Virus record (IMG/VR): IMGVR_UViG_3300034196_000151
Direction: 5' to 3' (one strand)
From: a virus
Lineage: Duplodnaviria > Heunggongvirae > Uroviricota > Caudoviricetes
Length of the DNA stretch: 64,000 nucleotides
In this document: positions 1-64,000 of the stretch, in pieces
Numbering within the stretch: position 1 is the first letter of the stretch
How the letters are laid out: every line of letters begins with the position of its first letter
Made by a program: the position numbers and the translations under genes
The notes under the pieces: generated by a model
Databases searched by the model: none
What the model was told of the DNA's origin: nothing
The model's input: the letters and a program-made list of their open reading frames with translations, nothing else

Positions 1-189
1 ATCTGAGTGCGACTCATTGAGATTATTAGCTAAACTAACAATATCAATAAAAGTAGGATCAGCGGTTTTAGTGGCGGCTTGATAATAAGTTACTGCCACA
101 ATGAGAATCATTGCAAAGAGAGCAACAACCATTAGGGGTTCAATTAATGGAACATCGCCAGCCATTTTTTTTATATTTTTAATATTCAT
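1..189 (-). CDS. hypothetical membrane-anchored protein (3' end runs off window)
   Basis: ATG at 189 preceded by AAGGTG SD; N-terminal hydrophobic segment GDVPLIEPLMVVALFAMILIVAV. Confidence 0.4.
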   Translation of the reverse strand, partial: MNIKNIKKMAGDVPLIEPLMVVALFAMILIVAVTYYQAATKTADPTFIDIVSLANNLNESHSD

Positions 190-246
190 AAGCACCTTTT
201 TAATAGTAATCAATAGAATATCAAGAAATCTATAAAATGCAAACAA

Positions 247-275
247 CAAAAAACCGCCAGCGAGGCGGCTTTTTT
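247..275. terminator. bidirectional intrinsic terminator
   Basis: aaaaaaCCGCCagcgaGGCGGcttttttc: hairpin flanked by an A-run and a T-run. Confidence 0.6.
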
Positions 276-290
276 CACAGCGTTAACGAA

Positions 291-674
291 TTATGACAAT
301 TTAACATCGGAAACGACGCTTTTACAACTCAACTCACCATCAACAATAGGAACCGTTTTGAATTTGCCTGTAACTGTTTTAACTTCAGTCATGCGATAAT
401 AGATGGTTGCTCGTTTTTTAATAGGTTCAGACCTGCAACTGAACCTACCAGTAACATCTTTTTCAGCAATGCGAACAAAGAAAGAACTGACCTTTTCATC
501 GCTGTAAATGGTGGCTTCGATGGACATCAATTCCGATTTTTTTCCGGTAGGTTGATACCCATTGACAATTACTTGATAAAAAACAGCGACAACAATAACC
601 ACAAAAATGCCAACAAACCACTTGGCGACGGTAGCCATTTGCTTATCTTCGTAATCTTCAATATTGTAGTTCAT
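291..674 (-). CDS. hypothetical protein, N-terminal TM helix
   Basis: 127-aa ORF; hydrophobic stretch VGIFVVIVVAVFYQVIV; bidirectional terminator hairpin at 247-275 downstream. Confidence 0.5.
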   Translation of the reverse strand: MNYNIEDYEDKQMATVAKWFVGIFVVIVVAVFYQVIVNGYQPTGKKSELMSIEATIYSDEKVSSFFVRIAEKDVTGRFSCRSEPIKKRATIYYRMTEVKTVTGKFKTVPIVDGELSCKSVVSDVKLS

Positions 675-683
675 ATCAATTCC

Positions 684-1052
684 TTAGATGGTAATGGTGC
701 CAATGACTGGGTATTCTTGGATTTTTACGTCTTGAAAATCTTCGCCATCCATCGAAATCAAGAAAACGCCATGCTTGTGAGAGCAATCAACGATGAAAGG
801 AGTATCATTGTAGACGATAACCGAACGTGGAAGTGGCGAGAACGACAACTGAATATCTTTCGGGTTGAAGTCTGCATCTTTTGCGGCCAAATCAAAACGA
901 ATGGCATTAATCTTGGCTTCAAAGAACGACTTTGCGTGTTCAGGCACTACGCTGGCGGCAACGATGTTCGCCAACTCGACAGAGATGTTTTCGACTACAA
1001 CACCACAAGCTTTCAACTGAGTTTTGATATCATCTTCGTTCAAAGTCTTCAT
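684..1052 (-). CDS. hypothetical protein
   Basis: 122-aa ORF, co-directional tight spacing with neighbours. Confidence 0.5.
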   Translation of the reverse strand: MKTLNEDDIKTQLKACGVVVENISVELANIVAASVVPEHAKSFFEAKINAIRFDLAAKDADFNPKDIQLSFSPLPRSVIVYNDTPFIVDCSHKHGVFLISMDGEDFQDVKIQEYPVIGTITI

Positions 1053-1153
1053 TGGTTCATCCTCGTTATGATGGGTTTATTATACCATTTCACCACATCA
1101 AAAACAACAAAAAAGGGACTTTCAGCCCCTTTTATGTTCAAACAGTTTATGGA

Positions 1154-1570
1154 TTAAGCGGGAACCGCATTTTTCCAAGCCCAATCAGCCGGGGTCAATT
1201 CTCGCAAGCCATGCTTGGCCCGTGCCTTATCGCAACGTTCATTCTTTTCACCATCCTCATAGGAAGCTGGAAAATCATCACGACAAGTGGATGAACGAGT
1301 CGCATAACCACCACAGAAAGCGTCTTTACCAATAGTGCCAGTAAGGTTAATACAGTAAGGTTCTGTTGAGCTATCAGTGCCTTTCATGGCAACACGGTGA
1401 GGACTGATTTGAACTACGGTGTCATCTGGAACAGTGCCCCCACCAGATACACATTCCTTCCAGTAAAAGGATGCCCGAAAGTAGGCACAGCAAGCACCAC
1501 AGCCAACACAAGGGTTGTTTTCTTGACCTTCTGGAACTTTGATTTTGTCGCTAACGATAATCGCGGTCAT
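1154..1570 (-). CDS. YkgJ-like zinc/iron-chelating cysteine-cluster protein
   Basis: 138-aa ORF with CVGCGACC (CxxCGxCC) motif typical of the UPF0153/YkgJ family. Confidence 0.5.
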   Translation of the reverse strand: MTAIIVSDKIKVPEGQENNPCVGCGACCAYFRASFYWKECVSGGGTVPDDTVVQISPHRVAMKGTDSSTEPYCINLTGTIGKDAFCGGYATRSSTCRDDFPASYEDGEKNERCDKARAKHGLRELTPADWAWKNAVPA

Positions 1571-1672
1571 GATGTTTCTCGATTGTTTTTGATGGAGATA
1601 TTATAGCAAAATTCGGTTTGCCTGTAAATATAAAAATGAAAAACCCCTCTTATGAGGGGCTTTCGCTGTCAG

Positions 1673-1885
1673 TTAATGCAGGTTTTCGATGACTCGACCG
1701 AACAAATAATGATGAGCATCCACTCGACACTTTTCATGTTGTTCTGGCGTCATTTTAGCAATGTATTCGTCAGCTTTATTGATATTTTCTTTCCATTTCT
1801 CAACGTCAATAGTGACAGGTTCAGCAATCACAAAAGGAGTCTGAGGTTGACTGAGATAATCCAGTATCATTGGATGAATGTTCAT
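1673..1885 (-). CDS. hypothetical protein
   Basis: 70-aa ORF; terminator hairpin (ccctcttatgagggg) at 1644-1668 downstream. Confidence 0.45.
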   Translation of the reverse strand: MNIHPMILDYLSQPQTPFVIAEPVTIDVEKWKENINKADEYIAKMTPEQHEKCRVDAHHYLFGRVIENLH

Positions 1886-1930
1886 AGGTAATGCCTCTTT
1901 GAATGGAAGTTGATTATAACAAAAAAGACT

Positions 1931-2551
1931 TTACTGGTCAATTTTTTTTGTATAGGTAAGTACATCAAAGCATTGAATTCCAGCCAACGTGCAATCAGAT
2001 TTAGTTACAGGTGTTTTTAAATCATTTTCCATGTAGTATTCATGACTAACATGGCTCATCATGTCAACAATAGCTGCAGTATTGGGCCTGCCAACACGAA
2101 AGCTGGTGCTTTGTGTGAAGGAGTCGGGTAGGAACAATCCTTTTGAATAAGGTTGTGTGGATAAATTATTATTGAAAACAAAATCAATTCTTTTCGAGTA
2201 TATTTTAATGTATTCAACAGCAGTATTAACATAACTAATTTCCAGAAAAGCACCAGAAACAAGATCACCATCAAAAGTAACACAGTAGTCTTGATTACGT
2301 GAACAATTTAACGTTTTGATTACATTGTTTTGAATATTTAATGCTTCATTATAGTTAATGATATGAACACCATCAACTCCCTTAGACAAGCCTAAATGAT
2401 GAAGGAAGGTTAAATAGTTTAAATCATCAACAACTGTTTTTCTTTTGAGTTCATATGAAAACCACCAACCCACAATAGCAATCATAATTAAAATACATAT
2501 AACAATTATATATTCACTTTTTGAAATGTTTTTATTCATTTTTATAACCAA
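1931..2551 (-). CDS. N-terminally anchored protein, paralog of 3281..3871
   Basis: 206 aa; N-terminal TM helix; shared motifs NYL(T/G)F..H(L/H)(G/S)LSKG and C-terminal DCT.AG..CF..L.YT with 3281..3871; AT-rich. Confidence 0.5.
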   Translation of the reverse strand: MVIKMNKNISKSEYIIVICILIMIAIVGWWFSYELKRKTVVDDLNYLTFLHHLGLSKGVDGVHIINYNEALNIQNNVIKTLNCSRNQDYCVTFDGDLVSGAFLEISYVNTAVEYIKIYSKRIDFVFNNNLSTQPYSKGLFLPDSFTQSTSFRVGRPNTAAIVDMMSHVSHEYYMENDLKTPVTKSDCTLAGIQCFDVLTYTKKIDQ

Positions 2552-3147
2552 TTTTTGTAGTGAATAACAAATAAGCAGTCAGACTGAGCGTTTAAACAGT
2601 CGTCTTTTGTAATTATCTTTTTTATATCAGAAGACCTAGCATAATAACTTTTAAGGTTGGAGCGTATTCTTAACAATTCATCAATTTTATTTTTGGGCAA
2701 ACTTGAGTTATAATGTTGTGTATTGTTAAATAGCTCCGTTGGATAGTTTTTTACACCTGATAGATAAGGAGAATATAAATAAACATCAGTAAATGAAAAC
2801 TTATTGTCCATAATGGTTGATGAGTATTGTATTAACGCCGTGGTTGAATCGGGATAGTCTTGTGGCATGGTTAACAGACAAGAATAACGAGTACAATCGG
2901 TATCTTTTATCAACTCTTGTTGAAATTCTGCAAATTTATATTTATCCATTGAAACGGTTGCCTGATTGGATGTTGAGTTAGCAACATTTTCAATAAATGA
3001 AAGCACACTCAGTGATCTATCATTACCGGCCATTGCATTATAGATAGCATAAGCACCCATAATACAAGTTAATGGAAGTAGAACCAACATAACAACCATC
3101 GTTTCGAGTAAAGTAAATCCCTTCTGTTTGCTTGAATTAAAACGCAT
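2542..3147 (-). CDS. type IV pilin-like / pseudopilin protein (prepilin N-terminal domain)
   Basis: N-terminus MRFNSSKQKGFTLLETMVVMLVLL carries the canonical prepilin cleavage/methylation motif G|FTLLE followed by a hydrophobic helix. Confidence 0.6.
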   Translation of the reverse strand: MRFNSSKQKGFTLLETMVVMLVLLPLTCIMGAYAIYNAMAGNDRSLSVLSFIENVANSTSNQATVSMDKYKFAEFQQELIKDTDCTRYSCLLTMPQDYPDSTTALIQYSSTIMDNKFSFTDVYLYSPYLSGVKNYPTELFNNTQHYNSSLPKNKIDELLRIRSNLKSYYARSSDIKKIITKDDCLNAQSDCLFVIHYKNWL

Positions 3148-3280
3148 ATCGGTCCCCTTAAAATATTACGGACATAATATTTGATGGCAAAAAAAAACAT
3201 TGTCCGTTTTTAAATCATAATTGTAGTCTTTTATTTGATTTTGTCAACATCATCCGGTCTTAAATTAGTCAATAAAATGA

Positions 3281-3871
3281 CTACAATGTGTAGTGTAAAG
3301 CTTCAAAACATGCCACACCAGCGGGAGTGCAGTCATTTTCACTTACCAAATGAGTGAGATTATGTTCTAAATAATATTCATAAGTTATCTTTTTTTGGAC
3401 GCTTAATGGATAAACATAAGAAGGATTTTCCTTCATCGAAAATTCACTCACAGAAAAATTATCGGAATAAAAAGAAGACGTACTATTATTATCAATAAAT
3501 ATAGAGTTAAAATTAGGTGCGTAAACCTTAATATCGTTTACAATACCCTTATCATAACTAACTGAAACAAAAGAACCCACTGGAAGCTCCTTTTTCAATG
3601 GTGAACAATAATTATTATTACAATCTAATGTTGATATTACAGATTGTTGAAGATTTAATGCTTCTTTTTGGTTATAAACAACAACTCCATTACCTTTAGA
3701 TAAACTTAAATGATAAATAAAACCTAAGTAATTAGTTTTTTCTTCAATATCTTTTTCTCGCAATGTTCCATAAAGTGTTAATGTTAAAATAACAATAGCT
3801 GAAAGAACAATGATAGTCATTAGCAAATCAATTGAAAGAAATCCACCGTTTTTAATTTTTTTTATACTCAT
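3281..3871 (-). CDS. pilin-like N-terminally anchored protein (degenerate GGFLSID prepilin-like motif)
   Basis: 196 aa; MSIKKIKNGGFLSIDLLMTIIVLSAIVIL; paralog of 1931..2551. Confidence 0.5.
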   Translation of the reverse strand: MSIKKIKNGGFLSIDLLMTIIVLSAIVILTLTLYGTLREKDIEEKTNYLGFIYHLSLSKGNGVVVYNQKEALNLQQSVISTLDCNNNYCSPLKKELPVGSFVSVSYDKGIVNDIKVYAPNFNSIFIDNNSTSSFYSDNFSVSEFSMKENPSYVYPLSVQKKITYEYYLEHNLTHLVSENDCTPAGVACFEALHYTL

Positions 3872-3956
3872 AAACCACCTAATAATTCGATAATAACAAC
3901 TATAACTTAGATTGAAATTAAATCAATTATTAAATGATAAAATCCCATAATATAAT

Positions 3957-3989
3957 AAAAAAAAGAGCCGCGAAGGCTCTTTTATAGTT
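3957..3989 (-). terminator. intrinsic terminator (UUCG loop on minus strand)
   Basis: aaaaaaaaGAGCCgcgaaGGCTCtttt; on the minus strand GAGCC-UUCG-CGGCUC followed by a U-run. Confidence 0.6.
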
Positions 3990-4010
3990 AAGACATGTAG
4001 GGGCAATCGT

Positions 4011-4370
4011 TTAGTTTGAAAAGCTCAACATCTCACTGAATGGTTGGCCGATTGCTTCTTCGACCATTGTAGTAATCTGGCAGGAGCCTTCGCCATAAAC
4101 AATCACACCACCTTGTGGGAAGAGGTCATGTTTATTTGGAGTAAAGACATCCAACCGCATGATGTTGTTATCTTCATAATCTGTGATGTATGCACGACCA
4201 TGACCATCGGTATCAAGGGCTGTTTTAGTAGCTTCAACAACCGCTGCACGAACCTTCATCATCACTACTGGGCGTTTGAGATAAGAAGAAGTAATCATGG
4301 GTGTAGCCTCATCTGTTTGTGTGTAGCCATTATACGACAAATCTGTTTTTTGAGCAAGCTTTTTAGCCAA
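4011..4370 (-). CDS. hypothetical protein
   Basis: 119-aa ORF; UUCG terminator at 3957-3989 downstream. Confidence 0.5.
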   Translation of the reverse strand: MAKKLAQKTDLSYNGYTQTDEATPMITSSYLKRPVVMMKVRAAVVEATKTALDTDGHGRAYITDYEDNNIMRLDVFTPNKHDLFPQGGVIVYGEGSCQITTMVEEAIGQPFSEMLSFSN

Positions 4371-5004
4371 GCAAACCTTTGAGTTGACGAAGTTTTTCGG
4401 CGGTTTCTGGTGATATTTTAAGTTTTGGCATGAATCGTCTTTGTTCAGCCATCAGCTTTTGGTAAGTTTCAAAGATAAACGGATAGACCCAATGATCAAC
4501 CTGAGAGCCATCCAAACCATGTTTTAAGTATTCTTCTTTGGTTGACAAAATGGCAGCTTGCAACACCTCTCTAACAGCCGCCAGCCAACTGGCTTCAACA
4601 TTGTCAGGAACTTGGAAGATTATCGAGTACTGGTTAAGAAGACGGACATCAGACGATGTAAACCCTTTATCCGTTGGTAAACCAGATTTTACCAGAACAT
4701 CGAAGTGTTTTTCCATCACCAGATACTTAGCCAGTTCCATTTCTCGGTGAATTTGCTGCGGTGTTACATACTTTTCGTAAATGGGAGCCAGTTCAGGTGA
4801 AACCGCAAGATGATCTCTGCTTATTTTGGCGTCATGTGTATCAGTTTTTGAGATATTATGTGAATGAACAGTGCCATCAGATGCCCAGCACGACTCTGGA
4901 TCACGAACAAGAACAAATTTCAACACATCCATACGACTCTGAAACAAATCAGGGTATTTGATAATGTGGTTCTTGACGTTGATTTCAGCCGGGGCTAATG
5001 ACAT
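4363..5004 (-). CDS. hypothetical protein, paralog of 44632..45312
   Basis: 213 aa; shared block F(Q/N)(V/I)PDNVEASW..A..EV..A with 44632..45312. Confidence 0.55.
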   Translation of the reverse strand: MSLAPAEINVKNHIIKYPDLFQSRMDVLKFVLVRDPESCWASDGTVHSHNISKTDTHDAKISRDHLAVSPELAPIYEKYVTPQQIHREMELAKYLVMEKHFDVLVKSGLPTDKGFTSSDVRLLNQYSIIFQVPDNVEASWLAAVREVLQAAILSTKEEYLKHGLDGSQVDHWVYPFIFETYQKLMAEQRRFMPKLKISPETAEKLRQLKGLLG

Positions 5005-5063
5005 GTTGGGAAACCTCTTTAATTGATAATGGATTATACCACAATCTAATGTACAGGTAAAGA

Positions 5064-5097
5064 AAAAGCCACCCGAAGGTGGCCTTTGTTGTAGCCG
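5064..5097 (-). terminator. intrinsic terminator (UUCG loop)
   Basis: aaaaaGCCACCcgaaGGTGGCctttg. Confidence 0.6.
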
Positions 5098-5106
5098 AAA
5101 CCTGTA

Positions 5107-5460
5107 TTACAGGTTCATGCAAGCCAGCTTGCGACGGCCATAATTCAGGATTTCAGCCAGCACTTTTGGGTCGTTGATGTCAGCACCCTCGAAGTCACCC
5201 AAGTAGGCAACAACGTGCGGATTGCGGGAAGCCCACAAGTCACCTTCTTTTTTGATAATGGTAGTGCCTTCCTGAGCACCCCAACCGGCGATGACCGTGC
5301 CACGGCAAGCGAAGCCAGTGTGGCAAGTGCTGGTCGAACCATCACTGAAAGTGATTTCTTTTGGCTCGTCCGAAGTGATAACACCCCAAACATTCTTACT
5401 GCAGAGAGCGAGAGCGAATTTTTTGACTGGCAGGTTGGTCAGGGTTTTAGCTTGGGCCAT
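5107..5460 (-). CDS. hypothetical protein
   Basis: 117-aa ORF; terminator aaaaagccacccgaaggtggc at 5064-5097 downstream. Confidence 0.5.
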   Translation of the reverse strand: MAQAKTLTNLPVKKFALALCSKNVWGVITSDEPKEITFSDGSTSTCHTGFACRGTVIAGWGAQEGTTIIKKEGDLWASRNPHVVAYLGDFEGADINDPKVLAEILNYGRRKLACMNL

Positions 5461-5503
5461 GATTGAAATTCCTTTGTGTCGTTGAGTTGATGGAGCTATT
5501 CTA

Positions 5504-5872
5504 TCAAAAAACAGTTTTCATTGCAAGAAAATTAAAGGCATTTGATTTGATTTCATGCTCAATAATGTAAGACAAATCAGTTACACTAAGCTCGACAACA
5601 AAACCTGTATTGAAATAGAAAACAAAGCCAGCCAACGAACAGGTTTTCAACCAACTGGAAGCATCATCAAAAGCAAGGTTACTGGCAGTAGAAAACAAGA
5701 AGTGATTCCGATTAATGGCTTCATTTCGTGCTTGGCTCAGTTTCCGCTGAGCCTCAACGATCTCATCTTGAGTGTAAAGATTACCATATTCAGCCACCAC
5801 ATTATGATTGGATCTATCAGTTTCAACAGGCAATGGGGTTATTTTTGTTTTTTGAAAAACAGTAAGGTTCAT
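5504..5872 (-). CDS. hypothetical protein
   Basis: 122-aa ORF. Confidence 0.5.
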   Translation of the reverse strand: MNLTVFQKTKITPLPVETDRSNHNVVAEYGNLYTQDEIVEAQRKLSQARNEAINRNHFLFSTASNLAFDDASSWLKTCSLAGFVFYFNTGFVVELSVTDLSYIIEHEIKSNAFNFLAMKTVF

Positions 5873-5890
5873 AGAAAATCCTCCAACTGG

Positions 5891-6097
5891 TTATTTTTTA
5901 TCCGATAAAGGATTCGCCATATCCCAGAATACAAACTTTTGCTGAGTCATGACACAATAAGATGTCGACTCTTGCTTCAAACAAGTATCCATTCGTTCTT
6001 TTGAAGCTATCAACAAAACAACAACGAAGGCTAAGAAAACTAAACAAAGCAAGCCCATACCAACAATTGTTAAGATTTTTTTCATCAATGGTTTCAT
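5891..6097 (-). CDS. small membrane protein (tandem paralog)
   Basis: 68 aa, TM helix, conserved C-terminal C..C..TQ(Q/R)(K/D)FV(F/L)WD...PLS(D/E)KK shared with 6094..6294. Confidence 0.5.
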   Translation of the reverse strand: MKPLMKKILTIVGMGLLCLVFLAFVVVLLIASKERMDTCLKQESTSYCVMTQQKFVFWDMANPLSDKK

Positions 6098-6294
6098 GAT
6101 TTTTTCTCACTCAAAGGATAAATAGAATCCCAAAGCACAAAGTCCCGTTGAGTAAAACTGCAATACATGAAAGAATTAACAGCAATACACTCAGAAAAGC
6201 GGTTGGATTTAACGACTACTGTGAAGATAATGAAGGAAATGAGAGCAAGGCACAAAATAATAGTGCCAGCGGCTTTGATTTTTTCCATAGACAC
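6094..6294 (-). CDS. small membrane protein (tandem paralog)
   Basis: 66 aa; stop/start ATGA overlap with the downstream paralog suggests translational coupling. Confidence 0.5.
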   Translation of the reverse strand: MSMEKIKAAGTIILCLALISFIIFTVVVKSNRFSECIAVNSFMYCSFTQRDFVLWDSIYPLSEKKS

Positions 6295-6410
6295 CTCTCA
6301 AATAATTGGATAGATTATATCATAAAAATTAAAAAAATGTAAGATTTGTTAATAAAAAGATTGAAAAAATAAAAATAAATGTAATTATATGAACACAAAA
6401 AGGAAATGAC

Positions 6411-7118
6411 ATGAAAAATTACTTAAAAAAATATTTTGAAACACTAAAAGAAAGCTTTTATGCTGATAAATTGTTAGCGTCCTTCTTCTTTTTAACGGTT
6501 TCCATCATTGCGATATATACGTTTAACACACCAGTAGAAAAAGTAGTTGCAACTTACATAGTGCTTGACATAGTGGCGAAGTTTGTGATGGTTGGTATAC
6601 TAACTTATCATAAAACAAACTATGTAGATGTTGAAAACAACAAACTAAGTGTACTATTTCATGAAGGCTTAAACTACTTACTATTTGCAGGTTTAGTTTA
6701 TTCATTGATGTATTTTGATTCAAACTATGAACAGTATTCTTTTTTGAACTTTGTTGTTAATATAGTGATTGTCTGTATTTTTGGAATAGCTTTTATAGTT
6801 AAGTTAGAAAGTTATAGAAAAATATACAGTCATCTGTTTAAAAAGACAGGTATTAATAATGAAGGTTTTAAGTCATTTTATTTATTTGATAGTTATGATG
6901 ATTTATATTTTAAATTTCATGCTCTATCTAATCTTGGGTTTGCACTTATCTCTCTTGAAAAGAATGGCATTAAAGTTGATGAAGACTACATATACATCAA
7001 TAAAAAACCTTATAATAAAAAACAATACATTAAATATATGAGAGAAACCGATATAAAAACAGTAGAGGCGTTAACCGAAGAAGATCGATTACTGATTGAG
7101 ATGATAAACATAAAATAA
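6411..7118 (+). CDS. multi-pass membrane protein, plus-strand low-GC gene
   Basis: 235 aa, several hydrophobic helices, SD AAGGAAATGAC before ATG; very AT-rich; own terminator at 7120-7148. Confidence 0.55.
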   Translation: MKNYLKKYFETLKESFYADKLLASFFFLTVSIIAIYTFNTPVEKVVATYIVLDIVAKFVMVGILTYHKTNYVDVENNKLSVLFHEGLNYLLFAGLVYSLMYFDSNYEQYSFLNFVVNIVIVCIFGIAFIVKLESYRKIYSHLFKKTGINNEGFKSFYLFDSYDDLYFKFHALSNLGFALISLEKNGIKVDEDYIYINKKPYNKKQYIKYMRETDIKTVEALTEEDRLLIEMINIK

Positions 7119-7119
7119 C

Positions 7120-7148
7120 AAAGGAACCTCGCGGTTCCTTTTTTGTCT
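7120..7148. terminator. bidirectional terminator between convergent genes
   Basis: caaaGGAACCtcgcGGTTCCttttttg. Confidence 0.6.
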
Positions 7149-7157
7149 TCAGTTAAG

Positions 7158-7673
7158 TTAGTTGACAGTTTTTCCGATGACATAATGCGGCGTGTCATAA
7201 AGACCAAACTTAAAGCTAAGATCAATGAAAAAGTTTTTCTTTGACTTAATTTGAACAGTTGTTGCAGTTTGTTTGTCAACATCAATTTCTGTAACAACCA
7301 TCCATTCACCAGACCAGAAAATAACATCACCAACCAGACAAGGGGCTGTATCTACCATAATCGTATCGTATGGTACAAAACAATCAGCCGCTTCTATTGC
7401 ACACAAATGAGAAATGACTTGAGCATTCAAATCAGACATGTAATTGTAATGACCTTGGCGATCAATCCCAACAAGAACTGGCATCAAATTAGACAATCGA
7501 AAAAAAGCTCGAATATTTTCGGACGAAATTTCATTTGTCACCAAGGAAAGCTGGTTGTTGAAGCCTTCTTCGTCATTGTGATCAGAAGGCTGATGAAACA
7601 CTTTATCGGAGTGAAAGTCCTTAAAGATTTCGACAAGTTCCGAAAAAGGTTTTAATGGGATTCTTCTTTTCAT
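7158..7673 (-). CDS. hypothetical protein
   Basis: 171-aa ORF convergent with 6411..7118. Confidence 0.5.
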   Translation of the reverse strand: MKRRIPLKPFSELVEIFKDFHSDKVFHQPSDHNDEEGFNNQLSLVTNEISSENIRAFFRLSNLMPVLVGIDRQGHYNYMSDLNAQVISHLCAIEAADCFVPYDTIMVDTAPCLVGDVIFWSGEWMVVTEIDVDKQTATTVQIKSKKNFFIDLSFKFGLYDTPHYVIGKTVN

Positions 7674-7739
7674 TAGGCAATCCTATAGTAGCTGAATATT
7701 TCCATTATACAGGATTGCACAAAATAAAGAAAGAGTTTT

Positions 7740-8000
7740 CTAACCTGTATATACCATTTTAAAAATGGCAATAATAAGTGGGAGAGCCAAAATGAAACCG
7801 GCTGACCAAATTGAAAACTTCAACCAGAAAAGGGATCTTTTATCAAATTTTTTAATGTCCTCTCGACTTTCATCAATGATGGCATTGATGCAATAAGAGG
7901 CATTACCATAGGTGCTACATTTTGGACAACTACAAGCGATCATTACATATCTCCGATTAAGTACAGCAATTATAACCATTATTGAACAGTCATGCAACAA
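7740..8000 (-). CDS. small cysteine-rich protein with C-terminal TM helix
   Basis: 86-aa ORF (start approximate); CSCPKCSTYGNASYC motif; C-terminal hydrophobic tail. Confidence 0.4.
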   Translation of the reverse strand: MLHDCSIMVIIAVLNRRYVMIACSCPKCSTYGNASYCINAIIDESREDIKKFDKRSLFWLKFSIWSAGFILALPLIIAIFKMVYTG

Positions 8001-8019
8001 AAAACCGCCGAAGCGGTTT
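7998..8019 (-). terminator. intrinsic terminator (UUCG loop)
   Basis: aaaaaACCGCcgaaGCGGTttg. Confidence 0.6.
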
Positions 8020-8041
8020 GATTTATTCTTATGTTACATTA

Positions 8042-8308
8042 TTACGTTTCGTCAATCGCATACAGATTGAGAGCGGTTACGCCTGTAATGTCATCGACAC
8101 AATCATTCGAGAGCACACACTTCTGATCAACAAAGCGGGTCTTCAAAGACTGCAGATAAGCAATGGCTTCGTCAATAGACATGCCATCCATGATGGTGTC
8201 AAGAGAGTTTTCTTCTTGCATTAACTGTTGCATAGGAAATTCCTTATTTCGATTTAACGATAACCGAAGGCTCACCAGAAGGTTGTTCAGCCAGCGGCTT
8301 TGTATCAT
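8042..8308 (-). CDS. hypothetical protein
   Basis: 88-aa ORF; UUCG terminator at 7998-8019. Confidence 0.45.
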   Translation of the reverse strand: MIQSRWLNNLLVSLRLSLNRNKEFPMQQLMQEENSLDTIMDGMSIDEAIAYLQSLKTRFVDQKCVLSNDCVDDITGVTALNLYAIDET

Positions 8309-8643
8309 CTTTTTGGTCTTTTTTGCAGACTTTGCATTTATCGCACATATTTTTTAGCTCCGACCTCATTAAAGTAACCCAATTATAGCAAGAAAACCTC
8401 AAAAAAGAAAGATTTTTAAGCGTAATTTAAAAATAAACGAATATTTTTAACATTTGAAATATTTTATAAAATGGATTTTTAAATGCAATTAAATAAACAA
8501 CTTTATAAAAAACTCTATCAAATAATAAAGTACATAGTTAATATAAAACCTTATATAATAGGCTTTAATTGTACTTTTTTATATTTGATTTTATTTAAAA
8601 TATGCTAAATTTGTACTAAGATAATAATAACAATAATATTAAT

Positions 8644-9267
8644 ATGAAAAAAACACTACTTATATTAACAAGTGCCATATTAGCAAGCACTGTGTTAACA
8701 GCTAACGCATCTTATACGGCAGTTTATGGCGAAAGCCAAATCAATGGCGATAACATTACTTTTGTAGATAAAGGTATTTGGAATAAAACAACTCCAACAA
8801 TATCTTCATGGCTTAATGTTGGTGAGGCTACTGGATGTTCTGAATGGGCACCAGCAATCGACACCATAGCAAAAGACCTAGTGTTTGAACAAACTTCAAG
8901 CAATTGTAAGCAAGAACAATCAAGAACAGTTCAAAATAGAGAGCAAAACAGTAAATCACTTGCATACAGAAATGCAGGCAGTCCAATCAAAGAATCACAG
9001 ATGCTTACTGATTATTCAATGAAGCGTTCAGCAACAGGAACGAAAGTGACAGATGAATGTTCAAAAGATCAAAATACACGTTGGGTGAATGGAACCCCAT
9101 CAATGAACATGATGTATATCATGTGGGAAGGTGTAAAAGTATTCCCTGATATTGGAAATATTTACTTAACAGAATACACCTATAATGGATATAAATATAC
9201 CAAAGGTGCTTTAACAGCTAATTTAGGATATTACACATTCCATAGTGTATGTAGAATCAAACTTTAA
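8644..9267 (+). CDS. secreted protein (signal peptide), plus-strand low-GC gene
   Basis: 207 aa; N-terminus MKKTLLILTSAILASTVLTANA is a classical Sec signal peptide; preceded by a ~300-nt extremely AT-rich region; bidirectional terminator at 9281-9311. Confidence 0.55.
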   Translation: MKKTLLILTSAILASTVLTANASYTAVYGESQINGDNITFVDKGIWNKTTPTISSWLNVGEATGCSEWAPAIDTIAKDLVFEQTSSNCKQEQSRTVQNREQNSKSLAYRNAGSPIKESQMLTDYSMKRSATGTKVTDECSKDQNTRWVNGTPSMNMMYIMWEGVKVFPDIGNIYLTEYTYNGYKYTKGALTANLGYYTFHSVCRIKL

Positions 9268-9280
9268 ACCAAACGAAAAC

Positions 9281-9311
9281 AAAAAAAGCCCTATATCGAG
9301 GGCTTTTTCTT
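9281..9311. terminator. bidirectional terminator
   Basis: aaaaaaaGCCCTatatcgAGGGCtttttc. Confidence 0.6.
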
Positions 9312-9318
9312 TGTCTTG

Positions 9319-9453
9319 TTACTCGGCGTCTTGATGGCGATTACGACGCTTGTCACGCCATTGACGGTCTTTCTTGTTGTGTTGGGCTTTCTCGTTGTCA
9401 CGTTTCTTTGCACCGCTGAAACGTTCTTGTGCTTCACCGAAAGAACCTTGCAT
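9319..9453 (-). CDS. 44-aa highly basic protein, copy 1 of 3
   Basis: MQGSFGEAQERFSGAKKRDNEKAQHNKKDRQWRDKRRNRHQDAE; SD AGGAGATA upstream; near-identical copies at 20074..20208 and 26224..26358. Confidence 0.55.
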   Translation of the reverse strand: MQGSFGEAQERFSGAKKRDNEKAQHNKKDRQWRDKRRNRHQDAE

Positions 9454-9535
9454 GTTGTATCTCCTAACCTTTGATTTGTTTGTGTTGTTTCGTTTTGATG
9501 GGATAATTATAACGAAATCACTCCCCACTGTAAAG
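9454..9535 (-). promoter_or_regulatory. type A promoter and leader (TATAAT-TATCCCATCAAAACGAAACA...AGGAGATA)
   Basis: Minus strand GTTATAATTATCCCATCAAAACGAAACAACACAAACAAATCAAAGGTTAGGAGATACAACATG; same leader at 20209-20270, 23397-23440, 38035-38075 and 39030-39060. Confidence 0.5.
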
Positions 9536-9580
9536 CACTTTTTTCATCATTTTTTAGTTTATTTCTATTACATTAATAAC

Positions 9581-9606
9581 AAAAAAGAGGCCGAAGCCCC
9601 TTTTTT
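9581..9606 (-). terminator. intrinsic terminator (UUCG loop, G-U wobble stem)
   Basis: aaaaaaGAGGCcgaaGCCCCtttttt. Confidence 0.55.
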
Positions 9607-9621
9607 AACCATCAACGGTTT

Positions 9622-10059
9622 TCAGGCCGCTTTGTATTCCTGAATATAAGTATAAAATTCACTATGGAACTGTGCCCATGTTAGCAAATCTTGCTCTACT
9701 GGCTCAATCAGGGAATTGGAAGCCCCCATGAAAGTAAGCATTTCGATTTCTTTTTTGAGTTCATCTTTTTGAAGTTCGTAAGCCTTAGTAAAGGCCAACA
9801 ACTCATCAGGTGTTACAACGGCTTCGCTGTCTGGCCGACCTTCCAACTGGCGAGTATATTTTGAAAAGATGGCGTTATAATTCCGCTCCAACGCATCATT
9901 CACCGCCGACAGTTTTTGAAATTCAGCCATTTTTTCCTTCGTCTGCTTTCCTTTGGCACGGCTCAACACGTAAAAGACCAACGTAATGTGGTTTTTTTTG
10001 CATTGATCACGAACCACCAAGCTCAGGTAACGCAGTTTTTCGTAGTAGTCAGCTAACAT
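9622..10059 (-). CDS. hypothetical protein
   Basis: ORF with ATG at 10059 preceded by GAGGA SD, downstream of a TATAAT at ~10090; the track's longer N-terminus overlaps the promoter. Confidence 0.5.
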   Translation of the reverse strand: MLADYYEKLRYLSLVVRDQCKKNHITLVFYVLSRAKGKQTKEKMAEFQKLSAVNDALERNYNAIFSKYTRQLEGRPDSEAVVTPDELLAFTKAYELQKDELKKEIEMLTFMGASNSLIEPVEQDLLTWAQFHSEFYTYIQEYKAA

Positions 10060-10118
10060 GGCGAATCCTCGGTTTGTTTGATGGCTTATTATAACATCAA
10101 GGCCAATCAAAAACAAGA

Positions 10119-10292
10119 TTAATTCAGGCGATCATTCTGGTATTCGTAAATGTCAGTGCTGCAACCATCCATACGGCCATGAACAAGCACGCGGTCTGAC
10201 ACAAAAGACTTCAACCAGATCCACTGACCATTAATCGTGCGTGGGAAAAGAGCAAAACGTTTTACTGGATTGGATTCTTCGTAGAGCATCAT
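10119..10292 (-). CDS. 57-aa hypothetical protein (not in ORF track)
   Basis: ATGATG start with AGAAGGA SD, TATAAT at ~10322, fills an otherwise empty 250-nt gap. Confidence 0.45.
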   Translation of the reverse strand: MMLYEESNPVKRFALFPRTINGQWIWLKSFVSDRVLVHGRMDGCSTDIYEYQNDRLN

Positions 10293-10372
10293 CGCTTAAT
10301 CCTTCTGTGTTAATAGAGGTGTATTATATCAAAAAATAAAAAAGAACAACAAAAAAGGGCCGTAGCCCTTAT

Positions 10373-10651
10373 TCAATTATCTTTAAAATAACATTGCGAA
10401 ACAGGAATCCGCATAGTAATGCCAGTATCAACTTCTTGAACTGTAGCAGAAATATCAGCATCATTAATGGCAAAGACCAAAATAACATTATCATGGTGGT
10501 ACGTTTCGAAAGTTCCTGAATAACAACTAACAGTTCGAGTTTTTTTACCTGAAGTGTTAATTGCTTGGTTAGTATTACTTTTCTCTTCGGCCTTACAACC
10601 AGCCGACACAGAAAGAGCGAGTGCAAGTGCAAGAACAAATGTCTTTTTCAT
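10373..10651 (-). CDS. lipoprotein (paralog of 45401..45706)
   Basis: MKKTFVLALALALSVSAGC lipobox; shared CYSG..TY.H.DV...SQC core with 45401..45706. Confidence 0.55.
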   Translation of the reverse strand: MKKTFVLALALALSVSAGCKAEEKSNTNQAINTSGKKTRTVSCYSGTFETYHHDNVILVFAINDADISATVQEVDTGITMRIPVSQCYFKDN

Positions 10652-10746
10652 GAAAACTCCTAATTAATATAAGTCACTTATTGTAGCAGGAAAGATTTAA
10701 TTATACAAACAAAAAGGGCCGAAGCCCCTTTTGAGTAATCTAGCAA

Positions 10747-11253
10747 TCAGGCCAGAACTGGTAGACCACGCAGGTCAATCGGGTCAAGGTCAGACAATTT
10801 AATGTCAACAATGTGAAGATTTGGATGCATGTCTCGAACCATGTCAGAAAAACTGCGAGGCATAACTTCTGCTTCGATTTCAGTCACCGCGTCAGCAAGA
10901 CGGCGGGCTTTGGTGCGAATGGCAATCAGCTCGTTGATGAGTTTCAGCTCATGGGCCGACGATGGCTTAGCTGGGCGGTTCAGTTCCAAATTGCTTTCAT
11001 GACGAAGGGTGTCGAGGTCTTTCTGTGCAGGGAACAGTTCTGCATGGAGAGCAACACCGGCTTCTGTCAGCGAAACACCATCATCATCACGGGACACCAG
11101 ACCTTTGCCTTTCAGGTTCAGCAGAACAGCGTTCACCTGAGAGAGTTTAACAGCTTCTGGGCCGTTAGGGATGTTGTTAACATTCACCGACGAAGTGCCG
11201 AGAGCAACAATGTTCACGATTACTGCGGTTTCGAGAGCGGTAACTTTGGTCAT
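10747..11253 (-). CDS. winged-helix (MarR-like) DNA-binding protein, higher GC than surroundings
   Basis: 168 aa; LLNLKGKGLVSRDDDGVSLTEAGV resembles a MarR wHTH recognition region; GC visibly higher (~48%) than the flanking ~38%. Confidence 0.5.
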   Translation of the reverse strand: MTKVTALETAVIVNIVALGTSSVNVNNIPNGPEAVKLSQVNAVLLNLKGKGLVSRDDDGVSLTEAGVALHAELFPAQKDLDTLRHESNLELNRPAKPSSAHELKLINELIAIRTKARRLADAVTEIEAEVMPRSFSDMVRDMHPNLHIVDIKLSDLDPIDLRGLPVLA

Positions 11254-11353
11254 GGTGTTTCTCCGATGTTTGATTGGGTATCTCGTTTTGATGTGTCTAT
11301 CATATCAAAAAACACATTTACTGGCAAGCATTATATCATCAAAAAACACATTT

Positions 11354-11560
11354 TTATTTGATGAATGGGGCAATCGCCTTTTCGTATTCTTTGTTTGACT
11401 TGTATAAATCATAAGCGAAAAATATCAAACAGAACGAGATGAACCCCCAAAAAACCATTTGATCAGAAAATTCACTTCGGACAGGTTCTTGGACAAAGTT
11501 GTAGGCACAAATACCCATCATCAGTAAACACAACAGAATTTGAGCGATAAGACTTCTCAT
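11354..11560 (-). CDS. small two-TM membrane protein
   Basis: ATG at 11560 with GGTGGGAA SD; ATGA overlap with upstream gene. Confidence 0.45.
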   Translation of the reverse strand: MRSLIAQILLCLLMMGICAYNFVQEPVRSEFSDQMVFWGFISFCLIFFAYDLYKSNKEYEKAIAPFIK

Positions 11561-11820
11561 GGTTCCCACCGTTTAACCAAATCCTCAGCAACAAGTTCTT
11601 TGTTCTGTGGTGTCCAGCAAATACAAACCATCGTGGCAATGACCCCACCAATCAACGAGATAATCATCAATAACGCCGAAATGTGAAACCAAACTGGCAC
11701 ATCAAGCGTTACATGATAAGCCATATGAGCTGTATAGCGACCACTTTGGAAAAAGTTGGCTGTCAACAACGCAAAAATAATGGCAATCAAACCAGAATTG
11801 AACCTAGTGATATGTTTCAT
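11557..11820 (-). CDS. small two-TM membrane protein
   Basis: 87-aa ORF, two hydrophobic helices. Confidence 0.45.
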   Translation of the reverse strand: MKHITRFNSGLIAIIFALLTANFFQSGRYTAHMAYHVTLDVPVWFHISALLMIISLIGGVIATMVCICWTPQNKELVAEDLVKRWEP

Positions 11821-11967
11821 TTGATATCCTCTAAATGGAAGCTAATCTTATCAAAAATACGATTTTTATGCAAGCTTATCTATTGTGGTCGAATAAATAA
11901 TAATCAAAAATATAACTTGAAAAAATATCAACATTTGTTATATTATGTGGAACAATGGAGGAATGCT

Positions 11968-12378
11968 ATGAGTTATGTAAGTGACAATTTGATGGATGGT
12001 GAGAAAATAGAATATGAAGCCAGTTTAAGCAACTGGGGTTTCTTTTGGCAGATTTTCTTTGGAATACTACTTATTCCAGTCATTGTAGGTATTGTAATTT
12101 TAATCGTCGTCTACATTCAGAAAAAGTGTACAGAATTGGCTGTAACCAACAAAAGATTGATTGCTAAAAAAGGATTTATTCAGAGAGACACGGTTGAAAT
12201 AAACTTGAAAAAAGTTGAAAGTATACAAGTAAATCAAGGTTTGATGGGTAGGATGTTCAACTTTGGAACAATTATTGTTTCCGGTACCGGTCATGGTAAT
12301 GCACCCATAAAATACATTGCTGATCCACTTGAATTTAGAAGACGACTTTCAATGGCCCAAGATAAAATGGACGAATAA
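11968..12378 (+). CDS. bacterial PH-domain (YdbS/YdbT-like) membrane protein, plus strand
   Basis: GGAGGAA SD before ATG; TM helix followed by a TNKRLIAKKGF...VESIQVNQGLMGRMFNFGTIIV bPH_2-like pattern; bidirectional terminator at 12381-12411. Confidence 0.5.
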   Translation: MSYVSDNLMDGEKIEYEASLSNWGFFWQIFFGILLIPVIVGIVILIVVYIQKKCTELAVTNKRLIAKKGFIQRDTVEINLKKVESIQVNQGLMGRMFNFGTIIVSGTGHGNAPIKYIADPLEFRRRLSMAQDKMDE

Positions 12379-12380
12379 AC

Positions 12381-12411
12381 AAAAGAAGACTGTTCAAACA
12401 GTCTTTTTTTT
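12381..12411. terminator. bidirectional terminator
   Basis: aaaagaAGACTGTTcaaAACAGTCTtttttttt. Confidence 0.6.
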
Positions 12412-12419
12412 CGCCTACA

Positions 12420-12902
12420 TTATTTGTCATAACGATAATAGAATGTATAATAACCTGAACCACTTGCACCGACATGGCAACCATATTTGCGACCATCAAT
12501 AGGATCAGCAGGAATAGTGGAAACTGTGTCAAATTTTAGAGAATCATAATTAGCAATGATTTGTTTACAAACATCCAGTGAAAGTAATGATGAGTCTTGT
12601 ATTTTAACTAAGGATTCGTCCGCATCAATTACAAAATCAACACTTTCATAGTTAGGAACTTGTGTTAAATAGGCAGCATCTTTAAGTTTACTCACATTAT
12701 CAACACTCATGCCAGTCATGGAAACACCTTCATTTTTTGCAAATAGAGCCGCCGTAGCAATAGTATTTGCAGTGTTTAATAAGTAAGCAGTTTTTGTATA
12801 AATAGAATTGTTATTATAGGCATAAAAACCATAAGCAATTGTTGCAACTGATAAAGCAGCCATAAGAGCAATAGAAATGATCGAGATAATAAGTGAAAAC
12901 AT
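12420..12902 (-). CDS. pilin-like N-terminally anchored protein
   Basis: ACGGAGAATAC SD before ATG at 12902; N-terminus MFSLIISIISIALMAALSVATIAYG resembles a mature pilin helix. Confidence 0.5.
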   Translation of the reverse strand: MFSLIISIISIALMAALSVATIAYGFYAYNNNSIYTKTAYLLNTANTIATAALFAKNEGVSMTGMSVDNVSKLKDAAYLTQVPNYESVDFVIDADESLVKIQDSSLLSLDVCKQIIANYDSLKFDTVSTIPADPIDGRKYGCHVGASGSGYYTFYYRYDK

Positions 12903-13095
12903 GTATTCTCCGTTATTAATATTAACTTCCAAGTTAGTCTAACACCAAACTCTTAATTAATAATTTACCTCGGAGTACAACGATGTCAATTGTTTTTTAT
13001 ACAAGTTAATATATCAAAGTGTCATCATCTATATATAAAAATAAATATATAAACAAAAAAGACAGCCTTAGCTGTCTTCTTTTTAATCCTGCTGA

Positions 13096-13404
13096 TTACT
13101 TCCAGAGCTTCAACATGCTACCAGCCATATCTGCACTAATGGGTTCCATCTCATAATGCCGACCAGTCTGTTTATTGATGATTTCCTTGAGTCGAACAAC
13201 TTCTTTATCTGCGTACTCTTTGGTGGTAAACAGCATGGCCTGCAGAGTTTTTTCGTTTTCTTTAAAGCCAGTGTCAGCACTGACCATTGGTTTATTGAAA
13301 ATCGGAATGGTTCCATCACTTTGAGAATCAGCTTTAAAACCACCCCAGAACATGTAACCAAGGGCATTTTTTGGATCGAGGTCTTTAACGGCGATTACAT
13401 ACAT
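13096..13404 (-). CDS. hypothetical protein
   Basis: 102-aa ORF. Confidence 0.5.
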   Translation of the reverse strand: MYVIAVKDLDPKNALGYMFWGGFKADSQSDGTIPIFNKPMVSADTGFKENEKTLQAMLFTTKEYADKEVVRLKEIINKQTGRHYEMEPISADMAGSMLKLWK

Positions 13405-13511
13405 GTGTAAATTCCTTGTGTGGTTTTTTAAAAGACCGTGCGGCTCTTTTTCATAGAGTGATTATAGCGAAAAACAGTTTTTCTGTAAAGCTGTTTTTGA
13501 GAAAAGACGAT

Positions 13512-13625
13512 TAAAGATTCTTTTTGAACTGGGCACGGGAATAGAACTCGATAGCCGCAAAGACACCAATAGCCAAAAAACCGACAATAACGATTGTGTG
13601 CATGCTTTCAACCATTTCTTTCATG
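13512..13625 (-). CDS. 37-aa hydrophobic peptide (not in ORF track)
   Basis: ATG with GGTGA SD, TATAAT at ~13650; single TM helix IVIVGFLAIGVFAAI. Confidence 0.35.
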
Positions 13626-13723
13626 ATAATTCACCGCTGTTATGGAATGTTGATTATATCAAAATTAATGAATGACATCAACAAAAAGACACCAGAAGGT
13701 GTCTTTATGTTTAACTATTCGTG

Positions 13724-14479
13724 TTACAAAATGGTGACATTGGCCCGAGTTTTGACGTGTTCAATAAAACCTTGAATACCATCAGTAATGAACGCATTGA
13801 AATGAAATTCAAAGTCGTTCAAGCCTGCTTTCTGTGCGGCGTCAAAGTATTCATACATTTGCGGCACGTTCATACCTGTGGTGTAAACATAAACAGTTTT
13901 GCCACCTTTTGCTTTGAATTCGGCAAAAACCTGAACCAGAGCATCTTTGGAGTATCCACCCAAGTTCAAGATGTAAGAGAATTTCGGATCGCGTTCACCC
14001 AAATATTGACGTGTGTGTTCTTCCAGATAAGGGTCATTTTCAAGGTTAATGTATTGGGTCTTGTCGTTGATGACGTGGGTAGGTTTCCAGCCCATATCAA
14101 CAGGTTCTTCGCTTTCAATTTCCCACTCTGGAAGCATGAAGCAATAGCCACCCGCTGAGTTGATCAGCACTCGATTACCATCAAGAATTTCTGCCAGCAT
14201 ATTGGAAAAACGTTTGTTGATAATGCCATCCAATTCGTAAATTGGGTTTTTACCATGAAGTTTGCAGTGAGCAACCGTTGCCGCAAGGATACCAGCAGCC
14301 GGTGTGTTTCGTGGAAGATCGCCCCAGCTTTCAACTTCGGCTTTTTCACGAATCAAATGGCTGACCTGTGCGACGACTTGATTGGAAGTGTGTTCCATAA
14401 AAGCCATCAAATCATCTGGGGTTTCGATCAAAATCCACTGACCTTCAACGGGTGCGTTCTTGATGGTAACTCGATTCAT
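13724..14479 (-). CDS. hypothetical protein (251 aa)
   Basis: One of the larger ORFs; no motif I can assign by eye. Confidence 0.55.
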   Translation of the reverse strand: MNRVTIKNAPVEGQWILIETPDDLMAFMEHTSNQVVAQVSHLIREKAEVESWGDLPRNTPAAGILAATVAHCKLHGKNPIYELDGIINKRFSNMLAEILDGNRVLINSAGGYCFMLPEWEIESEEPVDMGWKPTHVINDKTQYINLENDPYLEEHTRQYLGERDPKFSYILNLGGYSKDALVQVFAEFKAKGGKTVYVYTTGMNVPQMYEYFDAAQKAGLNDFEFHFNAFITDGIQGFIEHVKTRANVTIL

Positions 14480-14581
14480 GATATTTAATCCATTTGTGTT
14501 TTAGTGAAGCCATTATAGCAAAAGCCCCGAACAAAAACAAGATTATTCAGGGTTTAGATGGTTTTTCTTAACAAGAGACTA

Positions 14582-15325
14582 TCAAGAAATGATGTTTTTT
14601 TGTTTCAATTCCTTGTAAAACAAGTCGCGTGCGTAGGCTGGAATATTCTTGGTGTTGGTGTTCAGCAAGAACGTGCGTTCAGTCAACAACGCTTTCGATT
14701 TAGCCATAGCTTCGGCCAATTGTTCACGTTGTTTAATCAAACGAGAGTCGCCACGGTTTGCAATTTCGGTTGCCCACAAGAGTTCACGAGCAGCATCAAC
14801 CGCCTGATTAGCAGCTTTAAACCGTGCCATCACGTCTTCGACTTCTTGAATGCGTTCAGCTTTAATTGAATTCAAAGCTGAGAGTGTAAGTGCCGAGCTA
14901 ACAACAATATCGAATTCTTTAACAAAAGCGGCCAAGAATTCTTCTTTATCAGTGATACCCAACGCCAGAACAGCTTTCATTTTTGGTTCGATTTCTGCAA
15001 CTGAGTATTCACGCGAATATTCAGCAGACAGATCTTTGGAAGGCTTAATGGAAGCACGAACAGTCGGTTCGCCTTCTTTGAAATTGAAGCAAAACGAGAA
15101 GCTACGGTCAAAACGCTGATGGCCTTTTTCATTGTGGTGAATACCACCACGAATGTTGAAGATAGCCATGAAGTCAAACGTCACAGAAGCGGCCACATAC
15201 ACCTGATCATTGGCGTAAGTATGACGTTCTTCTTTACGGTTCAATTCAAGATAAGAAATGAACGACAGTGCTTTAAACAAAGTCAATTCTGGTTTCAGGA
15301 CGGCCATCGGGGTCATGTTTTTCAA
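14582..15325 (-). CDS. hypothetical protein (~247 aa, probable TTG start)
   Basis: AGGAGA SD 7 nt before TTG at 15325; the track's GTG start at 15361 overlaps the TATAAT at ~15351. Confidence 0.5.
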   Translation of the reverse strand: MKNMTPMAVLKPELTLFKALSFISYLELNRKEERHTYANDQVYVAASVTFDFMAIFNIRGGIHHNEKGHQRFDRSFSFCFNFKEGEPTVRASIKPSKDLSAEYSREYSVAEIEPKMKAVLALGITDKEEFLAAFVKEFDIVVSSALTLSALNSIKAERIQEVEDVMARFKAANQAVDAARELLWATEIANRGDSRLIKQREQLAEAMAKSKALLTERTFLLNTNTKNIPAYARDLFYKELKQKNIIS

Positions 15326-15435
15326 GGGTATATCTCCTAAGAAAGTAGATTGATTATACACAAAAATAAGTTTTTCTACAACCTTTTTTAGAGAATAAAA
15401 AAACCTTCCGAAGAAGGTCTTTTTCTTGTTATCAA

Positions 15436-15787
15436 CTAACGGTTAAGCTGGTCAATAACGTATTGGTCTTCAACATGGTTCATGATGTCATCAATATCAC
15501 GCAGACCAGAAGCAAAGGCTTCATGAATACGCTTCATATCAACGATAGCCTGACCATAAGCCGCATGGAAGGATTCAGCACGGGCTACATCGTCATACTC
15601 ACTGTAACCACCCATCGAGTTGGTAATAGTGACTTCGATGCCTTGTTTGTTGATGATAACGGCCCGAACTTTGATAGCCTCGTCAGACGAATAGCCATTT
15701 GGCTTAAACGTAATTACAAGCCATTGGCGGTCTGGCTGCATAATAGAACTTTTACTGATTTCAAATTTACGCTCGTAACCAACCATG
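15436..15787 (-). CDS. hypothetical protein
   Basis: ORF; internal ATG chosen to clear the upstream promoter; terminator aaaaaccttccgaagaaggtc at 15398-15425. Confidence 0.45.
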
Positions 15788-15851
15788 ACTGTACTCCACT
15801 TCAAATTAAGAAAACGATTATAGCAAAAATGAGATTTACTGTCCACAACAA

Positions 15852-16148
15852 TTAGTGGATAGTGATGCTCTTGCGATGAATGACCAACAAACATTCAGCC
15901 ATGTCTTTAAGTAAAGGGTTGCTGATGTCATAATAAGCATGGATATAGGCCAACAATTCCACCAAAGACACTTCGCCCGTAAAAGGCTTATGAGCCGTTG
16001 CCAGTGAATGCTGGTTGACCAAAGATGAAAATGTGGTGATTGCCTCGTTAAGAACAGGCAGTTGAACAGGATCACACTCAAATGTGCCATCCATAATAGA
16101 ACCATTAACAAACAACAAATGACCGCTAGAAGCTATTGAAGTATTCAT
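15852..16148 (-). CDS. hypothetical protein
   Basis: ATG at 16148 with AAGAGGA SD; TATAAT at ~16222. Confidence 0.45.
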   Translation of the reverse strand: MNTSIASSGHLLFVNGSIMDGTFECDPVQLPVLNEAITTFSSLVNQHSLATAHKPFTGEVSLVELLAYIHAYYDISNPLLKDMAECLLVIHRKSITIH

Positions 16149-16251
16149 GTTAGATCCTCTTTGAGTGAGTAAATCAGTTCTGAAAACCATACTTGCTTGT
16201 TTGTTTTACTAGGGTCATTATACACAAAAACAAGTTTTTACACAAGCTCTT

Positions 16252-16527
16252 TTACATCTCAAAATTGAATCGGCTGTTCTTTTTGGGCTTGGGTAGCTTG
16301 TTTTTTTTCTGTCTTGCGGGTTTGCGGTCATCTTTCAAGTAATCTATATCACCTAACAAATCCACACCAGTAGTTTCAAAAACTTTTGCTGAATGGGTGA
16401 TGTTCGCCAGCCCATAACCACGGGAAATGGCCCGACTGGTTTCCTTCATGTCTGAGTTGATTTGCCAGATCATGGCGGCACAAAATAAGACAAAAAGAGC
16501 AATACCGATGAAGCCTAAAATACTCAT
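16252..16527 (-). CDS. small membrane protein
   Basis: 91 aa; N-terminal TM helix; basic C-terminus. Confidence 0.5.
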   Translation of the reverse strand: MSILGFIGIALFVLFCAAMIWQINSDMKETSRAISRGYGLANITHSAKVFETTGVDLLGDIDYLKDDRKPARQKKNKLPKPKKNSRFNFEM

Positions 16528-16997
16528 ACGACCTCCGTTTCTTGGTTGACTGGAATGACAGCAGCCGTCACAACTTTGATGAACTCATCAATCGGCATGA
16601 TATACTGTGAATAATCCTTGGAATGACCATACCAACCAACTTGGGTATAAGCGTGCTTGTTTCGCATGGTTTTGAGCACGTCTCGGGCGATTTGACGAAC
16701 AACACGGCTCTTTTCCTTCGGTAACACCAAGCCAACATGGAAACGGATAATAGAACGCAACGCAGATTGATCCATGCCGTAATAGGTGGTGTCAGATGAT
16801 TGGTAGAACAAGCTATCATCATCACTGTCATGGCTTGATGATTCGAGGTAGGTGATCGAAAATAGGTTTTTTTCAAGATCCATGCGGACAATCGCTTTGT
16901 CGAAGTCATAAATCGTGGCGAAAGGATACTGATGCTTGGCAAAGTGAGCCGAAGCTACCGCAATGGATTTGACATTTTTGTTGATACGCATGATCAA
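16524..16997 (-). CDS. hypothetical protein
   Basis: 157-aa ORF. Confidence 0.5.
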   Translation of the reverse strand: MIMRINKNVKSIAVASAHFAKHQYPFATIYDFDKAIVRMDLEKNLFSITYLESSSHDSDDDSLFYQSSDTTYYGMDQSALRSIIRFHVGLVLPKEKSRVVRQIARDVLKTMRNKHAYTQVGWYGHSKDYSQYIMPIDEFIKVVTAAVIPVNQETEVV

Positions 16998-17056
16998 TAC
17001 CTTCGAAGAAATCTGTATGAACAGATTATAGCAAAAGTCAGTTTTTTAATCAACCA

Positions 17057-17449
17057 TTAACAGCCGAAATCATAAGCTTTCAACCGACCTTTTACGTCAT
17101 AACCTACCTGACAGCAATCAATCGACATTACCCAAGTCGGCAAACCCTGCAGTTTTTCGGGCATGGTAAGTTTTTCCTGAACAACACAATTAAAATCACC
17201 CAGAATGACTTTACGACCTTTTGCATAGGCTGCATAGCCATCGGAATAACCTTTAGATTCAATCGAATTATCCCGAAGGCCATCGAAGTTAAGCGGGAAT
17301 TTGATAACACAATGCTTGCTGGTGAAGGCTGCACGGTTACGCCCACAAGACGGTTGACCATATTTGGTTTCAAGACTGGTCAAGATATCCAACGCCAGTG
17401 CATTAAGGTTATCACAACCGAAATTGACAAAATTAGCAAGACTGGACAT
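17057..17449 (-). CDS. hypothetical protein
   Basis: 130 aa; preceded by a perfect TTGCCT-17-TGGTATAAT promoter and AAAGGA SD. Confidence 0.55.
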   Translation of the reverse strand: MSSLANFVNFGCDNLNALALDILTSLETKYGQPSCGRNRAAFTSKHCVIKFPLNFDGLRDNSIESKGYSDGYAAYAKGRKVILGDFNCVVQEKLTMPEKLQGLPTWVMSIDCCQVGYDVKGRLKAYDFGC

Positions 17450-17476
17450 GGCTCAAATCCTTTAAGATAGGACATG

Positions 17477-17505
17477 ATTATACCAAAAAACTTAAAAATA
17501 GGCAA
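17477..17505 (-). promoter_or_regulatory. sigma70-type promoter TTGCCT-17-TGGTATAAT
   Basis: Minus strand TTGCCTATTTTTAAGTTTTTTGGTATAAT immediately 3' of a terminator and 27 nt upstream of ATG 17449. Confidence 0.6.
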
Positions 17506-17530
17506 CAAAAAAGAGATCCGAAGATCTCTT
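17505..17530 (-). terminator. intrinsic terminator, part of the duplicated terminator-promoter cassette
   Basis: aaaaaAGAGATCcgaaGATCTCTtt. Confidence 0.6.
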
Positions 17531-17689
17531 TCTGTAATCAAAACCGTCTTTTGATTGCCTCAAAGGGAGACTAAACAACACCCGTCAATGTTGAGTCATA
17601 GGAGAACGCCTACACCGTAAAACATGGCTCAAAGGCCGACTTAACAACTATAACAAAAGATCCTGAAAAAATCAAGACCTTTTCTAATT

Positions 17690-17902
17690 TTAAGTCAAGT
17701 TAATCGCAAACTCATAAGCAAGTTTAAAGCTATCAAATTCACCCTGTTCGGCATTTTCACCACCGTGTTCTGGAATTTCAAACACTTTGAATTTGCCGTC
17801 TACATGAGCCTCGATATACCAACCGTCTTCAATATACGGTGCCCGCTGAGTAGTCATCACACCAGTAGCTTCATCAAAAAACGAGAAAAGTTTAGTATTC
17901 AT
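17690..17902 (-). CDS. hypothetical protein
   Basis: 70-aa ORF followed by a ~160-nt 3' UTR. Confidence 0.5.
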   Translation of the reverse strand: MNTKLFSFFDEATGVMTTQRAPYIEDGWYIEAHVDGKFKVFEIPEHGGENAEQGEFDSFKLAYEFAINLT

Positions 17903-17919
17903 CTGATCACCTCAATGCG

Positions 17920-18363
17920 TTAAGATTGCAAATCAATCACAACAGAGCCAAAGTGGAGCACTTTGGTTGGTGTATGAACGTAGGCTGTCAGTGTTTGGTT
18001 ACCACCCGTTTCTGCCCGACCTGCTTGCGTAAGGTCTGAAAGCACTGACAATTCACGGATAAAACCAAGAAACCGTTCCAGTCGTTCTTCTTTACCTTTC
18101 AACGGGGTAAACGTCAAGTTTTTGAGGGCATTCAGATAAACCTGACCTACAAAGCTATCGCCAAGAGGAAATGCACCACTGTAAGAGTATTCGCCATTGA
18201 CGAAAAAATCTTCATCAGTATTGATTTCGATAAAAAGTTGCTTTACACCAAGTTGTGCCTGTGCATTCTTGATTTCTTGAATAATAGGGCTGACATCTCG
18301 GATAAATGATGAGTCAGCGTTATTTAGAACATTCAAAAGCACCGAAGCGGGAATATTTTTCAT
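17920..18363 (-). CDS. hypothetical protein
   Basis: 147-aa ORF. Confidence 0.5.
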   Translation of the reverse strand: MKNIPASVLLNVLNNADSSFIRDVSPIIQEIKNAQAQLGVKQLFIEINTDEDFFVNGEYSYSGAFPLGDSFVGQVYLNALKNLTFTPLKGKEERLERFLGFIRELSVLSDLTQAGRAETGGNQTLTAYVHTPTKVLHFGSVVIDLQS

Positions 18364-18507
18364 GAGAATTGTCTCTCTTAAATTGAGCCTTTATTATAAC
18401 ACAAAAGCCATCAAAAAGCTATGTTTCGGGTAATAAAAAACCAGCCGAAGCTGGTTTGGGGTTGGAATGCACGAATAAATCCATGCAATTACAAACTGAT
18501 AAATCAG

Positions 18508-18681
18508 TTATTTCGTTTTTACACGGTACTCAAGGCTGTTACGAAATTCAACTTCATCACGGTCGAGGGTAATCCAACCGACAACAGTTTCGGTGTTAAC
18601 TTGAAGTTCACCACCAGCATTAACTGCAGCCATGAAATCAGTGGACATCACGCCGTCTTCTTTGCAAAGTTCTTTCAACAT
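18508..18681 (-). CDS. 57-aa hypothetical protein (not in ORF track)
   Basis: AAGGTAA SD, TATAAT at ~18720, UUCG terminator at 18441-18462; the track's plus ORF 18421..18732 is its antisense shadow. Confidence 0.45.
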   Translation of the reverse strand: MLKELCKEDGVMSTDFMAAVNAGGELQVNTETVVGWITLDRDEVEFRNSLEYRVKTK

Positions 18682-18759
18682 TTTAAGTTACCTTGTTTTG
18701 TTTGGGAAGGTGTTCATTATATCAAAAAATGAAGCTATCATCAATCATTATTTTGGAAA

Positions 18760-18966
18760 CTACACACGCATACTGCGATAAGCATACAGTCGAGATTTAC
18801 ACTCAGCATTGCGTTTTGACCAAGCTTCTCGTTTCTCTTCTGGAGTGCCATTCTCCATGATTTCTCTATGAGTTTTGATTCGAGATAACGCTTCATTGGC
18901 AATATTGTAAGTTGTAACCTTATTGAGTTCAATAAAGAAGTTTTTAATCATTTTAACAATTTTCAT
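18760..18966 (-). CDS. hypothetical protein
   Basis: 68-aa ORF preceded by TTGCCT-17-TGGTATAAT. Confidence 0.45.
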   Translation of the reverse strand: MKIVKMIKNFFIELNKVTTYNIANEALSRIKTHREIMENGTPEEKREAWSKRNAECKSRLYAYRSMRV

Positions 18967-19005
18967 GTTTCACCTGATTTCATCAATATGGTTATATATG
19001 TGGTT

Positions 19006-19034
19006 ATTATACCAAAAACAAGAATTTTAGGCAA
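19006..19034 (-). promoter_or_regulatory. sigma70-type promoter TTGCCT-17-TGGTATAAT (cassette copy 2)
   Basis: Minus strand TTGCCTAAAATTCTTGTTTTTGGTATAAT. Confidence 0.6.
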
Positions 19035-19058
19035 CAAAAAAGAGATCATAAGATCTCT
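19035..19058 (-). terminator. intrinsic terminator, part of the duplicated cassette
   Basis: aaaaaAGAGATCataaGATCTCTtt. Confidence 0.55.
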
Positions 19059-19203
19059 TTCTGTTATTGCTTTCCATTAGGTTAATAAGGCGTTTCGATT
19101 CCACCTTATGCCTTTTGGAACTACTTAGAAGGAAAACATCACCGACTAAAACCCAAGGAGGACGTTAATAATACAACAAATCGCTCAGTGAGTCAACTCG
19201 TTT

Positions 19204-19563
19204 TTATTGATGTTTCAAATAAATTCGATACAAGTCAACAAAATTGATGTCAAAAGTGTACTCGGGATAATGTGTTTCATAAAAATCTTGAACATCATCC
19301 AAATATGTTTGTGCCCTTGCATAAACCTCATTGGCAAACGCAATCATATCCTTAGCAGAAGCATCAGGAAACAAGACAAACGCAATTTCATAATGTGGTG
19401 GTTCAGAAACAACCTCATCAGGAATGCAAGAGCCTGTTGAAGTGACGACAAACGACTTTTTGTCACTGCTGGCTCGATAATTGAACAAGGCTTTAAATGC
19501 CAAAAAGTCTGCTGAATTTTCATCGACTTCAATTTCTTTCACTTTTTTCTTGGTCATATTCAT
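19204..19563 (-). CDS. hypothetical protein
   Basis: 119-aa ORF followed by a ~140-nt 3' UTR. Confidence 0.5.
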   Translation of the reverse strand: MNMTKKKVKEIEVDENSADFLAFKALFNYRASSDKKSFVVTSTGSCIPDEVVSEPPHYEIAFVLFPDASAKDMIAFANEVYARAQTYLDDVQDFYETHYPEYTFDINFVDLYRIYLKHQ

Positions 19564-19577
19564 TTCTCCCTATGAAA

Positions 19578-19958
19578 CTAATCCGACACTACGCGGTATA
19601 AAATAATTTGGCGACCTTCAACCTCAAAGGTATGGTCGCAAGCACAAGTTTTTTTGTATGTCCAAACCCATTCATGTTCTGATTCATCACAAGCCATGTA
19701 TCCACGACCACATTTTGGACAGAAGATATCAGCTTCTGAATTGTGAACCATGCCAGTTTTGTATTCTTTGATATAAACTTCCGCTTCTTCCACAGTGTCA
19801 AAGAACGTAAAGCCGTGGGCGTAATCAATGGTTGTTTGTAATGAGAAACCTTTACCCGGCTCTGTCAGCGAGTCATAAAACTTCTGGTTGTCGTCAAGCT
19901 TGTAAATTCGATGATCTTCTTTACTGAAGCTTTCTTTAAAGACAATAATCTGTTTCAT
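19578..19958 (-). CDS. zinc-ribbon protein
   Basis: 126 aa; CPKCG...CACDH four-cysteine pattern. Confidence 0.5.
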   Translation of the reverse strand: MKQIIVFKESFSKEDHRIYKLDDNQKFYDSLTEPGKGFSLQTTIDYAHGFTFFDTVEEAEVYIKEYKTGMVHNSEADIFCPKCGRGYMACDESEHEWVWTYKKTCACDHTFEVEGRQIILYRVVSD

Positions 19959-20073
19959 AAATCACCCATATTGGTTTGATACACAAGTATAACAAAAAAT
20001 AGCTTTTTAAGCAAGATTTTTTTAATGAACGAAAAAAAAGGCACCCTACTGGATGCCTTTCTTCTGGTAGCAG

Positions 20074-20208
20074 TTACTCTGCGTCTTGATGTCGGTTACG
20101 ACGACGATTGCGGAACTCGTTGTCTTTTTTGTGAAATTTTGCCTTTTCGTTATCTTTTTTCTTGCCGCCGCGAAAACGTTCTGTTGCGTCACCGAAAGAG
20201 CCTTGCAT
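20074..20208 (-). CDS. 44-aa highly basic protein, copy 2 of 3
   Basis: MQGSFGDATERFRGGKKKDNEKAKFHKKDNEFRNRRRNRHQDAE; below the ORF-track size cut-off. Confidence 0.55.
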   Translation of the reverse strand: MQGSFGDATERFRGGKKKDNEKAKFHKKDNEFRNRRRNRHQDAE

Positions 20209-20317
20209 TTTGTATCTCCTAACATTTAATTTGATTGTTTGTTTCGTTTTGATGGGATAAGTATATCAAGAAGCGTTTTATTGGTCAATCACTTTTTTCA
20301 AAAAACTTCAAAACAAC

Positions 20318-20455
20318 TTAACCCACTACTCGTTCATATTTAACATGATATTCAACCATCGACGCCACCATGAAAAGCAACATACAAGCCCCCATCACAC
20401 CGACAAGCCACAACGGGAAGGCTTCGACTGAGAACCATTCAAATGGTTTACACAT
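20318..20455 (-). CDS. 45-aa membrane peptide (not in ORF track)
   Basis: ATG overlaps the stop of 20455..20643 (TGATG); hydrophobic FPLWLVGVMGACMLLFMVASM. Confidence 0.35.
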   Translation of the reverse strand: MCKPFEWFSVEAFPLWLVGVMGACMLLFMVASMVEYHVKYERVVG

Positions 20456-20643
20456 CACAGGTCACCATCAGTAGACAGCGAAGGCTCATCTTTATTCATC
20501 CACGATTCGATTTCCGCTTTGGATTCCCACTTAGCATGGCCTTCACAGTCCACCAACCGGACTTTCTCATCAGTTTGGTCAATAATGCGAAACCATGCAC
20601 CAAGACCATTGACATAAATTTGAGCATTTTGGGTGAAAATCAT
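20455..20643 (-). CDS. hypothetical protein
   Basis: 62-aa ORF. Confidence 0.45.
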   Translation of the reverse strand: MIFTQNAQIYVNGLGAWFRIIDQTDEKVRLVDCEGHAKWESKAEIESWMNKDEPSLSTDGDL

Positions 20644-20701
20644 GGCAGTCTCTCCATTTTGGGAAATTGATTATACCATAAATCTTGTTTTTAAATCAAG
20701 C

Positions 20702-21040
20702 TTACTGACGTTTATTCTTGAAATCGGCCAAGTCTTTATTAAATCGCTCAGACATTGCTTTGATGCCAAGAATATAGACGCCATTCAAGATGTTGTATTC
20801 CTCAATAACATCCGACATTGAGCTATGCAAAATACGCTCACGCAAGAGTTTATAAACAGCAAACTGATTGGTGCCAAATTTTACATGGATTTCATAAGCA
20901 ACTTGAAAACAAGCTACTTTAAAGTCACCGGGTTTATCTTCAACCAAACGACCAGACATATCGGAAAAAGTAGCTTCCAACTCATTGGCAGCATCATTAA
21001 CAAACACCATATCAGACGGGGACACTGTAATTTCGATCAT
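20702..21040 (-). CDS. hypothetical protein
   Basis: 112-aa ORF. Confidence 0.5.
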   Translation of the reverse strand: MIEITVSPSDMVFVNDAANELEATFSDMSGRLVEDKPGDFKVACFQVAYEIHVKFGTNQFAVYKLLRERILHSSMSDVIEEYNILNGVYILGIKAMSERFNKDLADFKNKRQ

Positions 21041-21119
21041 GATAACCTCAAATGTGGTAAATGTGTTGTTTAAGGAGGTATTTTATCACTTTTTCCTTAG
21101 TTTTTCAACAAATATACAA

Positions 21120-21734
21120 TTAGATTACATACATTTTCAAGAGTTCGACATAGGAACTGTCTGTTTTCACAAAATGTTTAAACTGAGAAAAATAGTCATC
21201 AATTGGTAAAATTTCTTTTAATTTGGTATGTTTCATCAAATGGTGGAATACATAAAAGGCCGCACTATTACCATCATTCAATTTAAACTGATTACTCAGT
21301 TCAGCAGAATACAATAAATAGTTAACTTCATCCGATCCATCCGATGCAACAGATTGATTCAGTGTTATTTTATCAAGGCTATGACCAATAAATTGGAACC
21401 ATAAATTATTATTATTACTATAAACGTTTTTATGATTCAATTTGATTGAACTATTGATAGCATTTAAATCAATAGAATAAGGAATTCTTCTCTTGCCAGT
21501 TTTTATTGAAATTGGAACTCGATGATGAACCTCTTTATTAACTGATGAATAGCTGTCAAAAAATCTTTCATCACCATTAGGCATGGTAACAACACAATAA
21601 CAGCCAGCCTCATCCCAAACCATCTGCATAGGTTTAAAGACAGCACTCACATGGCCTTGAAAGAAAAAGGTTTCCTGTGCCAGAAAAGCTTTCGCAGACG
21701 CCAAAACATGGTCAGGAATAATGAGGTCAGTCAT
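21120..21734 (-). CDS. hypothetical protein (AT-rich)
   Basis: 204-aa ORF, low GC. Confidence 0.5.
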   Translation of the reverse strand: MTDLIIPDHVLASAKAFLAQETFFFQGHVSAVFKPMQMVWDEAGCYCVVTMPNGDERFFDSYSSVNKEVHHRVPISIKTGKRRIPYSIDLNAINSSIKLNHKNVYSNNNNLWFQFIGHSLDKITLNQSVASDGSDEVNYLLYSAELSNQFKLNDGNSAAFYVFHHLMKHTKLKEILPIDDYFSQFKHFVKTDSSYVELLKMYVI

Positions 21735-21840
21735 GATAAAATCTCTGAAATTATGCTTGAATTATAACACATGATTTTAAACAAAAGCAAAAAATCCGAC
21801 CATCAGGCCGGATTATTGTTATCTGATTGTTTGGTGTTGA

Positions 21841-22320
21841 CTATTGTTCTATTTTATAAATGTTGTAGGCTTCAAATGATCTGAAAGCTCCTTGCTTTTT
21901 AAAAAACTTGAAATATTTTACAGCAATTTTATTGCTGGCCTTATTGCTTTCATGAGCAATATAAATAAGGTTTTTATACTTGTTGAGATAGTGTTCAACC
22001 ACTTGACTAGCATAACCATTGCCACGTTCTTTTTTAGCAATATAAATCATGCCAAGGTTATGATAAGTCAAATCTTTTTCAATACCCAACCGAAGACTGA
22101 GCTGAAAAGTAACCTCACTGGTGTTAACAATCCCTACAATTTTACCATCAACTTTGATAACAGTCACAGGTTGACGGGAAATAATTGAGCGAACTTCTTT
22201 AAAGGTCAATCCAGAAGGATCTGAATCTGCCGTATATTTATTCCGCATAGAGTGAAAAACCAGTTTTACAACATCTGGATTTTCGGCTGGGTTGGCATAC
22301 GGCTCGATAGAAATCATGAT
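21841..22320 (-). CDS. GNAT-family N-acetyltransferase
   Basis: Start at MISIEPY; motif IAKKERGNGYASQVVEHYL matches the GNAT motif A (R-x-x-G-x-G/A). Confidence 0.55.
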   Translation of the reverse strand: MMISIEPYANPAENPDVVKLVFHSMRNKYTADSDPSGLTFKEVRSIISRQPVTVIKVDGKIVGIVNTSEVTFQLSLRLGIEKDLTYHNLGMIYIAKKERGNGYASQVVEHYLNKYKNLIYIAHESNKASNKIAVKYFKFFKKQGAFRSFEAYNIYKIEQ

Positions 22321-22418
22321 AAACCTGTTATTTGGTTGATGACCTATTATATCAAAAAACAAAAGGATGGGCAATAGAAAACCGCCAAAGTGGCGGCTTA
22401 ATAACAACAAAACACAGA

Positions 22419-22616
22419 TTAATCATTGGCGTCTTGAGCATCTTCAAAGGATTCGTAATAGCCATCAGCCTCAAAAAAATAACAGGCTTGAAGGAAACGA
22501 TCCTGATCGGGATAGTTGTAACTACTGATCTCAGCATAGCCCATACTGCCATCAGCCCGCTTACGATAGTAGGTCTTGCGAATTTCTTCGTGCATTAACT
22601 CTTTGTGCATGAACAT
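22419..22616 (-). CDS. small acidic protein
   Basis: 65 aa, D/E-rich C-terminus; TATAAT at ~22646. Confidence 0.45.
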   Translation of the reverse strand: MFMHKELMHEEIRKTYYRKRADGSMGYAEISSYNYPDQDRFLQACYFFEADGYYESFEDAQDAND

Positions 22617-22807
22617 ATCCTCACGATTGATTAATATGCTAATTATACAACAATTATTTTTTTTTTAACAACAAAAAACCCCTATTGCGAGGGGTTTTTC
22701 TTATCATCTTAATTAAATTCTCTGATTTAGGTTAAGGTTATGGCTGCATCGGTAGTTCACCTCTGGCACTCGATTAGATTATCTAGTGGTTAATGTTATT
22801 TTCAATC

Positions 22808-22884
22808 TGGTGGGACTTATAGGACTTGAACCTATGACCTGCCGATTATGAGTCGGACGCTCTAACCAACTGAGCTAAAGTCCC
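22808..22884 (-). tRNA. tRNA-Met/Ile (anticodon CAU)
   Basis: Minus-strand GGGACTTTAGCTCAGTTGGTTAGAGCGTCCGACTCATAATCGGCAGGTCATAGGTTCAAGTCCTATAAGTCCCACCA: 7-bp acceptor, D and T arms, anticodon loop CTCATAA, encoded CCA. Confidence 0.85.
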
Positions 22885-23173
22885 GTGGTTGGTGGCCTAG
22901 AAACCTGTCTAAACCACCCAGTATCCTCAATTATATATTCTCTATTTTAAAATATAAATACCTAGCAATCTATTTCAAGCGACTTCGAACTCGTTTATTG
23001 AAGCCCCTGCTTTGGATTTAGTTGTCTACCAAAGGTCTTAGGTTCTGCCTGAATTCGCAGGATGCCAACCTACGAAAATCTCTGTTAGTCCTCTTTCTGG
23101 TTCTAGTTAAGAAGGCTCTATTTTAAGCCTTGTCATCATCGTTTGCAACTGTTTTTTTACATTTATTTAAATT

Positions 23174-23258
23174 TGGTGCCCGGTGCCGGACTCGAACCGG
23201 CACTCCTTGCGGAAAGGGATTTTAAGTCCCTCGTGTCTACCAATTTCACCAACCGGGC
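23174..23258 (-). tRNA. tRNA-Leu (anticodon UAA), type II with long variable arm
   Basis: Minus-strand GCCCGGTTGGTGAAATTGGTAGACACGAGGGACTTAAAATCCCTTTCCGCAAGGAGTGCCGGTTCGAGTCCGGCACCGGGCACCA; loop CTTAAAA; encoded CCA. Confidence 0.85.
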
Positions 23259-23552
23259 TTAATATGATATGGACTACTCTATTTATATCTGCACCGAGTA
23301 GTGTTCCATACTTACAAGCTATATTGGCAACCGAAGTTGTTGTTCCAAAACAAGCCACTTGTAAGAAGTGCTGGTTTATTCTGGCAAGATGTTTGTTTCT
23401 CCGTTTCGTCTTGATGGGGTAATTATAGAGAAAATCGCTTTGAAGGTCAAGCACTTTTTTAGCTTATTTTTCAAATACTTAAATCAAAATTATGTTGACA
23501 TAACAACGAAAAAGACCTGCTGCAGTAGGTCTTGATGACATAAAATCATGTT

Positions 23553-24464
23553 TTAGTGATAGACCAACTCACCGATGGATTTTTTGGTCACTCGGGCATT
23601 TGCAGGATTGCCAAAGATATGAATGCCACCAATCCCTGTTGCAGATCCAACAATAGATTTTAAGGCCGTCACTTTTACCTTGCCGATACCGGACGAATTG
23701 AGTGTTACGTTATCCGCTTTCAATCCTTTCGCGTCAACTGAGCCGGTGCCAGAAGTATTTAAATCAAGGTTTTCACAAGTGCCATCAAAAGTCGATGAAC
23801 CCACTGAATCTTGTTTAATTTTGATGGATTGGGAAGCTTCACCCTCGTATTCAAAAGATCCTGTGCCGCTGATGGTAAAGATAGCGTTCAGAACACGACC
23901 AGAGATAAAACAATCCCCAGTGCTGCATTTATTTACAGTGGCTTCATCTGCATTGATTTTGGCGTTAAAGGAGCCAGTGCCAGAAACATCAAGCAAGATG
24001 GTGTCAAAGTCACCATTTAAATCACATTTACCTGTGCCCGATTTTTTGATGTTGATTTTTTCTTGTTTAAAGTGTTGAATATCAACTTTACCTGAACCCT
24101 TGTGAGAAATGGACTCTAACAGAGGTGCAGTAATGAAAAGCTTCATAACTGGGTTAATAAGAACATCCTTTTCAACCTTGATTTTAAAACAGCCTTCAAC
24201 AGTTTCCACTTTTAGAAATGGAATGAGTTTTTCATTGATTTCAAGTTGAATCGTAAGCTTTTCACCTTGTTGGATGACAGTTTCAAAAGGGCCACTAATA
24301 CTGACCGAAGAGAAATCTTTGAATTGAACTGGATGGTTGACAACAGGACCGTAGTCTTCTTTCGGGATTTTACCACCAACAATGGAACCATTAATGATTG
24401 TCACATCATTGAAGCTATTTTTTTTCCCAAAAAGAGATTCCATGACTTCTTTGAATACGGACAT
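23553..24464 (-). CDS. DUF2807/GIN-like beta-helix protein (adhesin-head-like repeats)
   Basis: 303 aa with reiterated SGTGS/SGIGK/TGIGG repeats every ~20 aa. Confidence 0.55.
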   Translation of the reverse strand: MSVFKEVMESLFGKKNSFNDVTIINGSIVGGKIPKEDYGPVVNHPVQFKDFSSVSISGPFETVIQQGEKLTIQLEINEKLIPFLKVETVEGCFKIKVEKDVLINPVMKLFITAPLLESISHKGSGKVDIQHFKQEKINIKKSGTGKCDLNGDFDTILLDVSGTGSFNAKINADEATVNKCSTGDCFISGRVLNAIFTISGTGSFEYEGEASQSIKIKQDSVGSSTFDGTCENLDLNTSGTGSVDAKGLKADNVTLNSSGIGKVKVTALKSIVGSATGIGGIHIFGNPANARVTKKSIGELVYH

Positions 24465-24631
24465 AATGTGTCTCCATGTAAATGATACTCCATTATATCA
24501 AAAAACAGTTTTTAAAACAACAGTTTTTCATTATTTTATGGTTGTTTAGAATATTTGTGAAAACGTACAAACAAAAACCCCAAGAATGGGGCTTTTTGTT
24601 ATTCCTAATATGATCGAAGTTAGCAGAGATC

Positions 24632-24802
24632 TTATTCAATAATAGGAATAGGCTCACATTCAACGTAGTTGTAATGACCTGATGTCTCAAGTTCCTTTTT
24701 CAAGGCTTCTGCCTTTACTTCGTCAAGAAAAACACCCTTAACCTGTTTATCGGCGGTTGTCGGATAATACTGATCCCACGCATAAACCATATAACCTTGC
24801 AT
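24632..24802 (-). CDS. 56-aa hypothetical protein (not in ORF track)
   Basis: GGAGATG SD 5 nt before ATG; terminator caaaaaccccaagaatggggc at 24578-24600. Confidence 0.4.
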   Translation of the reverse strand: MQGYMVYAWDQYYPTTADKQVKGVFLDEVKAEALKKELETSGHYNYVECEPIPIIE

Positions 24803-24833
24803 AATCACATCTCCAAAGAAAGGATTTCGTGTT

Positions 24834-25115
24834 TTAAACTTCCGAGAAAGTCAATTTGAACAAAGAATAAGGAACTACCAGTGTTTCGCCGTTTTTCACG
24901 ACAACAAAATCACCAACTTCAATACGTTGCCAGCCCACATTGGTTTTTACGCCAAAAAACGCATTTTTAGGGGTGCCCATCATATCACCGGGAACTTTGG
25001 CAATTTTGTTTTCATAGTCCATATAGCATTGGCGAATGTGATCAGCCGCTTCTGGGTCAGTGCCATATTGAGCCGCTTGGCAGGTGATGTTGTCGTTACT
25101 GATATACGTTTTCAT
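24834..25115 (-). CDS. hypothetical protein
   Basis: 93-aa ORF. Confidence 0.5.
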   Translation of the reverse strand: MKTYISNDNITCQAAQYGTDPEAADHIRQCYMDYENKIAKVPGDMMGTPKNAFFGVKTNVGWQRIEVGDFVVVKNGETLVVPYSLFKLTFSEV

Positions 25116-25133
25116 AAGTTTTAATTCCTATTG

Positions 25134-25523
25134 TTAACCAATGGTGAAAATACAAGCCAATTTTTTATCGGGTTCGATTTCGTTATCCCAAATGCTTTCA
25201 TTGTCGAAATGTTTGACATTTTTCTTTTTCAACAAGGCATGCAGTTCTGTAAAATTGAACTGATAAGGCTTATCCAGTTCTGGTTCAACACAAAACCGTT
25301 CACCATCCAAATGATAGATGAAGAAATAACCGGGCAAAACAGCCACAAAGGTAATCGTCCAAACACGCTCATCGCCCATAGGCTCATCACAATGAGGGTC
25401 AACCTCAGACATGTAGGCATATTCGACGCCATTCACGGTCAAGCGTTCTGTATAGGCAGAAGCCTTACGTTCTTTACAGCGTTCTACAATGGCATTAACG
25501 ATTGTCTGATTGTTCGTCTTCAT
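25134..25523 (-). CDS. hypothetical protein
   Basis: 129-aa ORF. Confidence 0.5.
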   Translation of the reverse strand: MKTNNQTIVNAIVERCKERKASAYTERLTVNGVEYAYMSEVDPHCDEPMGDERVWTITFVAVLPGYFFIYHLDGERFCVEPELDKPYQFNFTELHALLKKKNVKHFDNESIWDNEIEPDKKLACIFTIG

Positions 25524-25607
25524 GGTGAGATACCAAGGCTACTGATTAGGGTAATTATATCAATAAAGCCTTGGCGAGTAAAGAAAAATCGTTTTTGATG
25601 GTGATTT

Positions 25608-25925
25608 TTAAATTAATTGCATGAGAATGTTTTCCATGTGGTCGCAAAAACCTATCGGGTAATGATCAAAACGCCCAGATTCATAGATAATGATTTTCTG
25701 GTCATTAAATCGAATACCGATATCGGATGGCAATAAATCCTTCTTAAAAACAGCAAACTGGAAACAAGCCACAACTAGTGAACTCGAGGTGTAAATCAAG
25801 TGTTGTTGCTGACTGGATACAATATCCGCCACAAATTCGGCTACCAGACCATCAGCGGTCGGAACACCATGAACAGGATCATAAACCAGAAGAATACGTG
25901 TTTCTTGTTGGAGAGTAGACATCAT
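25608..25925 (-). CDS. hypothetical protein
   Basis: 105-aa ORF. Confidence 0.5.
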   Translation of the reverse strand: MMSTLQQETRILLVYDPVHGVPTADGLVAEFVADIVSSQQQHLIYTSSSLVVACFQFAVFKKDLLPSDIGIRFNDQKIIIYESGRFDHYPIGFCDHMENILMQLI

Positions 25926-25938
25926 AACACCTCAAAAG

Positions 25939-26175
25939 TTAATCGCTCATCAGATCTTCAACGCGATCCAATGTTTTAAACATGTCGTAAAGTTGAGTGC
26001 AGTAGCAGACAAGCAAGGCTTCTACCACCAATACAACGCTTGCGAGAGCCGCTTCCATTTTATCACCAAACCAAAGCTGATAAACAACGAAACAAGCGGT
26101 TGCCATCATCAAAAGAATGATAGCAGAAACGGCCAAGAGCTTATTTGAAATTTTCATGTTAAAAACCTCGTTCAA
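25939..26175 (-). CDS. small two-TM membrane protein
   Basis: 78 aa, two hydrophobic helices. Confidence 0.45.
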   Translation of the reverse strand: MNEVFNMKISNKLLAVSAIILLMMATACFVVYQLWFGDKMEAALASVVLVVEALLVCYCTQLYDMFKTLDRVEDLMSD

Positions 26176-26223
26176 AGAACTTGATCAAAAAAGCAGTAGA
26201 CTGGCTACTGCTTTGCGGTTTGG

Positions 26224-26358
26224 TTACTCTGCGTCTTGATGACGGTTGCGGCGTTTATCACGCCATTGACGGTCTTTTTTATTGTGCTGGGCTTTCTCAC
26301 TGTCGCGTTTCTTGGCACCGCTGAAACGTTCTTGTGCATCACCGAAAGAACCTTGCAT
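26224..26358 (-). CDS. 44-aa highly basic protein, copy 3 of 3
   Basis: MQGSFGDAQERFSGAKKRDSEKAQHNKKDRQWRDKRRNRHQDAE; different (type B) leader upstream. Confidence 0.55.
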   Translation of the reverse strand: MQGSFGDAQERFSGAKKRDSEKAQHNKKDRQWRDKRRNRHQDAE

Positions 26359-26470
26359 TTTTTGTATCCTTTTTGACTGATTTGATTAAGTGAGCAATCA
26401 CAAGGATAAAGGCTTACTGTTTTGCTCGACCCTTGCTGCTTCAACGTGGTTAGTATATCAAAGGTAATTA
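26359..26470 (-). promoter_or_regulatory. type B promoter plus ~55-nt structured leader
   Basis: Minus strand GATATACT then AACCACGTTGAAGCAGCAAGGGTCGAGCAAAACAGTAAGCCTTTATCCTTGTGATT; near-identical copy at 58873-58985 ahead of an unrelated lipoprotein gene. Confidence 0.5.
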
Positions 26471-26495
26471 ACCAAAACAAGCTTTTTAAGAGATT

Positions 26496-26816
26496 TTAAG
26501 AAAAATAAGGTAGTATGTTCATTGGTTCAAAGGGAGTCGAAACCACCTTTTTATAAAATAGAACAGTCAAAACAACGGCAACGGTGGCAAAAGGACTAAC
26601 AAAAACTGCCGAAGCATAATCCCCCTTCCAGACAGACGAACCACACAACAACACCAAAAAGGAAGTCAGCATAATCAAGAGAGCAAAAAATATAAAATCA
26701 ATAATTTTTTCTTCTCGAAAACTTTTAAATCTTGCTTTTTCAGCCAAATAAATATTTTTTTTATCTTGTTCTTTTTTCAAAAGAATCCAAGCATTAATTT
26801 CTTTATGAGTCTTCAT
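26496..26816 (-). CDS. membrane protein
   Basis: 106 aa, two or three hydrophobic helices. Confidence 0.45.
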   Translation of the reverse strand: MKTHKEINAWILLKKEQDKKNIYLAEKARFKSFREEKIIDFIFFALLIMLTSFLVLLCGSSVWKGDYASAVFVSPFATVAVVLTVLFYKKVVSTPFEPMNILPYFS

Positions 26817-26836
26817 AATATTAAACCTCGCGTAGT

Positions 26837-27427
26837 TTAAATTTCAGCCAAACCTGTTTTAAAGTAATGAGAAATCAGCAAAATCCGATACAGCTCTTTT
26901 ATTTTAAGGGTTGGCGTTTTCTCTATTTCTGCCTTGATCGGATCATAATCAAAATCATAAAAACCCATAGGTTCTTTTGACATGATGACTTTAATCCAAC
27001 GATAAAGGTTGGGAGTTTCACGGTCAGAAAGAAATAACATCAATTCATTTTTGGAGTTGATAATGGCTTCTTTCACAGCATATTTATAATGCTTACCTAT
27101 ATCAATGAGCGAAGTTTCAGGTGCCGAATATAGACCATCACAAGACACCAAATTCTGAACTTCTGTCAAATGACAGGCATTTTCAAGAAAAGTCTTATCA
27201 TGATCACTAAACTCGGTATGGTGGGAAATGATCGTAGTGAGTGCAGCCACTTTGTTGGTAATTCCACCCATGATAATAATGCTTAATTCACCTTTGACCG
27301 CCTGAACACAGCGGCTAAAAAAGTCGTTTTTGAGAGGTCGTGTAAAAAAACCATTTTCATCAAGAATGACCTTGGCAACATCAATATCCATGCCCGTTTC
27401 GATTCCATATGAAGAGTATTGTGTCAT
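26837..27427 (-). CDS. hypothetical protein
   Basis: 196-aa ORF. Confidence 0.5.
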   Translation of the reverse strand: MTQYSSYGIETGMDIDVAKVILDENGFFTRPLKNDFFSRCVQAVKGELSIIIMGGITNKVAALTTIISHHTEFSDHDKTFLENACHLTEVQNLVSCDGLYSAPETSLIDIGKHYKYAVKEAIINSKNELMLFLSDRETPNLYRWIKVIMSKEPMGFYDFDYDPIKAEIEKTPTLKIKELYRILLISHYFKTGLAEI

Positions 27428-27503
27428 GTAATAAAAACTCCATTAAAAAGATACCCGAGTATAACAGAATTGTAAAAAAAATAAAAGCCCATGAAAGGCT
27501 TTT

Positions 27504-28070
27504 TTAATTGCGATATAAATCTATTGGCGGCTGGTAAGTAGCTTCAATGACTACAAATAAATTATAGCTGTTCATGAGGGATTGAACTTCGACCACCACA
27601 TCACCTTTTTTGTATTTAGCCACCTTTGGTGTCGTCAAGTCTTCATAACCTGCTGCAACCAGATCGCTTTTTGCTTTATTGTAAACGGAAAGAGCATTGT
27701 TGTAGAGTGTTGCCTTATCGTTAAAATACAATTCATTAGAGCGTGATACATCACTAAACGTGTAAGTAATTTTACCACTTTGAACAACGCCTTCATCGTA
27801 TGTGTATTTTACTTCTGGATTAATGTGTTCGCCTTCTTCCACGACCAATGTTTTTGAAAAAAAGCTGTCCGTTTTAGTAGATACCTCAGTAACAGTAATA
27901 TGTTTTCCGTTTTCGGTGGAACGATACACTTTGAAAGACGGATGTTTACCCACCTGTGAAGCCATAGCAGAGGCACTGACCGGGTAAATGACAGGTTCTT
28001 GAACGTCTGCATAGACAGAGCCACAAACAGACACTGATAAGGTAAGAGCAACCATTAAACGTTTAATCAT
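27504..28070 (-). CDS. secreted protein (signal peptide)
   Basis: Start at MIKRLMVALTLSVSVCGSVYA, a signal-peptide-like N-terminus. Confidence 0.5.
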   Translation of the reverse strand: MIKRLMVALTLSVSVCGSVYADVQEPVIYPVSASAMASQVGKHPSFKVYRSTENGKHITVTEVSTKTDSFFSKTLVVEEGEHINPEVKYTYDEGVVQSGKITYTFSDVSRSNELYFNDKATLYNNALSVYNKAKSDLVAAGYEDLTTPKVAKYKKGDVVVEVQSLMNSYNLFVVIEATYQPPIDLYRN

Positions 28071-28132
28071 ACACACAACTCCTATAATGAAATATTTTAG
28101 AAACAAAAAAGCCCCATCACTGGGGCTTGTTA

Positions 28133-28399
28133 TTACGAACTTTTTACAGTGAAAGAGTCCGATGACACTTCGGAACCATCAAGAGAAAGTGTGATTCGAT
28201 AACCGGAGTAATCGTAATCATAGTAATCCGAGCAACTAAGCTCAAACGACACATCTTCTTTGACGATTGCCACAACAGCAGCCCTCAACTCAACATCAGC
28301 CTCCATCATACCCACAATGGAGTCTTTCAACAGTTCGGTAACAGCCGAACGCACATCAACATCAGTTTGCAACAAGTGAATCAGTTCTGTTTTAGTCAT
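28133..28399 (-). CDS. small acidic protein
   Basis: 88 aa; terminator aaaaaagccccatcactggggc at 28104-28130. Confidence 0.45.
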   Translation of the reverse strand: MTKTELIHLLQTDVDVRSAVTELLKDSIVGMMEADVELRAAVVAIVKEDVSFELSCSDYYDYDYSGYRITLSLDGSEVSSDSFTVKSS

Positions 28400-28533
28400 A
28401 ATAGTATCCTCAGTTGACTATCTAAACGAAAGTTTGAGGTATTTGACTGCAGAACTCTTTAACACGATTGATAATAACAAATCATCACAGAAACGTCAAG
28501 CATTATTCGGAATAAGGCTTAAATCGTTACAAC

Positions 28534-28731
28534 TCATCCAAATTGTGGTTTGTCAGCAGCGGATTTGGCATCCATTTCAGCCGACAGGCGTTCATACACC
28601 TCGGAATCGTCGTTATTATCACCACAACGACAGATGGAACCGATAACTTCATGCGGTTCAATTTGCGTGTTGCAGCCGGAGCAAATACCAAAATTTTCTT
28701 CAACTGGATTAGGGTTCGGGGCGAGTGGCAT
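28534..28731 (-). CDS. zinc-ribbon protein
   Basis: ATG at 28731 with ACGGAGAA SD below a TATAAT at ~28765; CSGCN...CRCG. Confidence 0.4.
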   Translation of the reverse strand: MPLAPNPNPVEENFGICSGCNTQIEPHEVIGSICRCGDNNDDSEVYERLSAEMDAKSAADKPQFG

Positions 28732-28883
28732 AATATTAATTCTCCGTTGTTTGAAGCGTCTATTATAGCACTTACAGCCTTTTTTATCAACGAAAGTTTT
28801 CATAAATCAACCACTTGCAATCAAAAATAACAGGAGTATACTTATAAATTAGATAGCAAGCTAACAATATAAAAGGTGATAGA

Positions 28884-29042
28884 ATGAAGAAAGAAAATGT
28901 GAAAAAAGAAATGACCGGGTTGGTGTTGAGTGTCTTTATGGGATTATTTGGTACCGGGGCCATTGCAGAAGAAAAGACCAGCACCAGCGATATAAAAAGC
29001 GAAGCGACCACTCAGGTAGATGTTAAAAAGCTTCAAAAGTAG
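28884..29042 (+). CDS. 52-aa small membrane/secreted peptide, plus strand
   Basis: AAAAGGTGATAGA SD before ATG; hydrophobic LVLSVFMGLFGTGAIA. Confidence 0.4.
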   Translation: MKKENVKKEMTGLVLSVFMGLFGTGAIAEEKTSTSDIKSEATTQVDVKKLQK

Positions 29043-29108
29043 TAGAAAAAGCTTGTTTTTGTTGTCTGTTTTAACTATAATAGACCAACAAACCAAGAGG
29101 CTTTAATC

Positions 29109-29318
29109 ATGGCAAAGAATAAAGTAAACGAACATGTGATTACAGAAGAAATGCTGAACAGCTTTGAAATCGGTAAACCGATTGCTCGTTTTGGTTTTTT
29201 TGTCAATTTGATTTTTATCTGGGTCGAAGAAGGTCGAGTAGTCTTTGCGGATCAAGTTGGTAATGTCAAAACAGAACCTGTGTGGCTTTTTTTGAAGCAC
29301 GCCCGAGTCGCTAAGTAG
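29109..29318 (+). CDS. hypothetical protein, plus strand
   Basis: 69 aa; TTGTTT-17-TATAAT promoter at 29053-29081; terminator at 29337-29363. Confidence 0.45.
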   Translation: MAKNKVNEHVITEEMLNSFEIGKPIARFGFFVNLIFIWVEEGRVVFADQVGNVKTEPVWLFLKHARVAK

Positions 29319-29336
29319 TTTTTCCAACAGTAATAA

Positions 29337-29363
29337 TAAAAAGCCCGCAGAAGCGGGTTTTTT
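29337..29363 (+). terminator. plus-strand terminator after 29109..29318
   Basis: aaaaaGCCCGCagaaGCGGGtttttt. Confidence 0.6.
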
Positions 29364-29398
29364 ATTGCTTAAAATTATGAATATTTTGTAGAAAAAAG

Positions 29399-29427
29399 CT
29401 TGTACTCGCCAGTAGTATTTGATATTA
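29399..29427 (+). promoter_or_regulatory. plus-strand promoter TTGTAC-17-TATTAT for the candidate sRNA
   Basis: cTTGTACtcgccagtagtatttgaTATTATagc. Confidence 0.5.
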
Positions 29428-29433
29428 TAGCTT

Positions 29434-29612
29434 TGGAGATGCGGGATGAGAAAAAACTCATCCTTCAGGGTTGTTCTTTAGCATCCGATGACCATTCAGA
29501 GGCTCTGCCGACATGGTAGCTCGTCATACGCTGGTGATGTATGATGGAAAACCGCACCGCATAAAAGGAGTCCAATCTTCTTTTTGGGAGAGGCTAAATG
29601 CCTCTTTTTTTT
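29434..29612 (+). ncRNA. candidate ~180-nt small RNA with own promoter and terminator
   Basis: TTGTAC-17-TATTAT promoter at 29399-29427; internal 7-bp hairpin GGATGAG-aaaaaa-CTCATCC; terminator gagaggctaaatgcctc plus T8 at 29586-29612; no ORF of convincing length. Confidence 0.45.
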
Positions 29613-29649
29613 CGTCTTGAATAAAGTAAAAAAGCCACCGAAGTGACTT

Positions 29650-30366
29650 TTATAATTTTAGTTTCGCAGGGTCGATAAGCCCTATCAAATAAACAAACTC
29701 TTTTTTACCCGCAATCTCACTGCTTTTAAAATCGGCTGAGAAGGTTGTGTAGAATTTTTTGTAATCCGACAGTGATAAGTACCCTTGTGTAGCGGTCAAC
29801 GACTGGTTGAATGTCTCCACTGATTTTAAGGGGAACAAATTAACCACTTCAACAATTTGATTGTTTTTAAGGTCGATGATTTTAAGAGCATCAAGATCAT
29901 TAGAAACTTCTTTCAACGTTGAATAATCATGTGAAACAAGAGCTTTCGCAAACTTAATACCAATAGGAGATTTGTTAAAACTTGGATTTAGTTTAACCGT
30001 TTCATCATATAAAGCACTAATAGGCTGATACATAAACTCATCAGTAGATTTATACTGAAAAGCAATCATAATCAATGGCAAAATTGACACTGCCGTAAAA
30101 AACACCTTCTTCTTCAAATATGTTTTATTGATCCAATGAAAAACTGTTTGTAAGACAATGAACGCATAAACAAATAAAAAAGGGATTAGAAAGTAAACAG
30201 AAGTTTTATCGACACTAAAATTAGCAAACTTTGCATAGTGATATTCACTCGAAACTGCAACATGCTGATTAATTAATTCTACCGCGATATTGGTGCAGAA
30301 ATACATGACACCTAAAACAAAAACACTAGACAACAACACAATAAGTAGATCACTTATTTTTTCTTT
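29650..30366 (-). CDS. multi-pass membrane protein (AT-rich)
   Basis: Start MKEKISD with GGAG SD; several TM helices. Confidence 0.5.
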   Translation of the reverse strand, partial: KEKISDLLIVLLSSVFVLGVMYFCTNIAVELINQHVAVSSEYHYAKFANFSVDKTSVYFLIPFLFVYAFIVLQTVFHWINKTYLKKKVFFTAVSILPLIMIAFQYKSTDEFMYQPISALYDETVKLNPSFNKSPIGIKFAKALVSHDYSTLKEVSNDLDALKIIDLKNNQIVEVVNLFPLKSVETFNQSLTATQGYLSLSDYKKFYTTFSADFKSSEIAGKKEFVYLIGLIDPAKLKL

Positions 30367-30462
30367 CATGATAAACTCCAATTCAAATTTTACAAATCGT
30401 CTCATGAAATAAAAAAAAGTCAACAAAAAACCCGCCGAAGCGGGTCTATTTAGGTATTCTTA

Positions 30463-30804
30463 TTAGCAACGACGCCCGTTACGATGGTCTTTACCGTAAG
30501 GCTGTGTAAACTTGTGGTAGTGGCGAGCGGCTGGATTTGGTTTTACACGTAGGTCGAAAGACTGACGTTGATAAGCTTCCAGTTCAAGGCTTTCATGAAT
30601 AATAATGTTATTGATTTCATTAATACTCATTGGCCTGCAAAGTTCAGCAAAAAAATCACCAACAGGGCAAGCATGCTCATCAACCAACAGGACTTGCTTG
30701 CGAGCTTCACGCTCAGTCACAGCAACAATTTTATGATCGGGCAGACGATCCTGCAGAACACGAATGACATCAATATCACCACCAACAACAAGAATTTTAC
30801 GCAT
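30463..30804 (-). CDS. hypothetical protein
   Basis: Start MRKILVVGGD with TGGAG SD. Confidence 0.45.
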   Translation of the reverse strand: MRKILVVGGDIDVIRVLQDRLPDHKIVAVTEREARKQVLLVDEHACPVGDFFAELCRPMSINEINNIIIHESLELEAYQRQSFDLRVKPNPAARHYHKFTQPYGKDHRNGRRC

Positions 30805-30901
30805 TTTTAAAGCTCCATTCGATGATTTGTTGAACAAATTATAGCACAATCAAGCGATAAAAAAAAGCCTATCAAGCGATAGGCTGTAAAAAATGTTCAT
30901 T

Positions 30902-31126
30902 TTAAACCGAAGCTGAAAGCTCAGCGATATGCAAATCAAGAGCTTTTTTTGCCTTATTGAAGTCGTCCCACAAGATCGCCAACTTTTGAGCTTCTGGTGT
31001 ATCTACCAATAGATCTTTGGTTGGAAAAGCTGGTTCAACATGTAACAGACCACCAGCTTCATGAAGACGCAAAACTTTCGCAATGCTCATTTTGTCAGGA
31101 ACGTTAGTGTGAACAGGCTGGCTCAT
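30902..31126 (-). CDS. hypothetical protein
   Basis: 74-aa ORF. Confidence 0.45.
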   Translation of the reverse strand: MSQPVHTNVPDKMSIAKVLRLHEAGGLLHVEPAFPTKDLLVDTPEAQKLAILWDDFNKAKKALDLHIAELSASV

Positions 31127-31192
31127 GCTGTAAACTCCTACAAGGTGGGAAGGTCTTCATTATACAATAAAGACCTTGGAATTGAAAGCTTT

Positions 31193-31795
31193 TTAAGCGG
31201 CTGGAACCAAGCCTTTTGCAATTGCCATCGAAACACCGATGATAGCACTGCAAGTGCGGATTTCACCACTGGCAATCATCTTCATAACGTCAGCACGTTT
31301 CAGTTTGATGATTTGAATGTCTTCATCATCAATACCATGCGAGCGGTTCAGGTCGAAATTAGACGAGTCCACATACGCGAAGTAGGTGTGGTGCATTTCG
31401 TTGGAGATACCAGCACTGGTGTAGCCTTTGCACAGATAGTGAATGTCTTCCAGCTTGATCAGCATGTTGGTTTCTTCTTGGCCTTCACGCTGAGCCGCCA
31501 GCATTGGGTCTTCTTTCGGGTCGATATGACCAGCAACCGGCTCAATAACCCAAGCGTCAGTTTCGTCAGGATGTTTGTAAGCACCCATGCGGAACTGTTT
31601 CACAAACACGAACTCGTCAGTGTCTTTGTCATAAAGGGTCAGGCAGATAGCCGACGCCTTGCAGATAACAAAGTGGTCGATTTGCTTAGTGCCACCGAAA
31701 ACACTTTCATACGAACCTTGCACTTGTTCAAGCTGCAGGAAAGAACGCTTGAAGTGAGTAAAGATATTAGTAGTGTTGAAAACTGGAATGTTCAT
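31193..31795 (-). CDS. Nudix hydrolase (ADP-ribose pyrophosphatase-like, NudE-like)
   Basis: Perfect Nudix box GHIDPKEDPMLAAQREGQEET (Gx5Ex7REx2EE); AAGGAG SD; TATAAT at ~31850. Confidence 0.75.
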   Translation of the reverse strand: MNIPVFNTTNIFTHFKRSFLQLEQVQGSYESVFGGTKQIDHFVICKASAICLTLYDKDTDEFVFVKQFRMGAYKHPDETDAWVIEPVAGHIDPKEDPMLAAQREGQEETNMLIKLEDIHYLCKGYTSAGISNEMHHTYFAYVDSSNFDLNRSHGIDDEDIQIIKLKRADVMKMIASGEIRTCSAIIGVSMAIAKGLVPAA

Positions 31796-31874
31796 AAAGG
31801 TAAAACTCCTTGGTCATTTAGTGTTGCTGATAGCGTTATTATAAATGATTTTCACTGTTAATAAAAGTTTTTTA

Positions 31875-32075
31875 TCAACTGTTTCGAGGAATAAAACCAC
31901 GATCCTCTTTAAACTCGCGTACTTGATTTTTCAAAGGTTTGTCATTGACATCAATATGACCACCCACACTACGACTACCACGAGGCAAATCCCAATCAGA
32001 GAACTTAATAGAAGCAATCTTACCATCTGGTGTGATATGGACAATACCTTCACGTTTAACAATTTTGTTAGTCAT
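31875..32075 (-). CDS. hypothetical protein
   Basis: 66-aa ORF. Confidence 0.4.
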   Translation of the reverse strand: MTNKIVKREGIVHITPDGKIASIKFSDWDLPRGSRSVGGHIDVNDKPLKNQVREFKEDRGFIPRNS

Positions 32076-32145
32076 ACGATATAACTCCTGAATTTATAAG
32101 ACATTATACACCAAAAAACCATGTTTTGGCAACAATATTAAAAGA

Positions 32146-32949
32146 TTAAATCTCAATCATATCCAAAAGAACCTTATCGCGTTGAGTTGGAATGTGTTCT
32201 GGCCGTTCACCTGTCATAAACCCGATAATATCGAGTGTGAGATTTTTGAATAGTTCGTCTCTGCTCACAATCTTAAATGCCGTCATAACAGCATCCACAT
32301 TGATTGGTGTGATACTAAACAAATTAAAAATTTTTGAGGAATTAGCGTAATAGATATGCTCATTATCATAACCAACAAAGATAGAGATTTCCTCATTTTC
32401 GTAAATTGAATCAACCGAAAAGCGAGAGATAAAAATATCAGCATGGCCTTTTCTTTTCAGAATTTGGGTGCAATGCTTGAAACCGTTGTTTTTATATTGG
32501 CTGTCGTGTTGAAATTCATAAGTGCGATGTAAAGTTCCCTTATTAGAATTAATGATACCGATTGAATTGTGCATCATACCCAGATCATTTTTACTGGCGG
32601 GGTAGTAATATGCGGCCATGTAAGCCACTTGAAGAACTTGATTGCTCAAATCCAAGAATTGTTCAGGATAATCAACTTTCAAAGCAGTTACATAATCGTT
32701 ATTACACAACATAACAGCATCACGCTTTTCAGACAAAATACCAATATCTTCACCAGCATGACGAAGCATGTCAAAATCACTATCAACGAAAAAACGGTTC
32801 CACGTTTTTCGATTAGGCGTAGCCTTCATCATATCCCGCATACACCAAGCTAACCGATTATTGACCGGGCAGAGAGCATTGATATAAAAACTATCAAGCT
32901 TGTCTGAAAAGTATTTTTTCGTCGCTTTCACTGGATTTGGGATGTGCAT
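32146..32949 (-). CDS. hypothetical protein (267 aa)
   Basis: ORF. Confidence 0.5.
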   Translation of the reverse strand: MHIPNPVKATKKYFSDKLDSFYINALCPVNNRLAWCMRDMMKATPNRKTWNRFFVDSDFDMLRHAGEDIGILSEKRDAVMLCNNDYVTALKVDYPEQFLDLSNQVLQVAYMAAYYYPASKNDLGMMHNSIGIINSNKGTLHRTYEFQHDSQYKNNGFKHCTQILKRKGHADIFISRFSVDSIYENEEISIFVGYDNEHIYYANSSKIFNLFSITPINVDAVMTAFKIVSRDELFKNLTLDIIGFMTGERPEHIPTQRDKVLLDMIEI

Positions 32950-33043
32950 AAAGCCTCCTGATTAGGGTGTAATTATAACACAAAATCAAGATTAATGAAA
33001 CAAAAAACCGCCAAGAAGGCGGTCTAATGGACACAATTATTGT

Positions 33044-33574
33044 TTATTCAGCGTCGTGCAAAGTATCAGGTGAAAGCCGCATAAGCTCAGCCAGCACCTT
33101 ATAATCTTCTTTATTGGATGAAGTCCCAAGGCTCATGCTTTCACCGTAGCACTGGATTTTGATTTTTCCGGTCTTATGGTGAACAAGAAATTTAACAAAC
33201 CCGGCACTTTCGCAGTCAATAGACCCCATAAAAGCGGCTTCGGCTACTGTTTTATGTTCCAAACTGTTCGAGAAAACAACCGCATTACCCCGCCAAATAA
33301 CGTATTTAGCGTGTTCAACATCATCATCTGGATTTTCAACACCGATGGAAGGCAGCATGTGCTCGTGGTCATCACGACGTGGTTCAACATCCAGAGAAAT
33401 GCTTTCACCGTAGCATTCTGCTTTAATGTGACCATCAACCAAAGTCAGCCGAGTAAAACCAGCACCATGAATCAGCTTGTCAGGGCCAAATGCTTTGATT
33501 GCCATGTCACGATGTTGGCAGTTTTCGTGAAAAACAATGAAGCGAGACTGGTTTCGGATATATTTGGTCGCCAT
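33044..33574 (-). CDS. hypothetical protein with internal duplication
   Basis: Two ~60-aa repeats both ending (A/I)(E/Q)CYGES(I/M)SL. Confidence 0.5.
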   Translation of the reverse strand: MATKYIRNQSRFIVFHENCQHRDMAIKAFGPDKLIHGAGFTRLTLVDGHIKAECYGESISLDVEPRRDDHEHMLPSIGVENPDDDVEHAKYVIWRGNAVVFSNSLEHKTVAEAAFMGSIDCESAGFVKFLVHHKTGKIKIQCYGESMSLGTSSNKEDYKVLAELMRLSPDTLHDAE

Positions 33575-33649
33575 GATTAATCTCTCTATGAGTTAGGTGC
33601 CTATTATACCAAAACCTGTTTTTTAATGCAACTGAAACCGTCCGTTCAA

Positions 33650-34144
33650 CTACACTTCAAGAGCTGCTTTTTCTCGTTTAATTTGGCGTTCTTCACGTTT
33701 TCGGGAAATCACTTTGGGATCTCGACGGTCACGGTGTTTTTGTCTTTTAGCGGCTTTACGCTCATAAAAATCGACCATTTGCAAAGCCAATTCATCCAGC
33801 GTAATGTCTTGATGCCCTTTTGCTGTGTTGCAATGACAGCACATTGGTTGCAAGTTTTCAATGTCATTGCTGCCACCATTCTTTTTGGCGATAACATGAT
33901 CAACCGTCATCATAACCAAATCATCAGTAAACAAATCCCAGTTATGTTTACCATTGATAGCCGTCGAGAAAATCAAACGAGTGCCCACATTGGTGCAATT
34001 AGGCGTTACGCAAGCAAACCCCTTGTGAAAAAACACCTTCAAGCGTTTATGAGCCTTGAACGCTTCAATTCCAGTAGCTGGGCGTTCACGAATGAACGTG
34101 TATTTGCAAGGTTTGATAAGATCGCCTTTTTTTAGAGGTGTCAT
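33650..34144 (-). CDS. HNH homing-type endonuclease
   Basis: VDHVIAKKNGGSNDIENLQPMCCHCNTAKGH HNH motif plus upstream Cys cluster CVTPNC. Confidence 0.75.
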   Translation of the reverse strand: MTPLKKGDLIKPCKYTFIRERPATGIEAFKAHKRLKVFFHKGFACVTPNCTNVGTRLIFSTAINGKHNWDLFTDDLVMMTVDHVIAKKNGGSNDIENLQPMCCHCNTAKGHQDITLDELALQMVDFYERKAAKRQKHRDRRDPKVISRKREERQIKREKAALEV

Positions 34145-34154
34145 TTTTTATCCC

Positions 34155-34640
34155 CTAGACTGATTCGGCCAGTTCTTCTTGCCCGCGACGTTCAGCTCTG
34201 CGTTGTTCTTTGGCGAGTTTCTTTTCAATCTTTCGAGCTTCCTTATGCTTGGCATGTTCAACCACCAACACAGCCAATTCATCAAGAGTAATGTCTTGAT
34301 TATGTTTAATCGTGTTGCAAATCGAACACATAGGTTGCAAGTTTGCAAGTTCGTTGTTGCCACCGTTAGCCTTGGCAACAATATGATCAATGTTGATCAA
34401 AACAGCATCATCTGTATAAACATCCCAATGTTCACCGCCTTGAACATCACGGGAGAAAATGAGGCGAGTGCCAACATGTTTGCAATTAGGCGTGACACAT
34501 GCCACACCTTTATTCACAAAGACTTTAAGACGACGATGATTTTCAAACATCTGCAACGCAATCAACCCACCTTCGTAAACATACGAAAAATTACAGCCGG
34601 GGATTTTGTCACCTTTGTTAAAAGTTTTCATAACGGTCAT
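34155..34640 (-). CDS. HNH homing-type endonuclease (tandem paralog)
   Basis: IDHIVAKANGGNNELANLQPMCSICNTIKHN; ~55-60% identical to 33650..34144. Confidence 0.75.
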   Translation of the reverse strand: MTVMKTFNKGDKIPGCNFSYVYEGGLIALQMFENHRRLKVFVNKGVACVTPNCKHVGTRLIFSRDVQGGEHWDVYTDDAVLINIDHIVAKANGGNNELANLQPMCSICNTIKHNQDITLDELAVLVVEHAKHKEARKIEKKLAKEQRRAERRGQEELAESV

Positions 34641-34703
34641 GGCCTTGTTCTATTGAGATTGAGACTATTGTAACAGAATAGACACCATCATTCTACTCAT
34701 AAA

Positions 34704-35114
34704 TCAGTTTTTTTGAGTGAAAAGATACGGCTCGGCGGTGATGTGAATAGTCACTGAATTGACCAAAAATTTCGCCATAACGAGTTTAAACCGTTGAACA
34801 ACCACACCAGAAATAATCGTGCCATGATGGTTGTATTCCACTTTTGAGCCTTTTTTCAAATTCGAAAATTCTTGTGCATAACAGGCTTTAAAATCATCTG
34901 GCATGTTATCAAATTGAAGTTTTTTAAACTGAGGTTCTTCAATCTGCTGGGCATGATTGGAATGTGTTAATGGGGCACAATATTTTAAGTAATATTTACT
35001 ATATGCGGTGGCTGGTTTAAAAAGAACAACACGTTCATCTTTAGCAATAAACGCAAGATAAGAATCACTAAACTGGTGATATTCGAAAATATCACCTACC
35101 TGTAAAACAGTCAT
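34704..35114 (-). CDS. hypothetical protein
   Basis: 136-aa ORF. Confidence 0.5.
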   Translation of the reverse strand: MTVLQVGDIFEYHQFSDSYLAFIAKDERVVLFKPATAYSKYYLKYCAPLTHSNHAQQIEEPQFKKLQFDNMPDDFKACYAQEFSNLKKGSKVEYNHHGTIISGVVVQRFKLVMAKFLVNSVTIHITAEPYLFTQKN

Positions 35115-35554
35115 TCCGTCACCAGAACAGGCCGTTCAAAGATTTTAACCAACCAAAGAGCGTTCATCATGCCGGTATCAACCGATTTCATACGGCCACA
35201 AGGGCGATACATTTCACGGTTGTGGAAAGTGGGACACTTTTCATGCCAGCTCCAAAAACCATCAAGGCTACCTGTCAAAAAATTAGCCCATTCTGGTGCC
35301 GTTTCCCAGCTTGGCCGTTGAGTGACCATAAAGAACAATTCTGGGTCAAGTTCGAAATAGAACTTGGGATTTTGGAGAATTTGGGAGGTAAACACCAGAT
35401 CATTGTCGAGACAATCACGCTTAGAGCTATGAAGCAATTTGTTGGTGATAGCTTGATGCGGGTAATTAGCAGCAGAAACACGTTCACGCACCAGTTTGGC
35501 GACTTTGCTAATGTTGCATTCAACTTCGGAAGCGGAAAGAGTTGGCTTGCACAT
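35111..35554 (-). CDS. hypothetical protein
   Basis: Start at MCKPTLS with AGAGG SD below a TATAAT at ~35585. Confidence 0.45.
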   Translation of the reverse strand: MCKPTLSASEVECNISKVAKLVRERVSAANYPHQAITNKLLHSSKRDCLDNDLVFTSQILQNPKFYFELDPELFFMVTQRPSWETAPEWANFLTGSLDGFWSWHEKCPTFHNREMYRPCGRMKSVDTGMMNALWLVKIFERPVLVTE

Positions 35555-35695
35555 AAAATTAGCCTCTGTAAGTAATGACTTAATTATAACAGAGTTTTTA
35601 TTCATGTTCAACATTTTATAGTTTTTTAAAAGATTGTTTTATGCTCTCAATTGTATTATAATAGGTGTCCAAAACTCAACAATGGAAAGAGATTA

Positions 35696-35952
35696 TGACA
35701 GAAGTTCAAAAAGAAATTCCTTGGCATGAAGCTCCTGCAGGCACCACGCATTATGCGGCTGAAAGCAGTGATTATCAATACGCCGAAAGCTGGTATCGTT
35801 TTGAAAACGGCGAGTGGTATTGTGTCAACACGCATAACGCTTGGCGTGTCGTGAACCGTGGGCTTGAAGCATGGCATTACATTGGCAAGACAATGAAACG
35901 TTCAATGAGCGATTTGATTGAGCGTGTTCCACCTGTTGAAGTGACAAGCTAA
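35696..35952 (+). CDS. hypothetical Trp-rich protein, plus strand
   Basis: AAAGAGATT SD; own terminator at 35966-35997. Confidence 0.45.
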
Positions 35953-35965
35953 GCACACCAGAAAA

Positions 35966-35997
35966 GAAAAAGCCGGGTAACTCCGGTTTTTTTATGC
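35966..35997 (+). terminator. plus-strand terminator after 35696..35952
   Basis: aaaaaGCCGGGtaacTCCGGttttttt. Confidence 0.55.
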
Positions 35998-36030
35998 CTT
36001 TTATTTTGTTAGGAAGAAAAATAAGACGTA

Positions 36031-36058
36031 AAAAAAGGCACACCATCACTGGAATGCC
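36031..36058 (-). terminator. conserved-stem terminator family member (GNRA loop)
   Basis: On the minus strand GGCAUUCCA-GUGA-UGGUGUGCC followed by a U-run. Confidence 0.55.
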
Positions 36059-36079
36059 TTTTGTCAACAACTGTCCTTT

Positions 36080-36727
36080 TTACACTTGTCGTGCTTCCAT
36101 GACATGAATGAGGTCATGACTATACACGGGGTTAGTTCTCACCAGACCGTTCTGGATAAAATTCAAGAGGGTTGGGTATTTTTTACGAAACTCTTTCGGT
36201 AAAGCTTCAAAGAGTTCATCCTTCAATGTGTTGAAGTGCTTAATATCGGGATTGTAATATACAACGTCTTTTTGAGCTTTAATTTCAAAGTTGGTAAAAC
36301 CCAACTCACGATAAGCGACGATTAGTGCCTCATAATCAACAGGGTCGATGATTTTCTTGTTGATGAACAAAGCAGCCCCCAAATCGCTCTCAGGAACACG
36401 GACAGCAGCCAAAAATTCTTGGGTCAGTTTTTCGAGTTCGGCCTGAATTTTATCATTATGTTTAGAAACTTCTTCTCGTCGGCTATTAATCAAATTACCA
36501 AAAACTTCAAGGTCTGCCACCAGTTTTTCTTGCATAGCTAAAGCAGCGGCTGGCATTGCGTCGGTTTGTAGTTCACGAACAATATCCGCCAACGAACGGG
36601 AATCGTCATGTTCTTCATACCAAACATCAGGAGAAGACGGGAGTTGCAGCATTTTGGCATGCAAGGCTTTTTTAGCCACTTGAAATTCAGCGGTCAATTT
36701 TTTTACGTCTTCAACAGTTACTGTCAT
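36080..36727 (-). CDS. hypothetical protein, paralog family member 1
   Basis: 215 aa; shared blocks (F/L)I(N/D)K(K/R)(I/K)I.P.D.A.L(I/V).(A/V)Y..LG(F/I)T.(F/Y)...(K/R)D(V/I)VYYNP. Confidence 0.55.
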   Translation of the reverse strand: MTVTVEDVKKLTAEFQVAKKALHAKMLQLPSSPDVWYEEHDDSRSLADIVRELQTDAMPAAALAMQEKLVADLEVFGNLINSRREEVSKHNDKIQAELEKLTQEFLAAVRVPESDLGAALFINKKIIDPVDYEALIVAYRELGFTNFEIKAQKDVVYYNPDIKHFNTLKDELFEALPKEFRKKYPTLLNFIQNGLVRTNPVYSHDLIHVMEARQV

Positions 36728-36802
36728 TTTTCATCACCATAATTGATTGAATTATTAAACTAATGAAGCATTATAGCAGAAAATAAAAACAAAAACAACA
36801 TT

Positions 36803-36833
36803 AAAAAAAAAGGCACTTCATCACTGGAATGCC
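36803..36833 (-). terminator. conserved-stem terminator family member
   Basis: aaaaaaaaaGGCACTTCATCACTGGAATGCC; on the minus strand a 9-bp stem with a GUGA loop, then a U-run. Confidence 0.55.
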
Positions 36834-36849
36834 TCAAATATCTGTGTAG

Positions 36850-37494
36850 TTATGCTTTTTTGGCATTAAAAACCGATGACATGCACGCGGTCAATGGGTC
36901 TGAATCAACGTATTCACTTCTCATATTATCCCAAAGGTCGGGGTAATTATGTTGAAACAATGATGGTGAATTCATGATGATCATGTTTTTCAAGCCATCT
37001 TCATCTACCTTGTTAGGATTGTAATAAACAATATCACGAAGTGTGAAGGTTTTGTAATGAGTGATCCCCAAAGTTTTATAAACGTCCACCAGAGTGGCAT
37101 GATCTTCTGGGGTAATTTTTCGCTTGTCAATGAGCAAAACGGCAGAAAGCAAACGTTCTGGAATATCAGTAGCTTTAAGATATTCCGTATGCAAATTACG
37201 CATTTCCATGCTGACATTGTAGTTGTTCAATTTAGCAACATGAATTTTCTCATTCATGATGTTTTGGTACGTTAACAACGCTTTCATAGCAGCTTCATGA
37301 GGCTCTTTGGCTTCTTCTGGCAATGGGTCAGTAGCCATATCACGAAGCATGTCAAGCAGCGTCGTCTCCCTCTCTGTGGCATGGTTGTAGACTTTAAAGC
37401 TGGCAGGAATTAACACAATATTTTTACCCAACTCGTCGCGGGCTAATTTGTAAGCCTTGGTCAATTGTTCAAGCTCGGAGTGAGTCAAAATCAT
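36850..37494 (-). CDS. hypothetical protein, paralog family member 2
   Basis: Start MILTHSELEQ with AAGGTGA SD; paralog of 36080..36727 and 63164..63796. Confidence 0.55.
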   Translation of the reverse strand: MILTHSELEQLTKAYKLARDELGKNIVLIPASFKVYNHATERETTLLDMLRDMATDPLPEEAKEPHEAAMKALLTYQNIMNEKIHVAKLNNYNVSMEMRNLHTEYLKATDIPERLLSAVLLIDKRKITPEDHATLVDVYKTLGITHYKTFTLRDIVYYNPNKVDEDGLKNMIIMNSPSLFQHNYPDLWDNMRSEYVDSDPLTACMSSVFNAKKA

Positions 37495-37575
37495 GATAAT
37501 CACCTTGAAGTAAGTTTTTAAATCGTGCCGTCATTATAACACTAGTTGATAGCAAAAACAACATTTATTGAAAGC

Positions 37576-37603
37576 AAAAAAGGCACTCCATCGCTGGAAT
37601 GCC
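37576..37603 (-). terminator. conserved-stem terminator family member
   Basis: aaaaaaGGCACTCCATCGCTGGAATGCC. Confidence 0.55.
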
Positions 37604-37622
37604 TCTTGTCCATCAATCGAGG

Positions 37623-38024
37623 TTAGCGAACCCAGCTATTGGCCTCGAATACCGCCATGTGCAGGGCTTCGATTTTGATTTGGAAGGAACGAACAACCAT
37701 TTCAGCTTCGCCCATTTGGCAGAAGTAAGCCATCGACTTGTCAAGTTCAGCGACTTGTTCCAGAACCGCACGATTGACGCTGTGCAACTGAAAGCGGTCA
37801 AGACGAACCGAACGTTCACCCGACAGTTCGGCGGCTCGCATGGTGGAAACAAGGCAGTCAAGACGGCTAACAGTTTCTTTATGCTTGCTGAGAAGGCGTT
37901 CGTTGGCGTCCTGATCCATCGAGTCAAAATCAGTAACGCTGTCCAGAACGTGCATGTTTTTTTCAAGGCCATTTACGGCGGCAATCAGAGCATTGGTCAG
38001 CAATACGAGAGTGGAAGTTTTCAT
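37623..38024 (-). CDS. probable periplasmic protein
   Basis: 133 aa, N-terminal signal-like MKTSTLVLLTNALIAAVNG; type A leader upstream. Confidence 0.5.
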   Translation of the reverse strand: MKTSTLVLLTNALIAAVNGLEKNMHVLDSVTDFDSMDQDANERLLSKHKETVSRLDCLVSTMRAAELSGERSVRLDRFQLHSVNRAVLEQVAELDKSMAYFCQMGEAEMVVRSFQIKIEALHMAVFEANSWVR

Positions 38025-38122
38025 GATTTTGTTTCCTTGGCTTGTTTAAGTGGGATAAGTATAACAACATTCACTAGGGTTAGCAAGACATTTAGGCTTT
38101 CAAAATGAAGCTTTTTGAAAGC

Positions 38123-38518
38123 TTAGCAATCCAAAGTAGTAAACGTGAGCGGCATAATTTGTTCGAAGGTGTAAACCTTAAATTTGCCATCTTTGTTGGA
38201 AAGGATGACTTCTGTTTCAGGTTCAAAAAACTCACTCATGATTTGACGGCAGGCACCACAAGGTGGAAGAGGGGCTACGGTATCCCCATTAATAGTGATA
38301 CTGAGGTAATCACCTTTACGGCAACCTTGCATATGAGCCACACAAAATGCAGTGCGTTCAGCACAACTACACATAGAATAGGAAGCATTTTCAATGTTTG
38401 CCCCCAAGAAAACACCTTTCTTGGTCAGTAACGCAACACCCACACGAAATTTAGATTCTGGAACATAAGCGTGCTCCTTAGCTTCCATTGCTTTTTTGAC
38501 AAGATCCGTGTGATTCAT
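38123..38518 (-). CDS. cytidine/deoxycytidylate deaminase family zinc enzyme
   Basis: CAERTAF (C/H-A-E) and PPCGACRQ (PCxxC) zinc-ligand motifs; 131 aa, Cdd-like size. Confidence 0.7.
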   Translation of the reverse strand: MNHTDLVKKAMEAKEHAYVPESKFRVGVALLTKKGVFLGANIENASYSMCSCAERTAFCVAHMQGCRKGDYLSITINGDTVAPLPPCGACRQIMSEFFEPETEVILSNKDGKFKVYTFEQIMPLTFTTLDC

Positions 38519-38656
38519 GTTAAACTCTCTTTTTCATATAGGTTAATAGGTTATATAGCTATTATAACAAAAGCAATAAGGAATTTCAAGTAAAATCAAG
38601 GTTTATGAAAAAGAAAAAACCCGGAACAATGTCCGGGTCTTTTGTTGACTGCTTGA

Positions 38657-39016
38657 TTAAGCGGCCATTTTTTTCAGTTGCTCAACAAAGGCTTCGGTTT
38701 CGAAACGGTCGATGTCAGCGTAGTTGTTTTGACCACCAGAGTAGTCTTTCATGCCTTTGCAAGTGCGGAACAGAACCTGCAGGCCACGACCAGACAGCGA
38801 TTCAGCAATTTGAACATACAGGCTTTCGCTGTGCAGGGTAACTTCACCGGAAACTGCAATGCCACCCTTGTTGCTACGCACTTCAAAACCACCTGCTGGA
38901 AGGTTCAGTTTCACAGCCAGTTCCTTCAGTGCTTTTTTACCGGCACGGTGAAATTGATCTTTATTGGTTTCGTTGTAGGACATTTCTTTGTTTTTCAACT
39001 GTTGAAGAGTAGCCAT
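38657..39016 (-). CDS. hypothetical protein
   Basis: Start MATLQQL with AAAGAGG SD; type A leader upstream. Confidence 0.45.
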   Translation of the reverse strand: MATLQQLKNKEMSYNETNKDQFHRAGKKALKELAVKLNLPAGGFEVRSNKGGIAVSGEVTLHSESLYVQIAESLSGRGLQVLFRTCKGMKDYSGGQNNYADIDRFETEAFVEQLKKMAA

Positions 39017-39088
39017 TGGGTAAACCTCTTTCATGTCGTTTGGTATGGGATAATTATACCAATCAAAAACCATATTTACAAGCTATAT

Positions 39089-39355
39089 TTAGACTTTTAG
39101 AGCTAGTTTTTGATTGATAACACGGATCGTTTCATTAGCACGATGTGCATCATGGTCGCCTTCATCGTTATCAGAATACCGAAGGCGTTGCAACAGGTCA
39201 CGGTGTTCTTTCGCAATGATTTCGAAGAAACCAAGTTTTTCACGCAAAGCCAGAACGTCACTAGCCAGAATGACAATGGTAGCGTCAGCGGGCATGGTTT
39301 TCTGATCCGTGATCAGTTCCAATGCCGATTTTTTCACAATATGTCGATCAACCAT
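39089..39355 (-). CDS. hypothetical protein
   Basis: 88-aa ORF. Confidence 0.45.
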   Translation of the reverse strand: MVDRHIVKKSALELITDQKTMPADATIVILASDVLALREKLGFFEIIAKEHRDLLQRLRYSDNDEGDHDAHRANETIRVINQKLALKV

Positions 39356-39432
39356 GATAGGTCACCTATGTTGATTAATGGGGCAATAATACCCCATTTT
39401 CACAAAAAAGTCACTATTTAAAAAACTTATTT

Positions 39433-39849
39433 TTAAGCGTCTTCAAAAGCTGATTGAAATTTATTGACATAAGAAGTTGAAAACGCATTTTCTGGAATAC
39501 CAACATAGGCGTAAGCCTCATCAGCATAGAAAATATAACCTAATTTTTTTGCTTGATCTGAAATAGCTTTATAGGCCAGATGATTAAATGAATAAACATT
39601 GACTTCTTCCTCAATGCGATAGTAATCATCATTAGGGAAATAGGCAAAACGAAAACCATTTTGTGGAAGGTTGTTGAAACCACTATCTGCCGCATTCGAT
39701 AGAAATGATTCAATATCCATGATTCGCTCAATCACTTCTTTGACGCGAAAAAGATCTGTATGACTAAAAAACTCACGGCGATCAATGCCATCGAGATTCC
39801 GAAAAAAATCAGCGACGATTTTTTCTTGATTGCAGTTTTCTTTAGTCAT
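39433..39849 (-). CDS. hypothetical protein
   Basis: 138-aa ORF. Confidence 0.5.
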   Translation of the reverse strand: MTKENCNQEKIVADFFRNLDGIDRREFFSHTDLFRVKEVIERIMDIESFLSNAADSGFNNLPQNGFRFAYFPNDDYYRIEEEVNVYSFNHLAYKAISDQAKKLGYIFYADEAYAYVGIPENAFSTSYVNKFQSAFEDA

Positions 39850-39906
39850 TATATAAATTCTCTAATTAGTAAGATAGCTAATTATACAACAAAAAACAGT
39901 TTTTAA

Positions 39907-40689
39907 TCAAGCTGATTTTGAAAAGTCTGCAAAAAAATTTAAAATTGACATTTTTCTCATAAAACCTTTGACTTTCAGAGCAAGTCGATTCGCTTCTGAT
40001 TCAAGTTGTCCTTCGGAAATATCCAGCATATTATATGTAGCTTCGTAGCTACTGGTCAATGGCGACTGCTCAAGAATGCTGACAAATTGTCGAATACGTT
40101 TTGCTACGTCAATAGGGCCGAAACGAACATATTTTTCATTTTTCACTTCTAAATTCAAAGTCGTCCAATAAACTTCTGGAATTTCAAGAGACTTCAACCA
40201 GTGAATGATAGTGTATTTGAAAATACCAAAGTCATACTCATAATTAAGAGCCGACAACAGATATTTGTAAGCGGCTGGATGTAAGCCAAAGAAGACAAAC
40301 ATAGGGAAAAAGTCTTTATGAAATTTGTCAGCTTCTTTTTGGTTTGTCGCTCCGGGTGCATAGGTCAGCTTATAGAAGGTTTTAAAGTGTGGGTAAGGTG
40401 TGGGAACAAAATCTCGGTCAATATTGCTTTCTTTTGAGGTCATCCAAAGACCAATAGCATTAAAAGCCTTAGTTTGGGCAGCACATTCAACAATACTGCA
40501 GTCCTTAAGGCTTTCCTTACGCCCCGTTGTATCATCACTGTGCATATGGGCTTTTGTGAACGCTTGTTTTTCCAAATGGTTTTCAATAAAACTAGCCAAC
40601 ATGTTCAATCGAACAATGGTTTCACTCAACGGAATGTAATCCGCCTTATAAAACATGTCATAAACAGCTTTAGGATCGATAGCAGACAT
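39907..40689 (-). CDS. hypothetical protein (260 aa)
   Basis: ORF. Confidence 0.5.
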   Translation of the reverse strand: MSAIDPKAVYDMFYKADYIPLSETIVRLNMLASFIENHLEKQAFTKAHMHSDDTTGRKESLKDCSIVECAAQTKAFNAIGLWMTSKESNIDRDFVPTPYPHFKTFYKLTYAPGATNQKEADKFHKDFFPMFVFFGLHPAAYKYLLSALNYEYDFGIFKYTIIHWLKSLEIPEVYWTTLNLEVKNEKYVRFGPIDVAKRIRQFVSILEQSPLTSSYEATYNMLDISEGQLESEANRLALKVKGFMRKMSILNFFADFSKSA

Positions 40690-40708
40690 GTCATGGCACC
40701 TGTATTAG

Positions 40709-41140
40709 TTAGGATTGAAAAAGTTTAGATTTGAGTTTACTCGCAATCGCCTGTAATCGCAAGCTAAATTCACTGTATTCGTAAACAGTGATCAGTTCGG
40801 AAACACAATGAAACTCTTTCTGAAACAAATCCACTCGGAGTTTCTGAAAATTCACTGGAACAAACAAAGGTTTACTAGGGTATCCACGTTTGAACGTAAA
40901 CGGTTCACTCACAAATTGAGTAATTCCACCAACTTGTCGAATGACAGTTGGATTATGAAAAGCACCATCACGATAAATAAGCTGGTCGAGAGTGTAGTAG
41001 ACAACATTATCGGTTACGTCAATAACCGTGAATGACTGCCCTGTAATGTTCATGAATTTAAATTCTTCCACATAATCCCACAACTGTCCAACTGCTGGCA
41101 TGGGGTGGGAAGGGGCTTGGTGAGTTTTCATAAAATACAC
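40709..41140 (-). CDS. hypothetical protein
   Basis: 143-aa ORF. Confidence 0.5.
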   Translation of the reverse strand: MYFMKTHQAPSHPMPAVGQLWDYVEEFKFMNITGQSFTVIDVTDNVVYYTLDQLIYRDGAFHNPTVIRQVGGITQFVSEPFTFKRGYPSKPLFVPVNFQKLRVDLFQKEFHCVSELITVYEYSEFSLRLQAIASKLKSKLFQS

Positions 41141-41245
41141 TCTAGGTAATAGGTGAGTAGTTTATCAAAAAATATAGGTTTTGTCTATTAATCAAATAAA
41201 AGAAAGCCACTCCAACAATGGAATGGCACTCATGCGGCTTTTAAG

Positions 41246-41599
41246 TTAAGTATTTTTCTTAACAAAAAAGGCTTTAATAAACAATGTTTTTATAATTTTA
41301 AAAAGGATTAAAAAATTAACAAAACTCATCAAACAATCCTTCAAAAGCATGAATAAAAAAACAGAAAGTGCGAACCCAAGAATAATAGGCCAGAAAAATA
41401 CAAATCCCACAATATAAACTTGTTTTTTAGTCATGCCATCAGGAACAATTTTATCAGGAACAAAACTCAGTGGGTCAACACGTTCCCCAACTCGCACACT
41501 AGCAGAAAGGCTGTCAGAAAGTGAAATGTTTCCCACAAATTGACCAAACAAGGCATATATCGGAAACAGAAAGGCAAAAGTAACAATGAATTCAAGCAT
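41246..41599 (-). CDS. membrane protein (AT-rich)
   Basis: 117 aa, multiple TM helices; conserved-stem terminator at ~41196-41225. Confidence 0.45.
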   Translation of the reverse strand: MLEFIVTFAFLFPIYALFGQFVGNISLSDSLSASVRVGERVDPLSFVPDKIVPDGMTKKQVYIVGFVFFWPIILGFALSVFLFMLLKDCLMSFVNFLILFKIIKTLFIKAFFVKKNT

Positions 41600-41660
41600 G
41601 ATGTAACTCCTATTTAAGTTAATGTCTATAATTGTCTTTTGTAACCTTTTAAACTTTTAC

Positions 41661-42158
41661 TTAACTTTTGGTATAGAATTCTGCCAATTCAGTTCTAGAA
41701 GGCTCCACAATACGAATATCATCATGCAAAGTCAAACATCTATGAACTTTCTTAAAAAACTCGTATTCAGATGCAGAATCTTTTTTTAATTGTTCTAATG
41801 CAATCAATTGAATGTCTATTGTAAAATTACTGCAATTATATAAATGAACGCTGTATGAATCAACAGTTTCCACATAGTTTTTTTCGTCATCAGTCAATGA
41901 CAAAATCTTATTTTCTTTCAAAAAGCAATTGAGCTTTTCTGTATTATCAAAGAATATGGCATTGGTTCCAAAATAAGCCATATCACCAGACGTATTATAA
42001 CCTGAGATCTCTGTTGAACTATATTTGACTTTATTATTATGCTTATCTTGAGTGACAAATTGAGCAGTATATTGACCATTTTTATAAAGAACTAATGATG
42101 GAAGTCCACCGTTAGCACCTTGGCTTCTTGTTCTTAACCATTCATATTTATCGCTCAT
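41661..42158 (-). CDS. hypothetical protein (AT-rich)
   Basis: 165-aa ORF. Confidence 0.5.
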   Translation of the reverse strand: MSDKYEWLRTRSQGANGGLPSLVLYKNGQYTAQFVTQDKHNNKVKYSSTEISGYNTSGDMAYFGTNAIFFDNTEKLNCFLKENKILSLTDDEKNYVETVDSYSVHLYNCSNFTIDIQLIALEQLKKDSASEYEFFKKVHRCLTLHDDIRIVEPSRTELAEFYTKS

Positions 42159-42262
42159 AGGAAAATCCTTTAAATTAGAATGCAGTGATTATAGCACAAA
42201 AATAACAATTTTAATACATTAAAAAGACCTATCGCTAGGTCTTTTTTCATTTGTTTGACTGG

Positions 42263-43135
42263 TTAAACAGTCACTACCACCGGCAGTTCAGTCACAACTT
42301 TTTTGTATTCGTCGGTGCCAAATTTCAAGAAGTAGGCTTTACGAGAGCTTTTCTTGATTTTGCTGGTTGCAGTTTCAATCAAAATCACACCAGTCAGGTT
42401 GCCTTGCACTTTGTAAAGGCCATCTTCGAAGCTGTCAACGTCATGGCTGAATACAAAGTTGTCTGCCCGCTCAACACTCGCCCCAAACGTGGTTTGGTCT
42501 TTTGGAGCTTTGTAGCCGTTGAAAGCAAACAGCTTGTGTTCGTTCACGTTAACTGCTTTGAAAGCTGGTAGCTTTGCCTTGATTTCAAAGTATTCATCAC
42601 CAACACGGATAGCGTCAACAGTAGACAGTGCCGATTGATCGCCTTTGACGTAATACAGTGCTTCTGTCTGACTTTTGAAGTAATGCACGCCATCAATGTC
42701 TTCGGTCTTGAAAATCGACAACACTGGGCCTTGGCTGATACGTTTTTCTTCAACGATAAAGTCAGGGTTCAGAGTGGCTTCAAAGTTGGTGTCTTTTTGT
42801 TTTGGAATTTCCAACATCATTTCCTTTGGAAGAATATAGATGTTGAGCAATGCTTCGTATTTGTTCGAACCTTTGCTAAGGTTAAAGAGCGTATAATTAC
42901 CTTCACTCTTGTAGGTGTCCTCAACCGATTTCCAATCAATCTGACTGAAGGAACTCACTGGTTTCAAAGCCTGTACAAAAGCCTTTTTGTCCAACAGAAC
43001 AGTGCTACGACTGTTGTTAACATCCCTGAAATAGCTACCCACGAAACGAACAACATCGTTAAAGGTCTTACCATGATGACGAATCACGATAGACAGAGTA
43101 GGCGTTGGGCGACGGTTTCCGTTAGTGTGGAACAT
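42263..43135 (-). CDS. hypothetical protein (~290 aa)
   Basis: Start MFHTNGN with TGAGGA SD below a TATACT at ~43168. Confidence 0.5.
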   Translation of the reverse strand: MFHTNGNRRPTPTLSIVIRHHGKTFNDVVRFVGSYFRDVNNSRSTVLLDKKAFVQALKPVSSFSQIDWKSVEDTYKSEGNYTLFNLSKGSNKYEALLNIYILPKEMMLEIPKQKDTNFEATLNPDFIVEEKRISQGPVLSIFKTEDIDGVHYFKSQTEALYYVKGDQSALSTVDAIRVGDEYFEIKAKLPAFKAVNVNEHKLFAFNGYKAPKDQTTFGASVERADNFVFSHDVDSFEDGLYKVQGNLTGVILIETATSKIKKSSRKAYFLKFGTDEYKKVVTELPVVVTV

Positions 43136-43263
43136 GGTGAAATCCTCATTCGTTTTAAGATGCGGTAAGTATATCAAAAATAGTTTTAAAAGGCAACAAA
43201 AAAGTGATTTTTGAATAAAAAAAGCCCCTGAACTAGTCAAGGGCTGGGTGTTACTTCGAAGGG

Positions 43264-43884
43264 TTAGGCAGTCGCTACCGAACCTTCCAGAGCCGTGGTT
43301 ACGTCTGCTTCGAACGCTGCCATTTCGCGTGGGGAGAAAGCTTCCGCCACGATTTTCACTTCGGCATTGATGAAGGCCCGAACAGCTTTGATGTTATCAG
43401 CCACCAGCACTTTGTCGGCAAGGGTTGCCACATAAAGCTGGGTGTGGTTGATGTAGTTACGAACCGCGACCAGTTCCAGAGAGCTACCAAGCAGGGAAGC
43501 AACCGAAATATTACCGCCGTTGTCCAGCGAGAAACCTACAAACGAGTCGCCGTTTTCGATGGTGCGATTTTCGAGGTCAACCACCACGACCTTGCTTGCT
43601 TTCATCGAAGTCATTGGCGTGGACTTGTTCAGGAAGATAGTGCTAGGTTTAGCACCCTTCGGCTTAGCGTAGCTGATGACAGCGAAACGGTTGTCGATGA
43701 CGCTTACCGATTGAGTTTCACCGTTTTTCATGGTGAGAGTCATCACGTTCGGCATTTCGGTTTTCGACAGAGTAAACTCTTGGGTCAGCATTTTCGAAAT
43801 CGCTTTCATTTCTTTGTTAGCGTTGAAAATGCTACGCAGTTTAGCCGACATTGCCGAGTGGTTGAGAACAGTAGTCTTAGTCAT
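43264..43884 (-). CDS. hypothetical protein
   Basis: 206-aa ORF. Confidence 0.5.
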   Translation of the reverse strand: MTKTTVLNHSAMSAKLRSIFNANKEMKAISKMLTQEFTLSKTEMPNVMTLTMKNGETQSVSVIDNRFAVISYAKPKGAKPSTIFLNKSTPMTSMKASKVVVVDLENRTIENGDSFVGFSLDNGGNISVASLLGSSLELVAVRNYINHTQLYVATLADKVLVADNIKAVRAFINAEVKIVAEAFSPREMAAFEADVTTALEGSVATA

Positions 43885-43956
43885 TTTTTAATTCCTTCGT
43901 GTCGTTGATTTGATGTGTGTAGTATACCGAAAAACTGCTATTTGGACAAGCATTTT

Positions 43957-44532
43957 TTACAGTTTAATCAAAAGATTTCCATCTTTATCGACTTCGAACA
44001 GGTTCGAACTTTCGATAACGTCTTTCAAGTGTGCCAATTCGGCTTGAACACGCACTTCTGGATTTTCTGGAAGTCGAGTAACAACAATCGACACCACGTC
44101 AGTCAAATTCGACCATGCGTTCAGGTGTTCTTGGCCGGGTTGTGGAGGTTTGATAATGTGCTTCGCACGAAAACGAACATCGCTGCCTTTAATGGTCAAC
44201 ACATCAGTTTTCATGCTGTTCAGTCGCTCGCTCAATGAAACAGTTTCCAACTCCACCAGCAAGTTGACTTTTTGGAAGTCAGCCAAGTCGAGTTTTTTGA
44301 GCTGTTGACCCAAGTCGAAGCTGCCATTGGCAAGTTCTTGTGGATTAGGAACGATGGTGAAAATTTTGCTACCCATGCGGAAAGTGAACAGGTGTTCTTG
44401 CGTAACAACCACTGCAGTTTTTTCCAACTGGCTTACGGCCATTTTGATGCCAGACTTGACCTGTTCAAGCTTGCGTTTCAAATCAGCACTGGATTTGATG
44501 GTAGAAATTTTACCCACATTGATAGTAGACAT
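43957..44532 (-). CDS. hypothetical protein, paralog of 57036..57587
   Basis: Shared (V/T)L(T/V)IKGSD(V/I)R(F/Y)...VSIVVTRL block. Confidence 0.5.
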   Translation of the reverse strand: MSTINVGKISTIKSSADLKRKLEQVKSGIKMAVSQLEKTAVVVTQEHLFTFRMGSKIFTIVPNPQELANGSFDLGQQLKKLDLADFQKVNLLVELETVSLSERLNSMKTDVLTIKGSDVRFRAKHIIKPPQPGQEHLNAWSNLTDVVSIVVTRLPENPEVRVQAELAHLKDVIESSNLFEVDKDGNLLIKL

Positions 44533-44594
44533 TGTTAATTTACCCGTTCTAGTTAAGATGCGTTTATTATAAAACAAAACAGAGTTTTTAGCAA

Positions 44595-44622
44595 CAAAAA
44601 AACCGCTCGAAAGCGGCTTTTT
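44595..44622 (-). terminator. intrinsic terminator
   Basis: aaaaaaaaCCGCTcgaaAGCGGcttttttc. Confidence 0.6.
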
Positions 44623-44631
44623 TCATCGTTT

Positions 44632-45312
44632 TTAGCTGTTTAGATTAATGGAATTCCACAATTCGCTAATCATTGCCTTCGCTTCTGGACTTACATTGTT
44701 TGGTGAAAGCTTTTCACGAGCATGGTAGAATTTTTCATACATACTGGCCCAATAACCTGTTCGCCAGTTTTCGGCTTTCAGTGGGTCATTACGTTCACCA
44801 TTGAGACTTTTGGAAATAAACTTTTCATCTTTCAACGCCTTGATAACAGCGTCTATCACTTCCAGAGCCGCTTTTTTCCAACTAGCTTCCACATTATCAG
44901 GAATGTTAAAAATCAGTGGATTGCGTGCATTTGCTGTCAACACTTCCGCTGTCAGACCGGGCTGATGCGAAAGTGTCTTTTTAGCAAAAACGTCAATGTT
45001 TTTTTCTATAAAGGCATATTGCATGATTTCAAATTCACGCTCAACCAACTTAGCCGCATAGAAGTCAGGAATCATTTCCTGAAGTTCCTTGTCAATAGCA
45101 AGAGGTTGTACCAAATGATCAGGCATAATCATGACGGCTTTTCGAGGGTTAGTTTCTTTAATCTTATAAACATGAATCCGACCGTCTTCACCCCACACAG
45201 CTTCAGGATCACGAAGAAAAAGTTGCGAAAGCACCGCCAAACGACTTTCAGAAATAAGCGGGTGTTGTAGCATAATGCGTTTAACAATGATTTCCGCGTG
45301 GGTCAGTTTCAT
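44632..45312 (-). CDS. hypothetical protein, paralog of 4363..5004
   Basis: 226-aa ORF with FNIPDNVEASWKKAALEV block. Confidence 0.55.
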   Translation of the reverse strand: MKLTHAEIIVKRIMLQHPLISESRLAVLSQLFLRDPEAVWGEDGRIHVYKIKETNPRKAVMIMPDHLVQPLAIDKELQEMIPDFYAAKLVEREFEIMQYAFIEKNIDVFAKKTLSHQPGLTAEVLTANARNPLIFNIPDNVEASWKKAALEVIDAVIKALKDEKFISKSLNGERNDPLKAENWRTGYWASMYEKFYHAREKLSPNNVSPEAKAMISELWNSINLNS

Positions 45313-45400
45313 TTGCGAAGCCTCATGAATTTATGTATGTCGCCATTATACAGTTTTTTCAAAAATGGCACAACAAAAAACCGCTCGAAAGCGGTCTTTT

Positions 45401-45706
45401 TTACATTGACTCTTTCTTGTGCGGTCGCCAAACACATTGAGAAATAGGCAAACCAACTTTTTCGTGGGTGTCATTCTCATAAACATCAAGAACGGTGCTG
45501 TTAATTTGAATCTCTTTATAGATAACAACGTCTTTATGGTCATAAGTCACCAACGATCCAGAATAGCAAATAATATCTTGAGGCCCATAATCACGGCTAG
45601 AAGATATAACACGATTTTGAGGATCTTTCGCATCTGGTTGCTGACGATCAAATCCACAACCGATAAGGATGAGTGGAATAGCCAGTAAAGCAATCATTTT
45701 TTTCAT
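45401..45706 (-). CDS. lipoprotein (paralog of 10373..10651)
   Basis: MKKMIALLAIPLILIGC lipobox. Confidence 0.55.
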   Translation of the reverse strand: MKKMIALLAIPLILIGCGFDRQQPDAKDPQNRVISSSRDYGPQDIICYSGSLVTYDHKDVVIYKEIQINSTVLDVYENDTHEKVGLPISQCVWRPHKKESM

Positions 45707-45719
45707 GAATTATCCTTTT

Positions 45720-46007
45720 TTAATTAAGTTTGGTAATAGGTGCGTGAGGTCTGGCCGATTTTGGTGTTACCAAGTCGAATTGAACACGACCTTCAACAAA
45801 ACCAAAAACATCCATATCGTAATTAGAGACACGTTCATCATCAACACCAAGACTTTTCAGGTGGTGAACAAAGTCATTGAATTCTTCTACGGTTTTGAAC
45901 AAGACTTCTGCAGTTTTTGGCCCACCCATGTAATAATGGCCCTGACTCGACCTGCAGAAAGTGTGAGCATAACCATGACGGTTAACGATACTGGCAGTAA
46001 AGGACAT
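45720..46007 (-). CDS. hypothetical protein
   Basis: 95-aa ORF. Confidence 0.45.
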   Translation of the reverse strand: MSFTASIVNRHGYAHTFCRSSQGHYYMGGPKTAEVLFKTVEEFNDFVHHLKSLGVDDERVSNYDMDVFGFVEGRVQFDLVTPKSARPHAPITKLN

Positions 46008-46138
46008 TCGTTGGCTCCTAAATAAAAAATATTCAACAGGTGGATTTTATCAAAAAACAGAGTTTTTGTAAAGCAAATACTGGCTCATTAAAACAAAAAA
46101 GCCCTAGAAAACTAGGGCCATTTGAATAAGAAAGCGAC

Positions 46139-47260
46139 TTACTCGGGGATTTCGACTTGTTTACGAGCAAACACCATGATAGCCGCTTGCTTGTAGTCGA
46201 TTTCAGCACCGGAATACTTGCTAATCAAGACATGCAGCAAGAGCGGTGCAACTTCCTTCGCTTTACGGGCATAATCACCACGTTCCAACCCTTTATGTTC
46301 TTCGTGGAAAGATTCCACAGTGCGAACAAGGTAATGATAGCTTTTACGGGCATAGTCTTCGACTTCATCCAAACGAGCCAGAATTTCGGCCAGTGGGAAG
46401 TTATCGCTGTGTGTCCGGTAGTGATACAGGGAACGAATTTCATCCAGAATTTCATGAAGGGTCGCTTCATAAATCACCTGACGTTCTTTGGAACGGTCTT
46501 GAATGTTGATAACCGCCGACATTTTCAGGTAAGGAATGGTCTTGACTTTGTACATATCAGGGCCGATTTCAATCACATAACCTTCGATATCTGGGTCATT
46601 AACGTTGATTTCGTTAACGGGGATACGCTTCACCAGATGGGCAGCAATGACCGGATATTCTGCGGCAAATTCTGCCGAACGAATGTCCACATAAGCCCCT
46701 GTGTTCATGTCGCGGGCTTTCAACACATGAACTTCGTAGTCAGTGTATTCGATGAACACACGGTTTTTCGGCGTGGTCAGTTCCAAGTCAACCGAAACAC
46801 CTGTGCGGGTCAGCCGCTCAACGTCTGAGTGCAATTCTGGACTGATAGACTGTTCAACAAGGCTGTAATCAGCAAACGTAGGCTTCTTTTTGCTCTTGTA
46901 GTAAATCGTATCATTGATCGGAGAAATATAGCTGGTGAGCAACGAGCCATCCGGTTTCAGATAAGCGTGGTCGGCTTCTTCTGGCTTCACCTTTTGCGTT
47001 TCAGGGGTTTCGCCCAAGGAAAAGAATTTCTGCATAGGCAATGCCACCAGCAAAGGTTCAGTGCCACCCATGTAGAACATCACACCACGGCAATCTTTCG
47101 CACCCGGAAGCTTGAATTCGGAGTGTTTCGGAATGTCATAGTTGAAGACACGGTAAGTGCCGCCGTCAACTGCCGACACTTCATCACGGTATTTGAAAGA
47201 ACCCGGATTCGTGACCAACAGGTTCATGAGTTGTGCATACAGTTCTTGTTGATAGGTCAT
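46139..47260 (-). CDS. rnlA: RNA ligase 1 (Rnl1/RnlA family)
   Basis: 373 aa (T4 Rnl1 is 374 aa); adenylylation motif AYLKPDGSL (K-x-DG); GTGGAGA SD; TATAAT at ~47294. Confidence 0.7.
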   Translation of the reverse strand: MTYQQELYAQLMNLLVTNPGSFKYRDEVSAVDGGTYRVFNYDIPKHSEFKLPGAKDCRGVMFYMGGTEPLLVALPMQKFFSLGETPETQKVKPEEADHAYLKPDGSLLTSYISPINDTIYYKSKKKPTFADYSLVEQSISPELHSDVERLTRTGVSVDLELTTPKNRVFIEYTDYEVHVLKARDMNTGAYVDIRSAEFAAEYPVIAAHLVKRIPVNEINVNDPDIEGYVIEIGPDMYKVKTIPYLKMSAVINIQDRSKERQVIYEATLHEILDEIRSLYHYRTHSDNFPLAEILARLDEVEDYARKSYHYLVRTVESFHEEHKGLERGDYARKAKEVAPLLLHVLISKYSGAEIDYKQAAIMVFARKQVEIPE

Positions 47261-47316
47261 GTAAATCTCCACATTAAGCATATTTGAATGTATTATATCA
47301 AAAACTGATTTTTAAT

Positions 47317-47637
47317 TCAAACTTTTCTTCGTTCTTGCATGATTTTATTCAGCATGTCGCCTTGAACATCGCAAAAACCCTTGGGCCAAGCCGACATTTC
47401 AAATTTATTGTCCATTGTGATTTCAACATCACCAAAATAAAAGACAACATCGTCCACACTGATTTTCTTTTCAGCCGCTGCCAAGCGAACTGCCGTGATG
47501 ACGTTAGCTGATGAGGTGACATAACTCACCACACCAAACTCACTCATGGAAATAAGTTCATCCACAAGCCCCACACAAAGGCCATCTGGGGTAGCGTCGT
47601 TATGGTTTGCATCATAAGTAATTCGAAGTTTAGTCAT
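47317..47637 (-). CDS. hypothetical protein
   Basis: 106-aa ORF between the two ligases. Confidence 0.45.
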   Translation of the reverse strand: MTKLRITYDANHNDATPDGLCVGLVDELISMSEFGVVSYVTSSANVITAVRLAAAEKKISVDDVVFYFGDVEITMDNKFEMSAWPKGFCDVQGDMLNKIMQERRKV

Positions 47638-47730
47638 AAGAACCTCTTGGATTAATCAACCGATTATACCTGAAATATTGTTTTTACACAACGAAAAAGA
47701 CAGTCAAAGACTGCCTTTTTATTTACTTCG

Positions 47731-48114
47731 TTATGCGGTGGCTTTCATTGCGGCCTTCTGTTCAAGATAGAAGGCATACAAGCGAGTGTATTCGATGGTA
47801 GCGGTGAATCGAGAATAGTTGCGTGGTGGCTCAGCATACGCTTCCGGTTCTTCGGTAATCCACCAAGAATTGAAGAGACTCCGCAGCTTTTCAGCCAAGG
47901 CCATCATGGTCACTGCCGAAACGTCTGGAAACATTTGAGCAATCAGTTTGAAGTTGGGCGGGCAACCAATCGTTTCTTCAATACCACACGAACCATCTTC
48001 AACCAACGACCAGCAAACAACCGATTCTTGTCCGATTCGGAACGGTGCCGTAAAATTCAAAAAACCTCGGCTAGTAATGTCTACGAGGGCAGCTTTTTCA
48101 CGAATGTTTTTCAT
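47731..48114 (-). CDS. hypothetical protein
   Basis: Start MKNIREK with CAGAGG SD. Confidence 0.45.
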   Translation of the reverse strand: MKNIREKAALVDITSRGFLNFTAPFRIGQESVVCWSLVEDGSCGIEETIGCPPNFKLIAQMFPDVSAVTMMALAEKLRSLFNSWWITEEPEAYAEPPRNYSRFTATIEYTRLYAFYLEQKAAMKATA

Positions 48115-48228
48115 GGGATAAACCTCTGTTTTGATGGGTTGATTATACCTCAATAAAACACGATTAGCAAACAAAAAACAGATTATTACGAAACAAAAAG
48201 CCCCGCAAATGCAGGGCTTCTTTTACAA

Positions 48229-49356
48229 CTAGGCTTCGACAGGTGGCGACAAATCGCCCAACTCAATCTGTTCCAAAGACCAGTCAACCAGATGGTTTTT
48301 AGCGTAATACGACAGGTAGTCGTTTTTCATGCCGCGAAGCAAGCACATTACAAAGCCAAAATGTGGATGGCCTTTAAGTTTGATCGCCGCCGACTTGAAG
48401 TCAAGCCCTTGGAACTCTGCCGCAATGTCGCTCACTTCTTTATCCAACGCTTCAACCGAAGATTTGATAGCGTCATTGATACGATAGATGTTGCTCAAAT
48501 CAGCCGTTGGGGAGTTCAACGACAAGTAAGCAATGTAGTCGTCCAACTTTTCTTCAACCACTAAGCGAGCAATATCACGCTCACGAACAAAACTAACCGC
48601 ATGGTGCAAATTCATATACCATTTAGTTTTGATTTTGATCATTTCACCGTTAGCGAACTGAATAACGTAGCCTTCAATTCCTTCAACCGTGTTCAACGAC
48701 TTCAACAGCGAAGCCAAATCAAATTCTTCACCAAACAGCGGCTTGTTGACCGGAATATCAAACAACAACGCCAGTTGCTCTTTTTCAGCAGGCATCAAGT
48801 AATCACCTGTGATGTTGTGGCGAACGTGAAGAAGTGTCATGTTTTCTTCGTCATAACGCAAAACGATACGATGTTTTGGCGAAGTGAATTCAAAAATAGG
48901 GGTCAGTTGTGCCTGAGAGCAATATTTAGTGAACTCGTAGTATTTCTGGTTGTTCGATACAAAGCCTTCTGCAGAAACAGCCACATCCGATTTGAAGGAC
49001 TTCTTGGACTTGGCAAAGAATTCACCGTTGAACAGCCCTGTGGTGATCATGGAACCATCCATTTTATCAAACCCGGCCACCATCTTGTTCCAATCCAAAA
49101 CGGCTGGCTGGACTTCTGCACGCTCTGCAAGGTTGAAGAACTTGTGCAACGGACGGGACAAGATTTTACCATCGTCGGCAAACGTAATACCGCGAGCTTC
49201 TTTTTCGACCGGAGTGTTAAAAGAATCACCATTGCTGATGTTGTAGCAAACGATGTTCGCCCCGTTATCCTGCTTGTTAACAGAGATATAGGCACGATCT
49301 TTGATATGGGGAAGCATATCATCAAGGGTTTCAATACGCGGGAAGATGCTAGACAT
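48229..49356 (-). CDS. RNA ligase 1 family, second paralog
   Basis: 375 aa; FDKMDGSM (K-x-DG) and shared ARG(I/V)(T/M)F, P(L/M)(H/Q)KFF, KSKK blocks with 46139..47260. Confidence 0.65.
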   Translation of the reverse strand: MSSIFPRIETLDDMLPHIKDRAYISVNKQDNGANIVCYNISNGDSFNTPVEKEARGITFADDGKILSRPLHKFFNLAERAEVQPAVLDWNKMVAGFDKMDGSMITTGLFNGEFFAKSKKSFKSDVAVSAEGFVSNNQKYYEFTKYCSQAQLTPIFEFTSPKHRIVLRYDEENMTLLHVRHNITGDYLMPAEKEQLALLFDIPVNKPLFGEEFDLASLLKSLNTVEGIEGYVIQFANGEMIKIKTKWYMNLHHAVSFVRERDIARLVVEEKLDDYIAYLSLNSPTADLSNIYRINDAIKSSVEALDKEVSDIAAEFQGLDFKSAAIKLKGHPHFGFVMCLLRGMKNDYLSYYAKNHLVDWSLEQIELGDLSPPVEA

Positions 49357-49482
49357 TGTTAAAATCTCTACTGGTTTGAATGGATTGATTATACCGAAAA
49401 TGACCTTTCAACACAAGTCAAAAATGATATTTTTCAAAAGAAAAAGCAGCCCTAGTGGACTGCCTTTCAACATCGGATGAAC

Positions 49483-49761
49483 TTAAACCTTGAAGGTAAC
49501 ACCCGAGTAAGCCACTTCGCGGCAATCGACACTGACCGACAGGCGAGAGGCGTTGAAGATTTCGGCCAGTTGGGTTTCGTCTACCGCGTTTTCCAAGTAG
49601 AGTTCCGCGACACACGTTTTGCGTTCTTTGTCGTAGCTCAAAATCATGAAGTCATAAATCACTTTATGGTTGATTTCAGCGTCCAAATGAAAGAAGTCAT
49701 TGGTATCGTCACGAAGAACAGTATCCACTTGGAAAGTGATGGTTACGGTAGTGATAGCCAT
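49483..49761 (-). CDS. hypothetical protein
   Basis: 92-aa ORF. Confidence 0.45.
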   Translation of the reverse strand: MAITTVTITFQVDTVLRDDTNDFFHLDAEINHKVIYDFMILSYDKERKTCVAELYLENAVDETQLAEIFNASRLSVSVDCREVAYSGVTFKV

Positions 49762-49884
49762 GATGTTGAACCCCTATGTTTTTGATGAAGCCATTATAAC
49801 AAGGTAAAAAAACAAAAACAACATTTATCTTTCAATAGGGCAAAAAAAAGCAGCCCGAAGACTGCCTTTTTCAAACCTTGAAAA

Positions 49885-50139
49885 TCAAATCATCTTGCGA
49901 AGGTTTTTGACTTCTTTCTCTTTGTTGCCGAGCGTTAGCCATTCATCAATGGAATCAAGCAACACTGCTTTCGCCACAATTTTGCCCAACAGCAAATGTT
50001 TAGACGTATCGTCAGTGATATTGAGAGCACCCGAAGCAACAGCCTTTTCCAGATTAGCCTTGGCTTTGACGATTACCAGTCGAATCATCTCTTCGGCTTC
50101 GTCTACAACGCTTTCTTGTGGAGTTTGATCTTCAGTCAT
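49885..50139 (-). CDS. hypothetical protein
   Basis: 84-aa ORF. Confidence 0.45.
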   Translation of the reverse strand: MTEDQTPQESVVDEAEEMIRLVIVKAKANLEKAVASGALNITDDTSKHLLLGKIVAKAVLLDSIDEWLTLGNKEKEVKNLRKMI

Positions 50140-50196
50140 GGTAAGTCCTCTACATAAGTGTGATTTGAGTATACACTAAAATCTATTAAATGGCAA

Positions 50197-50772
50197 TCAA
50201 GTTGGATAAAAACCAAAGAAAATGAACAAGCTTTGCTTTTGTTTAACCGTTTTTAAGGCCGGGTCCATTTTGAAAACATTCGCCAAAGTTGGATCGCTCA
50301 ACTTCTTCGCAATATCCAAAGAGACGGAAAAACCCAGCAAGGCTTTTTCTTTGGCAAAATCGTTAGCCGCTTGTTTGGTCGTGAAGTCTTTCGATTCTTG
50401 ATTACCTTCAAAAAGCTTCCGATAGGTGACGGTGAAAACGTTCACCCATTTTTTGGTACCTATCTTGGTATTTTTGACGGTTTTAACACCACCAATCACC
50501 GAAACGTTTTTAACGGTGTGATTTGGGATCTCAACATAAAACATGTTACCCCATTTATCACAATAAGCATCCTTTTCCAGCAGCTTGTCAACGTAATCAA
50601 ACGCCGATGCTTCAGTTTTGACGCTGGGAGGAAGTGAAACACGGGTCAAACCACCCTTATTACGCAAGGCATGTGGATGCAGCCCCTGATAAACAGAATC
50701 CTCACTGGCTTCTTTGTAGGATTCCTGAGCATTAAGACCATGCCAAGCTTTTTGGTAAACCTGAGCACCCAT
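50197..50772 (-). CDS. hypothetical protein
   Basis: 191-aa ORF. Confidence 0.5.
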   Translation of the reverse strand: MGAQVYQKAWHGLNAQESYKEASEDSVYQGLHPHALRNKGGLTRVSLPPSVKTEASAFDYVDKLLEKDAYCDKWGNMFYVEIPNHTVKNVSVIGGVKTVKNTKIGTKKWVNVFTVTYRKLFEGNQESKDFTTKQAANDFAKEKALLGFSVSLDIAKKLSDPTLANVFKMDPALKTVKQKQSLFIFFGFYPT

Positions 50773-50891
50773 GACAATTCTCCCAATATTTACGATAGGT
50801 TATTATACAATAATCCAACAGTTATCGCAACAAAATTTAGTTTTTTAGAATGCAAAAAAGGCCAACTAGTGGCCTTTTTCTTTGTGTTGCT

Positions 50892-51740
50892 TTACTGCTT
50901 TGGTTGAACTACGGGTTGCGGGACTGTTACCCCTTGCGGGAGCGAACCACCCACTACGACCAGCATGTTCACATTGTCTTTCTTTTTGACCACTTCAACA
51001 ATTTCTTTCTGGATTTCGATTTCTCGACCTTTCAGGTATTGTTCAGGGGTCATTTTCATCTTGGTCATGTATTCATTGTCAGCGTCGGCTTTGTTGGTTT
51101 CAGCCTGCTTACGTTTCTTTTCAGCGTCTGCACGGGAGTCTTCGGTCAAAGCTCGTTGAATTTGGGCTTCTGTCCGTGCCGTTTCAGCCAACACTTCATC
51201 AGGAGGCATAATCGCACCGATAGTCACCGCAAGAATACGAACCGGAATGCCTTTTGCAACCACAATATCAACCATTCGCTTGTAAACCGCATCTTCACCA
51301 GCGTCAGTAACCTCTTGTTTCGTGGTCAACTCTTTAACTGTGTGTTGTCGAGCAAAGTCTCGCAGCATGTTTTGAAAGTCTTTTTTCAGGTTGTTTTCAT
51401 ACATGGAATTACCAAACTTCTCATGATAGATATAAGCCTGTTCGGGGATAAGTTCATAACGAACAATCGCTTTAAAGTCTACCGGAGTCGAGTTGATGGT
51501 TGCCAAGTCATTAAACGCTTCTTCTTTTTGAATAGGCTTAATGTCATAGATGTGCATCATCGAAGTTGGCGAGATGTAATAGCGATCACCACCTTTATAC
51601 ACCTGTTGGTCAACACCACCGGAACCAATGAACGGATGTTTTTCAAGAACACCCACAAAACTAGCGTCTACAGTTTCGGAACAACCACTGAGAGCAACCG
51701 ATGCCAGCAGAACAATAGAAGCAAAAATCTTTTTAATCAT
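50892..51740 (-). CDS. SPFH/band-7 (prohibitin-like) domain lipoprotein
   Basis: MIKKIFASIVLLASVALSGC lipobox; VRILAVTIGAIMPPDEVLAETARTEAQIQRAL and Ala/Glu/Lys-rich coiled region typical of SPFH proteins. Confidence 0.55.
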   Translation of the reverse strand: MIKKIFASIVLLASVALSGCSETVDASFVGVLEKHPFIGSGGVDQQVYKGGDRYYISPTSMMHIYDIKPIQKEEAFNDLATINSTPVDFKAIVRYELIPEQAYIYHEKFGNSMYENNLKKDFQNMLRDFARQHTVKELTTKQEVTDAGEDAVYKRMVDIVVAKGIPVRILAVTIGAIMPPDEVLAETARTEAQIQRALTEDSRADAEKKRKQAETNKADADNEYMTKMKMTPEQYLKGREIEIQKEIVEVVKKKDNVNMLVVVGGSLPQGVTVPQPVVQPKQ

Positions 51741-51809
51741 AACGTTTCCTTTTAGGGTTTAAGTTTGAGAAGTTTAGCATTTGTAACGTTTATAAACAAG
51801 CTTTATTTA

Positions 51810-52043
51810 TCAATAAAGCGGGGTTTGTTCAAATTCATCCAGTGTCTGGTTAGCCAGATCGAGGTCAGCTTTCAGTTGTTCACTGATTTCTTTACCTTGG
51901 GTGTCAGCGGTGACACTTTCAACAAGGCAACCCAACAGCGAAATAAGACGCTCATTTCGGGCCATTAGCTCTACCACTGCTTTGGCTTCGACAGTGTTAT
52001 TCGATTGGGATTCGGCTTGGTCTTCTTGAAGTTGACGTTTCAT
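51810..52043 (-). CDS. hypothetical acidic protein
   Basis: 77-aa ORF. Confidence 0.4.
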   Translation of the reverse strand: MKRQLQEDQAESQSNNTVEAKAVVELMARNERLISLLGCLVESVTADTQGKEISEQLKADLDLANQTLDEFEQTPLY

Positions 52044-52114
52044 GGTGACACCTCTTAATGGAAGTTGATTGTAACATTATTTTTCAAAAATCACAAACAT
52101 TTTGAATGTTTTGT

Positions 52115-52687
52115 TTATTTAAAAGACTTTTGAAGTTTGACAAAATCAGTCAGGAATTTATCATAGAATTCTTCCAAGAAAACACTGTGTTCCGCAATGT
52201 TTCTTGCAACTTCTGCGAAGAAGGCTTTGAATTCTTTTTGATACATGTCATGGCCTTCTGCACCAGCCCCCATTTTGAAGGTTTGATCCAACTGGTATTT
52301 GGCCGTGGTCGCCGCTTCGTAAATATTGATAACAGTGACCATTTTGGCATGGTTAAATGCAAACAGCTTGTCATTTTCAACTTTTGACGAAACAATCATC
52401 GCCATGTCGAGAATGGTAGGCACATTGTAGTGATCCCACAACTCACGCACACGATCATAAATGCCCAAATGATCATCATTGAAAGAATCATTCAGGTAAT
52501 CGTTTTCGGTATAACCAGCACGGTCACGGTCAGTATAGCCTGAATAGCCATACGAATCATAACCCTGATTGTCGAATTGAGATTCGGGCATAAGCCCATT
52601 ACCAAAACCACCACCGTTTTTCTCAAACCAGTCTTGATCTTGGCTATAAGAGCGGCTAACAGTGGGGGAATATTTTCCAACGCCCAT
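52115..52687 (-). CDS. hypothetical protein, paralog of 52800..53237
   Basis: Shared N-terminus MG(V/I)GKYSPTVS.SY..DQ.W(F/Y)EKNGGGFGNG; AAAGAGGA SD. Confidence 0.5.
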   Translation of the reverse strand: MGVGKYSPTVSRSYSQDQDWFEKNGGGFGNGLMPESQFDNQGYDSYGYSGYTDRDRAGYTENDYLNDSFNDDHLGIYDRVRELWDHYNVPTILDMAMIVSSKVENDKLFAFNHAKMVTVINIYEAATTAKYQLDQTFKMGAGAEGHDMYQKEFKAFFAEVARNIAEHSVFLEEFYDKFLTDFVKLQKSFK

Positions 52688-52799
52688 GTGTGTATCCTCT
52701 TTGATTTAGAAGCCTATCTTATCAAAAAACTGAAAAATAAGCAACCATTAAAACAAAAAAAACCTAGCCGGAGCTAGGTCTTTAATCGTATTGACAAAA

Positions 52800-53237
52800 T
52801 TAATCGAGCAGCAAGTCAGGATAAGCCTTAGTAATATCGGCTTTCAGGCCACGCTCAATCTCAGCAGCTTTTCGGAGAATGTCTTGAACTTCTGCAAGTT
52901 GACGGAAGGCTTCTTGCATTTCTGGATTAGCAGCCGCGTCTTCACGGGCCTTACGCATAGCAAGAATGCAGCGACCACCCCATTCAGACTGAACATCTTC
53001 ATGCAGTGGGTAATATGCTGAATCGCCATCCCATTGAGAACTAGCGGCGTAATCATTTTCATGATGACCCGCCCGGTCACGATCATCGGCGTTGTAGCCA
53101 TACGAATCGTAACCATCATCATCGTAATCAGAATCAGGGTTTTTACCATTGCCAAAACCGCCGCCATTTTTTTCATACCAAGCTTGATCTTTACGGTAGG
53201 AAGTGCTGACGGTTGGAGAATATTTACCAATGCCCAT
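52800..53237 (-). CDS. hypothetical protein, paralog of 52115..52687
   Basis: ATG at 53237 (MGIGKYSPTV). Confidence 0.5.
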   Translation of the reverse strand: MGIGKYSPTVSTSYRKDQAWYEKNGGGFGNGKNPDSDYDDDGYDSYGYNADDRDRAGHHENDYAASSQWDGDSAYYPLHEDVQSEWGGRCILAMRKAREDAAANPEMQEAFRQLAEVQDILRKAAEIERGLKADITKAYPDLLLD

Positions 53238-53334
53238 AATGTTCAACCTCTGTAATGTAGATGGCTATGATACCAAAAAACTGAAAAATACGCAAACATT
53301 AAAACAAAAGACCTAGCCGAAACTAGATATTTTT

Positions 53335-53913
53335 TCAATCTTCAATGTAAAGACGTTTCAAATAAGGCCGAACCTGATGATAAACGGTGTTGGCGTCTTC
53401 CACAGTTAACCCTTTATTATTCACAATGCTTTCAAGCTTTTCAATCCCTTTGTTATAGACATAAGCAGGCGTGTGCAAGTGATTAAAAGCAACTTTCCAG
53501 TCAAGTTCATCTGCAGTTGGGAATTGTTTAATGTAATCCGCCATAAACTGCTTTTCAAGGGTTTCATAGAAACGATGAAAATACTGTTTTGATTGTTCAA
53601 TGATTTCATCGACTGTAAAAATAGCAACAGGTAGAGAATACGGCGAATTACTCACCAAAATTTCCCATTCAATGAGAGCGGTTTCTGAGGTAATTACTTG
53701 CAGCTCGGTATAATTCTTTGGCAGTGATCTAAAGTAAACAAACAGCTTGCTAGAAGCCATACCAGCAACCACAGATCCAAAGGTTTGCCACGAAAACAGA
53801 ATGGTCTGGTATTTGGGATTTTGATGGTCTTTAAACATGCTACGAGCGACGGCAATACCGACTTCTTGAGCCAACTGTTCATCTTTTGTGTTTAAAACAG
53901 GATGGGTGTTCAT
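53335..53913 (-). CDS. hypothetical protein
   Basis: Start MNTHPVLN with AAGGAAC SD. Confidence 0.5.
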   Translation of the reverse strand: MNTHPVLNTKDEQLAQEVGIAVARSMFKDHQNPKYQTILFSWQTFGSVVAGMASSKLFVYFRSLPKNYTELQVITSETALIEWEILVSNSPYSLPVAIFTVDEIIEQSKQYFHRFYETLEKQFMADYIKQFPTADELDWKVAFNHLHTPAYVYNKGIEKLESIVNNKGLTVEDANTVYHQVRPYLKRLYIED

Positions 53914-54024
53914 CGTAAGTTCCTTAAATTTTCTCGATTGTATCATAAACAAGATTTTTTGTGAACCTATTTTTTTGCAAAAAAAAGCAACCTATCGCTA
54001 GATTGCTGTCTCTAACCTATGAAA

Positions 54025-54423
54025 TTAATCTTCGGAGTAATTCCACTTCCCATGATAACGGCTCATTTTTTCAGCCAGTTCTTTGAGAATGAAACCTTCC
54101 CCTTCACCCTTGTAGTTAACGAGCCAAACATAGGTCGAAACCTTCGCCATTGCTTCGGCTTGCTCACGGGTCATACCTTCATGGATGATTTCCAAGTCAG
54201 GACTGTCGGGAGCGTCAAAAAATTCATCATCATCCCGAAACAGCGGGTCAGCAGGTTCATGCTTGTAAACAGGTTCCATATGATAAGAAACCAGTTCATC
54301 CAGCATTTCTGGGTATTCTGAGAGTGTGAATTCTTCGGCCTTGAAGCTGGATGCATACACCTGTTCGGCATAATCCATTGCAGCTTGTCCCATCGGGCTA
54401 TTTAAAAATTCGTTAGTAAACAT
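54025..54423 (-). CDS. hypothetical acidic protein
   Basis: 132-aa ORF. Confidence 0.5.
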   Translation of the reverse strand: MFTNEFLNSPMGQAAMDYAEQVYASSFKAEEFTLSEYPEMLDELVSYHMEPVYKHEPADPLFRDDDEFFDAPDSPDLEIIHEGMTREQAEAMAKVSTYVWLVNYKGEGEGFILKELAEKMSRYHGKWNYSED

Positions 54424-54543
54424 TGTCGGTAATTCCTAATTGCGTTTGTTTATTTTAACAAAGAATGAGGCAAATTACAACAAAAAACTTAATTTTGAAT
54501 AAAAAAAAGTCAAAAGAAGATAATCCTTTAAACTTAAGGTTTC

Positions 54544-54735
54544 TTAATCATCTGGTTCATCTACTTTCGATCCCCATGATTGGATATCGTAGTAAGATGA
54601 GATTGGTTTTCGACTACCAACTTCAAGAACAAGCATTTCTTTTGTCAGATAAATAATATCTTTACTACCAGTCACAGCACGTTTAATCCAATAATAACCC
54701 GGTTCTGTTGGATGTTCGTCTGTCCATACATTCAT
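54544..54735 (-). CDS. hypothetical protein
   Basis: 63-aa ORF. Confidence 0.4.
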   Translation of the reverse strand: MNVWTDEHPTEPGYYWIKRAVTGSKDIIYLTKEMLVLEVGSRKPISSYYDIQSWGSKVDEPDD

Positions 54736-54794
54736 AGCAAATACTCCTACATGATGATCAAAAAACCCTCCGAAGAGGGCTTTTCTTTTGTTTT

Positions 54795-55112
54795 TCAGCT
54801 TTTGTCAGCTTTCAAGAAGAAGTTCTCTTCTTCCCATTTGAACTTCATGATCATATGCTGCATGGCAGGAACGAACTCGGCGGGCACTTCCCATGAAGAA
54901 GTCAGCGAGCCATCAGAACATTGCTCATCTACCTTATCACGACCACCCCAGCAAGAAATGCAGTCCAATGCATAGAACTGAGATTTCAGCAGTGCCGAAG
55001 CTTCACCCTGTTTGTAAAGCATCGAAGTCGTGCAATTAACCCAAACACGTTTAGTGCTGGTAAGCGTGTCAGAGACGTAGACCAAAGGCTTTTTTTCAAA
55101 GTTGAAAGGCAT
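54795..55112 (-). CDS. hypothetical protein
   Basis: 105-aa ORF; UUCG terminator aaaaaaccctccgaagagggc at ~54765-54795. Confidence 0.45.
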   Translation of the reverse strand: MPFNFEKKPLVYVSDTLTSTKRVWVNCTTSMLYKQGEASALLKSQFYALDCISCWGGRDKVDEQCSDGSLTSSWEVPAEFVPAMQHMIMKFKWEEENFFLKADKS

Positions 55113-55215
55113 TTTTTAATCCTTGATGATGTGTTTTGATGAACAGATTATAACGTAAAAACTCATTTTTAACAACCAATATTTTGGCTGAAATGAAAAA
55201 ACCGCCGAAGCGGTC

Positions 55216-55722
55216 TTATTCCTCAGTGCTGAGTGTGGCAACCTTTTCAAAGAAGCCACTGTCAGTCAACTTTTGTAAGATAACTTCACGCGAATCACGT
55301 TTGATTTGGTCATGATTCACATTGGTTTGCGGTGTCGAGTAACGATAGACAAGGCTAGTAATTTCAGCCGGAGTCAGTTTCAGGACAGCTTCAAGGCGAA
55401 CATCATTGTATTCCATTACCGCACCGAAAGGCATGACTTCTTCACCGGAGAGGTAATCCTTGATGACAAGGTGAGGACGTTTAGCCTTGGAAACATCTTG
55501 AATTGCGATACCAATACCAACAACAGGATTCGACCAGTCATTACCCACGGCAATAACAGGCTTACCAATCAAAACTTCCAAAGCAGCCCGTTCAATAACA
55601 TCTTCACGCCCACGGCGTTCTTTTTCTGATGCTGTCACAGCCGCTTGAGACATTTGATACATTTCAGCCGGGAACAGTGCTTGAAAGGTCAGAAACACTT
55701 TTTCTTTGATAGTGCTAAGCAT
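55216..55722 (-). CDS. hypothetical protein
   Basis: 168-aa ORF. Confidence 0.5.
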   Translation of the reverse strand: MLSTIKEKVFLTFQALFPAEMYQMSQAAVTASEKERRGREDVIERAALEVLIGKPVIAVGNDWSNPVVGIGIAIQDVSKAKRPHLVIKDYLSGEEVMPFGAVMEYNDVRLEAVLKLTPAEITSLVYRYSTPQTNVNHDQIKRDSREVILQKLTDSGFFEKVATLSTEE

Positions 55723-55785
55723 GGCGTTACTCCAAAAGATAAGGGGTACATTATATATAAAACCAAAATTTAAAGCAATTAGAAC

Positions 55786-55980
55786 TTAAAGAAAACTACC
55801 AAAAAGACCAAAGAGCGGCTTACCCAAAAGCCCCAAAAGGCACAGAACAATAGCCACTAAAAACAAGCCAGTGTTAAATCGCTGAGAGCGATAAATGCCG
55901 GAACGCATTTCGATCAACTGGTTCTCGCATGCAATGTGTTCATCACTGCCGCCACATTTAACACAATTACAAACAACCAT
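55786..55980 (-). CDS. zinc-ribbon protein with C-terminal TM helix
   Basis: Start MVVCNCVKCGG with GAAGGG SD. Confidence 0.4.
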   Translation of the reverse strand: MVVCNCVKCGGSDEHIACENQLIEMRSGIYRSQRFNTGLFLVAIVLCLLGLLGKPLFGLFGSFL

Positions 55981-56150
55981 GACAATACCCTTCACTTGAT
56001 GATTTCGACTATTATAGCAAAATACGAACAAAATAAAAAGCAGTTTTTAACTAAAAATAAATCAAAAAACACTTTTCAAACGCTTAAAATCTTGGTATAA
56101 TGACCCCACTGAAACAAACCAACCATACAAAACTTATTGAGGTGATACCA

Positions 56151-56273
56151 TGAAAGTTCAAAACTTCGTAGCAAAACACATGAACACCGTCAATAAGGCG
56201 GCAACGCATGTAGACAAGAAGCGTAAAGACAAAAACAAACGCGACAAGCGTGCTTACTTGAAGGAGATGTAAT
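56151..56273 (+). CDS. 40-aa highly basic protein, plus strand
   Basis: MKVQNFVAKHMNTVNKAATHVDKKRKDKNKRDKRAYLKEM; TGGTATAAT promoter at ~56110-56120, GAGGTGA SD, UUCG terminator at 56291-56320. Confidence 0.45.
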
Positions 56274-56290
56274 CCTTCGGTAAGTTGAAA

Positions 56291-56320
56291 AAGAAAAGGT
56301 GTCTTCGGACACCTTTTTTT
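56291..56320. terminator. bidirectional terminator with UUCG loop
   Basis: aaaAGGTGTCttcgGACACCTttttttt. Confidence 0.6.
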
Positions 56321-56337
56321 GTGCGTGTTGTTTGGGA

Positions 56338-56910
56338 TTAGAACAAGCTAAAAATACCTGCAACAGTGCCTGCCGTGCCAATAACATCCCAAATGTCAAT
56401 CGACCGAGAATCCTCACCAGAAGCGGTGCGGCTATATCGTGTTCGATCTGGAATTCGTTGGCCCATTCTAGACGGAGATCCCACAATTGACATCCAGATA
56501 TCACGATTCACATCGTGCGTATCCTTTGATTTCCCCAGCAGAACAAAATCGCCATTAGAACTCATGGCACCATTGAAAAGCTGAAAATCATCATTAACAG
56601 GAAATGATTTTTTAAAATGTTCCGGCATAGGTGCGTATCGGTTTTTAAATAGGAATTCAAGATATTTGACGTAAATATCATTAATGTTGGCTGATGGAAT
56701 AGATTCCGAATAGACAAACATGGAAACTTCATTTTTCTTATTGGAACCAATAATGACATTCTCATTGTCTTTTGAAAGGCGAAAGAAATTAAAGAAAAGC
56801 TTATTGTCAGGCAACTTTTGATAGCTGTAACCTTCAGCTTTTTTGGCATTCCACAAGGCTTGAACATCATCACCCAGCCCAATTTTTCTGATAGTTAGAC
56901 ACATAGTCAA
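56338..56910 (-). CDS. hypothetical protein
   Basis: 190-aa ORF. Confidence 0.5.
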   Translation of the reverse strand: MTMCLTIRKIGLGDDVQALWNAKKAEGYSYQKLPDNKLFFNFFRLSKDNENVIIGSNKKNEVSMFVYSESIPSANINDIYVKYLEFLFKNRYAPMPEHFKKSFPVNDDFQLFNGAMSSNGDFVLLGKSKDTHDVNRDIWMSIVGSPSRMGQRIPDRTRYSRTASGEDSRSIDIWDVIGTAGTVAGIFSLF

Positions 56911-57035
56911 TAACCTCCAATTTTCGCAATTATACTATAATTCTACAAAATAAACAATATTAGAAACCTACAAAATCTAAATTTAACGCACAAAAAAGAC
57001 CGAACATGTCGGCCTTTTTTATTGACTTCTGTGAT

Positions 57036-57587
57036 TTAGATGACAGTGAGAACACCGGCTTCATCAATGGTATAACCCATTTTCACAACAGCATCCAGAG
57101 CTTCTTTCAGTTGGCGTTGACGGAACTCTTTGTGGTCTTCATCAGTCAATGCCAGCCGAGTAACGACGATGCTAACATTATCTGGCAATGTCTCCCAAGT
57201 CCGATTCTTACCAGAAGTTTTGGGATGATAACGAATATCAGATCCCTTAATCACAAGAGTATTGTCTCGTATTTTTTCATCAATCATCCAATCAAGAGTT
57301 CCGAGTGAAATTTCAGCATAAGGATCTTCATGATTAAGGTGCAACACACCAGCAGCAGCCAGACGTTGACCCAACTGGCAAGCTTCCATAGAAAGTTCCG
57401 TCGAGCTAACAGTAACCGCCATACCAACAGGGCCAACCATATAGTTGATCAGGTATTTGTAGTCAGGGGCTGCATTGGTGTGCTGCAGAGCCGCCACAAT
57501 TTTTTCAAGCTTCAACTGAACAGCCAAGACAGCATTCACTGCAGACTGGGCGTCGGTTGTGTTCAGTGCAATTTTAACTTGAGTCAT
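57036..57587 (-). CDS. hypothetical protein, paralog of 43957..44532
   Basis: 183-aa ORF. Confidence 0.5.
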   Translation of the reverse strand: MTQVKIALNTTDAQSAVNAVLAVQLKLEKIVAALQHTNAAPDYKYLINYMVGPVGMAVTVSSTELSMEACQLGQRLAAAGVLHLNHEDPYAEISLGTLDWMIDEKIRDNTLVIKGSDIRYHPKTSGKNRTWETLPDNVSIVVTRLALTDEDHKEFRQRQLKEALDAVVKMGYTIDEAGVLTVI

Positions 57588-57641
57588 GATAGGATTTCCT
57601 ATTTCGTTTATGATGGGGTTATTGTATCAAAAAACAGAATT

Positions 57642-58061
57642 TTAGTCTACTTGTTTTTGCGTGTTTTTCAACACCCATTCTTCCCACTTTTGAACACGGG
57701 GCAAGCATGAAGACAATGCGTCTCTGTAATCTTTGTGAGATAAAGCAGAATCCAGCCGAACATGGGCCATATGATTTAAGTCAATGACGTCTTTTTGGGC
57801 GATATTAAGATCAATGATGTCACAACCACTGATGGTGAAAACATGCTCTTGATTGCCCACTAAACGGCCACCAAACAGGGAACGAGCGAGTAATGCCGCA
57901 AACTTACAGCTACCCGAACGATCACCATTGTAGACCATGCCACGCTCAAGGCACCGTTCTTCCCACAAGTAATCCAATGCAATGTTGACACGGATAAAGT
58001 TGTGTTCGGTGTAGGCGATTTTAGCAGGGTAAGTGCTACGAATGTCTTTAACTGAGAGCAT
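57642..58061 (-). CDS. hypothetical protein
   Basis: Start MLSVKDIR with GAAGG SD. Confidence 0.5.
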   Translation of the reverse strand: MLSVKDIRSTYPAKIAYTEHNFIRVNIALDYLWEERCLERGMVYNGDRSGSCKFAALLARSLFGGRLVGNQEHVFTISGCDIIDLNIAQKDVIDLNHMAHVRLDSALSHKDYRDALSSCLPRVQKWEEWVLKNTQKQVD

Positions 58062-58140
58062 GGTGCTGACCTTCAACCTAAATGTATAGGTAGATTATAC
58101 ACAAATTGACAATAAGACACAAGAAAAAACTTAAAAATGA

Positions 58141-58440
58141 TTAAGAATGAACATCCAGAATGGTTTCACAATCTTTAACCATCAATGCCATGTCAGCTTT
58201 AATGCTTTCAATTTTGGAAAAATCCTTTTCTTTCACTTTTTCAATCCAGACTTCAAAGCTGTTTCGATAATTTTTCTTCAAACTCTCAAAACCATTGACG
58301 AGTTGAGCCAACGAAAAACCTTTGCGGTAAAGAAACAGGCGACCACTCCATTCATAGGCAGTATAGCCATTGTCTTCAAAGACCAGTTTATAGGTTTCGT
58401 GAATAACGGCTTTGGTTGGTGCTGCAGTATGATAAGGCAT
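58141..58440 (-). CDS. hypothetical protein
   Basis: 99-aa ORF. Confidence 0.45.
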   Translation of the reverse strand: MPYHTAAPTKAVIHETYKLVFEDNGYTAYEWSGRLFLYRKGFSLAQLVNGFESLKKNYRNSFEVWIEKVKEKDFSKIESIKADMALMVKDCETILDVHS

Positions 58441-58533
58441 GATAAACCTCCAAAATTTTGTAAATTATACCACAAAACTTAAAAAAGATAAACAAAAAAC
58501 CCGCACTAGGCGGGCTTTTTAACACCGTTACAA

Positions 58534-58872
58534 TTAGTAGTAGGTGCGGTTATACATGCGGTTGGTGGTGCGGCGGAGCTGTTCTTCAAAAATCCGACGC
58601 TGACCACTCGACAAGCAGCGATCTCGGCTCTCTTCAATGTTAGCGATACGTTTCTGGAAGGTTTGTTGGGCTTTGACTGCTGACTTTTGAGAGGAAGCAA
58701 AGCGAACATCGGTTTCTTTCTGAATATAGGCATTCTGAGCCTTTTTATCAGCAGTCACAATGCATTTGCGTTCGATTTGACGCTCTTGATAAGAACCATA
58801 CTGACCAGAAGACATGCAGCCGGTCATCATTACAAGGGCAAGAGCAGCAAAAACAATTTTCATTACTTTCAT
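58534..58872 (-). CDS. lipoprotein
   Basis: MKVMKIVFAALALVMMTGC lipobox; AGAAGGA SD; type B structured leader upstream. Confidence 0.5.
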   Translation of the reverse strand: MKVMKIVFAALALVMMTGCMSSGQYGSYQERQIERKCIVTADKKAQNAYIQKETDVRFASSQKSAVKAQQTFQKRIANIEESRDRCLSSGQRRIFEEQLRRTTNRMYNRTYY

Positions 58873-58983
58873 GGTCGTATCCTTCTCGTATCAATTAAGG
58901 TCGAATGAGCAATTACAAGGGGAAAGGCTTACTGGGTTGCTCGCCCCTTGCTGCTTCGATGGAGTAATTATATCAATATCGAC

Positions 58984-59358
58984 CTAGATAATCAAGGTTT
59001 TTGGTTCATTTCTTTTAATAAGTTCGCAAAAAAAGCTGGTCATGAATTTGAGTTTCTTCCAAAAACCTTTTGGAGAAAATTGAGAACTGTGATAGGTATA
59101 CAAAGTATTTCCTTTCCAATGGTCAATCACCATACCACCACGAAAAATCATCAGAGTGACTGAGTTATAGTCATACTTGTAATAAGTGATTTTACCAGAA
59201 ACAGGATGAATAACTGGCTGACTGGTTGACTTGCTAAATTTAATTCTGGCTCCAACTCTGTTAAATTTGTCCTTGCTGAAATATTCAACAGGCAAAGAGT
59301 AACCAAGAATCATACCAACCAGAAATCGCATCAACAAAATTTGAAAGAAGATGATCAT
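58984..59358 (-). CDS. N-terminally anchored membrane protein
   Basis: 124-aa ORF with N-terminal TM helix. Confidence 0.45.
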   Translation of the reverse strand: MIIFFQILLMRFLVGMILGYSLPVEYFSKDKFNRVGARIKFSKSTSQPVIHPVSGKITYYKYDYNSVTLMIFRGGMVIDHWKGNTLYTYHSSQFSPKGFWKKLKFMTSFFCELIKRNEPKTLII

Positions 59359-59361
59359 GCA

Positions 59362-59733
59362 TTATTCCTCAATATAGCAACGTTTAACAATTTTAAGAGC
59401 TTTTTTAACTTCTTTTTCCCATTCTTTATCACTGACTTCAACGAGTGTTCTGACAAATTCCAGAGCTTTGGTTTCGTCCAAACCTAATACAAGGTCTTCA
59501 TCACTTTCATCAAGTACTACAATAGGTGGATAAGCTCCATCAATGTCGATTTGACAACCATCCAGAGACAGCCATGCATGTTCGATATTTTTTATCGACA
59601 AATCATCTTCTGTGCGAATTTGAATTTCACCACCAAACGTTCGCCACAAAGCGACTGCCAGAAAAATAGATTTTGCAGACAGGTATTCTTCTGAGATTTC
59701 ATTAGGAACGCTGTCTTTAATTTGTTTCATCAT
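59362..59733 (-). CDS. hypothetical protein
   Basis: Start MMKQIKD with TGGAGTG SD. Confidence 0.45.
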   Translation of the reverse strand: MMKQIKDSVPNEISEEYLSAKSIFLAVALWRTFGGEIQIRTEDDLSIKNIEHAWLSLDGCQIDIDGAYPPIVVLDESDEDLVLGLDETKALEFVRTLVEVSDKEWEKEVKKALKIVKRCYIEE

Positions 59734-59781
59734 GGGCACACTCCAAGTAGGCTTTGAGTATAACAAAAACTTAGAAATAAA

Positions 59782-60246
59782 TCAATCTTGAACGTAGTTT
59801 TTGAAGGGTTTTAGCCTGTCTTTTTGATAATGTTTGAACTTCCCAATAGTGATATGTCCTTGGTCTGTTCCCAAAACATTATAGTATTCACGAATTTTAA
59901 AAAACTCGGCTGAATAACAGTTTATCCATACATGGGAATCATTCCAGAACAATTCATGGGTGTAATGAAGTTCAACAGGCTGTTGGTCAAGCCAGCCCCA
60001 CGGTTTAGACGTGTCTGTATTGGTATAACCTTTCAAAACCGAACAATGCGGTTCCCAGTTGGGTTTATCTAACTCAACGCCATAACGCTGATAAAAAAGA
60101 TGGCGATAGTAGGCCGCAATATCCGTTTCTACGGTGATAACCGCCCAATGCTCAATGTTATTTTTCATTGTCCCACGGTCAGGGTCATAAACAATGGTGC
60201 CTTCCGTTTCAAATTCAAAACAACGATGTCTAAGTGTAAAGTTCAT
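59782..60246 (-). CDS. 2H phosphoesterase superfamily protein (LigT/CPDase-like; possibly Acb1-like)
   Basis: Two H-x-(S/T)-x motifs (EPHCSVLKG and GHITIGKF) ~65 aa apart in a 154-aa protein. Confidence 0.5.
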   Translation of the reverse strand: MNFTLRHRCFEFETEGTIVYDPDRGTMKNNIEHWAVITVETDIAAYYRHLFYQRYGVELDKPNWEPHCSVLKGYTNTDTSKPWGWLDQQPVELHYTHELFWNDSHVWINCYSAEFFKIREYYNVLGTDQGHITIGKFKHYQKDRLKPFKNYVQD

Positions 60247-60321
60247 AATAAAAATCTCAAAAAAAAAGGAGATCCGAAGATCCCCTTGATTATACAGTTT
60301 TTTGAAAGGGCCGTCAACCGA

Positions 60322-60846
60322 TTAGTCGGGTTGGGAACCAAGGAATACCGCACTTACATCAAGGCACAAGCCTTTGCGGTTTTTGTCGAAGTTAATATCG
60401 ACAAAGTTTTCAAGCCATTCTTTGTTGGCACGGCCTTTTTGTTGGCCTTTCGTATCTTCCATACGAGTAACAAACAGTTTCATACCCAAGAAGTGAGTGC
60501 AAACATACACAACATCTGCTTTTTCAAGCTCTCGGCAGAAAATGTCATGCGGTTCACGGTAAACGTCAGGGTCGATTTTGTTACCGACTTTTGCGGCAAG
60601 CTTGACGATAGCAGGCAGCGAAGTTGGCATGTCAATTTCATCAATTTCGATAGCGGCGGATCGGTTATCCTTAATAGCGGTCAACAGATATTTGGAAAGC
60701 GTGTTAGCTTTGTGGGCCTGATCCCTGAGCAAGAAGCTCAATCCTTTGATTTTGTTGGTCGCACCAGAAAACAGATCGTTGAGTTCGTCAACACTGATGT
60801 TTTTGTCTTCAATAATCAATGTCGCCTTGATTGTTTTATTAGCCAT
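60322..60846 (-). CDS. hypothetical protein
   Basis: Start MANKTIK; palindromic TGTATAAT promoter at 60878-60897. Confidence 0.5.
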   Translation of the reverse strand: MANKTIKATLIIEDKNISVDELNDLFSGATNKIKGLSFLLRDQAHKANTLSKYLLTAIKDNRSAAIEIDEIDMPTSLPAIVKLAAKVGNKIDPDVYREPHDIFCRELEKADVVYVCTHFLGMKLFVTRMEDTKGQQKGRANKEWLENFVDINFDKNRKGLCLDVSAVFLGSQPD

Positions 60847-60877
60847 TTGACACTCCAAAAATATGTTTATAAGAAAG

Positions 60878-60897
60878 AAACCTGATTATACAGGTTT
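60878..60897 (-). promoter_or_regulatory. -10 element inside a perfect palindrome AAACCTG-TATAAT-CAGGTTT
   Basis: Plus strand aaacctgattatacaggttt; 7-bp arms exactly flank the -10 for gene 60322..60846. Confidence 0.45.
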
Positions 60898-60960
60898 CCA
60901 TCATGTTTATCAACAAAAATAAGATTTAAAACTTAAAAAAATGAGTTCGATCTATTTTTT

Positions 60961-61251
60961 TTATGAAACGGCCCATTCATCTATATATTTTTTAAATTTA
61001 TGAAGAATGTCGTTCTCCATAGATTCAATTGTGCTAATAAGAACAGTCACAGTCATAGTTGGAATGGCGATTCCATCACAATCATAGGAAGTGTCGAATG
61101 CTTTAACTTCAACATAATGAGAATGCGGTTTTTTTACCTTGATCGCAAAGTCAAAATCAATTTCATTTTTCAACGATACTGGAAATAGATTTTCAACTTT
61201 TTCTTTGAAAGACAAATCATTTAGAAATGTTTCTATTTCAATAATTTCCAT
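60961..61251 (-). CDS. small protein downstream of tnpB with HUH-like and Tyr motifs (possible minimal Y1 HUH fold)
   Basis: 96 aa; KKPHSHYVEV (H-x-H followed by hydrophobic residues) and C-terminal KKYIDEW; starts 9 nt after the tnpB stop. Confidence 0.45.
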   Translation of the reverse strand: MEIIEIETFLNDLSFKEKVENLFPVSLKNEIDFDFAIKVKKPHSHYVEVKAFDTSYDCDGIAIPTMTVTVLISTIESMENDILHKFKKYIDEWAVS

Positions 61252-61259
61252 AACATGAA

Positions 61260-62996
61260 CTACCCCGCCCTGAAGGACGAAGTTTCTTGGGTTTTTGAAA
61301 CCTTTCCCAATCGCTGACGTTCATTGTCAACTTCAAACAAAGCGGTCAGCTTCACTCGCACGGTTTCTCTTTTCATTTTGGATGGACTGTACTGCCCATC
61401 TTTTAACAGGTGAAAAGTGAGACGAAGAACTTCTTCGGTTATTCTGTTTCTTACATTTTTTGCTGCATTCTGATCAGCGTCTTCTTTATGACCACAAAAA
61501 TTACAATGAAAACTTCTTCCTTGTCTGACTGTGTGTTCCACACAGTGACACTTTGAACAGGTTTTCGATGTATAACTTGGGGTGGTCAAATGAACTCGAA
61601 TGCCTTTATTATTCGCTTGTTCTTGAAACCAATCTTTAATACTTGATAATCTCAATAAGCGAATAAGCTTTGAATATTTTATATTTAATGTTTCATCTTT
61701 GATGAAAGAAGCTTTACATTGTGAAAGATTGAGATCTTCTAATACAATGTCGGTTATTCCATCATCTATTAGGCTTTTTAATGTCTTTGATATAAGTTCT
61801 TTAAAGTGAAATTCAACACCACCTAATAGCTTATTAAATTGGGTTTGTTCATAGGTTGTTAATTGTTTGAACCCTTTCTTTTCAAAAGATTGTAGAGACT
61901 TTACAACCTTTTGAAGATATTCACGATTATAATCAATGGCTATTTCTCGATCATGAAAAGCAATGGTGCAAAAGTTTGAAGCAACATTAATATCAATACC
62001 GCACACAGCTTTTTTATCAATGATACTGTCTTTTTCTAATGGTTTGAAGTATTCTTTTTCATCTTCATAGGTTAAGCCAATTTCAATTCTATTTTTTCGA
62101 TTAAGACGAACCGTATGAATAGCGTCAAGATCAAAATCATTAATATCGCCATGATATTTAGGATTGAAAGCCAATGGAACATGGATATGTTCCTTCCCAA
62201 TCCTAAAATTATACCAATATTTGTACTCATTTGTTTCATCAACATGAAGATAAGAATGTTTAGTTTGTCCGATTTTAGGTATTTTCATATAAGACCCAGT
62301 TGAAAACACAATCGGTGATTTCATGGATTGTAACATTCGTATCTGTTTTCTAAGTAAAAGTGCTTTAATTCTATCCCAAAGGAAAACTTCAACACCATCT
62401 GTCGTAAAATGTCTTTTAGTTCTTAATGCATTAAGTGTTGAATTAAAATTCTCTATGTCTTTAATTTTTTTTGGATTCTCTTCACTTTCTTTATGTGCTT
62501 TTAAAACAGAATCAAGCATAGAAGAATCAACATAGATTAACCAATTTGACAAATTGGTTAATGCAGTAGTTTTGTGAATCACTTCTGTTTTTTTAATATC
62601 ACCTTTTACTGCAATAACTTCACCCACACTGTTTGTAACTTTTCGCTTATATCGAGTGACTTTATATTCTTTTTGAATGACAAACTTTTGATTGTCGGTG
62701 AGTTTATCTACCCAATTAGAGTAAAAATCAATAATTTGTTGGTACATTTTTTGAACTTCCCAAGAATACAATTCAGGGCAATTGTGTTGTTTCGCATGGG
62801 AAATAAGTGTATTTTTAGAAGTCGAAGAAAGAAGTGAAAGTTTATGTTCAAAGACATATTGAGAAATTTCATTTTTAAGGGATTTAACAAAAGAAAAATG
62901 CTCAACAAAACGCTCTGTCTTCTTCGAATTGACAATCGAAGAAGCAGAAATACGTTTAGTTTTAATCTTTTTTTTGTCAGAGCTACCGTAAGCCAT
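61260..62996 (-). CDS. tnpB: TnpB/Cas12-like RuvC plus zinc-finger protein (IS200/IS605 OrfB superfamily; putative RNA-guided nuclease)
   Basis: 578 aa from ATG 62996 (AGGAAA SD); RuvC-I AVCGIDINV, RuvC-II ITDIVLEDLNL, Zn ribbon CSKCHC...CNFCGH followed by RuvC-III EDADQNAAKN; ~31% GC; the track's 12 extra N-terminal residues are a TTG read-through of the promoter. Confidence 0.75.
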   Translation of the reverse strand: MAYGSSDKKKIKTKRISASSIVNSKKTERFVEHFSFVKSLKNEISQYVFEHKLSLLSSTSKNTLISHAKQHNCPELYSWEVQKMYQQIIDFYSNWVDKLTDNQKFVIQKEYKVTRYKRKVTNSVGEVIAVKGDIKKTEVIHKTTALTNLSNWLIYVDSSMLDSVLKAHKESEENPKKIKDIENFNSTLNALRTKRHFTTDGVEVFLWDRIKALLLRKQIRMLQSMKSPIVFSTGSYMKIPKIGQTKHSYLHVDETNEYKYWYNFRIGKEHIHVPLAFNPKYHGDINDFDLDAIHTVRLNRKNRIEIGLTYEDEKEYFKPLEKDSIIDKKAVCGIDINVASNFCTIAFHDREIAIDYNREYLQKVVKSLQSFEKKGFKQLTTYEQTQFNKLLGGVEFHFKELISKTLKSLIDDGITDIVLEDLNLSQCKASFIKDETLNIKYSKLIRLLRLSSIKDWFQEQANNKGIRVHLTTPSYTSKTCSKCHCVEHTVRQGRSFHCNFCGHKEDADQNAAKNVRNRITEEVLRLTFHLLKDGQYSPSKMKRETVRVKLTALFEVDNERQRLGKVSKTQETSSFRAG

Positions 62997-63015
62997 TAGT
63001 TTTCCTATAAAAAGT

Positions 63016-63053
63016 CTTGCTAAATTATACAATGTATTCGATAATAAAGCAAG
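63016..63053 (-). promoter_or_regulatory. tnpB promoter TTGCTT-17-(TG)TATAAT flanked by a 13-bp imperfect inverted repeat
   Basis: -10 at 63024-63029, -35 at 63047-63052; arms tCTTGCTaaATTAT (63015-63028) and ATAATaaAGCAAGc (63041-63054). Confidence 0.5.
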
Positions 63054-63163
63054 CTAAAAAGTAAAGAAAACAAAAAAACAAGAAAATACTTATTCCCCAC
63101 CTGAAGGAAGGGTTTTTGTATTTTTTAGATTGCTTTCTGTCGGATAAAACCTCTTAAAATGAA

Positions 63164-63796
63164 TTATTTTTTCAAGCCAACCACATACATCAAAGCTTCT
63201 ACTTGCTCAATGCGAGAGTTGTCACATTGCACATGGAGGCTGAGTGATGGATACTTGTTGCCAGTAAGGCGATGAAACTCTCTCAGGAAGGATTGACGGA
63301 TTTCACCCACCAGCGGGTCAAAGTAGATGTAGTCAGTGCGTTGGCTGATTTCGCAATATTGAAAGCCAAGATTGTCATAGGCTTCTTGCAAAAAGTGAAG
63401 ATCCGCTTCTTCGATGATCTTTTTGCCCACTCGCATTTTTCGTGTCAACAGGCTTTCTGGAACATTGCGGATGTTGTCAAACAGTTTAGCTTTGAGTTCA
63501 GCAACTGCCAAATCCATTCGCTCATGTTCAAGCTTCCTTTCAAGCTGAGCCTGAGCGACAATGCGATTCATTTCAGTCAGCGAAGAAATAATGCTTTGAC
63601 GCAAAACTTCTACACGGCTGGGAAGCGTGGCTGTTTCAAAATTATTGAAAGCGTTCAAAATTTCATCTGGCCCAATGACAAACCCGTCTTCGGCGTAAAT
63701 GTCGAGAACATTCACAAGTGGCTGTCGATCTTTTTGAAGATTCTGAATTTGAATATCGGTGTCTTTTGCCAGTTGCTGAGCTTTTTCAGGGTTCAT
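63164..63796 (-). CDS. hypothetical protein, third member of the 36080/36850 family
   Basis: KMRVGKKIIEEADLHFLQEAYDNLGFQYCEISQRTDYIYFDP aligns with LIDKRKITPEDHATLVDVYKTLGITHY...RDIVYYNP. Confidence 0.5.
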   Translation of the reverse strand: MNPEKAQQLAKDTDIQIQNLQKDRQPLVNVLDIYAEDGFVIGPDEILNAFNNFETATLPSRVEVLRQSIISSLTEMNRIVAQAQLERKLEHERMDLAVAELKAKLFDNIRNVPESLLTRKMRVGKKIIEEADLHFLQEAYDNLGFQYCEISQRTDYIYFDPLVGEIRQSFLREFHRLTGNKYPSLSLHVQCDNSRIEQVEALMYVVGLKK

Positions 63797-64000
63797 GATA
63801 AATGTCCGTAGCTATTTAAGTATCGCTAGTATAACAGATAAAAACTATTTTTCAAAGCAATGAATTGACTGTTTAAATGAAAATAAATTTGATTTTTTTG
63901 ACTTATTGTAGTATTATCGAGACTATTTGAGAGGATTAACATGGACAAAAGGCGGATAGAAAATTATAAAAAGATGGCGGATAATTCTGCGGCCATAATC

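Follow-up and report, generated by a model that had tools for sequence, protein, structure and literature searches.

We identified a family of four paralogous pilin-like genes in a 64 kb stretch of DNA (henceforth the window, meaning that stretch at its full length), which looks like part of a very large, uncultivated phage-like genome. To judge from their sequences, three neighboring genes, A, B and C, and a gene D cut by the edge of the window are paralogs that together make up one family, and this family is restricted to a single phage-like lineage. Their N-termini display the class III signal recognized by prepilin peptidases in forms ranging from canonical to absent, and we tentatively read A-D as lineage-specific surrogate or decoy pilins of the phage that would be processed by the host. 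The four genes are:

Paralog A: 3281..3871, minus strand; 196 aa; leader MSIKKIKNG-G|FLSID, then a hydrophobic helix
Paralog B: 2542..3147, minus strand; 201 aa; canonical class III signal MRFNSSKQKG|FTLLE
Paralog C: 1931..2539, minus strand; 202 aa from the ATG at 2539, with an alternative TTG at 2551; N-terminus MNKNISKSEY
Paralog D: 1..189, minus strand; first 63 codons of a gene that leaves the window at its left edge; N-terminus MNIKNIKKMAG-D-VPLIEP

A paralogous family confined to one lineage

The three minus-strand open reading frames at 1931-2551, 2542-3147 and 3281-3871 were confirmed. The start of C is most likely the ATG at 2539 rather than the TTG at 2551: this ATG comes straight after the stop codon of B, as it does in the ortholog P0002, and the orthologs of C start with MNKN or MSANK. 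The first-pass annotation had described A and C as paralogs of each other, which was upheld by our comparison (35% identity, E 1e-35), and B proved to be a full-length paralog of both as well (E 6e-6 and 2e-4), a relationship that goes beyond what had been claimed. The gene at 1-189 had been credited only with a similar helix; it is more than that, being the N-terminal part of a gene from a fourth set of paralogs, D (P0034 and P0041-P0053; family HMM E 1e-66 to 1e-73), whose full-length orthologs span 224-225 aa and possess the invariant Cys pairs of the family (e.g. L002:12074-12748). Group D occurs in each related genome sampled. B ranges over the window's lineage (orthologs P0008-P0025, 75-99% identity) and a few distant B-like relatives only, and it is absent from L001, L002, L004, L006 and L012. 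A genome has 2 to 4 paralogs, and a recombinant A/C hybrid also occurs in the family. The pilin-like genes diverge more than their conserved neighbors, while remaining under purifying selection (dN/dS 0.25-0.55 for A and 0.18-0.28 for C). Their low GC content, noted earlier, is also real, at 28.3% for A, 32.5% for B, 31.2% for C and 34.4% for D, whereas the window stands at 38.8% and neighboring genes at 38-52%.

Two further candidates for membership were rejected. The gene at 12420-12932 had likewise been listed as having a helix of this kind, but it is unrelated and merely possesses a hydrophobic N-terminus: the BLASTP match covers the helix only (E 0.09), the hhalign probability is 0.9%, a class III motif was not found in it, and it is absent from the related genomes. 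The 69-aa gene situated between A and C in the relatives is an ortholog of the window ORF at 1673-1885 and not a truncated B.

An exhaustive profile search over 1.84 billion protein representatives recovered 14 family matches, of which 13 are short, with about the length of the family, and the remaining one (P0039, 2690 aa, E 2.4e-4) is marginal; no recognizable bacterial pilin was encountered among the examined members of these 14. Relatives of the locus were not recovered in scans of IMG/VR and GTDB, and a search of a phage collection by megablast with the first 8 kb of the window and by tblastn with B found nothing.

Signal motifs and domain architecture

The N-terminus of B reads MRFNSSKQKG|FTLLETMVVMLVLL, and the prepilin-peptidase motif K-G|F-T-L-L-E first noticed there was borne out, with scores exceeding the curated cut-offs of both Pfam PF07963 N_methyl (25.9 bits, cut-off 21.2) and NCBIfam TIGR02532 (21.5 bits, cut-off 16.3). 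B is the only member to pass these models; A, with Asp in place of Glu at +5, falls below both thresholds, and C, D and the distant members are sub-threshold too. B is pilin-like over about 25 N-terminal residues, up to and including the Y-x-x-Y region of its helix, while its 150-aa globular domain is unique to the lineage.

A hydrophobic stretch is found in every member, preceded by a Lys-rich leader of 9-13 residues; type IVa pilins and pseudopilins likewise have short Lys-rich leaders. At the junction of leader and +1 residue, A and B have G|F, D has G-G|V or G-D-V, and the distant relatives show G|T, G|V, G|L, G|I or G|F. Since the D junction alternates between GG and GD across orthologs, with GD in the window copy, its cleavage signal is ambiguous. 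The +5 residue is Glu in B and D and Asp throughout the A group, the orthologs of which retain G|F-L-S-[IL]-D. All sampled members of the A and B groups have Gly(-1) together with an acidic +5, as does the majority of the divergent relatives; the distant A-like L012 carries its acidic residue at +1 instead of +5. C lacks Gly(-1), and is therefore not predicted to be a substrate of the prepilin peptidase, though most of its members retain Glu in the aligned "+5" column; the prediction for C is that it stays anchored in the membrane without being cleaved. A relaxed class III motif scan of the window matched only A and B and yielded 0 matches in 20 shuffles, so that the class III pattern exceeds chance. 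The first 40 codons of A are fast-evolving (dN 0.5-0.95), and the retention of Gly(-1) and the +5 residue in spite of this suggests that both positions are specifically constrained. Retention of a charged residue within the membrane helix is a hallmark of pilins and not of a generic anchor. The earlier attribution of pilin-like N-termini to these genes accordingly stands in its canonical form for B, and in a degenerate form that retains Gly(-1) and, at or near +5, an acidic residue, for A, D and the distant relatives; it fails for C, which has no site. The wider label of a pilin-like or pseudopilin cluster is partly supported, through the N-terminal signals, but no specific pilin or pseudopilin family was matched: the NCBIfam equivalogs (GspG/H, PilA, ComGC-GF, Ppd, FimU-like) gave at best 12-20 bits against cut-offs of 49-400, over the N-terminal segment only, and matches in a sequence search of PDB were also confined to the N-terminus (E 0.22-1.6).

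Beyond the helix, four invariant cysteines would form two short loops, one of them C-terminal (C84-C89 and C181-C188 in the predicted periplasmic domain of A), as expected for periplasmic pilin-like domains. The AF2 model of A, built on 50 sequences (pLDDT 80.2, pTM 0.73), has a helix of 46 residues (11-56) followed by an alpha/beta domain, and a Foldseek search with the predicted structure against PDB and BFVD returned no significant matches; the model of B, built on 28 sequences (pLDDT 50.6), was too poor for use.

These features need to be weighed against the alternative, which we consider unlikely though deserving of serious attention, that A-D are generic bitopic periplasmic proteins independent of pili and secretion, with the pilin-like N-terminus persisting as a vestigial signal-anchor. 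Such proteins might act at the envelope in superinfection exclusion or injection-blocking, like Imm and Sp of phage T4, or as modulators of the envelope or of lysis. T4 Imm and Sp offer a functional analogy only: both are small, are made early by a large virulent phage, reside in the inner membrane or periplasm and guard the infected cell against further phage, but they have no class III signal and share no sequence or motif similarity with A-D. In favor of this alternative are the decay of the motif (C without Gly, D with GD, A with Asp at +5), the restriction of curated-model matches to B, the globular domain with no significant pilin match, the lack of a bacterial pilin homolog, and the location of the genes amid many small membrane or secreted ORFans typical of phage early regions. 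It does not readily explain why even very divergent members have kept Gly(-1) and acidity around +5 while the adjoining helix sequence turns over, as a plain anchor needs no such residues and a buried charge is disfavored. Nor does it account for the pilin likeness of B as far as the Y-x-x-Y region, or for a helix which, at 46 residues, has the length seen in pilins and is far longer than a membrane span.

Expression and a possible role as decoy pilins

Four candidate regulatory elements accompany A and B:

Promoter of A: 3899..3926, minus strand; sigma70-type, TTGATT-N16-TATAGT, a scanner match
Shine-Dalgarno of A: 3875-3880, minus strand; AGGTGG
Intrinsic terminator of the upstream gene: 3961..3983, minus strand; 9-pair stem and T-run
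Promoter-like site upstream of B: 3220..3247, minus strand; sigma70-type, TTGACA-N16-TACAAT, 11/12 matches

Across 6 loci both hexamers of the A promoter are invariant, the spacer having diverged in L002, and the stem of the terminator is kept while its loop varies. This terminator sets A apart as its own transcription unit, and the predicted elements make A an autonomous unit of terminator, promoter, Shine-Dalgarno site and gene. The conserved sigma70-type promoter is consistent with early expression of A by the host RNA polymerase.

Under the decoy-pilin reading, the host RNA polymerase would transcribe the genes from their own sigma70-type promoters, and each would yield a protein of about 200 aa with a Lys-rich cytoplasmic leader, an inner-membrane helix and a disulfide-stabilized alpha/beta domain in the periplasm. 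The host prepilin peptidase (PilD/GspO) would then cut B, probably A and possibly D after Gly(-1), and the acidic +5 residue and pilin-like helix might allow their entry into the type IV pilus, the type II secretion pseudopilus or the competence pilus of the host, where they could take the place of (minor) pilins of the host or obstruct assembly. C, with no cleavage site, would stay in the membrane and might be a non-extractable blocker. No match to peptidase A24, to the E or F proteins of type II secretion systems or to a secretin was found among the 97 ORFs of the window, which covers 64 kb of a replicon that is far larger; as this span supplies neither a peptidase nor an ATPase, a platform protein or a secretin, the phage would need the machinery of its host.

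The closest precedent is P-FimU, a group of minor pilins encoded by JBD68 and other F10-like phages of Pseudomonas, which when expressed from a prophage enter the type IV pilus and block tip-binding phages (Sztanko et al., Cell Rep 2026, PMC12952977). Like A-D, P-FimU is phage-encoded, has a type IV pilin N-terminus, depends on the host pilus and is diverse between related phages. It differs in being a homolog of host FimU carried in single copy by a temperate phage, while A-D comprise 2-4 paralogs with a graded loss of the cleavage motif, no bacterial homolog, no equivalog match and, in the window, no hint of lysogeny. Recognizable homology to a host pilus subunit, a feature of surrogate pilins of the P-FimU and P-PilA type, was not found in the family, and with no bacterial homolog detected it cannot simply replace an identifiable host subunit. 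PilA-like genes are also present in virulent phages and in Xylella prophages, including 60-residue versions consisting of the N-terminus only (PMC12952977). Their products are pilin-like and have been proposed to act in superinfection exclusion through incorporation into, or inhibition of, type IV pili; they differ in reaching about 50% identity to PilA in Xylella, whereas B is pilin-like in its 25 or so N-terminal residues only. Given that published phage pilins can enter host type IV pili and block competitors, and that PilA-like genes occur in virulent phages too, the earlier proposal of receptor masking or superinfection exclusion for A-D is plausible. Analogy with these cases suggests that decoy pilins would most likely serve receptor masking or superinfection exclusion, the gain being protection against pilus-dependent competitors or sibling phages; competitor exclusion has been demonstrated for P-FimU and is proposed here by analogy. 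The variation between 2 and 4 copies, the high divergence and the A/C hybrid fit an accessory, conflict-driven function.

It is improbable, in our estimation, that the host machinery instead builds a phage-specified filament or tip complex from A-D with a positive function, such as adhesion, biofilm formation, motility, DNA uptake or service as a receptor for a partner virus, or that the proteins target the type II secretion pseudopilus. A precedent for viral pili comes from the provirus SNJ2, whose pilins hijack host machinery (Xiang et al., Cell Rep 2025, PMC12426801). Its PilA1 and PilA2 are tandem virus pilins, and A-D would likewise rely on host secretion or assembly machinery; SNJ2 is a temperate virus of a haloarchaeon whose dominant surface filaments are built from these pilins, whereas A-D, to judge from the Shine-Dalgarno sites, sigma70-type promoters and Glu/Asp at +5, belong to a bacterial system. 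The presence of up to four paralogs per genome also recalls, as a resemblance only, the minor pilins and pseudopilins that prime filaments in sets of four (FimU-PilVWX; GspH/I/J/K), which too comprise several pilin-like proteins with short leaders. Such sets include degenerate members, and GspK-type proteins lack Glu5. They are, however, distinct families encoded beside their machinery, whereas A-D are paralogs of one fold in variable number with no machinery nearby. Moreover, the 2-4 copies do not conserve a fixed stoichiometric complex, no member resembles a major pilin, and lysogeny, under which a function of benefit to the host would pay, has left no evidence in the window. The type IVb pilins TcpA, TcpB and CofB (PDB 8uhf, 7w63, 4qs4) are also among the closest known systems.

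A bolder form of the decoy-pilin reading, and as such a long shot, is that A-D form a heteromeric, phage-specified pilin-like module in which cleavable B, A and D variants and the anchor C reprogram or cap the type IV filament machinery of the host while it is infected by an exceptionally large, possibly Mb-scale phage. With its new globular fold, such a module would be a pilin class that evolved in viruses and has no cellular counterpart, rather than a host gene that was captured. In the literature we found nothing pertinent on pseudopilins in jumbo phages or pilins in huge phages; a paper on "virion maturation" in phage C11 proved irrelevant, prepilin peptidase occurring in its reference list only.

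Only very recently has the entry of phage pilins into host pili been shown to work against other phages, and in the cases known so far the pilins are copies of host subunits that phages captured. The present family would widen that idea to a virulent-looking giant phage lineage with a multi-copy, quickly diversifying set and a globular domain with no cellular relative. Its series of signals (canonical, Asp at +5, GD, no Gly) could reveal what the prepilin peptidase and the platform tolerate. If A-D block pili or type II secretion, they would be candidate tools against pilus-dependent virulence as well as markers of phage-versus-phage competition in environmental communities.

The replicon carrying the locus

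The window encodes phage-like markers, namely two T4 RnlA-type ligases, HNH endonucleases, a dCMP deaminase and tRNAs; its genes average 154 aa, 78% of them lie on the same strand, and 84 of the 97 ORFs have no Pfam family. A giant eukaryotic virus was rejected as the source on account of the intrinsic terminators, the conserved sigma70-type footprint before A and the SD-like motifs, which precede 57% of the window genes as against 14% of control positions. The syntenic locus recurs in single copy on Mb-scale contigs of 1.07-1.92 Mb from independent assemblies, which are larger than the largest phage genomes in the searched literature. The 1.9 Mb contig is not six copies of a 320 kb unit, as the locus occurs on it once and the others measure 1.07, 1.28, 1.85 and 1.86 Mb. 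These contigs leave a very slim chance that the genes are not of phage origin and come from a small-genome bacterium or a giant island integrated in one; against this, the window and the flanks in the relatives resemble phage accessory DNA, no close relative was found among the GTDB species representatives, pilus machinery is not adjacent, and a 320 kb contig carries the pilin-like locus as well.

Paralogous genes of the pilin-like family

The earlier report of a cluster of phage-encoded type IV pilin-like proteins proves largely right as an observation, and its interpretation is partly supported. The three minus-strand ORFs at its center are present (A, B and C), and the cut ORF at the left edge, which had only been credited with a similar N-terminal helix, represents the N-terminal end of D, a fourth group of paralogs whose full-length orthologs share invariant residues with the rest of the family.

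Family genes in the window and related metagenome loci
3281-3871, minus strand: A, ORF of 196 aa
2542-3147, minus strand: B, ORF of 201 aa
1931-2551, minus strand: C, ORF; likely 202 aa from the ATG at 2539, N-terminus MNKNISKSEY
1-189, minus strand: D, cut ORF, N-terminus MNIKNIKKMAGDVPLIEP...; full-length orthologs of 224-225 aa
3983-3961, minus strand: conserved intrinsic terminator preceding A
L002: JGI 3300034157 Ga0370506_000001, 1,917,244 bp, locus at 1.449-1.469 Mb
L004: ENA ERZ27268020 k141_25817, 319,712 bp
L012: ENA ERZ27247443 k141_1011963, 1,281,823 bp

The ATG at 2539 is the most likely translation start of C, since the stop codon of B immediately precedes it and an ortholog recovered in our searches, P0002, begins there. 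A and C are paralogs, as proposed (35% identity, E 1e-35), while B aligns with each over its full length at 18-20% identity (E 6e-6 and 2e-4) with matching cysteines. The four genes are also AT-rich, with 28-34% GC and a GC3 of 18-29%, where the window as a whole has 38.8% GC and the genes interleaved with them 38-52%; a family HMM search of the window recovered no further members. The claim that failed concerns the ORF at 12420-12932 (minus strand; 160-170 aa, 32.7% GC), taken by the first-pass annotation to have a similar N-terminal helix: its N-terminus is hydrophobic (MFSLIISIISIALMAAL...), but it is unrelated to the family, with no family match and no class III motif in a relaxed motif scan of the window. 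It is strain-specific, with no orthologs found in related genomes and a 36-37 aa ORF in its place in the loci L004 and L006.

N-terminal signal and predicted fold

The canonical prepilin motif recognized earlier in B, MRFNSSKQKG|FTLLETMVVMLVLL (predicted cleavage site marked by |), scores above the curated cut-offs of both Pfam N_methyl (25.9 bits, cut-off 21.2) and NCBIfam TIGR02532 (21.5, cut-off 16.3). In A and all its orthologs the motif takes the form K-x-[GA]-G|F-L-S-[IL]-D, i.e. Gly(-1), Phe(+1) and Asp at +5. D displays G-[GD]-V-[ST]-L-L-E-P, and C displays I-K-S-E-F, without the Gly and with Glu at the aligned column; distant members from profile searches have AG|TSLID, AG|VSLLE, LG|TVAVE, SG|FCIID and KG|IIGID. 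In the window, a relaxed class III motif scan matched A and B alone, and it gave 0 matches in 20 shuffles. Prepilin processing and assembly are defined by two residues, Gly(-1) and the acidic residue at +5. The first 40 codons of group A change very rapidly (dN 0.5-0.95 between lineages), and the persistence of both residues despite this suggests that they are specifically constrained in that capacity; an exception to the acidic +5 is the A-like gene of L012, with G|ETVIV.

Across a 50-sequence superfamily alignment Gln75, Cys84, Cys89, Tyr106, Cys181, Cys188 and Tyr194 (A numbering) are invariant, and the family cysteines form two short Cys-x4-6-Cys loops, which fits an oxidised, periplasm-exposed domain with putative disulfides. 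AF2 modeling of A from 50 sequences gave a pLDDT of 80.2 and a pTM of 0.73, and the five models agreed with one another; that of B from 28 sequences was of low confidence (pLDDT 50.6). The A model comprises helices at 11-56, 68-81 and 143-159 and strands at 62-67, 101-107, 110-118, 162-168, 171-176 and 188-195, the predicted 46-residue N-terminal helix being as long as in pilins and well beyond one membrane span. Foldseek found no significant structural neighbors of this model in PDB (best E 0.28) or BFVD, and no member matched a specific pilin or pseudopilin family in sequence; the fold leans weakly towards a pilin-like one. The main rival reading, an envelope function independent of pili with the N-terminus as a mere anchor, is less likely than the surrogate-pilin account given below but has appreciable probability.

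Distribution, divergence and expression signals

Word-indexed searches of 5.8 billion proteins returned 28 and 32 matches in two runs, and 14 were recovered when 1.84 billion representatives were searched exhaustively by HMM. All are short metagenomic proteins near family length except P0039, the weakest representative match (2690 aa, E 2.4e-4), and among the family members examined, a set without P0039, there is no recognizable bacterial pilin; scans of IMG/VR and GTDB yielded no relatives. Each genome carries 2-4 copies, with D and an A-like gene in every one and C in some, B being restricted to the window's lineage save for a few distant B-like proteins. The dN/dS of the family genes (0.18-0.55) indicates that they are functional. 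Between the window and L004, A is 80% and C 62% identical, whereas conserved neighbors are less diverged (89-96%).

One family protein, P0011, is 223 aa long and comes from a 1,746-bp metagenome contig; it joins an A-type body to a further copy, at its C-terminus, of the disulfide-loop module of C type (...LNCLDVLHYNL-SKRITEEECTLAKNQCFDVLFYEKIDQ), a structure indicating that neighboring paralogs have recombined or fused. A 70-aa ORF at 1673-1885 (minus strand) lies 3' of C in the window and between A and C in relatives; its orthologs (L004:10686-10895, L002:9656-9865) show only 33% identity as against >90% for flanking genes, and both features suggest that the surroundings of the pilin-like genes are mosaic and locally rearranged.

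The promoter of A, TTGATT-N16-TATAGT, has both hexamers invariant in six loci, its spacer varying in the most distant one, and an AGGTGG Shine-Dalgarno sequence lies 3' of it; a promoter-like site, TTGACA-N16-TACAAT, is found upstream of B.

Possible role and the replicon

Phage-borne pilins are already known: prophage-encoded FimU-like minor pilins join Pseudomonas type IV pili and block tip-binding phages (Sztanko et al., PMC12952977), PilA-like proteins of Xylella prophages and four virulent phage types have been proposed to act in superinfection exclusion (PMC12952977), and pilins of the haloarchaeal provirus SNJ2 hijack host machinery (Xiang et al., PMC12426801). In contrast, the present family has no detected cellular homolog and a novel globular domain, forms a multi-paralog set with a cleavage motif decaying by degrees, and resides in a giant, virulent-looking replicon. 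None of the 97 window ORFs encodes a prepilin peptidase, T2SS/T4P ATPase, platform protein or secretin. We tentatively infer, at slightly less than even chances for the whole course from transcription to exclusion, that host polymerase would transcribe the family genes early and that the products would take up an N-in, C-out orientation in the inner membrane and form disulfides in the periplasm. Host prepilin peptidase would then cut B, probably A and possibly D, and the resulting surrogate or decoy subunits would join the host type IV filament pathway, with C as a non-cleavable, membrane-retained variant, leading to receptor masking or superinfection exclusion.

Only ~13 of the 97 window ORFs match Pfam, among them the two T4 RnlA-type ligases described below, two HNH endonucleases, dCMP deaminase, NUDIX, TnpB, Band_7, bPH and GNAT. 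Genes average 154 aa, 78% lie on one strand, and SD-like motifs precede 57% of them as against 14% of controls; with the phage-type genes and tRNAs, this content gives the window the appearance of an accessory arm from a very large bacterial phage. The SD-like motifs, intrinsic terminator and conserved promoter rule out a eukaryotic giant virus. A search of the phage collection found no close DNA match. A syntenic phage-like region occurs in single copy on independent contigs of 0.32, 0.68, 0.77, 0.83, 1.07, 1.28, 1.85, 1.86 and 1.92 Mb; the phage genome maxima in the literature searched are 735 kb and 841 kb, with one preprint at ~1.03 Mb. The single-copy locus, together with the differing sizes of the Mb-scale contigs from other assemblies, rules out a concatemer, and the Mb-scale contigs may represent Mb-scale phages, a bacterial chromosome with a huge phage-like island, or misassembly.

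A 590-aa TnpB/IS605 OrfB-like ORF with a Cas12f1-like TNB domain (61260-63032, minus strand) is unusually long for TnpB, and L012 (4465-5613) and another related locus, L013 (1305-2453), carry an inserted 382-aa IS605 OrfB that lies on the upstream side of the A-like gene, separated from it by a few genes, suggesting that mobile elements are remodeling the accessory arm. Two T4 RnlA-type RNA ligase paralogs lie ~1 kb apart (46139-47281 and 48229-49356, minus strand; phrog_562, E 1e-43 and 2e-72), the closest relative of the window RNA ligase being from the Ralstonia jumbo phage RsoM2USA (43% identity); with the two tRNAs, tRNA-Met(CAT) at 22808-22884 and tRNA-Leu(TAA) at 23174-23258 (minus strand), the pair could constitute a tRNA-repair or counter-defence module. 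Adjoining small paralogs at 5891-6097 and 6094-6294 (minus strand; 68 and 66 aa), each with one N-terminal membrane helix and the common tail C...YC...F[VL][FL]WD...PLS[DE]KK, probably represent a second duplicated small envelope protein family of this early-type region.

Follow-up and report, generated by a model that had tools for sequence, protein, structure and literature searches.

Short basic proteins and peptides of several described kinds invite comparison with a 44-residue protein encoded three times in a 64,000-nucleotide stretch of viral DNA (the window). Like the arginine-rich motif (ARM) peptides of lambda/P22 N, HK022 Nun, HIV Rev and Tat, it contains a short basic segment in which clustered arginines are accompanied by an asparagine, with an aromatic residue close by, and which should adopt a helix in the bound state; it is also apparently phage-encoded, and terminators close most genes of its genome. 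Unlike them, it has neither sequence homology nor a NusA/RNAP-binding part, it is multi-copy, and both its RNA binding and any nut-like site are putative. The alpha/beta-type SASPs of Bacillus and Clostridium offer a parallel in gene layout, being specified by dispersed monocistronic paralogs, each with a promoter, a strong ribosome-binding site and a terminator, an arrangement that delivers a very abundant small nucleic-acid-binding protein. SASPs are, however, 60–75 aa long, carry conserved motifs of their own and bind dsDNA in spores, whereas the 44-aa genes are linked to tRNAs, and profile searches revealed no SASP motif or homology in Pfam or the PDB. A further parallel is the E. coli ‘protamine-like protein’ Tpr (29 aa, tyrT-tyrV tRNA operon), likewise a very small Arg-rich ORF transcribed together with tRNA genes, but one located downstream of the tRNAs, present in a single copy, lacking sequence similarity to the 44-aa protein and having no known function.

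Huge phages encode translation components (PMC7162821). The 44-aa protein resembles bL34, bS21, Sra/bS22, RMF and the ribosomal proteins of huge phages in how large and how charged it is, in having no predicted hydrophobic core, in being linked to translation genes and perhaps in controlling itself autogenously through a leader. No relation to bL34, bL36, bS21, Sra or RMF emerged from Pfam or PDB-chain profile searches (E≤10), and ribosomal proteins, unlike this family, are not normally found in 3–6 diverged copies. The KGG-repeat hydrophilins (E. coli YciG, B. subtilis GsiB) are likewise small and very hydrophilic and share a superficially similar G-S-(x)-F-[AG]-[ED]-D/A-x-E-[KR] stretch; these stress proteins (PF10685) were ruled out by an hhalign comparison of family alignment A4 with YciG, which returned a probability of 0.13% over one aligned column.

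The coordinates, minus-strand orientation and quoted sequences of the three ORFs were borne out, each consisting of 44 codons and a stop. Together with their flanking elements they comprise the following features.

9281..9310, minus strand: intrinsic terminator of copy 1 (-17.1 kcal/mol, z -4.8)
9319..9453, minus strand: copy 1 coding sequence by translation, 44 aa, S-type (...RFSGAKKRD...QWRDKRRNRHQDAE)
9454..9505, minus strand: leader A of copy 1, an unstructured CA-rich 5' UTR (UAUCCCAUCAAAACGAAACAACACAAACAAAUCAAAGGUUAGGAGAUACAAC; MFE -1.4 kcal/mol, no better than shuffles)
9506..9534, minus strand: promoter-like site of copy 1, TTTACA-17-TATAAT (11/12 matches)
20032..20057, minus strand: intrinsic terminator of copy 2, GGCAUCC-AGUA-GGGUGCC then U8 (-20.5 kcal/mol, z -5.2)
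20074..20208, minus strand: copy 2 coding sequence by translation, 44 aa, R-type (...RFRGGKKKD...EFRNRRRNRHQDAE)
20209..20259, minus strand: leader A of copy 2, from sequence, folding and conservation among relatives
20260..20288, minus strand: promoter-like site of copy 2, TTGACC-17-TATACT with an upstream TG extension (10/12 matches)
26187..26214, minus strand: intrinsic terminator of copy 3 (-12.7 kcal/mol, z -4.5)
26224..26358, minus strand: copy 3 coding sequence by translation, 44 aa, S-type
26382..26447, minus strand: leader B of copy 3, a conserved 5'-UTR hairpin (GCAG-CAAGGGU...21-nt loop...AUCCUUG-UGA-UUGC) recognised by covariation
26452..26480, minus strand: promoter-like site of copy 3, TTGTTT-17-TATACT with TG at -15/-14, read from the sequence

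Copies 1 and 3 are 95% identical in protein and 89% in DNA, but the original prediction of three near-identical copies does not extend to copy 2, which shares 70% of its protein and ~71% of its DNA sequence with either of the other two. No fourth copy was found by a tblastn search of the window without low-complexity masking (next match at E ~0.3). Two copies do escape an ORF list with a 60-aa cut-off, as had been noted: copies 2 and 3 are absent from it, and copy 1 appears only as a 69-aa GTG-extended ORF (9319–9528). A protein identical to that of copy 1 (P0001) is present in JGI metagenomes.

Each copy had also been credited with its own promoter, strong SD and terminator, of which the first and last hold throughout. 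The putative promoters are sigma-70-like, and each terminator is a hairpin followed by a U-track that none of 200 shuffles matched in folding energy; the hairpin of copy 2 is kept in relatives L001, L007 and L009. A strong SD is confined to copies 1 and 2, which have AGGAGAT in common (rank 8–9 among the 95 minus-strand ORFs of the window), while copy 3 has an AAGGA that is no more than average, at rank 50 of the 95. Nor are an own promoter and terminator peculiar to these genes, since they reflect the general architecture of the 8–27.5 kb stretch, where promoter-like sites number 79 with 55 expected, and terminator-like sites 35 with 14 expected.

Two different leaders precede the copies, which are therefore probably regulated differently. 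Leader A is common to copies 1 and 2 only, and family members usually have a leader that is both conserved and unstructured, together with a strong SD. The 22-nt core of leader A is found at two places in the window where 0.01 would be expected, and its mean identity among relatives is 79% as compared with 53% at third codon positions. This conservation is explained in part by the first 15 nt (CAUCAAAACGAAnCA), which belong to a promoter class and are also found before other genes. The leader-B hairpin of copy 3 scores 75 bits with its covariance model and shows compensatory changes in five of its 11 pairs, with 95% of cells paired versus ~56% in slid controls; the promoter arrangement of copy 3 likewise precedes every leader-B instance. 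Neither leader has an Rfam match, only two tRNAs having reached the gathering score, and no Rfam covariance model gave a hit at E≤1 in 26200–26500 or 58850–59010.

Searches beyond the window recovered ~60 homologues, all of 41–46 residues and all from metagenomes, corresponding to 34 clusters in a word-indexed search and 29 true clusters when 1.84 billion representatives were scanned exhaustively with HMMER. Counting copies in related contigs (290 kb to 1.9 Mb), as the original prediction had proposed, gave 2–6 diverged copies per contig, matching the positions in the window where synteny is readable. Two were seen in each of L007, L009 and L016, which were sampled in part, three in the 835-kb contig L039, four in a 678-kb contig, five across 275 kb of a 1.86-Mb contig, and six in a 290-kb IMG/VR viral contig. 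Copy 2 has positional orthologues at L007:14067, L009:14911 and L039:13379, and copy 3 at L007:8001, L009:8040 and L039:20871. Carrying several copies per genome is evidently a conserved, selected state, and, as far as the homologues recovered indicate, the family occurs in just one lineage, of phage-like elements of very large size, and is multi-copy throughout it. It is plausible that the carriers are phages: the relatives include IMG/VR viral contigs and the closest relative of an RNA ligase belongs to a jumbo phage, yet no structural gene was seen.

Substitution patterns leave little doubt as to coding status. Between copies 1 and 3 there are 13 synonymous and two non-synonymous changes (dN/dS 0.02), copies 1 and 2 give a dN/dS of 0.08, and all values among the window’s own copies are below 0.1; comparison with positional orthologues yields 0.06–0.23, and the overall range is 0.02–0.3 for pairs with estimable dS. 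Alongside this synonymous excess, frame, length (41–46 aa) and motifs are kept in ~60 relatives, contrary to what a non-coding repeat would display. The ORFs are almost certainly real, selected, multi-copy protein genes, and are expressed-looking monocistronic members of one 41–46-residue family under strong purifying selection. Since dS is ~1 even between the two most similar copies, and positional orthologues exist for all three positions, the copies are old paralogs rather than the product of a recent triplication for simple dosage.

The encoded protein is basic and very hydrophilic (pI 10.3, net charge +5 to +6, Lys+Arg 30%, acidic residues 18%). Its N-terminus, MQGS[F/Y/H].D..E[R/K]F, is invariant, and the first 12 residues are almost invariant family-wide. 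The C-terminal part bears an Arg-rich motif, [F/W]R.[K/R]R[R/Q]NRH, in which R33, R36 and R39 are invariant in a 35-sequence alignment, and three aromatic residues are conserved. AlphaFold2 predicts a single helix for residues 5–37, with pLDDT of 88–90 over residues 21–40. As in ARM peptides, a short Arg-rich segment is thus predicted to be helical within a protein of few hydrophobic residues, and candidate targets are the adjoining tRNAs and the leader-B hairpin. None of the three copies matched a Pfam-A, NCBIfam or PHROGs family at E≤10, nor did a family profile built from 37 sequences match any PDB chain at that threshold, and the putative protein represents a new, undescribed family.

Genomic context bears on function. 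In 10 of 41 distinct contexts, spanning at least six different paralog types, a tRNA gene on the same strand begins 7–32 nt past the stop codon and the terminator follows the tRNA(s), so that in a quarter of contexts the family ORF is the promoter-proximal cistron. It heads arrays of 2–6 tRNAs in L046 and L050, and the adjoining tRNAs checked (L021, L023, L034, L046 and L050) all exceed the Rfam tRNA threshold. At a local density of 0.09 tRNAs per kb, each adjacency has a chance probability of ~0.2%. Within the window, tRNA-Leu and tRNA-Met are situated between copies 3 and 2, and two RNA ligases lie downstream. The region as a whole looks like an early accessory arm, rich in small orphan genes.

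It had been suggested that the protein binds nucleic acid, ribosomes or a host factor, and the tRNA-operon linkage favours the RNA/translation end of this range. Our leading reading, advanced tentatively, is that of an abundant Arg-rich RNA-binding micro-protein working with the tRNA/translation module of the element. It would be made in large amounts from several loci under different regulatory leaders and act within the element’s own translation module, its likeliest partners being the element’s tRNAs or pre-tRNAs, which it may stabilise, chaperone or shield, or else the ribosome. Autogenous translational control, of the kind known from ribosomal-protein operons and T4 gene 32, might then be exerted through the portion of leader A whose conservation is gene-specific. 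Against this reading, no homology to RNA-binding, ribosomal or tRNA-related proteins was found in Pfam, PHROGs, NCBIfam, the PDB or the HMMER scan, and none of the three window copies directly precedes a tRNA. The tRNA genes could simply be riding on a strong promoter, and a 44-residue mixed-charge helix could equally bind DNA or protein. A far-reaching version, which we regard as doubtful, would make the protein a dedicated RNA-binding cofactor in a self-contained translation/tRNA system of an undescribed giant (0.3 to possibly 1.9 Mb) phage-like lineage. Encoded by 3–6 paralogous genes, some co-transcribed with tRNAs, it would bind the element’s tRNAs/pre-tRNAs or the ribosome, shielding them from host tRNA-targeting defences or biasing translation to the element, as a new class of viral translation factor.

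Should the ligand be DNA, the protein might be an abundant protamine- or SASP-like coating or condensing agent that neutralises or shields a very large genome, during packaging or against host nucleases, with several monocistronic copies securing stoichiometric amounts. The unusual size of the carriers (contigs of 0.29–1.9 Mb), the net positive charge, the conserved aromatics, and the multiple monocistronic copies with strong signals, an organisation resembling that of the Bacillus alpha/beta-type SASP genes, all agree with such a role. It is nevertheless unlikely, as a net charge of only +5 to +6, alongside 18% acidic residues, is a long way from that of protamines, the genes lie among early-looking sigma-70-type units and tRNA operons away from any structural module, and no homology to SASPs, HU or histone-like proteins was detected in Pfam, PHROGs, NCBIfam or the PDB.

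The 12 near-invariant N-terminal residues, as expected for a specific protein contact, would instead suit a micro-protein for take-over or anti-defence (acting, for example, against a tRNA-targeting defence) that inhibits or modulates a host protein and whose N-terminus docks on a host factor. Surroundings resembling an early accessory arm of small orphan genes also fit, and anti-defence genes are known from the tRNA regions of phages, T5 tRNA-Tyr together with Rad being an example (bioRxiv 10.1101/2023.03.15.532788). The 2–6 paralogs per genome, under strong purifying selection across long divergence, render this role distinctly improbable. Anti-defence and take-over genes are usually single-copy and fast-evolving.

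Less likely again is an Arg-rich regulator of the element’s own mRNAs, binding the leader-B hairpin or its own leader A and controlling a regulon at the level of termination or translation, much as lambda N-boxB or an autogenous repressor does. The aromatic residue and R.[KR]RRNRH motif do resemble arginine-rich motifs, nearly every gene in the stretch ends in a terminator, and the covarying hairpin with its conserved 21-nt loop stands at the 5' end of at least eight different, unrelated genes, copy 3 among them; yet a regulator seldom needs 3–6 strongly expressed copies, and no segment resembles the NusA-/RNAP-binding regions of N. Finally, the notion that no functional protein exists, the copies being a non-coding repeat or the antisense ORFs (45–65 codons, overlapping all three copies) being the true genes, is highly improbable and effectively refuted by the overwhelmingly synonymous between-copy substitutions in the minus-strand frame, by the identity of copies 1 and 3, which is 66% for their antisense products but 95% in the sense frame, and by the retention of start, stop, length and motifs in ~60 relatives down to ~40% identity.

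Micro-proteins of fewer than 50 residues are under-annotated, and this 44-aa family offers unusually clear evidence of function in its purifying selection, its conserved multi-copy state, a leader conservation exceeding that of synonymous sites, and its recurrent transcriptional fusion with tRNA genes. It is restricted to a lineage of very large, almost wholly uncharacterised phage-like elements, for whose opaque genomes it would supply a marker gene along with a promoter class and two conserved leader elements. A DNA-coating role, if that is what it turns out to have, would be relevant to the handling of genomes this large; if it is a tRNA- or ribosome-binding factor, as we tentatively favour, it would add a new component to the toolkit by which huge phages take over translation.

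Each of the three predicted minus-strand ORFs translates to 44 codons plus a stop, and each is preceded by a promoter-like site.

Window copies of the 44-aa gene (interval, strand, translation, promoter-like site)
9319..9453, minus strand: copy 1, 44 codons plus stop, MQGSFGEAQERFSGAKKRDNEKAQHNKKDRQWRDKRRNRHQDAE; TTTACA-17-TATAAT
20074..20208, minus strand: copy 2, 44 codons plus stop, MQGSFGDATERFRGGKKKDNEKAKFHKKDNEFRNRRRNRHQDAE; TTGACC-17-TATACT with TG
26224..26358, minus strand: copy 3, 44 codons plus stop, MQGSFGDAQERFSGAKKRDSEKAQHNKKDRQWRDKRRNRHQDAE; TTGTTT-17-TGaTATACT, read from the sequence

With low-complexity masking off, tblastn of the whole window recovered these copies at E 1e-19 to 1e-28 and no fourth below E ~0.3. 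Identity between copies 1 and 3 reaches 95% for the protein and 89% for the DNA; copy 2 matches either of them at 70% (protein) and ~71% (DNA), so that the description 'near-identical' in the original prediction is valid for one pair only. Of the substitutions separating copies 1 and 3, 13 are synonymous and 2 non-synonymous (dS ~0.96, dN 0.019, dN/dS 0.02); dN/dS is 0.08 for copy 1 versus copy 2 and 0.06-0.23 for copies 2 and 3 versus their own positional orthologues, while dS between copies 2 and 3 is saturated and gives no estimate. Plus-strand ORFs do lie antisense over copies 1 and 3 (9334-9474 and 26239-26376), but their products share just 66% of residues, as against 95% for the sense proteins, marking the minus-strand frame as the selected one, and the scarcely credible reading of these ORFs as a non-coding or antisense artefact is effectively refuted. 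A dS of ~1 in the closest pair further rules out recent duplication or recent gene conversion, and with copy positions kept in relatives the notion of a recent triplication falls. Judged by their substitution patterns, copies 1-3 are genes and old paralogs; other paralogs in the window come in pairs of low identity (mostly 24-38%), none of them as a set of three. The 44-aa ORF is a genuine micro-protein gene that is multi-copy, under strong constraint and equipped with features of high expression.

All family members are metagenomic. No confirmed match appeared among 185,579 GTDB species genomes (one peptide-pattern scan and one DNA-pattern scan), and 50,697 phage records gave none even at E<=10 (tblastn with the protein, megablast with 12 kb of the window), a weak negative, as low-complexity filtering probably hides a large part of the query. 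Homologue searches did find metagenome relatives in which frame and length are kept: a word-indexed search of 5.8 billion proteins returned 34 family clusters, and HMMER, run exhaustively over 1.84 billion representatives, recovered 29 true clusters plus a single repeat-protein false positive. All members are 41-46 aa long, or else carry a false N-terminal extension that is the translated conserved leader ('YTYPIKTKQH'). Their consensus is MQGS[F/Y/H].D..E[R/K]F.(G).K.KD ... [D/E]R.[F/W]R.[K/R]R[R/Q]NRH, with M1, Q2, G3, S4, F5, A8, E10, F12, D19, R33, R36 and R39 invariant in a 35-sequence alignment. The protein (5.3 kDa, pI 10.3, net charge +5 to +6, GRAVY -2.4) has only 4-5 hydrophobic residues, and AlphaFold2 predicts a single helix over residues 5-37 (mean pLDDT 78, rising to 88-90 over residues 21-40). 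None of copies 1-3 matched a Pfam, PHROGs or NCBIfam family at E<=10, nor did the family profile match any PDB chain at that threshold, and a likeness to KGG-repeat hydrophilins was ruled out by hhalign against E. coli YciG. The family is previously undescribed while its general kind, the small basic phage protein, is familiar; what is unusual is its conserved multi-copy state, leader conservation and tRNA-operon linkage.

All three copy positions are kept in related contigs. In loci sampled from these (written locus:position), copies 3 and 2 correspond to L007:8001 and 14067, L009:8040 and 14911, and L039:20871 and 13379, within syntenic DNA 70-88% identical, and copy 1 to L022:7387, which shares its promoter type and a convergent 207/208-aa secreted protein (47% identical). 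The idea of a conserved partner gene downstream was rejected, the '82-aa neighbour' of several loci being two unrelated families. Counting copies in relatives, as had been proposed, gave two to six per contig; same-genome copies are diverged paralogs, and the multi-copy state is the rule.

Copies of the 44-aa gene in related contigs
L007/L016 and L009: 2 copies each seen in the sampled 16-20 kb
L039: 3 copies
498-kb contig: 2 copies
678-kb contig: 4 copies
1.86-Mb contig: 5 copies over 275 kb, within the small-orphan-gene architecture
290-kb IMG/VR contig: 6 copies over 150 kb

The expectation that each copy has its own promoter, Shine-Dalgarno (SD) sequence and terminator holds for all three, but a strong SD belongs to copies 1 and 2 only, and the arrangement is not special. 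A hairpin with a U-tract lies 3' of each copy (z -4.8, -5.2 and -4.5 versus shuffles for copies 1, 2 and 3). The SD UAGGAGAU of copies 1 and 2 ranks 8-9 among 95 minus-strand ORFs, their initiation regions being among the least structured, while the AAGGA of copy 3 is average (rank 50/95). With 79 promoter-like sites against 55 expected, and 35 terminator-like sites against 14, possession of both signals is the common style of this stretch rather than a peculiarity of the 44-aa genes. Window positions 8000-27500 and related loci also display a promoter class (-35 TTGnnn, 17 nt, TATAMT, ~5 nt, then CATCAAAACGAA or CATCGAAGC) whose conserved initial transcribed sequence occurs 5' of several different genes, among them a 'MTQVTALERAVIRN' family of ~147 aa (window 47731-48174 region).

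'Separately promoted' is nevertheless an incomplete picture, for leader A precedes copies 1 and 2 and leader B copy 3, wiring the copies to two different 5' elements. Leader A, a CA-rich 5' UTR found also in most relatives, extends from the -10 box with the sequence UAUCCCAUCAAAACGAAACAACACAAnCAAA..GGUUAGGAGAUACAAM-AUG and has essentially no structure (-1.4 kcal/mol). Its 18 distinct instances average 79% pairwise identity, versus 53% at third codon positions and 70% in protein. The first ~15 nt of leader A also occur after the -10 box of other genes in relatives and so belong to a promoter class; the remainder, including the SD, is specific to the 44-aa gene. Leader B, which copy 3 and its positional orthologues share, forms a hairpin beginning ~7 nt past the -10 box, with stems GCRG-CAAGGGG / CCCCUUG-(3 nt)-YUGC around a conserved 21-nt loop. 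Its 13 distinct instances lie 5' of at least eight different, unrelated genes, including a lipoprotein-like gene at window 58534-58872. Compensatory changes occur in 5 of 11 pairs and 95% of cells are paired, versus ~56% in slid controls, with 0/500 shuffles attaining the values observed. No Rfam family matched, and across 324 kb of loci a covariance model located 18 instances, of which two lie within the window. Leader B is a candidate new cis-regulatory or mRNA-stabilising RNA motif.

Instances of leader B
Window, minus strand: 58897-58962, 26382-26447
L001: 1914-1979, 3159-3224, 8463-8528
L013: 6962-7027, 7922-7987
L023: 313-378
L025: 3087-3152, 5515-5580
L030: 3443-3507

Of 41 distinct contexts, 10 have a same-strand tRNA gene that starts 7-32 nt past the stop codon, the terminator following the tRNA(s). 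This arrangement involves six or more paralog types: tRNA-Arg(UCU) follows two proteins that share only ~50% identity, two other types precede an atypical tRNA whose anticodon loop is 6 nt long, and a GA-anticodon oddity and tRNA-Leu(UAA) also adjoin copies. The ORFs of L046 and L050 stand at the front of arrays comprising two to six tRNAs. Adjacent tRNAs checked (L021, L023, L034, L046, L050) all exceed the Rfam tRNA threshold, at 40-75 bits. The loci hold 46 tRNAs in 492 kb, a density at which chance would give ~0.2% of genes a same-strand tRNA start within 35 nt, so that 6 independent cases among roughly 27 sequence types lie far beyond chance (~1e-11 by a rough binomial estimate). Co-transcription with tRNAs is recurrent. 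In the window none of the three copies is directly followed by a tRNA, and a tRNA-Leu/tRNA-Met pair is bracketed by copies 3 and 2. Atypical tRNA genes, several of them directly 3' of a copy, were noted at L023:12884-12953 (minus), L034:6194-6263 (plus), L016:7164-7237 (plus) and L046:10310-10384 (minus); ARAGORN assigns them an anticodon loop of 6 nt with aa or ga as a two-base 'anticodon', and the three scanned exceed the Rfam threshold at 40-44 bits, L016 being an ARAGORN call only.

These observations lead us to infer, tentatively, an abundant RNA-binding micro-protein of the element's tRNA/translation module, whose arginine-rich helix would bind RNA (tRNAs, pre-tRNAs or the ribosome) and for which the gene-specific part of leader A could be an autogenous control site. 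By analogy the protein would work most like arginine-rich-motif peptides, and the only tRNA-operon micro-protein found for comparison, E. coli Tpr, is unrelated in sequence and itself uncharacterised. It is also possible that tRNA genes merely exploit a strong promoter, which would account for the adjacency while saying nothing about what the protein does. DNA coating of a SASP- or protamine-like sort seems unlikely; the gene organisation recalls that of SASP genes, which are multi-copy and monocistronic. All sequence-based membership tests failed, so the protein is a member of none of the systems compared (arginine-rich-motif peptides, SASPs, Tpr). Inhibition of a host factor, or anti-defence, is a somewhat more doubtful role, and an N-like or repressor-like regulator acting on leader hairpins is improbable.

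The family is carried by IMG/VR viral contigs of 64-290 kb, by JGI and ENA contigs of 254, 498, 678 and 835 kb, and by four independent assemblies of 1.84-1.92 Mb, and window-syntenic DNA extends to these very large contigs; among published phage genomes, the largest found measures 735 kb (PMC7162821).

Large contigs with window-syntenic DNA
Ga0370506_000001: 1,917,244 bp
Ga0308158_10000001: 1,859,102 bp
Ga0308423_1259934: 1,851,360 bp
ENA contig: 1,843,594 bp
Ga0370511_0000001: 834,842 bp
Ga0308157_10000028: 677,834 bp
Ga0308163_10000024: 497,968 bp

All sampled regions share the window's architecture of small, mostly unidirectional orphan genes ~100 bp apart. Their 119 ORFs matched only 18 Pfam families, including thymidine kinase, dCMP deaminase, RNase T, HNH, NUDIX, GNAT and TnpB; PHROGs gave zero matches for 10 large window ORFs and a single family of unknown function for 10 ORFs of an IMG/VR relative. 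The window also encodes DUF2807, an SPFH protein, tRNA-Met, tRNA-Leu and the following.

Further window genes
46139-47281 and 48229-49356, minus strand: diverged T4 Rnl1-type RNA ligase paralogs, 26% identical mutually
61260-63032, minus strand: TnpB-like 590-aa protein with a Cas12f/TnpB-type TNB domain
18421-18732, plus strand: 103-codon ORF, DNA 91% identical to the 3' part of a chemotaxis gene

The better-matching ligase (48229-49356) is closest to that of Ralstonia jumbo phage RsoM2USA (43%), the closest cultured phage, whose 100-150 kb chunk holds only replication and nucleotide-metabolism genes, all deposited as 'hypothetical protein'. Relatives additionally carry Tpt1 (RNA 2'-phosphotransferase) and a metallophosphatase, which together with the ligases suggest an RNA-repair module near the tRNA genes. 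The TnpB look-up found one further place only, on the syntenic 835-kb contig. The chemotaxis gene matched by the 103-codon ORF encodes a 438-aa PAS-domain methyl-accepting protein at the same place in a 1.85-Mb relative (L016:17940-19256). This gene (L007/L016) was rejected as an element boundary, because window synteny resumes past it and it is therefore an insertion inside the element. A TnpB gene occupies the same spot in L039; this looks like a hot spot for insertions, and the window ORF is probably a remnant of the chemotaxis gene.

No literature was found under the sample or run accessions, and no phage structural gene was seen. A huge phage is the most economical reading of the carrier, and the 1.84-1.92-Mb contigs could represent giant phages, small chromosomes carrying prophages, or a replicon of some other kind. 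The carrier element may be more remarkable than the 44-aa gene itself.

Follow-up and report, generated by a model that had tools for sequence, protein, structure and literature searches.

Five places on the minus strand of the window (the whole 64-kb stretch of phage DNA analysed here) carry a similar sequence directly behind a -10 hexamer, and the question is whether this sequence is a single element and at which step of gene expression it would act. Promoters of the sigma70 type are, in the usual description, conserved as far as the -10 and have no more than a 3-bp start preference beyond it, and the initial-transcribed sequence (ITS) is known to tune output, yet is viewed as unconstrained in sequence. 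The earlier note had regarded the five places as one class, whose common sequence would form the beginning of each transcript.

Anatomy of the promoters

All five sites are sigma70-type promoters on the minus strand, consisting of a -35, a 17-bp spacer (17 ± 1 bp being the range for membership), TATAAT or TATACT and the sequence TAYCCCA, with at most one mismatch in the -10 and at most two in the -35. The combination of TATAAT/TATACT and TAYCCCA has exactly five minus-strand matches, with the first bases of the -10 at 9511, 20265, 23427, 38063, and 39058, which bears out the sequences and positions reported before. If one mismatch is allowed, 14 matches are obtained versus 1.26 expected, a number reached in none of 100 shuffles. 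C and A occupy nucleotides 6 and 7 past the -10 in every case, as fits a pyrimidine-then-purine start 6-8 nt from the -10, and positions -1 to +2 read C-A-T or C-A-C throughout. By standard geometry, +1 would be the A of the C-A-T start element, TAYCCC (-6 to -1) would be an untranscribed discriminator, and ATCAARACGAAAC would cover +1 to +13. The previous placement of the conserved part at or just after +1 holds for the box that is anchored to +1, but not for TAYCCC, which lies upstream of the predicted start and should be discriminator DNA instead of leader RNA. The promoters and the genes assigned to them are as follows.

9486..9543, minus strand: site 1 promoter and start box, with AAAAAGTGC, -35 TTTACA (9534-9529), 17-bp spacer, -10 TATAAT (9511-9506), discriminator TATCCC (9505-9500), predicted +1 A at 9499, ITS ATCAAAACGAAACA (9499-9486)
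20240..20297, minus strand: site 2 promoter and start box, with AAAAAGTGA, -35 TTGACC (20288-20283), -10 TATACT (20265-20260), TATCCC, predicted +1 at 20253, ITS ATCAAAACGAAACA
23403..23459, minus strand: site 3, the tRNA-operon promoter, with AAAAAGTGC, -35 TTGACC (23450-23445), -10 TATAAT (23427-23422), TACCCC, predicted +1 at 23415, ITS ATCAAGACGAAAC
38051..38086, minus strand: site 4 promoter, with -35 TTGCTA, -10 TATACT (38063-38058), TATCCC, predicted +1 at 38051, ITS ACTTAAAC of a different type; gene driven, 37623-38024, minus strand
39046..39081, minus strand: site 5 promoter, with -35 TTGTAA, -10 TATAAT (39058-39053), TATCCC, predicted +1 at 39046, ITS ATACCAAACGA; gene driven, 38657-39016, minus strand
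11283..11327, minus strand: additional box promoter, missed before, with -35 TTGCCA, -10 TATGAT (11304-11299), AGACAC, predicted +1 at 11292, ATCAAAACGA
10747-11253, minus strand: gene of 168 aa, driven by the promoter at 11283..11327
48128..48170, minus strand: promoter missed before, exact CATCAAAAC at -1 to +8, predicted +1 at 48135 (-10 at 48147)
55133..55175, minus strand: promoter missed before, exact CATCAAAAC at -1 to +8, predicted +1 at 55140 (-10 at 55152)

The long motif is confined to three of the five sites, those with the -10 at 9511, 20265, and 23427, where CCCATCAARACGAAAC occurs exactly (9487-9502, 20241-20256, and 23403-23418). Site 4 reads ACTTAAACAAGCC and site 5 ATACCAAACGACA, which have only the discriminator and the CA start in common with the others. 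Moreover, TATCCC is absent from the promoters ahead of weak homologs of the site-4 gene in related genomes (32-33% amino acid identity) and ahead of the homolog of the site-5 gene, L011_12194 (72% amino acid identity), where AGCTTT AATTC is found instead. Sites 4 and 5 are unremarkable members of the same promoter class whose discriminator happens to be the most frequent one, and the five sites cannot be kept together as one group defined by a leader. For annotation, this means that a motif shared by five sites did not define one class and consisted in part of discriminator DNA.

A position weight matrix built only on -32 to +5 recovered 74 promoters on the minus (coding) strand versus 3 on the plus strand of the 64 kb, and a weaker start consensus is common to all of the ~74. 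Positions that were not used for selection are non-random in the 77 promoters, with C or T at -3 (p=3e-10); -1 is C in 40 (52%; p=3e-11), +1 is A in 48 (62%), +2 is T in 42 (p=1e-10; T or C in 84%), and G is depleted at +1 to +8. The second discriminator position (-5) is a purine in 61 of the 77 and A in all five original sites; a purine there has been connected with a longer open-complex lifetime (bioRxiv 10.1101/2022.04.18.488589). A stringently controlled rRNA/tRNA promoter of the rrnB P1 type, which according to Haugen et al., as quoted in the same preprint, combines a 16-bp spacer, which is suboptimal, with a GC-rich discriminator whose second base is C and a start 8-9 nt past the -10, does not match the A in second position, the 17-bp spacers and the 6-nt discriminators found here. 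All five exact copies of CATCAAAAC in the window lie at -1 to +8 of a minus-strand promoter. The site with the -10 at 11304 reads ATCAAAACGAGAT and contains the transcribed core, and the box also precedes apparently the same 168-aa gene in four other assemblies, with a similar leader and an ATGACC start.

The box is enriched, in register with the -10 and selectively conserved

In 441 kb of sequence (the window plus related assemblies of the phage lineage), ATCAARACGA occurs in 40 unique contexts versus 2.8 expected, an enrichment beyond local duplications. It lies exactly 6 nt past a -10-like hexamer in 33 of the 40, no other promoter spacing was seen, and the 7 copies away from promoters are not above chance (~3 expected). 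A shared initial-transcribed element as proposed in the earlier note does exist, and it heads units that are not related, namely the MQGS family of 44-aa basic proteins, the 168-aa gene family and tRNA operons. An asymmetric DNA block of 10-14 bp that overlaps the start site of a defined promoter subset might also serve as an operator, at which a DNA-binding protein of phage or host would switch these promoters off or on during infection. However, operators usually tolerate some offset, whereas all 33 promoter-associated copies keep the same distance from the -10; together with the absent dyad symmetry, the lack of a candidate regulator in the window and the chance-level frequency elsewhere, this makes an operator at +1 to +14 highly improbable.

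Conservation was assessed with 12 pairs of promoters from the window and the related assembly L011, matched by the homolog encoded downstream, with unmatched pairs as control. Matched pairs are no more alike than unmatched ones in the spacer (0.36 vs 0.39) or at -6 to -2 of the discriminator (0.30 vs 0.34), but are conserved at -1 to +3 (0.65 vs 0.48, p=0.0075) and at +4 to +9 (0.62 vs 0.36, p<0.0005), which supports purifying selection on the box in the related genomes. Among 17 non-identical MQGS promoters, pairwise identity amounts to 0.38 in the spacer, 0.57 at -6 to -3 of the discriminator and 0.98 at +1 to +14, the last value being partly circular, since the first 10 nt are set by the selection pattern and only +11 to +14 are independent. 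The MQGS codon positions 1, 2, and 3 of the 17 copies are identical to 0.75, 0.79, and 0.61. The following MQGS and tRNA genes of the window are concerned.

9319..9453, minus strand: MQGS copy 1, small basic protein of 44 aa (MQGSFGEAQERF...RRNRHQDAE), transcribed from site 1
20074..20208, minus strand: MQGS copy 2, small basic protein gene with 70% amino acid identity to copy 1
26224-26358, minus strand, within 26224..26480: MQGS copy 3, with another promoter (-10 TATACT, 26457-26452) and another, hairpin-forming leader
22808..23258, minus strand: unit of tRNA-Leu(taa) (23174-23258) and tRNA-Met(cat) (22808-22884), downstream of site 3

In related genomes, the same promoter and leader are followed by an MQGS gene and directly thereafter by tRNA-Arg and tRNA-Leu, and promoters of tRNA units related to site 3 are present in L039 (12879), L029 (4655), and L011 (17869). 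Sites 1-3 probably descend from a single cassette of promoter, leader, MQGS gene and tRNAs that was duplicated, the copies later losing either the ORF or the tRNAs. The element is indeed shared by unrelated genes and a tRNA operon, as had been proposed, but common descent is the simplest link between sites 1-3.

A functionless box that was spread and homogenized by duplication and recombination of promoter cassettes, similar to the shuffling mediated by promoter-early stem-loops (PeSL) documented in T4-like phages (PMC4122927, PMC2839356), would agree with the density of terminator-promoter cassettes and repeated promoter modules (families D1-D20) in the window, and with the multiple copies of MQGS and tRNA cassettes, whose arrangement differs between the window, L029, L039, and L052. 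Yet gene conversion cannot hold +1 to +14 at 98% identity with the discriminator at 57% and the spacer at 38%, because the 6-nt discriminator and the 17-nt spacer adjoin the box; nor does it explain third codon positions of 61% identity just downstream. Since the box is also conserved ahead of homologous genes between genomes, beyond the paralogs within one genome, such passive spreading appears quite improbable.

Start-site placement, promoter escape or a tag on the RNA

The explanation preferred here holds, with moderate confidence, that the box belongs to an initial transcribed sequence specific to this lineage, where it sets the start site and accelerates promoter escape, and the anatomy favors a putative role connected with the start site. 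The motif would make up the downstream half of early promoters of the host (sigma70-like) type and consist of three parts: a discriminator of 6 nt, loosely T-A-Y-C-C-C (-6 to -1) and present as DNA only; a C(-1)A(+1)T(+2) start element, which would fix the start 7 nt past the -10; and the near-invariant, lineage-specific ITS ATCAARACGA, often extended to ATCAARACGAAACA (+1 to +10 or +14). The box would act in transcription initiation by putting the start on A, and the G-poor, purine-rich first ~10 nt of RNA, with no Y-G step before +9/+10, may allow RNA polymerase to clear tightly bound, near-consensus promoters quickly, resulting in high output irrespective of the unit downstream. Studies of bacterial promoters support this putative mechanism: a YRY element at the start determines where transcription begins and increases output (PMC12641261), and the ITS alters escape and output several-fold, with Y-G steps near +6 slowing escape (PMC5961368; PMC9440211).

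Some observations fit less well with an effect on escape. GG or GA near +6 is reported to favor escape (Heyduk and Heyduk), yet G is depleted across the promoter set, although the ATCAAGACGA variant at the tRNA promoters has GA at +6/+7. Escape kinetics normally tolerate many sequences, and sequence-specific recognition fits better in this respect, because the near-invariance of 10-14 nt (98%) exceeds what an effect of base composition would require. In addition, the box is dispensable, since about one third of the MQGS copies have other leaders; copy 3, behind a different promoter and leader, likewise indicates that it is not obligatory for an MQGS gene.

Recognition may take place on the RNA, with AUCAARACGAAACA as a single-stranded 5'-terminal tag that is read post-transcriptionally by a putative protein or enzyme and unites MQGS genes, tRNA operons and a few others in a small regulon. 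One candidate reader is the MQGS peptide, which is rich in arginine and would act on its own message as well as on the tRNA transcripts; another is a nuclease, pyrophosphohydrolase or ligase that depends on the 5' end. This proposal appears rather unlikely, as does the broader one that AUCAARACGA(AACA) is a sequence-specific 5'-terminal tag instead of a kinetic optimum, with the MQGS peptide or a phage-modified RNA polymerase as putative reader. A tag is suggested by a 14-nt near-invariance beyond that of the coding sequence, by the position of the box always at the extreme 5' end, by the strongly basic MQGS proteins with their conserved RDKRRNRH motif, by the tRNAs directly behind MQGS genes in relatives, and by two Rnl1-like RNA ligases encoded by the phage. 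The region is also predicted to be unpaired and accessible: the leader of MQGS copy 1 (46 nt) is unstructured and A/C-rich, and folding of the leaders revealed no structure (minimum free energies of -1.0 to -3.3 kcal/mol, z-scores of +0.35 to +0.92), with the first 24-35 nt unpaired. However, a role at RNA polymerase would account for the strict 6-nt distance from the -10 just as well, similar sequences are found behind the -10 of unrelated phages without known MQGS genes, MQGS matches no known RNA-binding family, and the 5' leader of a tRNA is presumably removed by RNase P.

An Rfam search retrieved the two tRNAs only and no regulatory RNA family, which together with the missing structure argues against a structured cis-regulatory leader such as a riboswitch, attenuator or protein-binding hairpin. 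A sigma70-dependent promoter-proximal pause element of the lambda pR' type, a -10-like hexamer in the ITS with A at position 2 and T at position 6, does not apply either, as ATCAAAACGAAACA contains no xAxxxT and its nearest hexamer, AACGAA, lacks the T.

Relation to known promoter systems

The box is genuine, though it departs only modestly from known promoter architecture, and is present at some of the phage's many bacterial-type promoters. A close likeness is found in strong, experimentally established early promoters of coliphages that are served by the host RNA polymerase (T7 A1, T7 A3, phi80 pL) and that combine sigma70 hexamers, an A-rich upstream flank and a discriminator ending in CC or C with a C-A-T start and an A-rich ITS containing ACGA: TACGAT-GTACCAC-ATGAAACGACAG in T7 A3, GATACT-TACAGCC-ATCGAGAGG in T7 A1, and TTTAAT-TACTCC-ATCGAAACGAAAC in phi80 pL. 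Lambda pL shows the same likeness. A 19-mer, TAYCCCATCAAAACGAAAC, is found in identical form behind a -10 of Vibrio phage VAP7, of coliphage EC3a and of a phi80-like prophage. These are single promoters, whereas here one +1 to +10 box recurs at many promoters per genome and is kept across divergent genomes. The bacterial start element (YRY centered on the start; Kuo et al. 2025) corresponds to C-A-T/C at -1 to +2, but covers 3 bp and leaves +3 to +14 unexplained. Studies of ITS-dependent escape (T5 N25 and N25anti; Heyduk and Heyduk 2018; LaFleur et al. 2022) agree in that the first ~10-20 bases modulate productive output, with an influence of R-loop stability in the first 15 nt (PMC5961368, PMC9440211, PMC12464699), and the box agrees with them in its purine-rich RNA and in lacking a Y-G step before +9/+10; yet they found no single conserved natural ITS, in contrast to the fixed 10-14-mer beyond composition rules seen here.

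Promoters of T7-class single-subunit polymerases are conserved from -17 to +6 and likewise extend a conserved block across +1 into the transcript, many times per phage genome. Such promoters would form one contiguous block of ~20 bp without -35 and -10 hexamers, whereas the upstream part is a canonical sigma70 promoter here, with variable spacer and discriminator. The PeSL cassettes of T4-like phages, in which a terminator-like stem-loop immediately precedes the early promoter and which go along with insertions, deletions and gene swaps among close relatives, share closely packed sigma70-like early promoters, roughly one for each small ORF, in a hyperplastic ORFan region (PMC4122927), but their descriptions report no conserved ITS. 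In the window, many promoters lie immediately after a terminator hairpin, its T-run leading into the -35 (e.g., D4, D7, D12, D17), and the gene content varies cassette by cassette between relatives. Among the five sites, only site 4 adjoins a hairpin (GCTTTCAAAA...TTTTGAAAGC), while at sites 1 and 3 a terminator lies another 50-65 nt upstream and sites 2 and 5 have none. The phage itself is not a known T4-like virus, its best match to an isolate being one protein with 43% identity to Ralstonia phage RsoM2USA.

Across several large phage genomes, a specific ITS of 10-14 nt, in register with the -10, is better conserved than the protein encoded behind it. Should the box act on RNA polymerase, it would offer a natural, portable fast-escape module for promoter engineering and evidence that selection can fix an ITS at strong promoters; if it acts on RNA, a new 5'-end-dependent regulon would result. 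With a tag, phage tRNA operons, MQGS genes and a few further units would be coupled in expression, and the presence of the module in VAP7, EC3a and phi80-type pL would then suggest that Proteobacteria share a reader on the host side. The lineage comprises very large uncultivated phages, found on contigs of 0.5-1.9 Mb.

The motif and its promoter setting

As judged from sequence, the feature appears to be a lineage-specific, conserved initial-transcribed box inside otherwise ordinary sigma70-type early promoters. The earlier note had described it as one motif at five minus-strand places; its observation is confirmed in part, and its interpretation as a shared initial-transcribed or leader element is partly supported. 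The sequences are real, since exact TAWWMTTAYCCCA is present in five copies in the window, on the minus strand every time, and allowing at most one mismatch yields 14 matches against 1.26 expected. The 16-mer CCCATCAARACGAAAC, however, is exact at sites 1-3 only, so the long motif belongs to three sites and not to five. By standard sigma70 geometry, TAYCCC would represent the 6-nt discriminator (-6 to -1), the following A the predicted +1, and ATCAARACGAAAC positions +1 to +13.

The five sites, read on the minus strand (first base of the -10 element in brackets; hexamers in capitals; slash, predicted start)
Site 1 (9511): aaaaaagtgcTTTACA-17-TATAAT tatccc / ATCAAAACGAAACAAC...
Site 2 (20265): aaaaaagtgaTTGACC-17-TATACT tatccc / ATCAAAACGAAACAAA...
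Site 3 (23427): aaaaaagtgcTTGACC-17-TATAAT tacccc / ATCAAGACGAAACGGAG...
Site 4 (38063): TTGCTA-17-TATACT tatccc / ACTTAAACAAGCC...
Site 5 (39058): TTGTAA-17-TATAAT tatccc / ATACCAAACGACATG...

The proposed "type A" promoters do not form a discrete class lacking an extended -10 element, as TGn is found in three of the five sites. TATCCC occurs four times against about 0.13 expected from independent positions (calculated from the frequencies of 77 promoters), and it is one end of a gradient that includes TACCCT, TACTCC, AACCCC, TGCCCC and others, rather than a discrete class. The counterpart promoters are also without TATCCC: that of site 5, preceding a homolog of 72% amino acid identity in L011 (one of the loci L001-L059 from other phages, related assemblies and metagenome contigs), reads AGCTTT-AATTC, and those of site 4 in L013 and L017, where the homologs share only 32-33%, read CTCGAA-ATCAT. 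A second recurrent type of initial transcribed sequence (ITS), ACTTAAAC or ACTAAAAC, is found at minus-strand window promoters 38051 (site 4), 51764 and 14505 as well as at L041, L054 and L011 9975, and is used by some copies of the basic-protein genes (see below) in other genomes.

Nearly all window ORFs are small and read from the minus strand. A Megablast search of 50,697 phage records matched nothing but the tRNAs, and the best protein match to an isolate was an Rnl1-type RNA ligase of the Ralstonia jumbo phage RsoM2USA (43% identity). Two paralogous ligase genes of this type lie about 1 kb apart (46139-47281 and 48229-49356, minus strand) and match phrog_562 with E=1e-43 and 2e-72. A 590-aa ORF (61260-63032, minus strand), whose C-terminal half matches IS200/IS605-type OrfB/TnpB transposase families (phrog_506, E=1e-21), is a putative RNA-guided-nuclease-like gene inside the phage early region.

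A position weight matrix trained only on -32 to +5 relative to the -10 element retrieved 77 promoters, about one per gene (minus strand, 74; plus strand, 3), with the extended -10 G at -14 in 61 of them. Many directly follow a terminator hairpin, the T-run of which enters a TTGTTGC -35 element, followed by TTTTTGnTATAAT. This resembles the PeSL architecture of T4-like phages (PMC4122927), although the phage is no known T4 relative. Dozens of such cassettes occur throughout the window, consisting of hairpin, TTTTTTGTTGC, a spacer with TTTTTGn, and TATAAT (e.g., the 62-mers 17477-17538 and 19006-19067, 84% identical, as well as 44557-44623 and 45344-45402). The likeness to T4 early promoters themselves is limited to a AAAGTTGTTTAC-like -35 flank: T(-1)A(+1)T(+2) prevails among the 11 early-type candidates in T4 1-50 kb, of which some are probably spurious, and these yield no extended ITS consensus.

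Positions left out of the promoter selection are significantly non-random across the 77 promoters.

Base preferences after the -10 element (77 promoters)
-5: purine, 61/77
-3: C/T, p=3e-10
-1: C, 40/77, p=3e-11
+1: A, 48/77
+2: T 42/77 or C 23/77, p=1e-10
+5: A preferred
+1 to +8: G at most 9%

Counted by eye, the start sequence is ATC in about 22 of the listed promoters and ATCAA in about 14. These class-wide preferences are accounted for by known promoter biology, namely the YRY "start" element determining the transcription start site (PMC12641261) and a purine at the second discriminator position, which contacts sigma region 1.2 and prolongs open-complex lifetime (bioRxiv 10.1101/2022.04.18.488589).

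Conservation and breadth of the transcribed core

All five exact copies of CATCAAAAC in the window lie at -1 to +8 of a minus-strand promoter, and three of them (promoters 11304, 48147 and 55152, named by their -10 positions) are unrelated to the duplicated genes. Relatives were found via the RNA ligase (74%, 71% and 62-63% identity; viral contigs of 64-437 kb), and 12 promoter pairs between the window and L011 were matched by homology of the downstream proteins.

Identity of matched versus unmatched promoters, window and L011
Spacer: 0.36 versus 0.39, not significant
Discriminator, -6 to -2: 0.30 versus 0.34, not significant
-1 to +3: 0.65 versus 0.48, p=0.0075
+4 to +9: 0.62 versus 0.36, p<0.0005

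The part under selection is the transcribed core. Its box, ATCAARACGA at +1 to +10, often extended to +14, has 40 unique contexts in the 441 kb of DNA from this lineage, where 2.8 would be expected. In 33 of them it lies exactly 6 nt downstream of a -10-like hexamer, and none shows another promoter spacing. The box heads the basic-protein genes and a 168-aa family (window 10747-11253; apparent counterparts in four assemblies), as well as tRNA units in four assemblies and several other genes, and was not found in the more distant clade L012-L022. A universal phage module was rejected, because among 2.9 million viral contigs TATAAT-N4-CCATCAAAACG has only 7 matches, of which 3 come from the contig of the closest relative; the box is therefore lineage-enriched. 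An origin from host genomes received no support from a scan of 185,579 species genomes with a -10-anchored 25-mer (0 matches), and a literature search for the sequence string returned nothing relevant.

Three unrelated proteobacterial phages (of Vibrio and E. coli) carry the 19-mer TAYCCCATCAAAACGAAAC directly after a -10-like hexamer; they are represented by Vibrio phage VAP7 (L001), Escherichia phage EC3a and a related contig (L006/L007), and phi80-like prophages (L003/L010). A close variant, TACTCC-ATCGAAACGAAAC, is present in the annotated phi80 pL (L024 4365-4390), while T7 A1 reads CC-A-TCGAGAGG and T7 A3 CAC-A-TGAAACGACAG, both with starts annotated in the record. The occurrence in unrelated phages could reflect convergence on an optimum for host RNA polymerase or an exchanged promoter module.

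Basic-protein genes and tRNA units

The basic ORF downstream of sites 1 and 2 encodes a 44-aa product, MQGSFG..RDKRRNRHQDAE, and belongs to a family termed MQGS here.

MQGS gene copies in the window
9319-9453, minus strand
20074-20208, minus strand
26224-26358, minus strand

The family comprises very basic proteins of 41-45 aa (MQGS[FHY]..F..K..D....R..RR.RH) and is multi-copy in every related genome (relatives L029, L033 and L041-L059). A profile search of a protein collection retrieved 64 clusters, none of them named, and searches of Pfam, PHROGs, NCBIfam and PDB gave zero matches; the C-terminal RDKRRNRH resembles arginine-rich RNA-binding peptides. Scanning metagenomes with the MQGS alignment yielded 20 loci on eight contigs from at least six assemblies. 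By our own count, about two thirds of the MQGS copies show a -10 element, 6 nt and then ATCAARACGAAACA.

Pairwise identity among 17 non-identical MQGS copies
Spacer: 0.38
Discriminator, -6 to -3: 0.57
-2 to -1: 0.84
+1 to +14: 0.98 (first 10 nt required by the selection pattern)
Codon positions 1 / 2 / 3: 0.75 / 0.79 / 0.61

Positions +11 to +14 lie outside the selection pattern, yet are nearly invariant. The discriminator and spacer beside this invariant block are variable, which contradicts a hitch-hiking of the box with a duplicated cassette, an explanation that we consider improbable.

Cassette descent does seem to account for the combination of genes at sites 1-3. In the relatives, tRNA-Arg(tct) and tRNA-Leu(taa) often lie directly 3' of an MQGS gene. 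The closest relative contains one unit whose promoter and leader (ATCAAAACGAAACATACAAGG) are the same as those described here, followed by MQGS and then directly these two tRNAs, a neighbouring unit with TATACT-tatccc-ATCAAAACGAAGC, MQGS and four tRNAs, and a third with TTGACC-17-TATAAT-taccac-ATCAAGACGAGAG directly before tRNA-Leu(taa) and tRNA-Met, which are also the two tRNAs of the window operon. As judged from this gene order, the basic ORF and the tRNA operon are most likely linked because both descend from one duplicated cassette, and not, as proposed earlier, because a motif is common to unrelated genes.

A repeat with the sequence (A/G)AGTGCCnGAGGTGARCTAnnnATG, followed by 0-3 codons and a stop, encodes M, MQ, MQH or MPY, and MQP in the window.

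Copies of the start-stop repeat
Window 22737-22771, minus strand: just 3' of tRNA-Met
L011 17906-18231: four copies about 100 bp apart
L029: two copies

In effect, the repeat is a strong Shine-Dalgarno sequence joined to a minigene or start-stop, and it is associated with tRNA regions; it could be a minigene like lambda bar, a site for ribosome loading or a small RNA. In the tRNA-operon leader (window 23376-23402, minus strand), GGAG is followed after 11 nt by TTG CCA GAA TAA, which may, with low confidence, be another three-codon mini-ORF; a related L039 promoter carries TTG CAA CAA TGA at the equivalent place of its leader.

Phage-like regions related to the window sit on very long metagenomic contigs.

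Contigs carrying related regions
Ga0247725_1000001: 1,539,155 bp
Ga0308158_10000001: 1,859,102 bp
Ga0308423_1259934: 1,851,360 bp
Ga0308157_10000028: 677,834 bp
Ga0308163_10000024: 497,968 bp

L027 is 100% identical to 285-291 kb of the 1.54-Mb contig, and MQGS copies of the 290-kb IMG/VR entry UViG_3300024308_000302 recur at about 304 and 436 kb, so this entry appears to be part of that contig. On the 1.86-Mb contig, MQGS copies are spread over more than 110 kb, and independent assemblies reach 1.84-1.92 Mb. The largest phage genome found in a literature search was 841 kb. The long contigs may be chromosomes of bacteria that carry a jumbo prophage, or something larger.

Possible role of the box

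The leaders that begin with the box measure about 22 to 47 nt or lead to no ORF at all; the box is thus independent of downstream content and of the distance to a start codon, while its register to the -10 element is fixed. A structured leader or known RNA family was rejected, as folding of four leaders gave no structure, and Rfam (whole window at the gathering cut-off plus an E-value scan of 22600-23500) returned only two tRNAs. Taken together, the fixed register, the independence from downstream content and the unstructured RNA point to a function linked to the start site, which would involve either RNA polymerase in initial transcription or the 5' end of the RNA. These features agree poorly with a free-standing operator or structured leader, and we regard an operator as very unlikely. 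Pairing of the 5' and 3' ends, or processing by RNase III, by way of an inverted copy was rejected, since a motif search of both strands located strict copies on the minus strand only. The box, with Y at -1 and T at +2, also does not fit the NAD-capping promoter consensus HRRASWW.

At roughly even confidence, we propose that the box acts at initiation or escape of RNA polymerase. Because these promoters are near consensus, escape would likely limit their output. The RNA at escape is about as long as the conserved core, about 10 nt. In the box, the first Y-G step occurs only at +9/+10 and the RNA is purine-rich, which favours this role, as output varies several-fold with changes in the ITS, and escape is slowed by Y-G steps near +6 (PMC5961368; PMC9440211). 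The main weakness of the escape model is that an invariant 10-14-mer is rarely required for kinetic reasons alone. This leaves room for rival explanations, among which a reader that recognises the 5' end of the RNA by its sequence seems rather doubtful. The selective signature is unusually clean, and action at initiation or escape would extend known promoter biology.

A second conserved 5' leader, GAAGCAGCAAGGGnCGAGCAA..CAGTAAGCCTTTnCCCTTGTnATTGCT, starts near +4 in promoters 26457 and 58972.

Copies of the second leader
Window ~26395-26441, minus strand
Window ~58910-58956, minus strand
L011 ~118-170
L039 ~9915-9970

This leader forms a conserved hairpin of 16 bp, in which the four sequences show two compensatory pair changes. 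The hairpin is absent from Rfam and could, according to this predicted fold, be a 5' stabiliser or a protein-binding hairpin.
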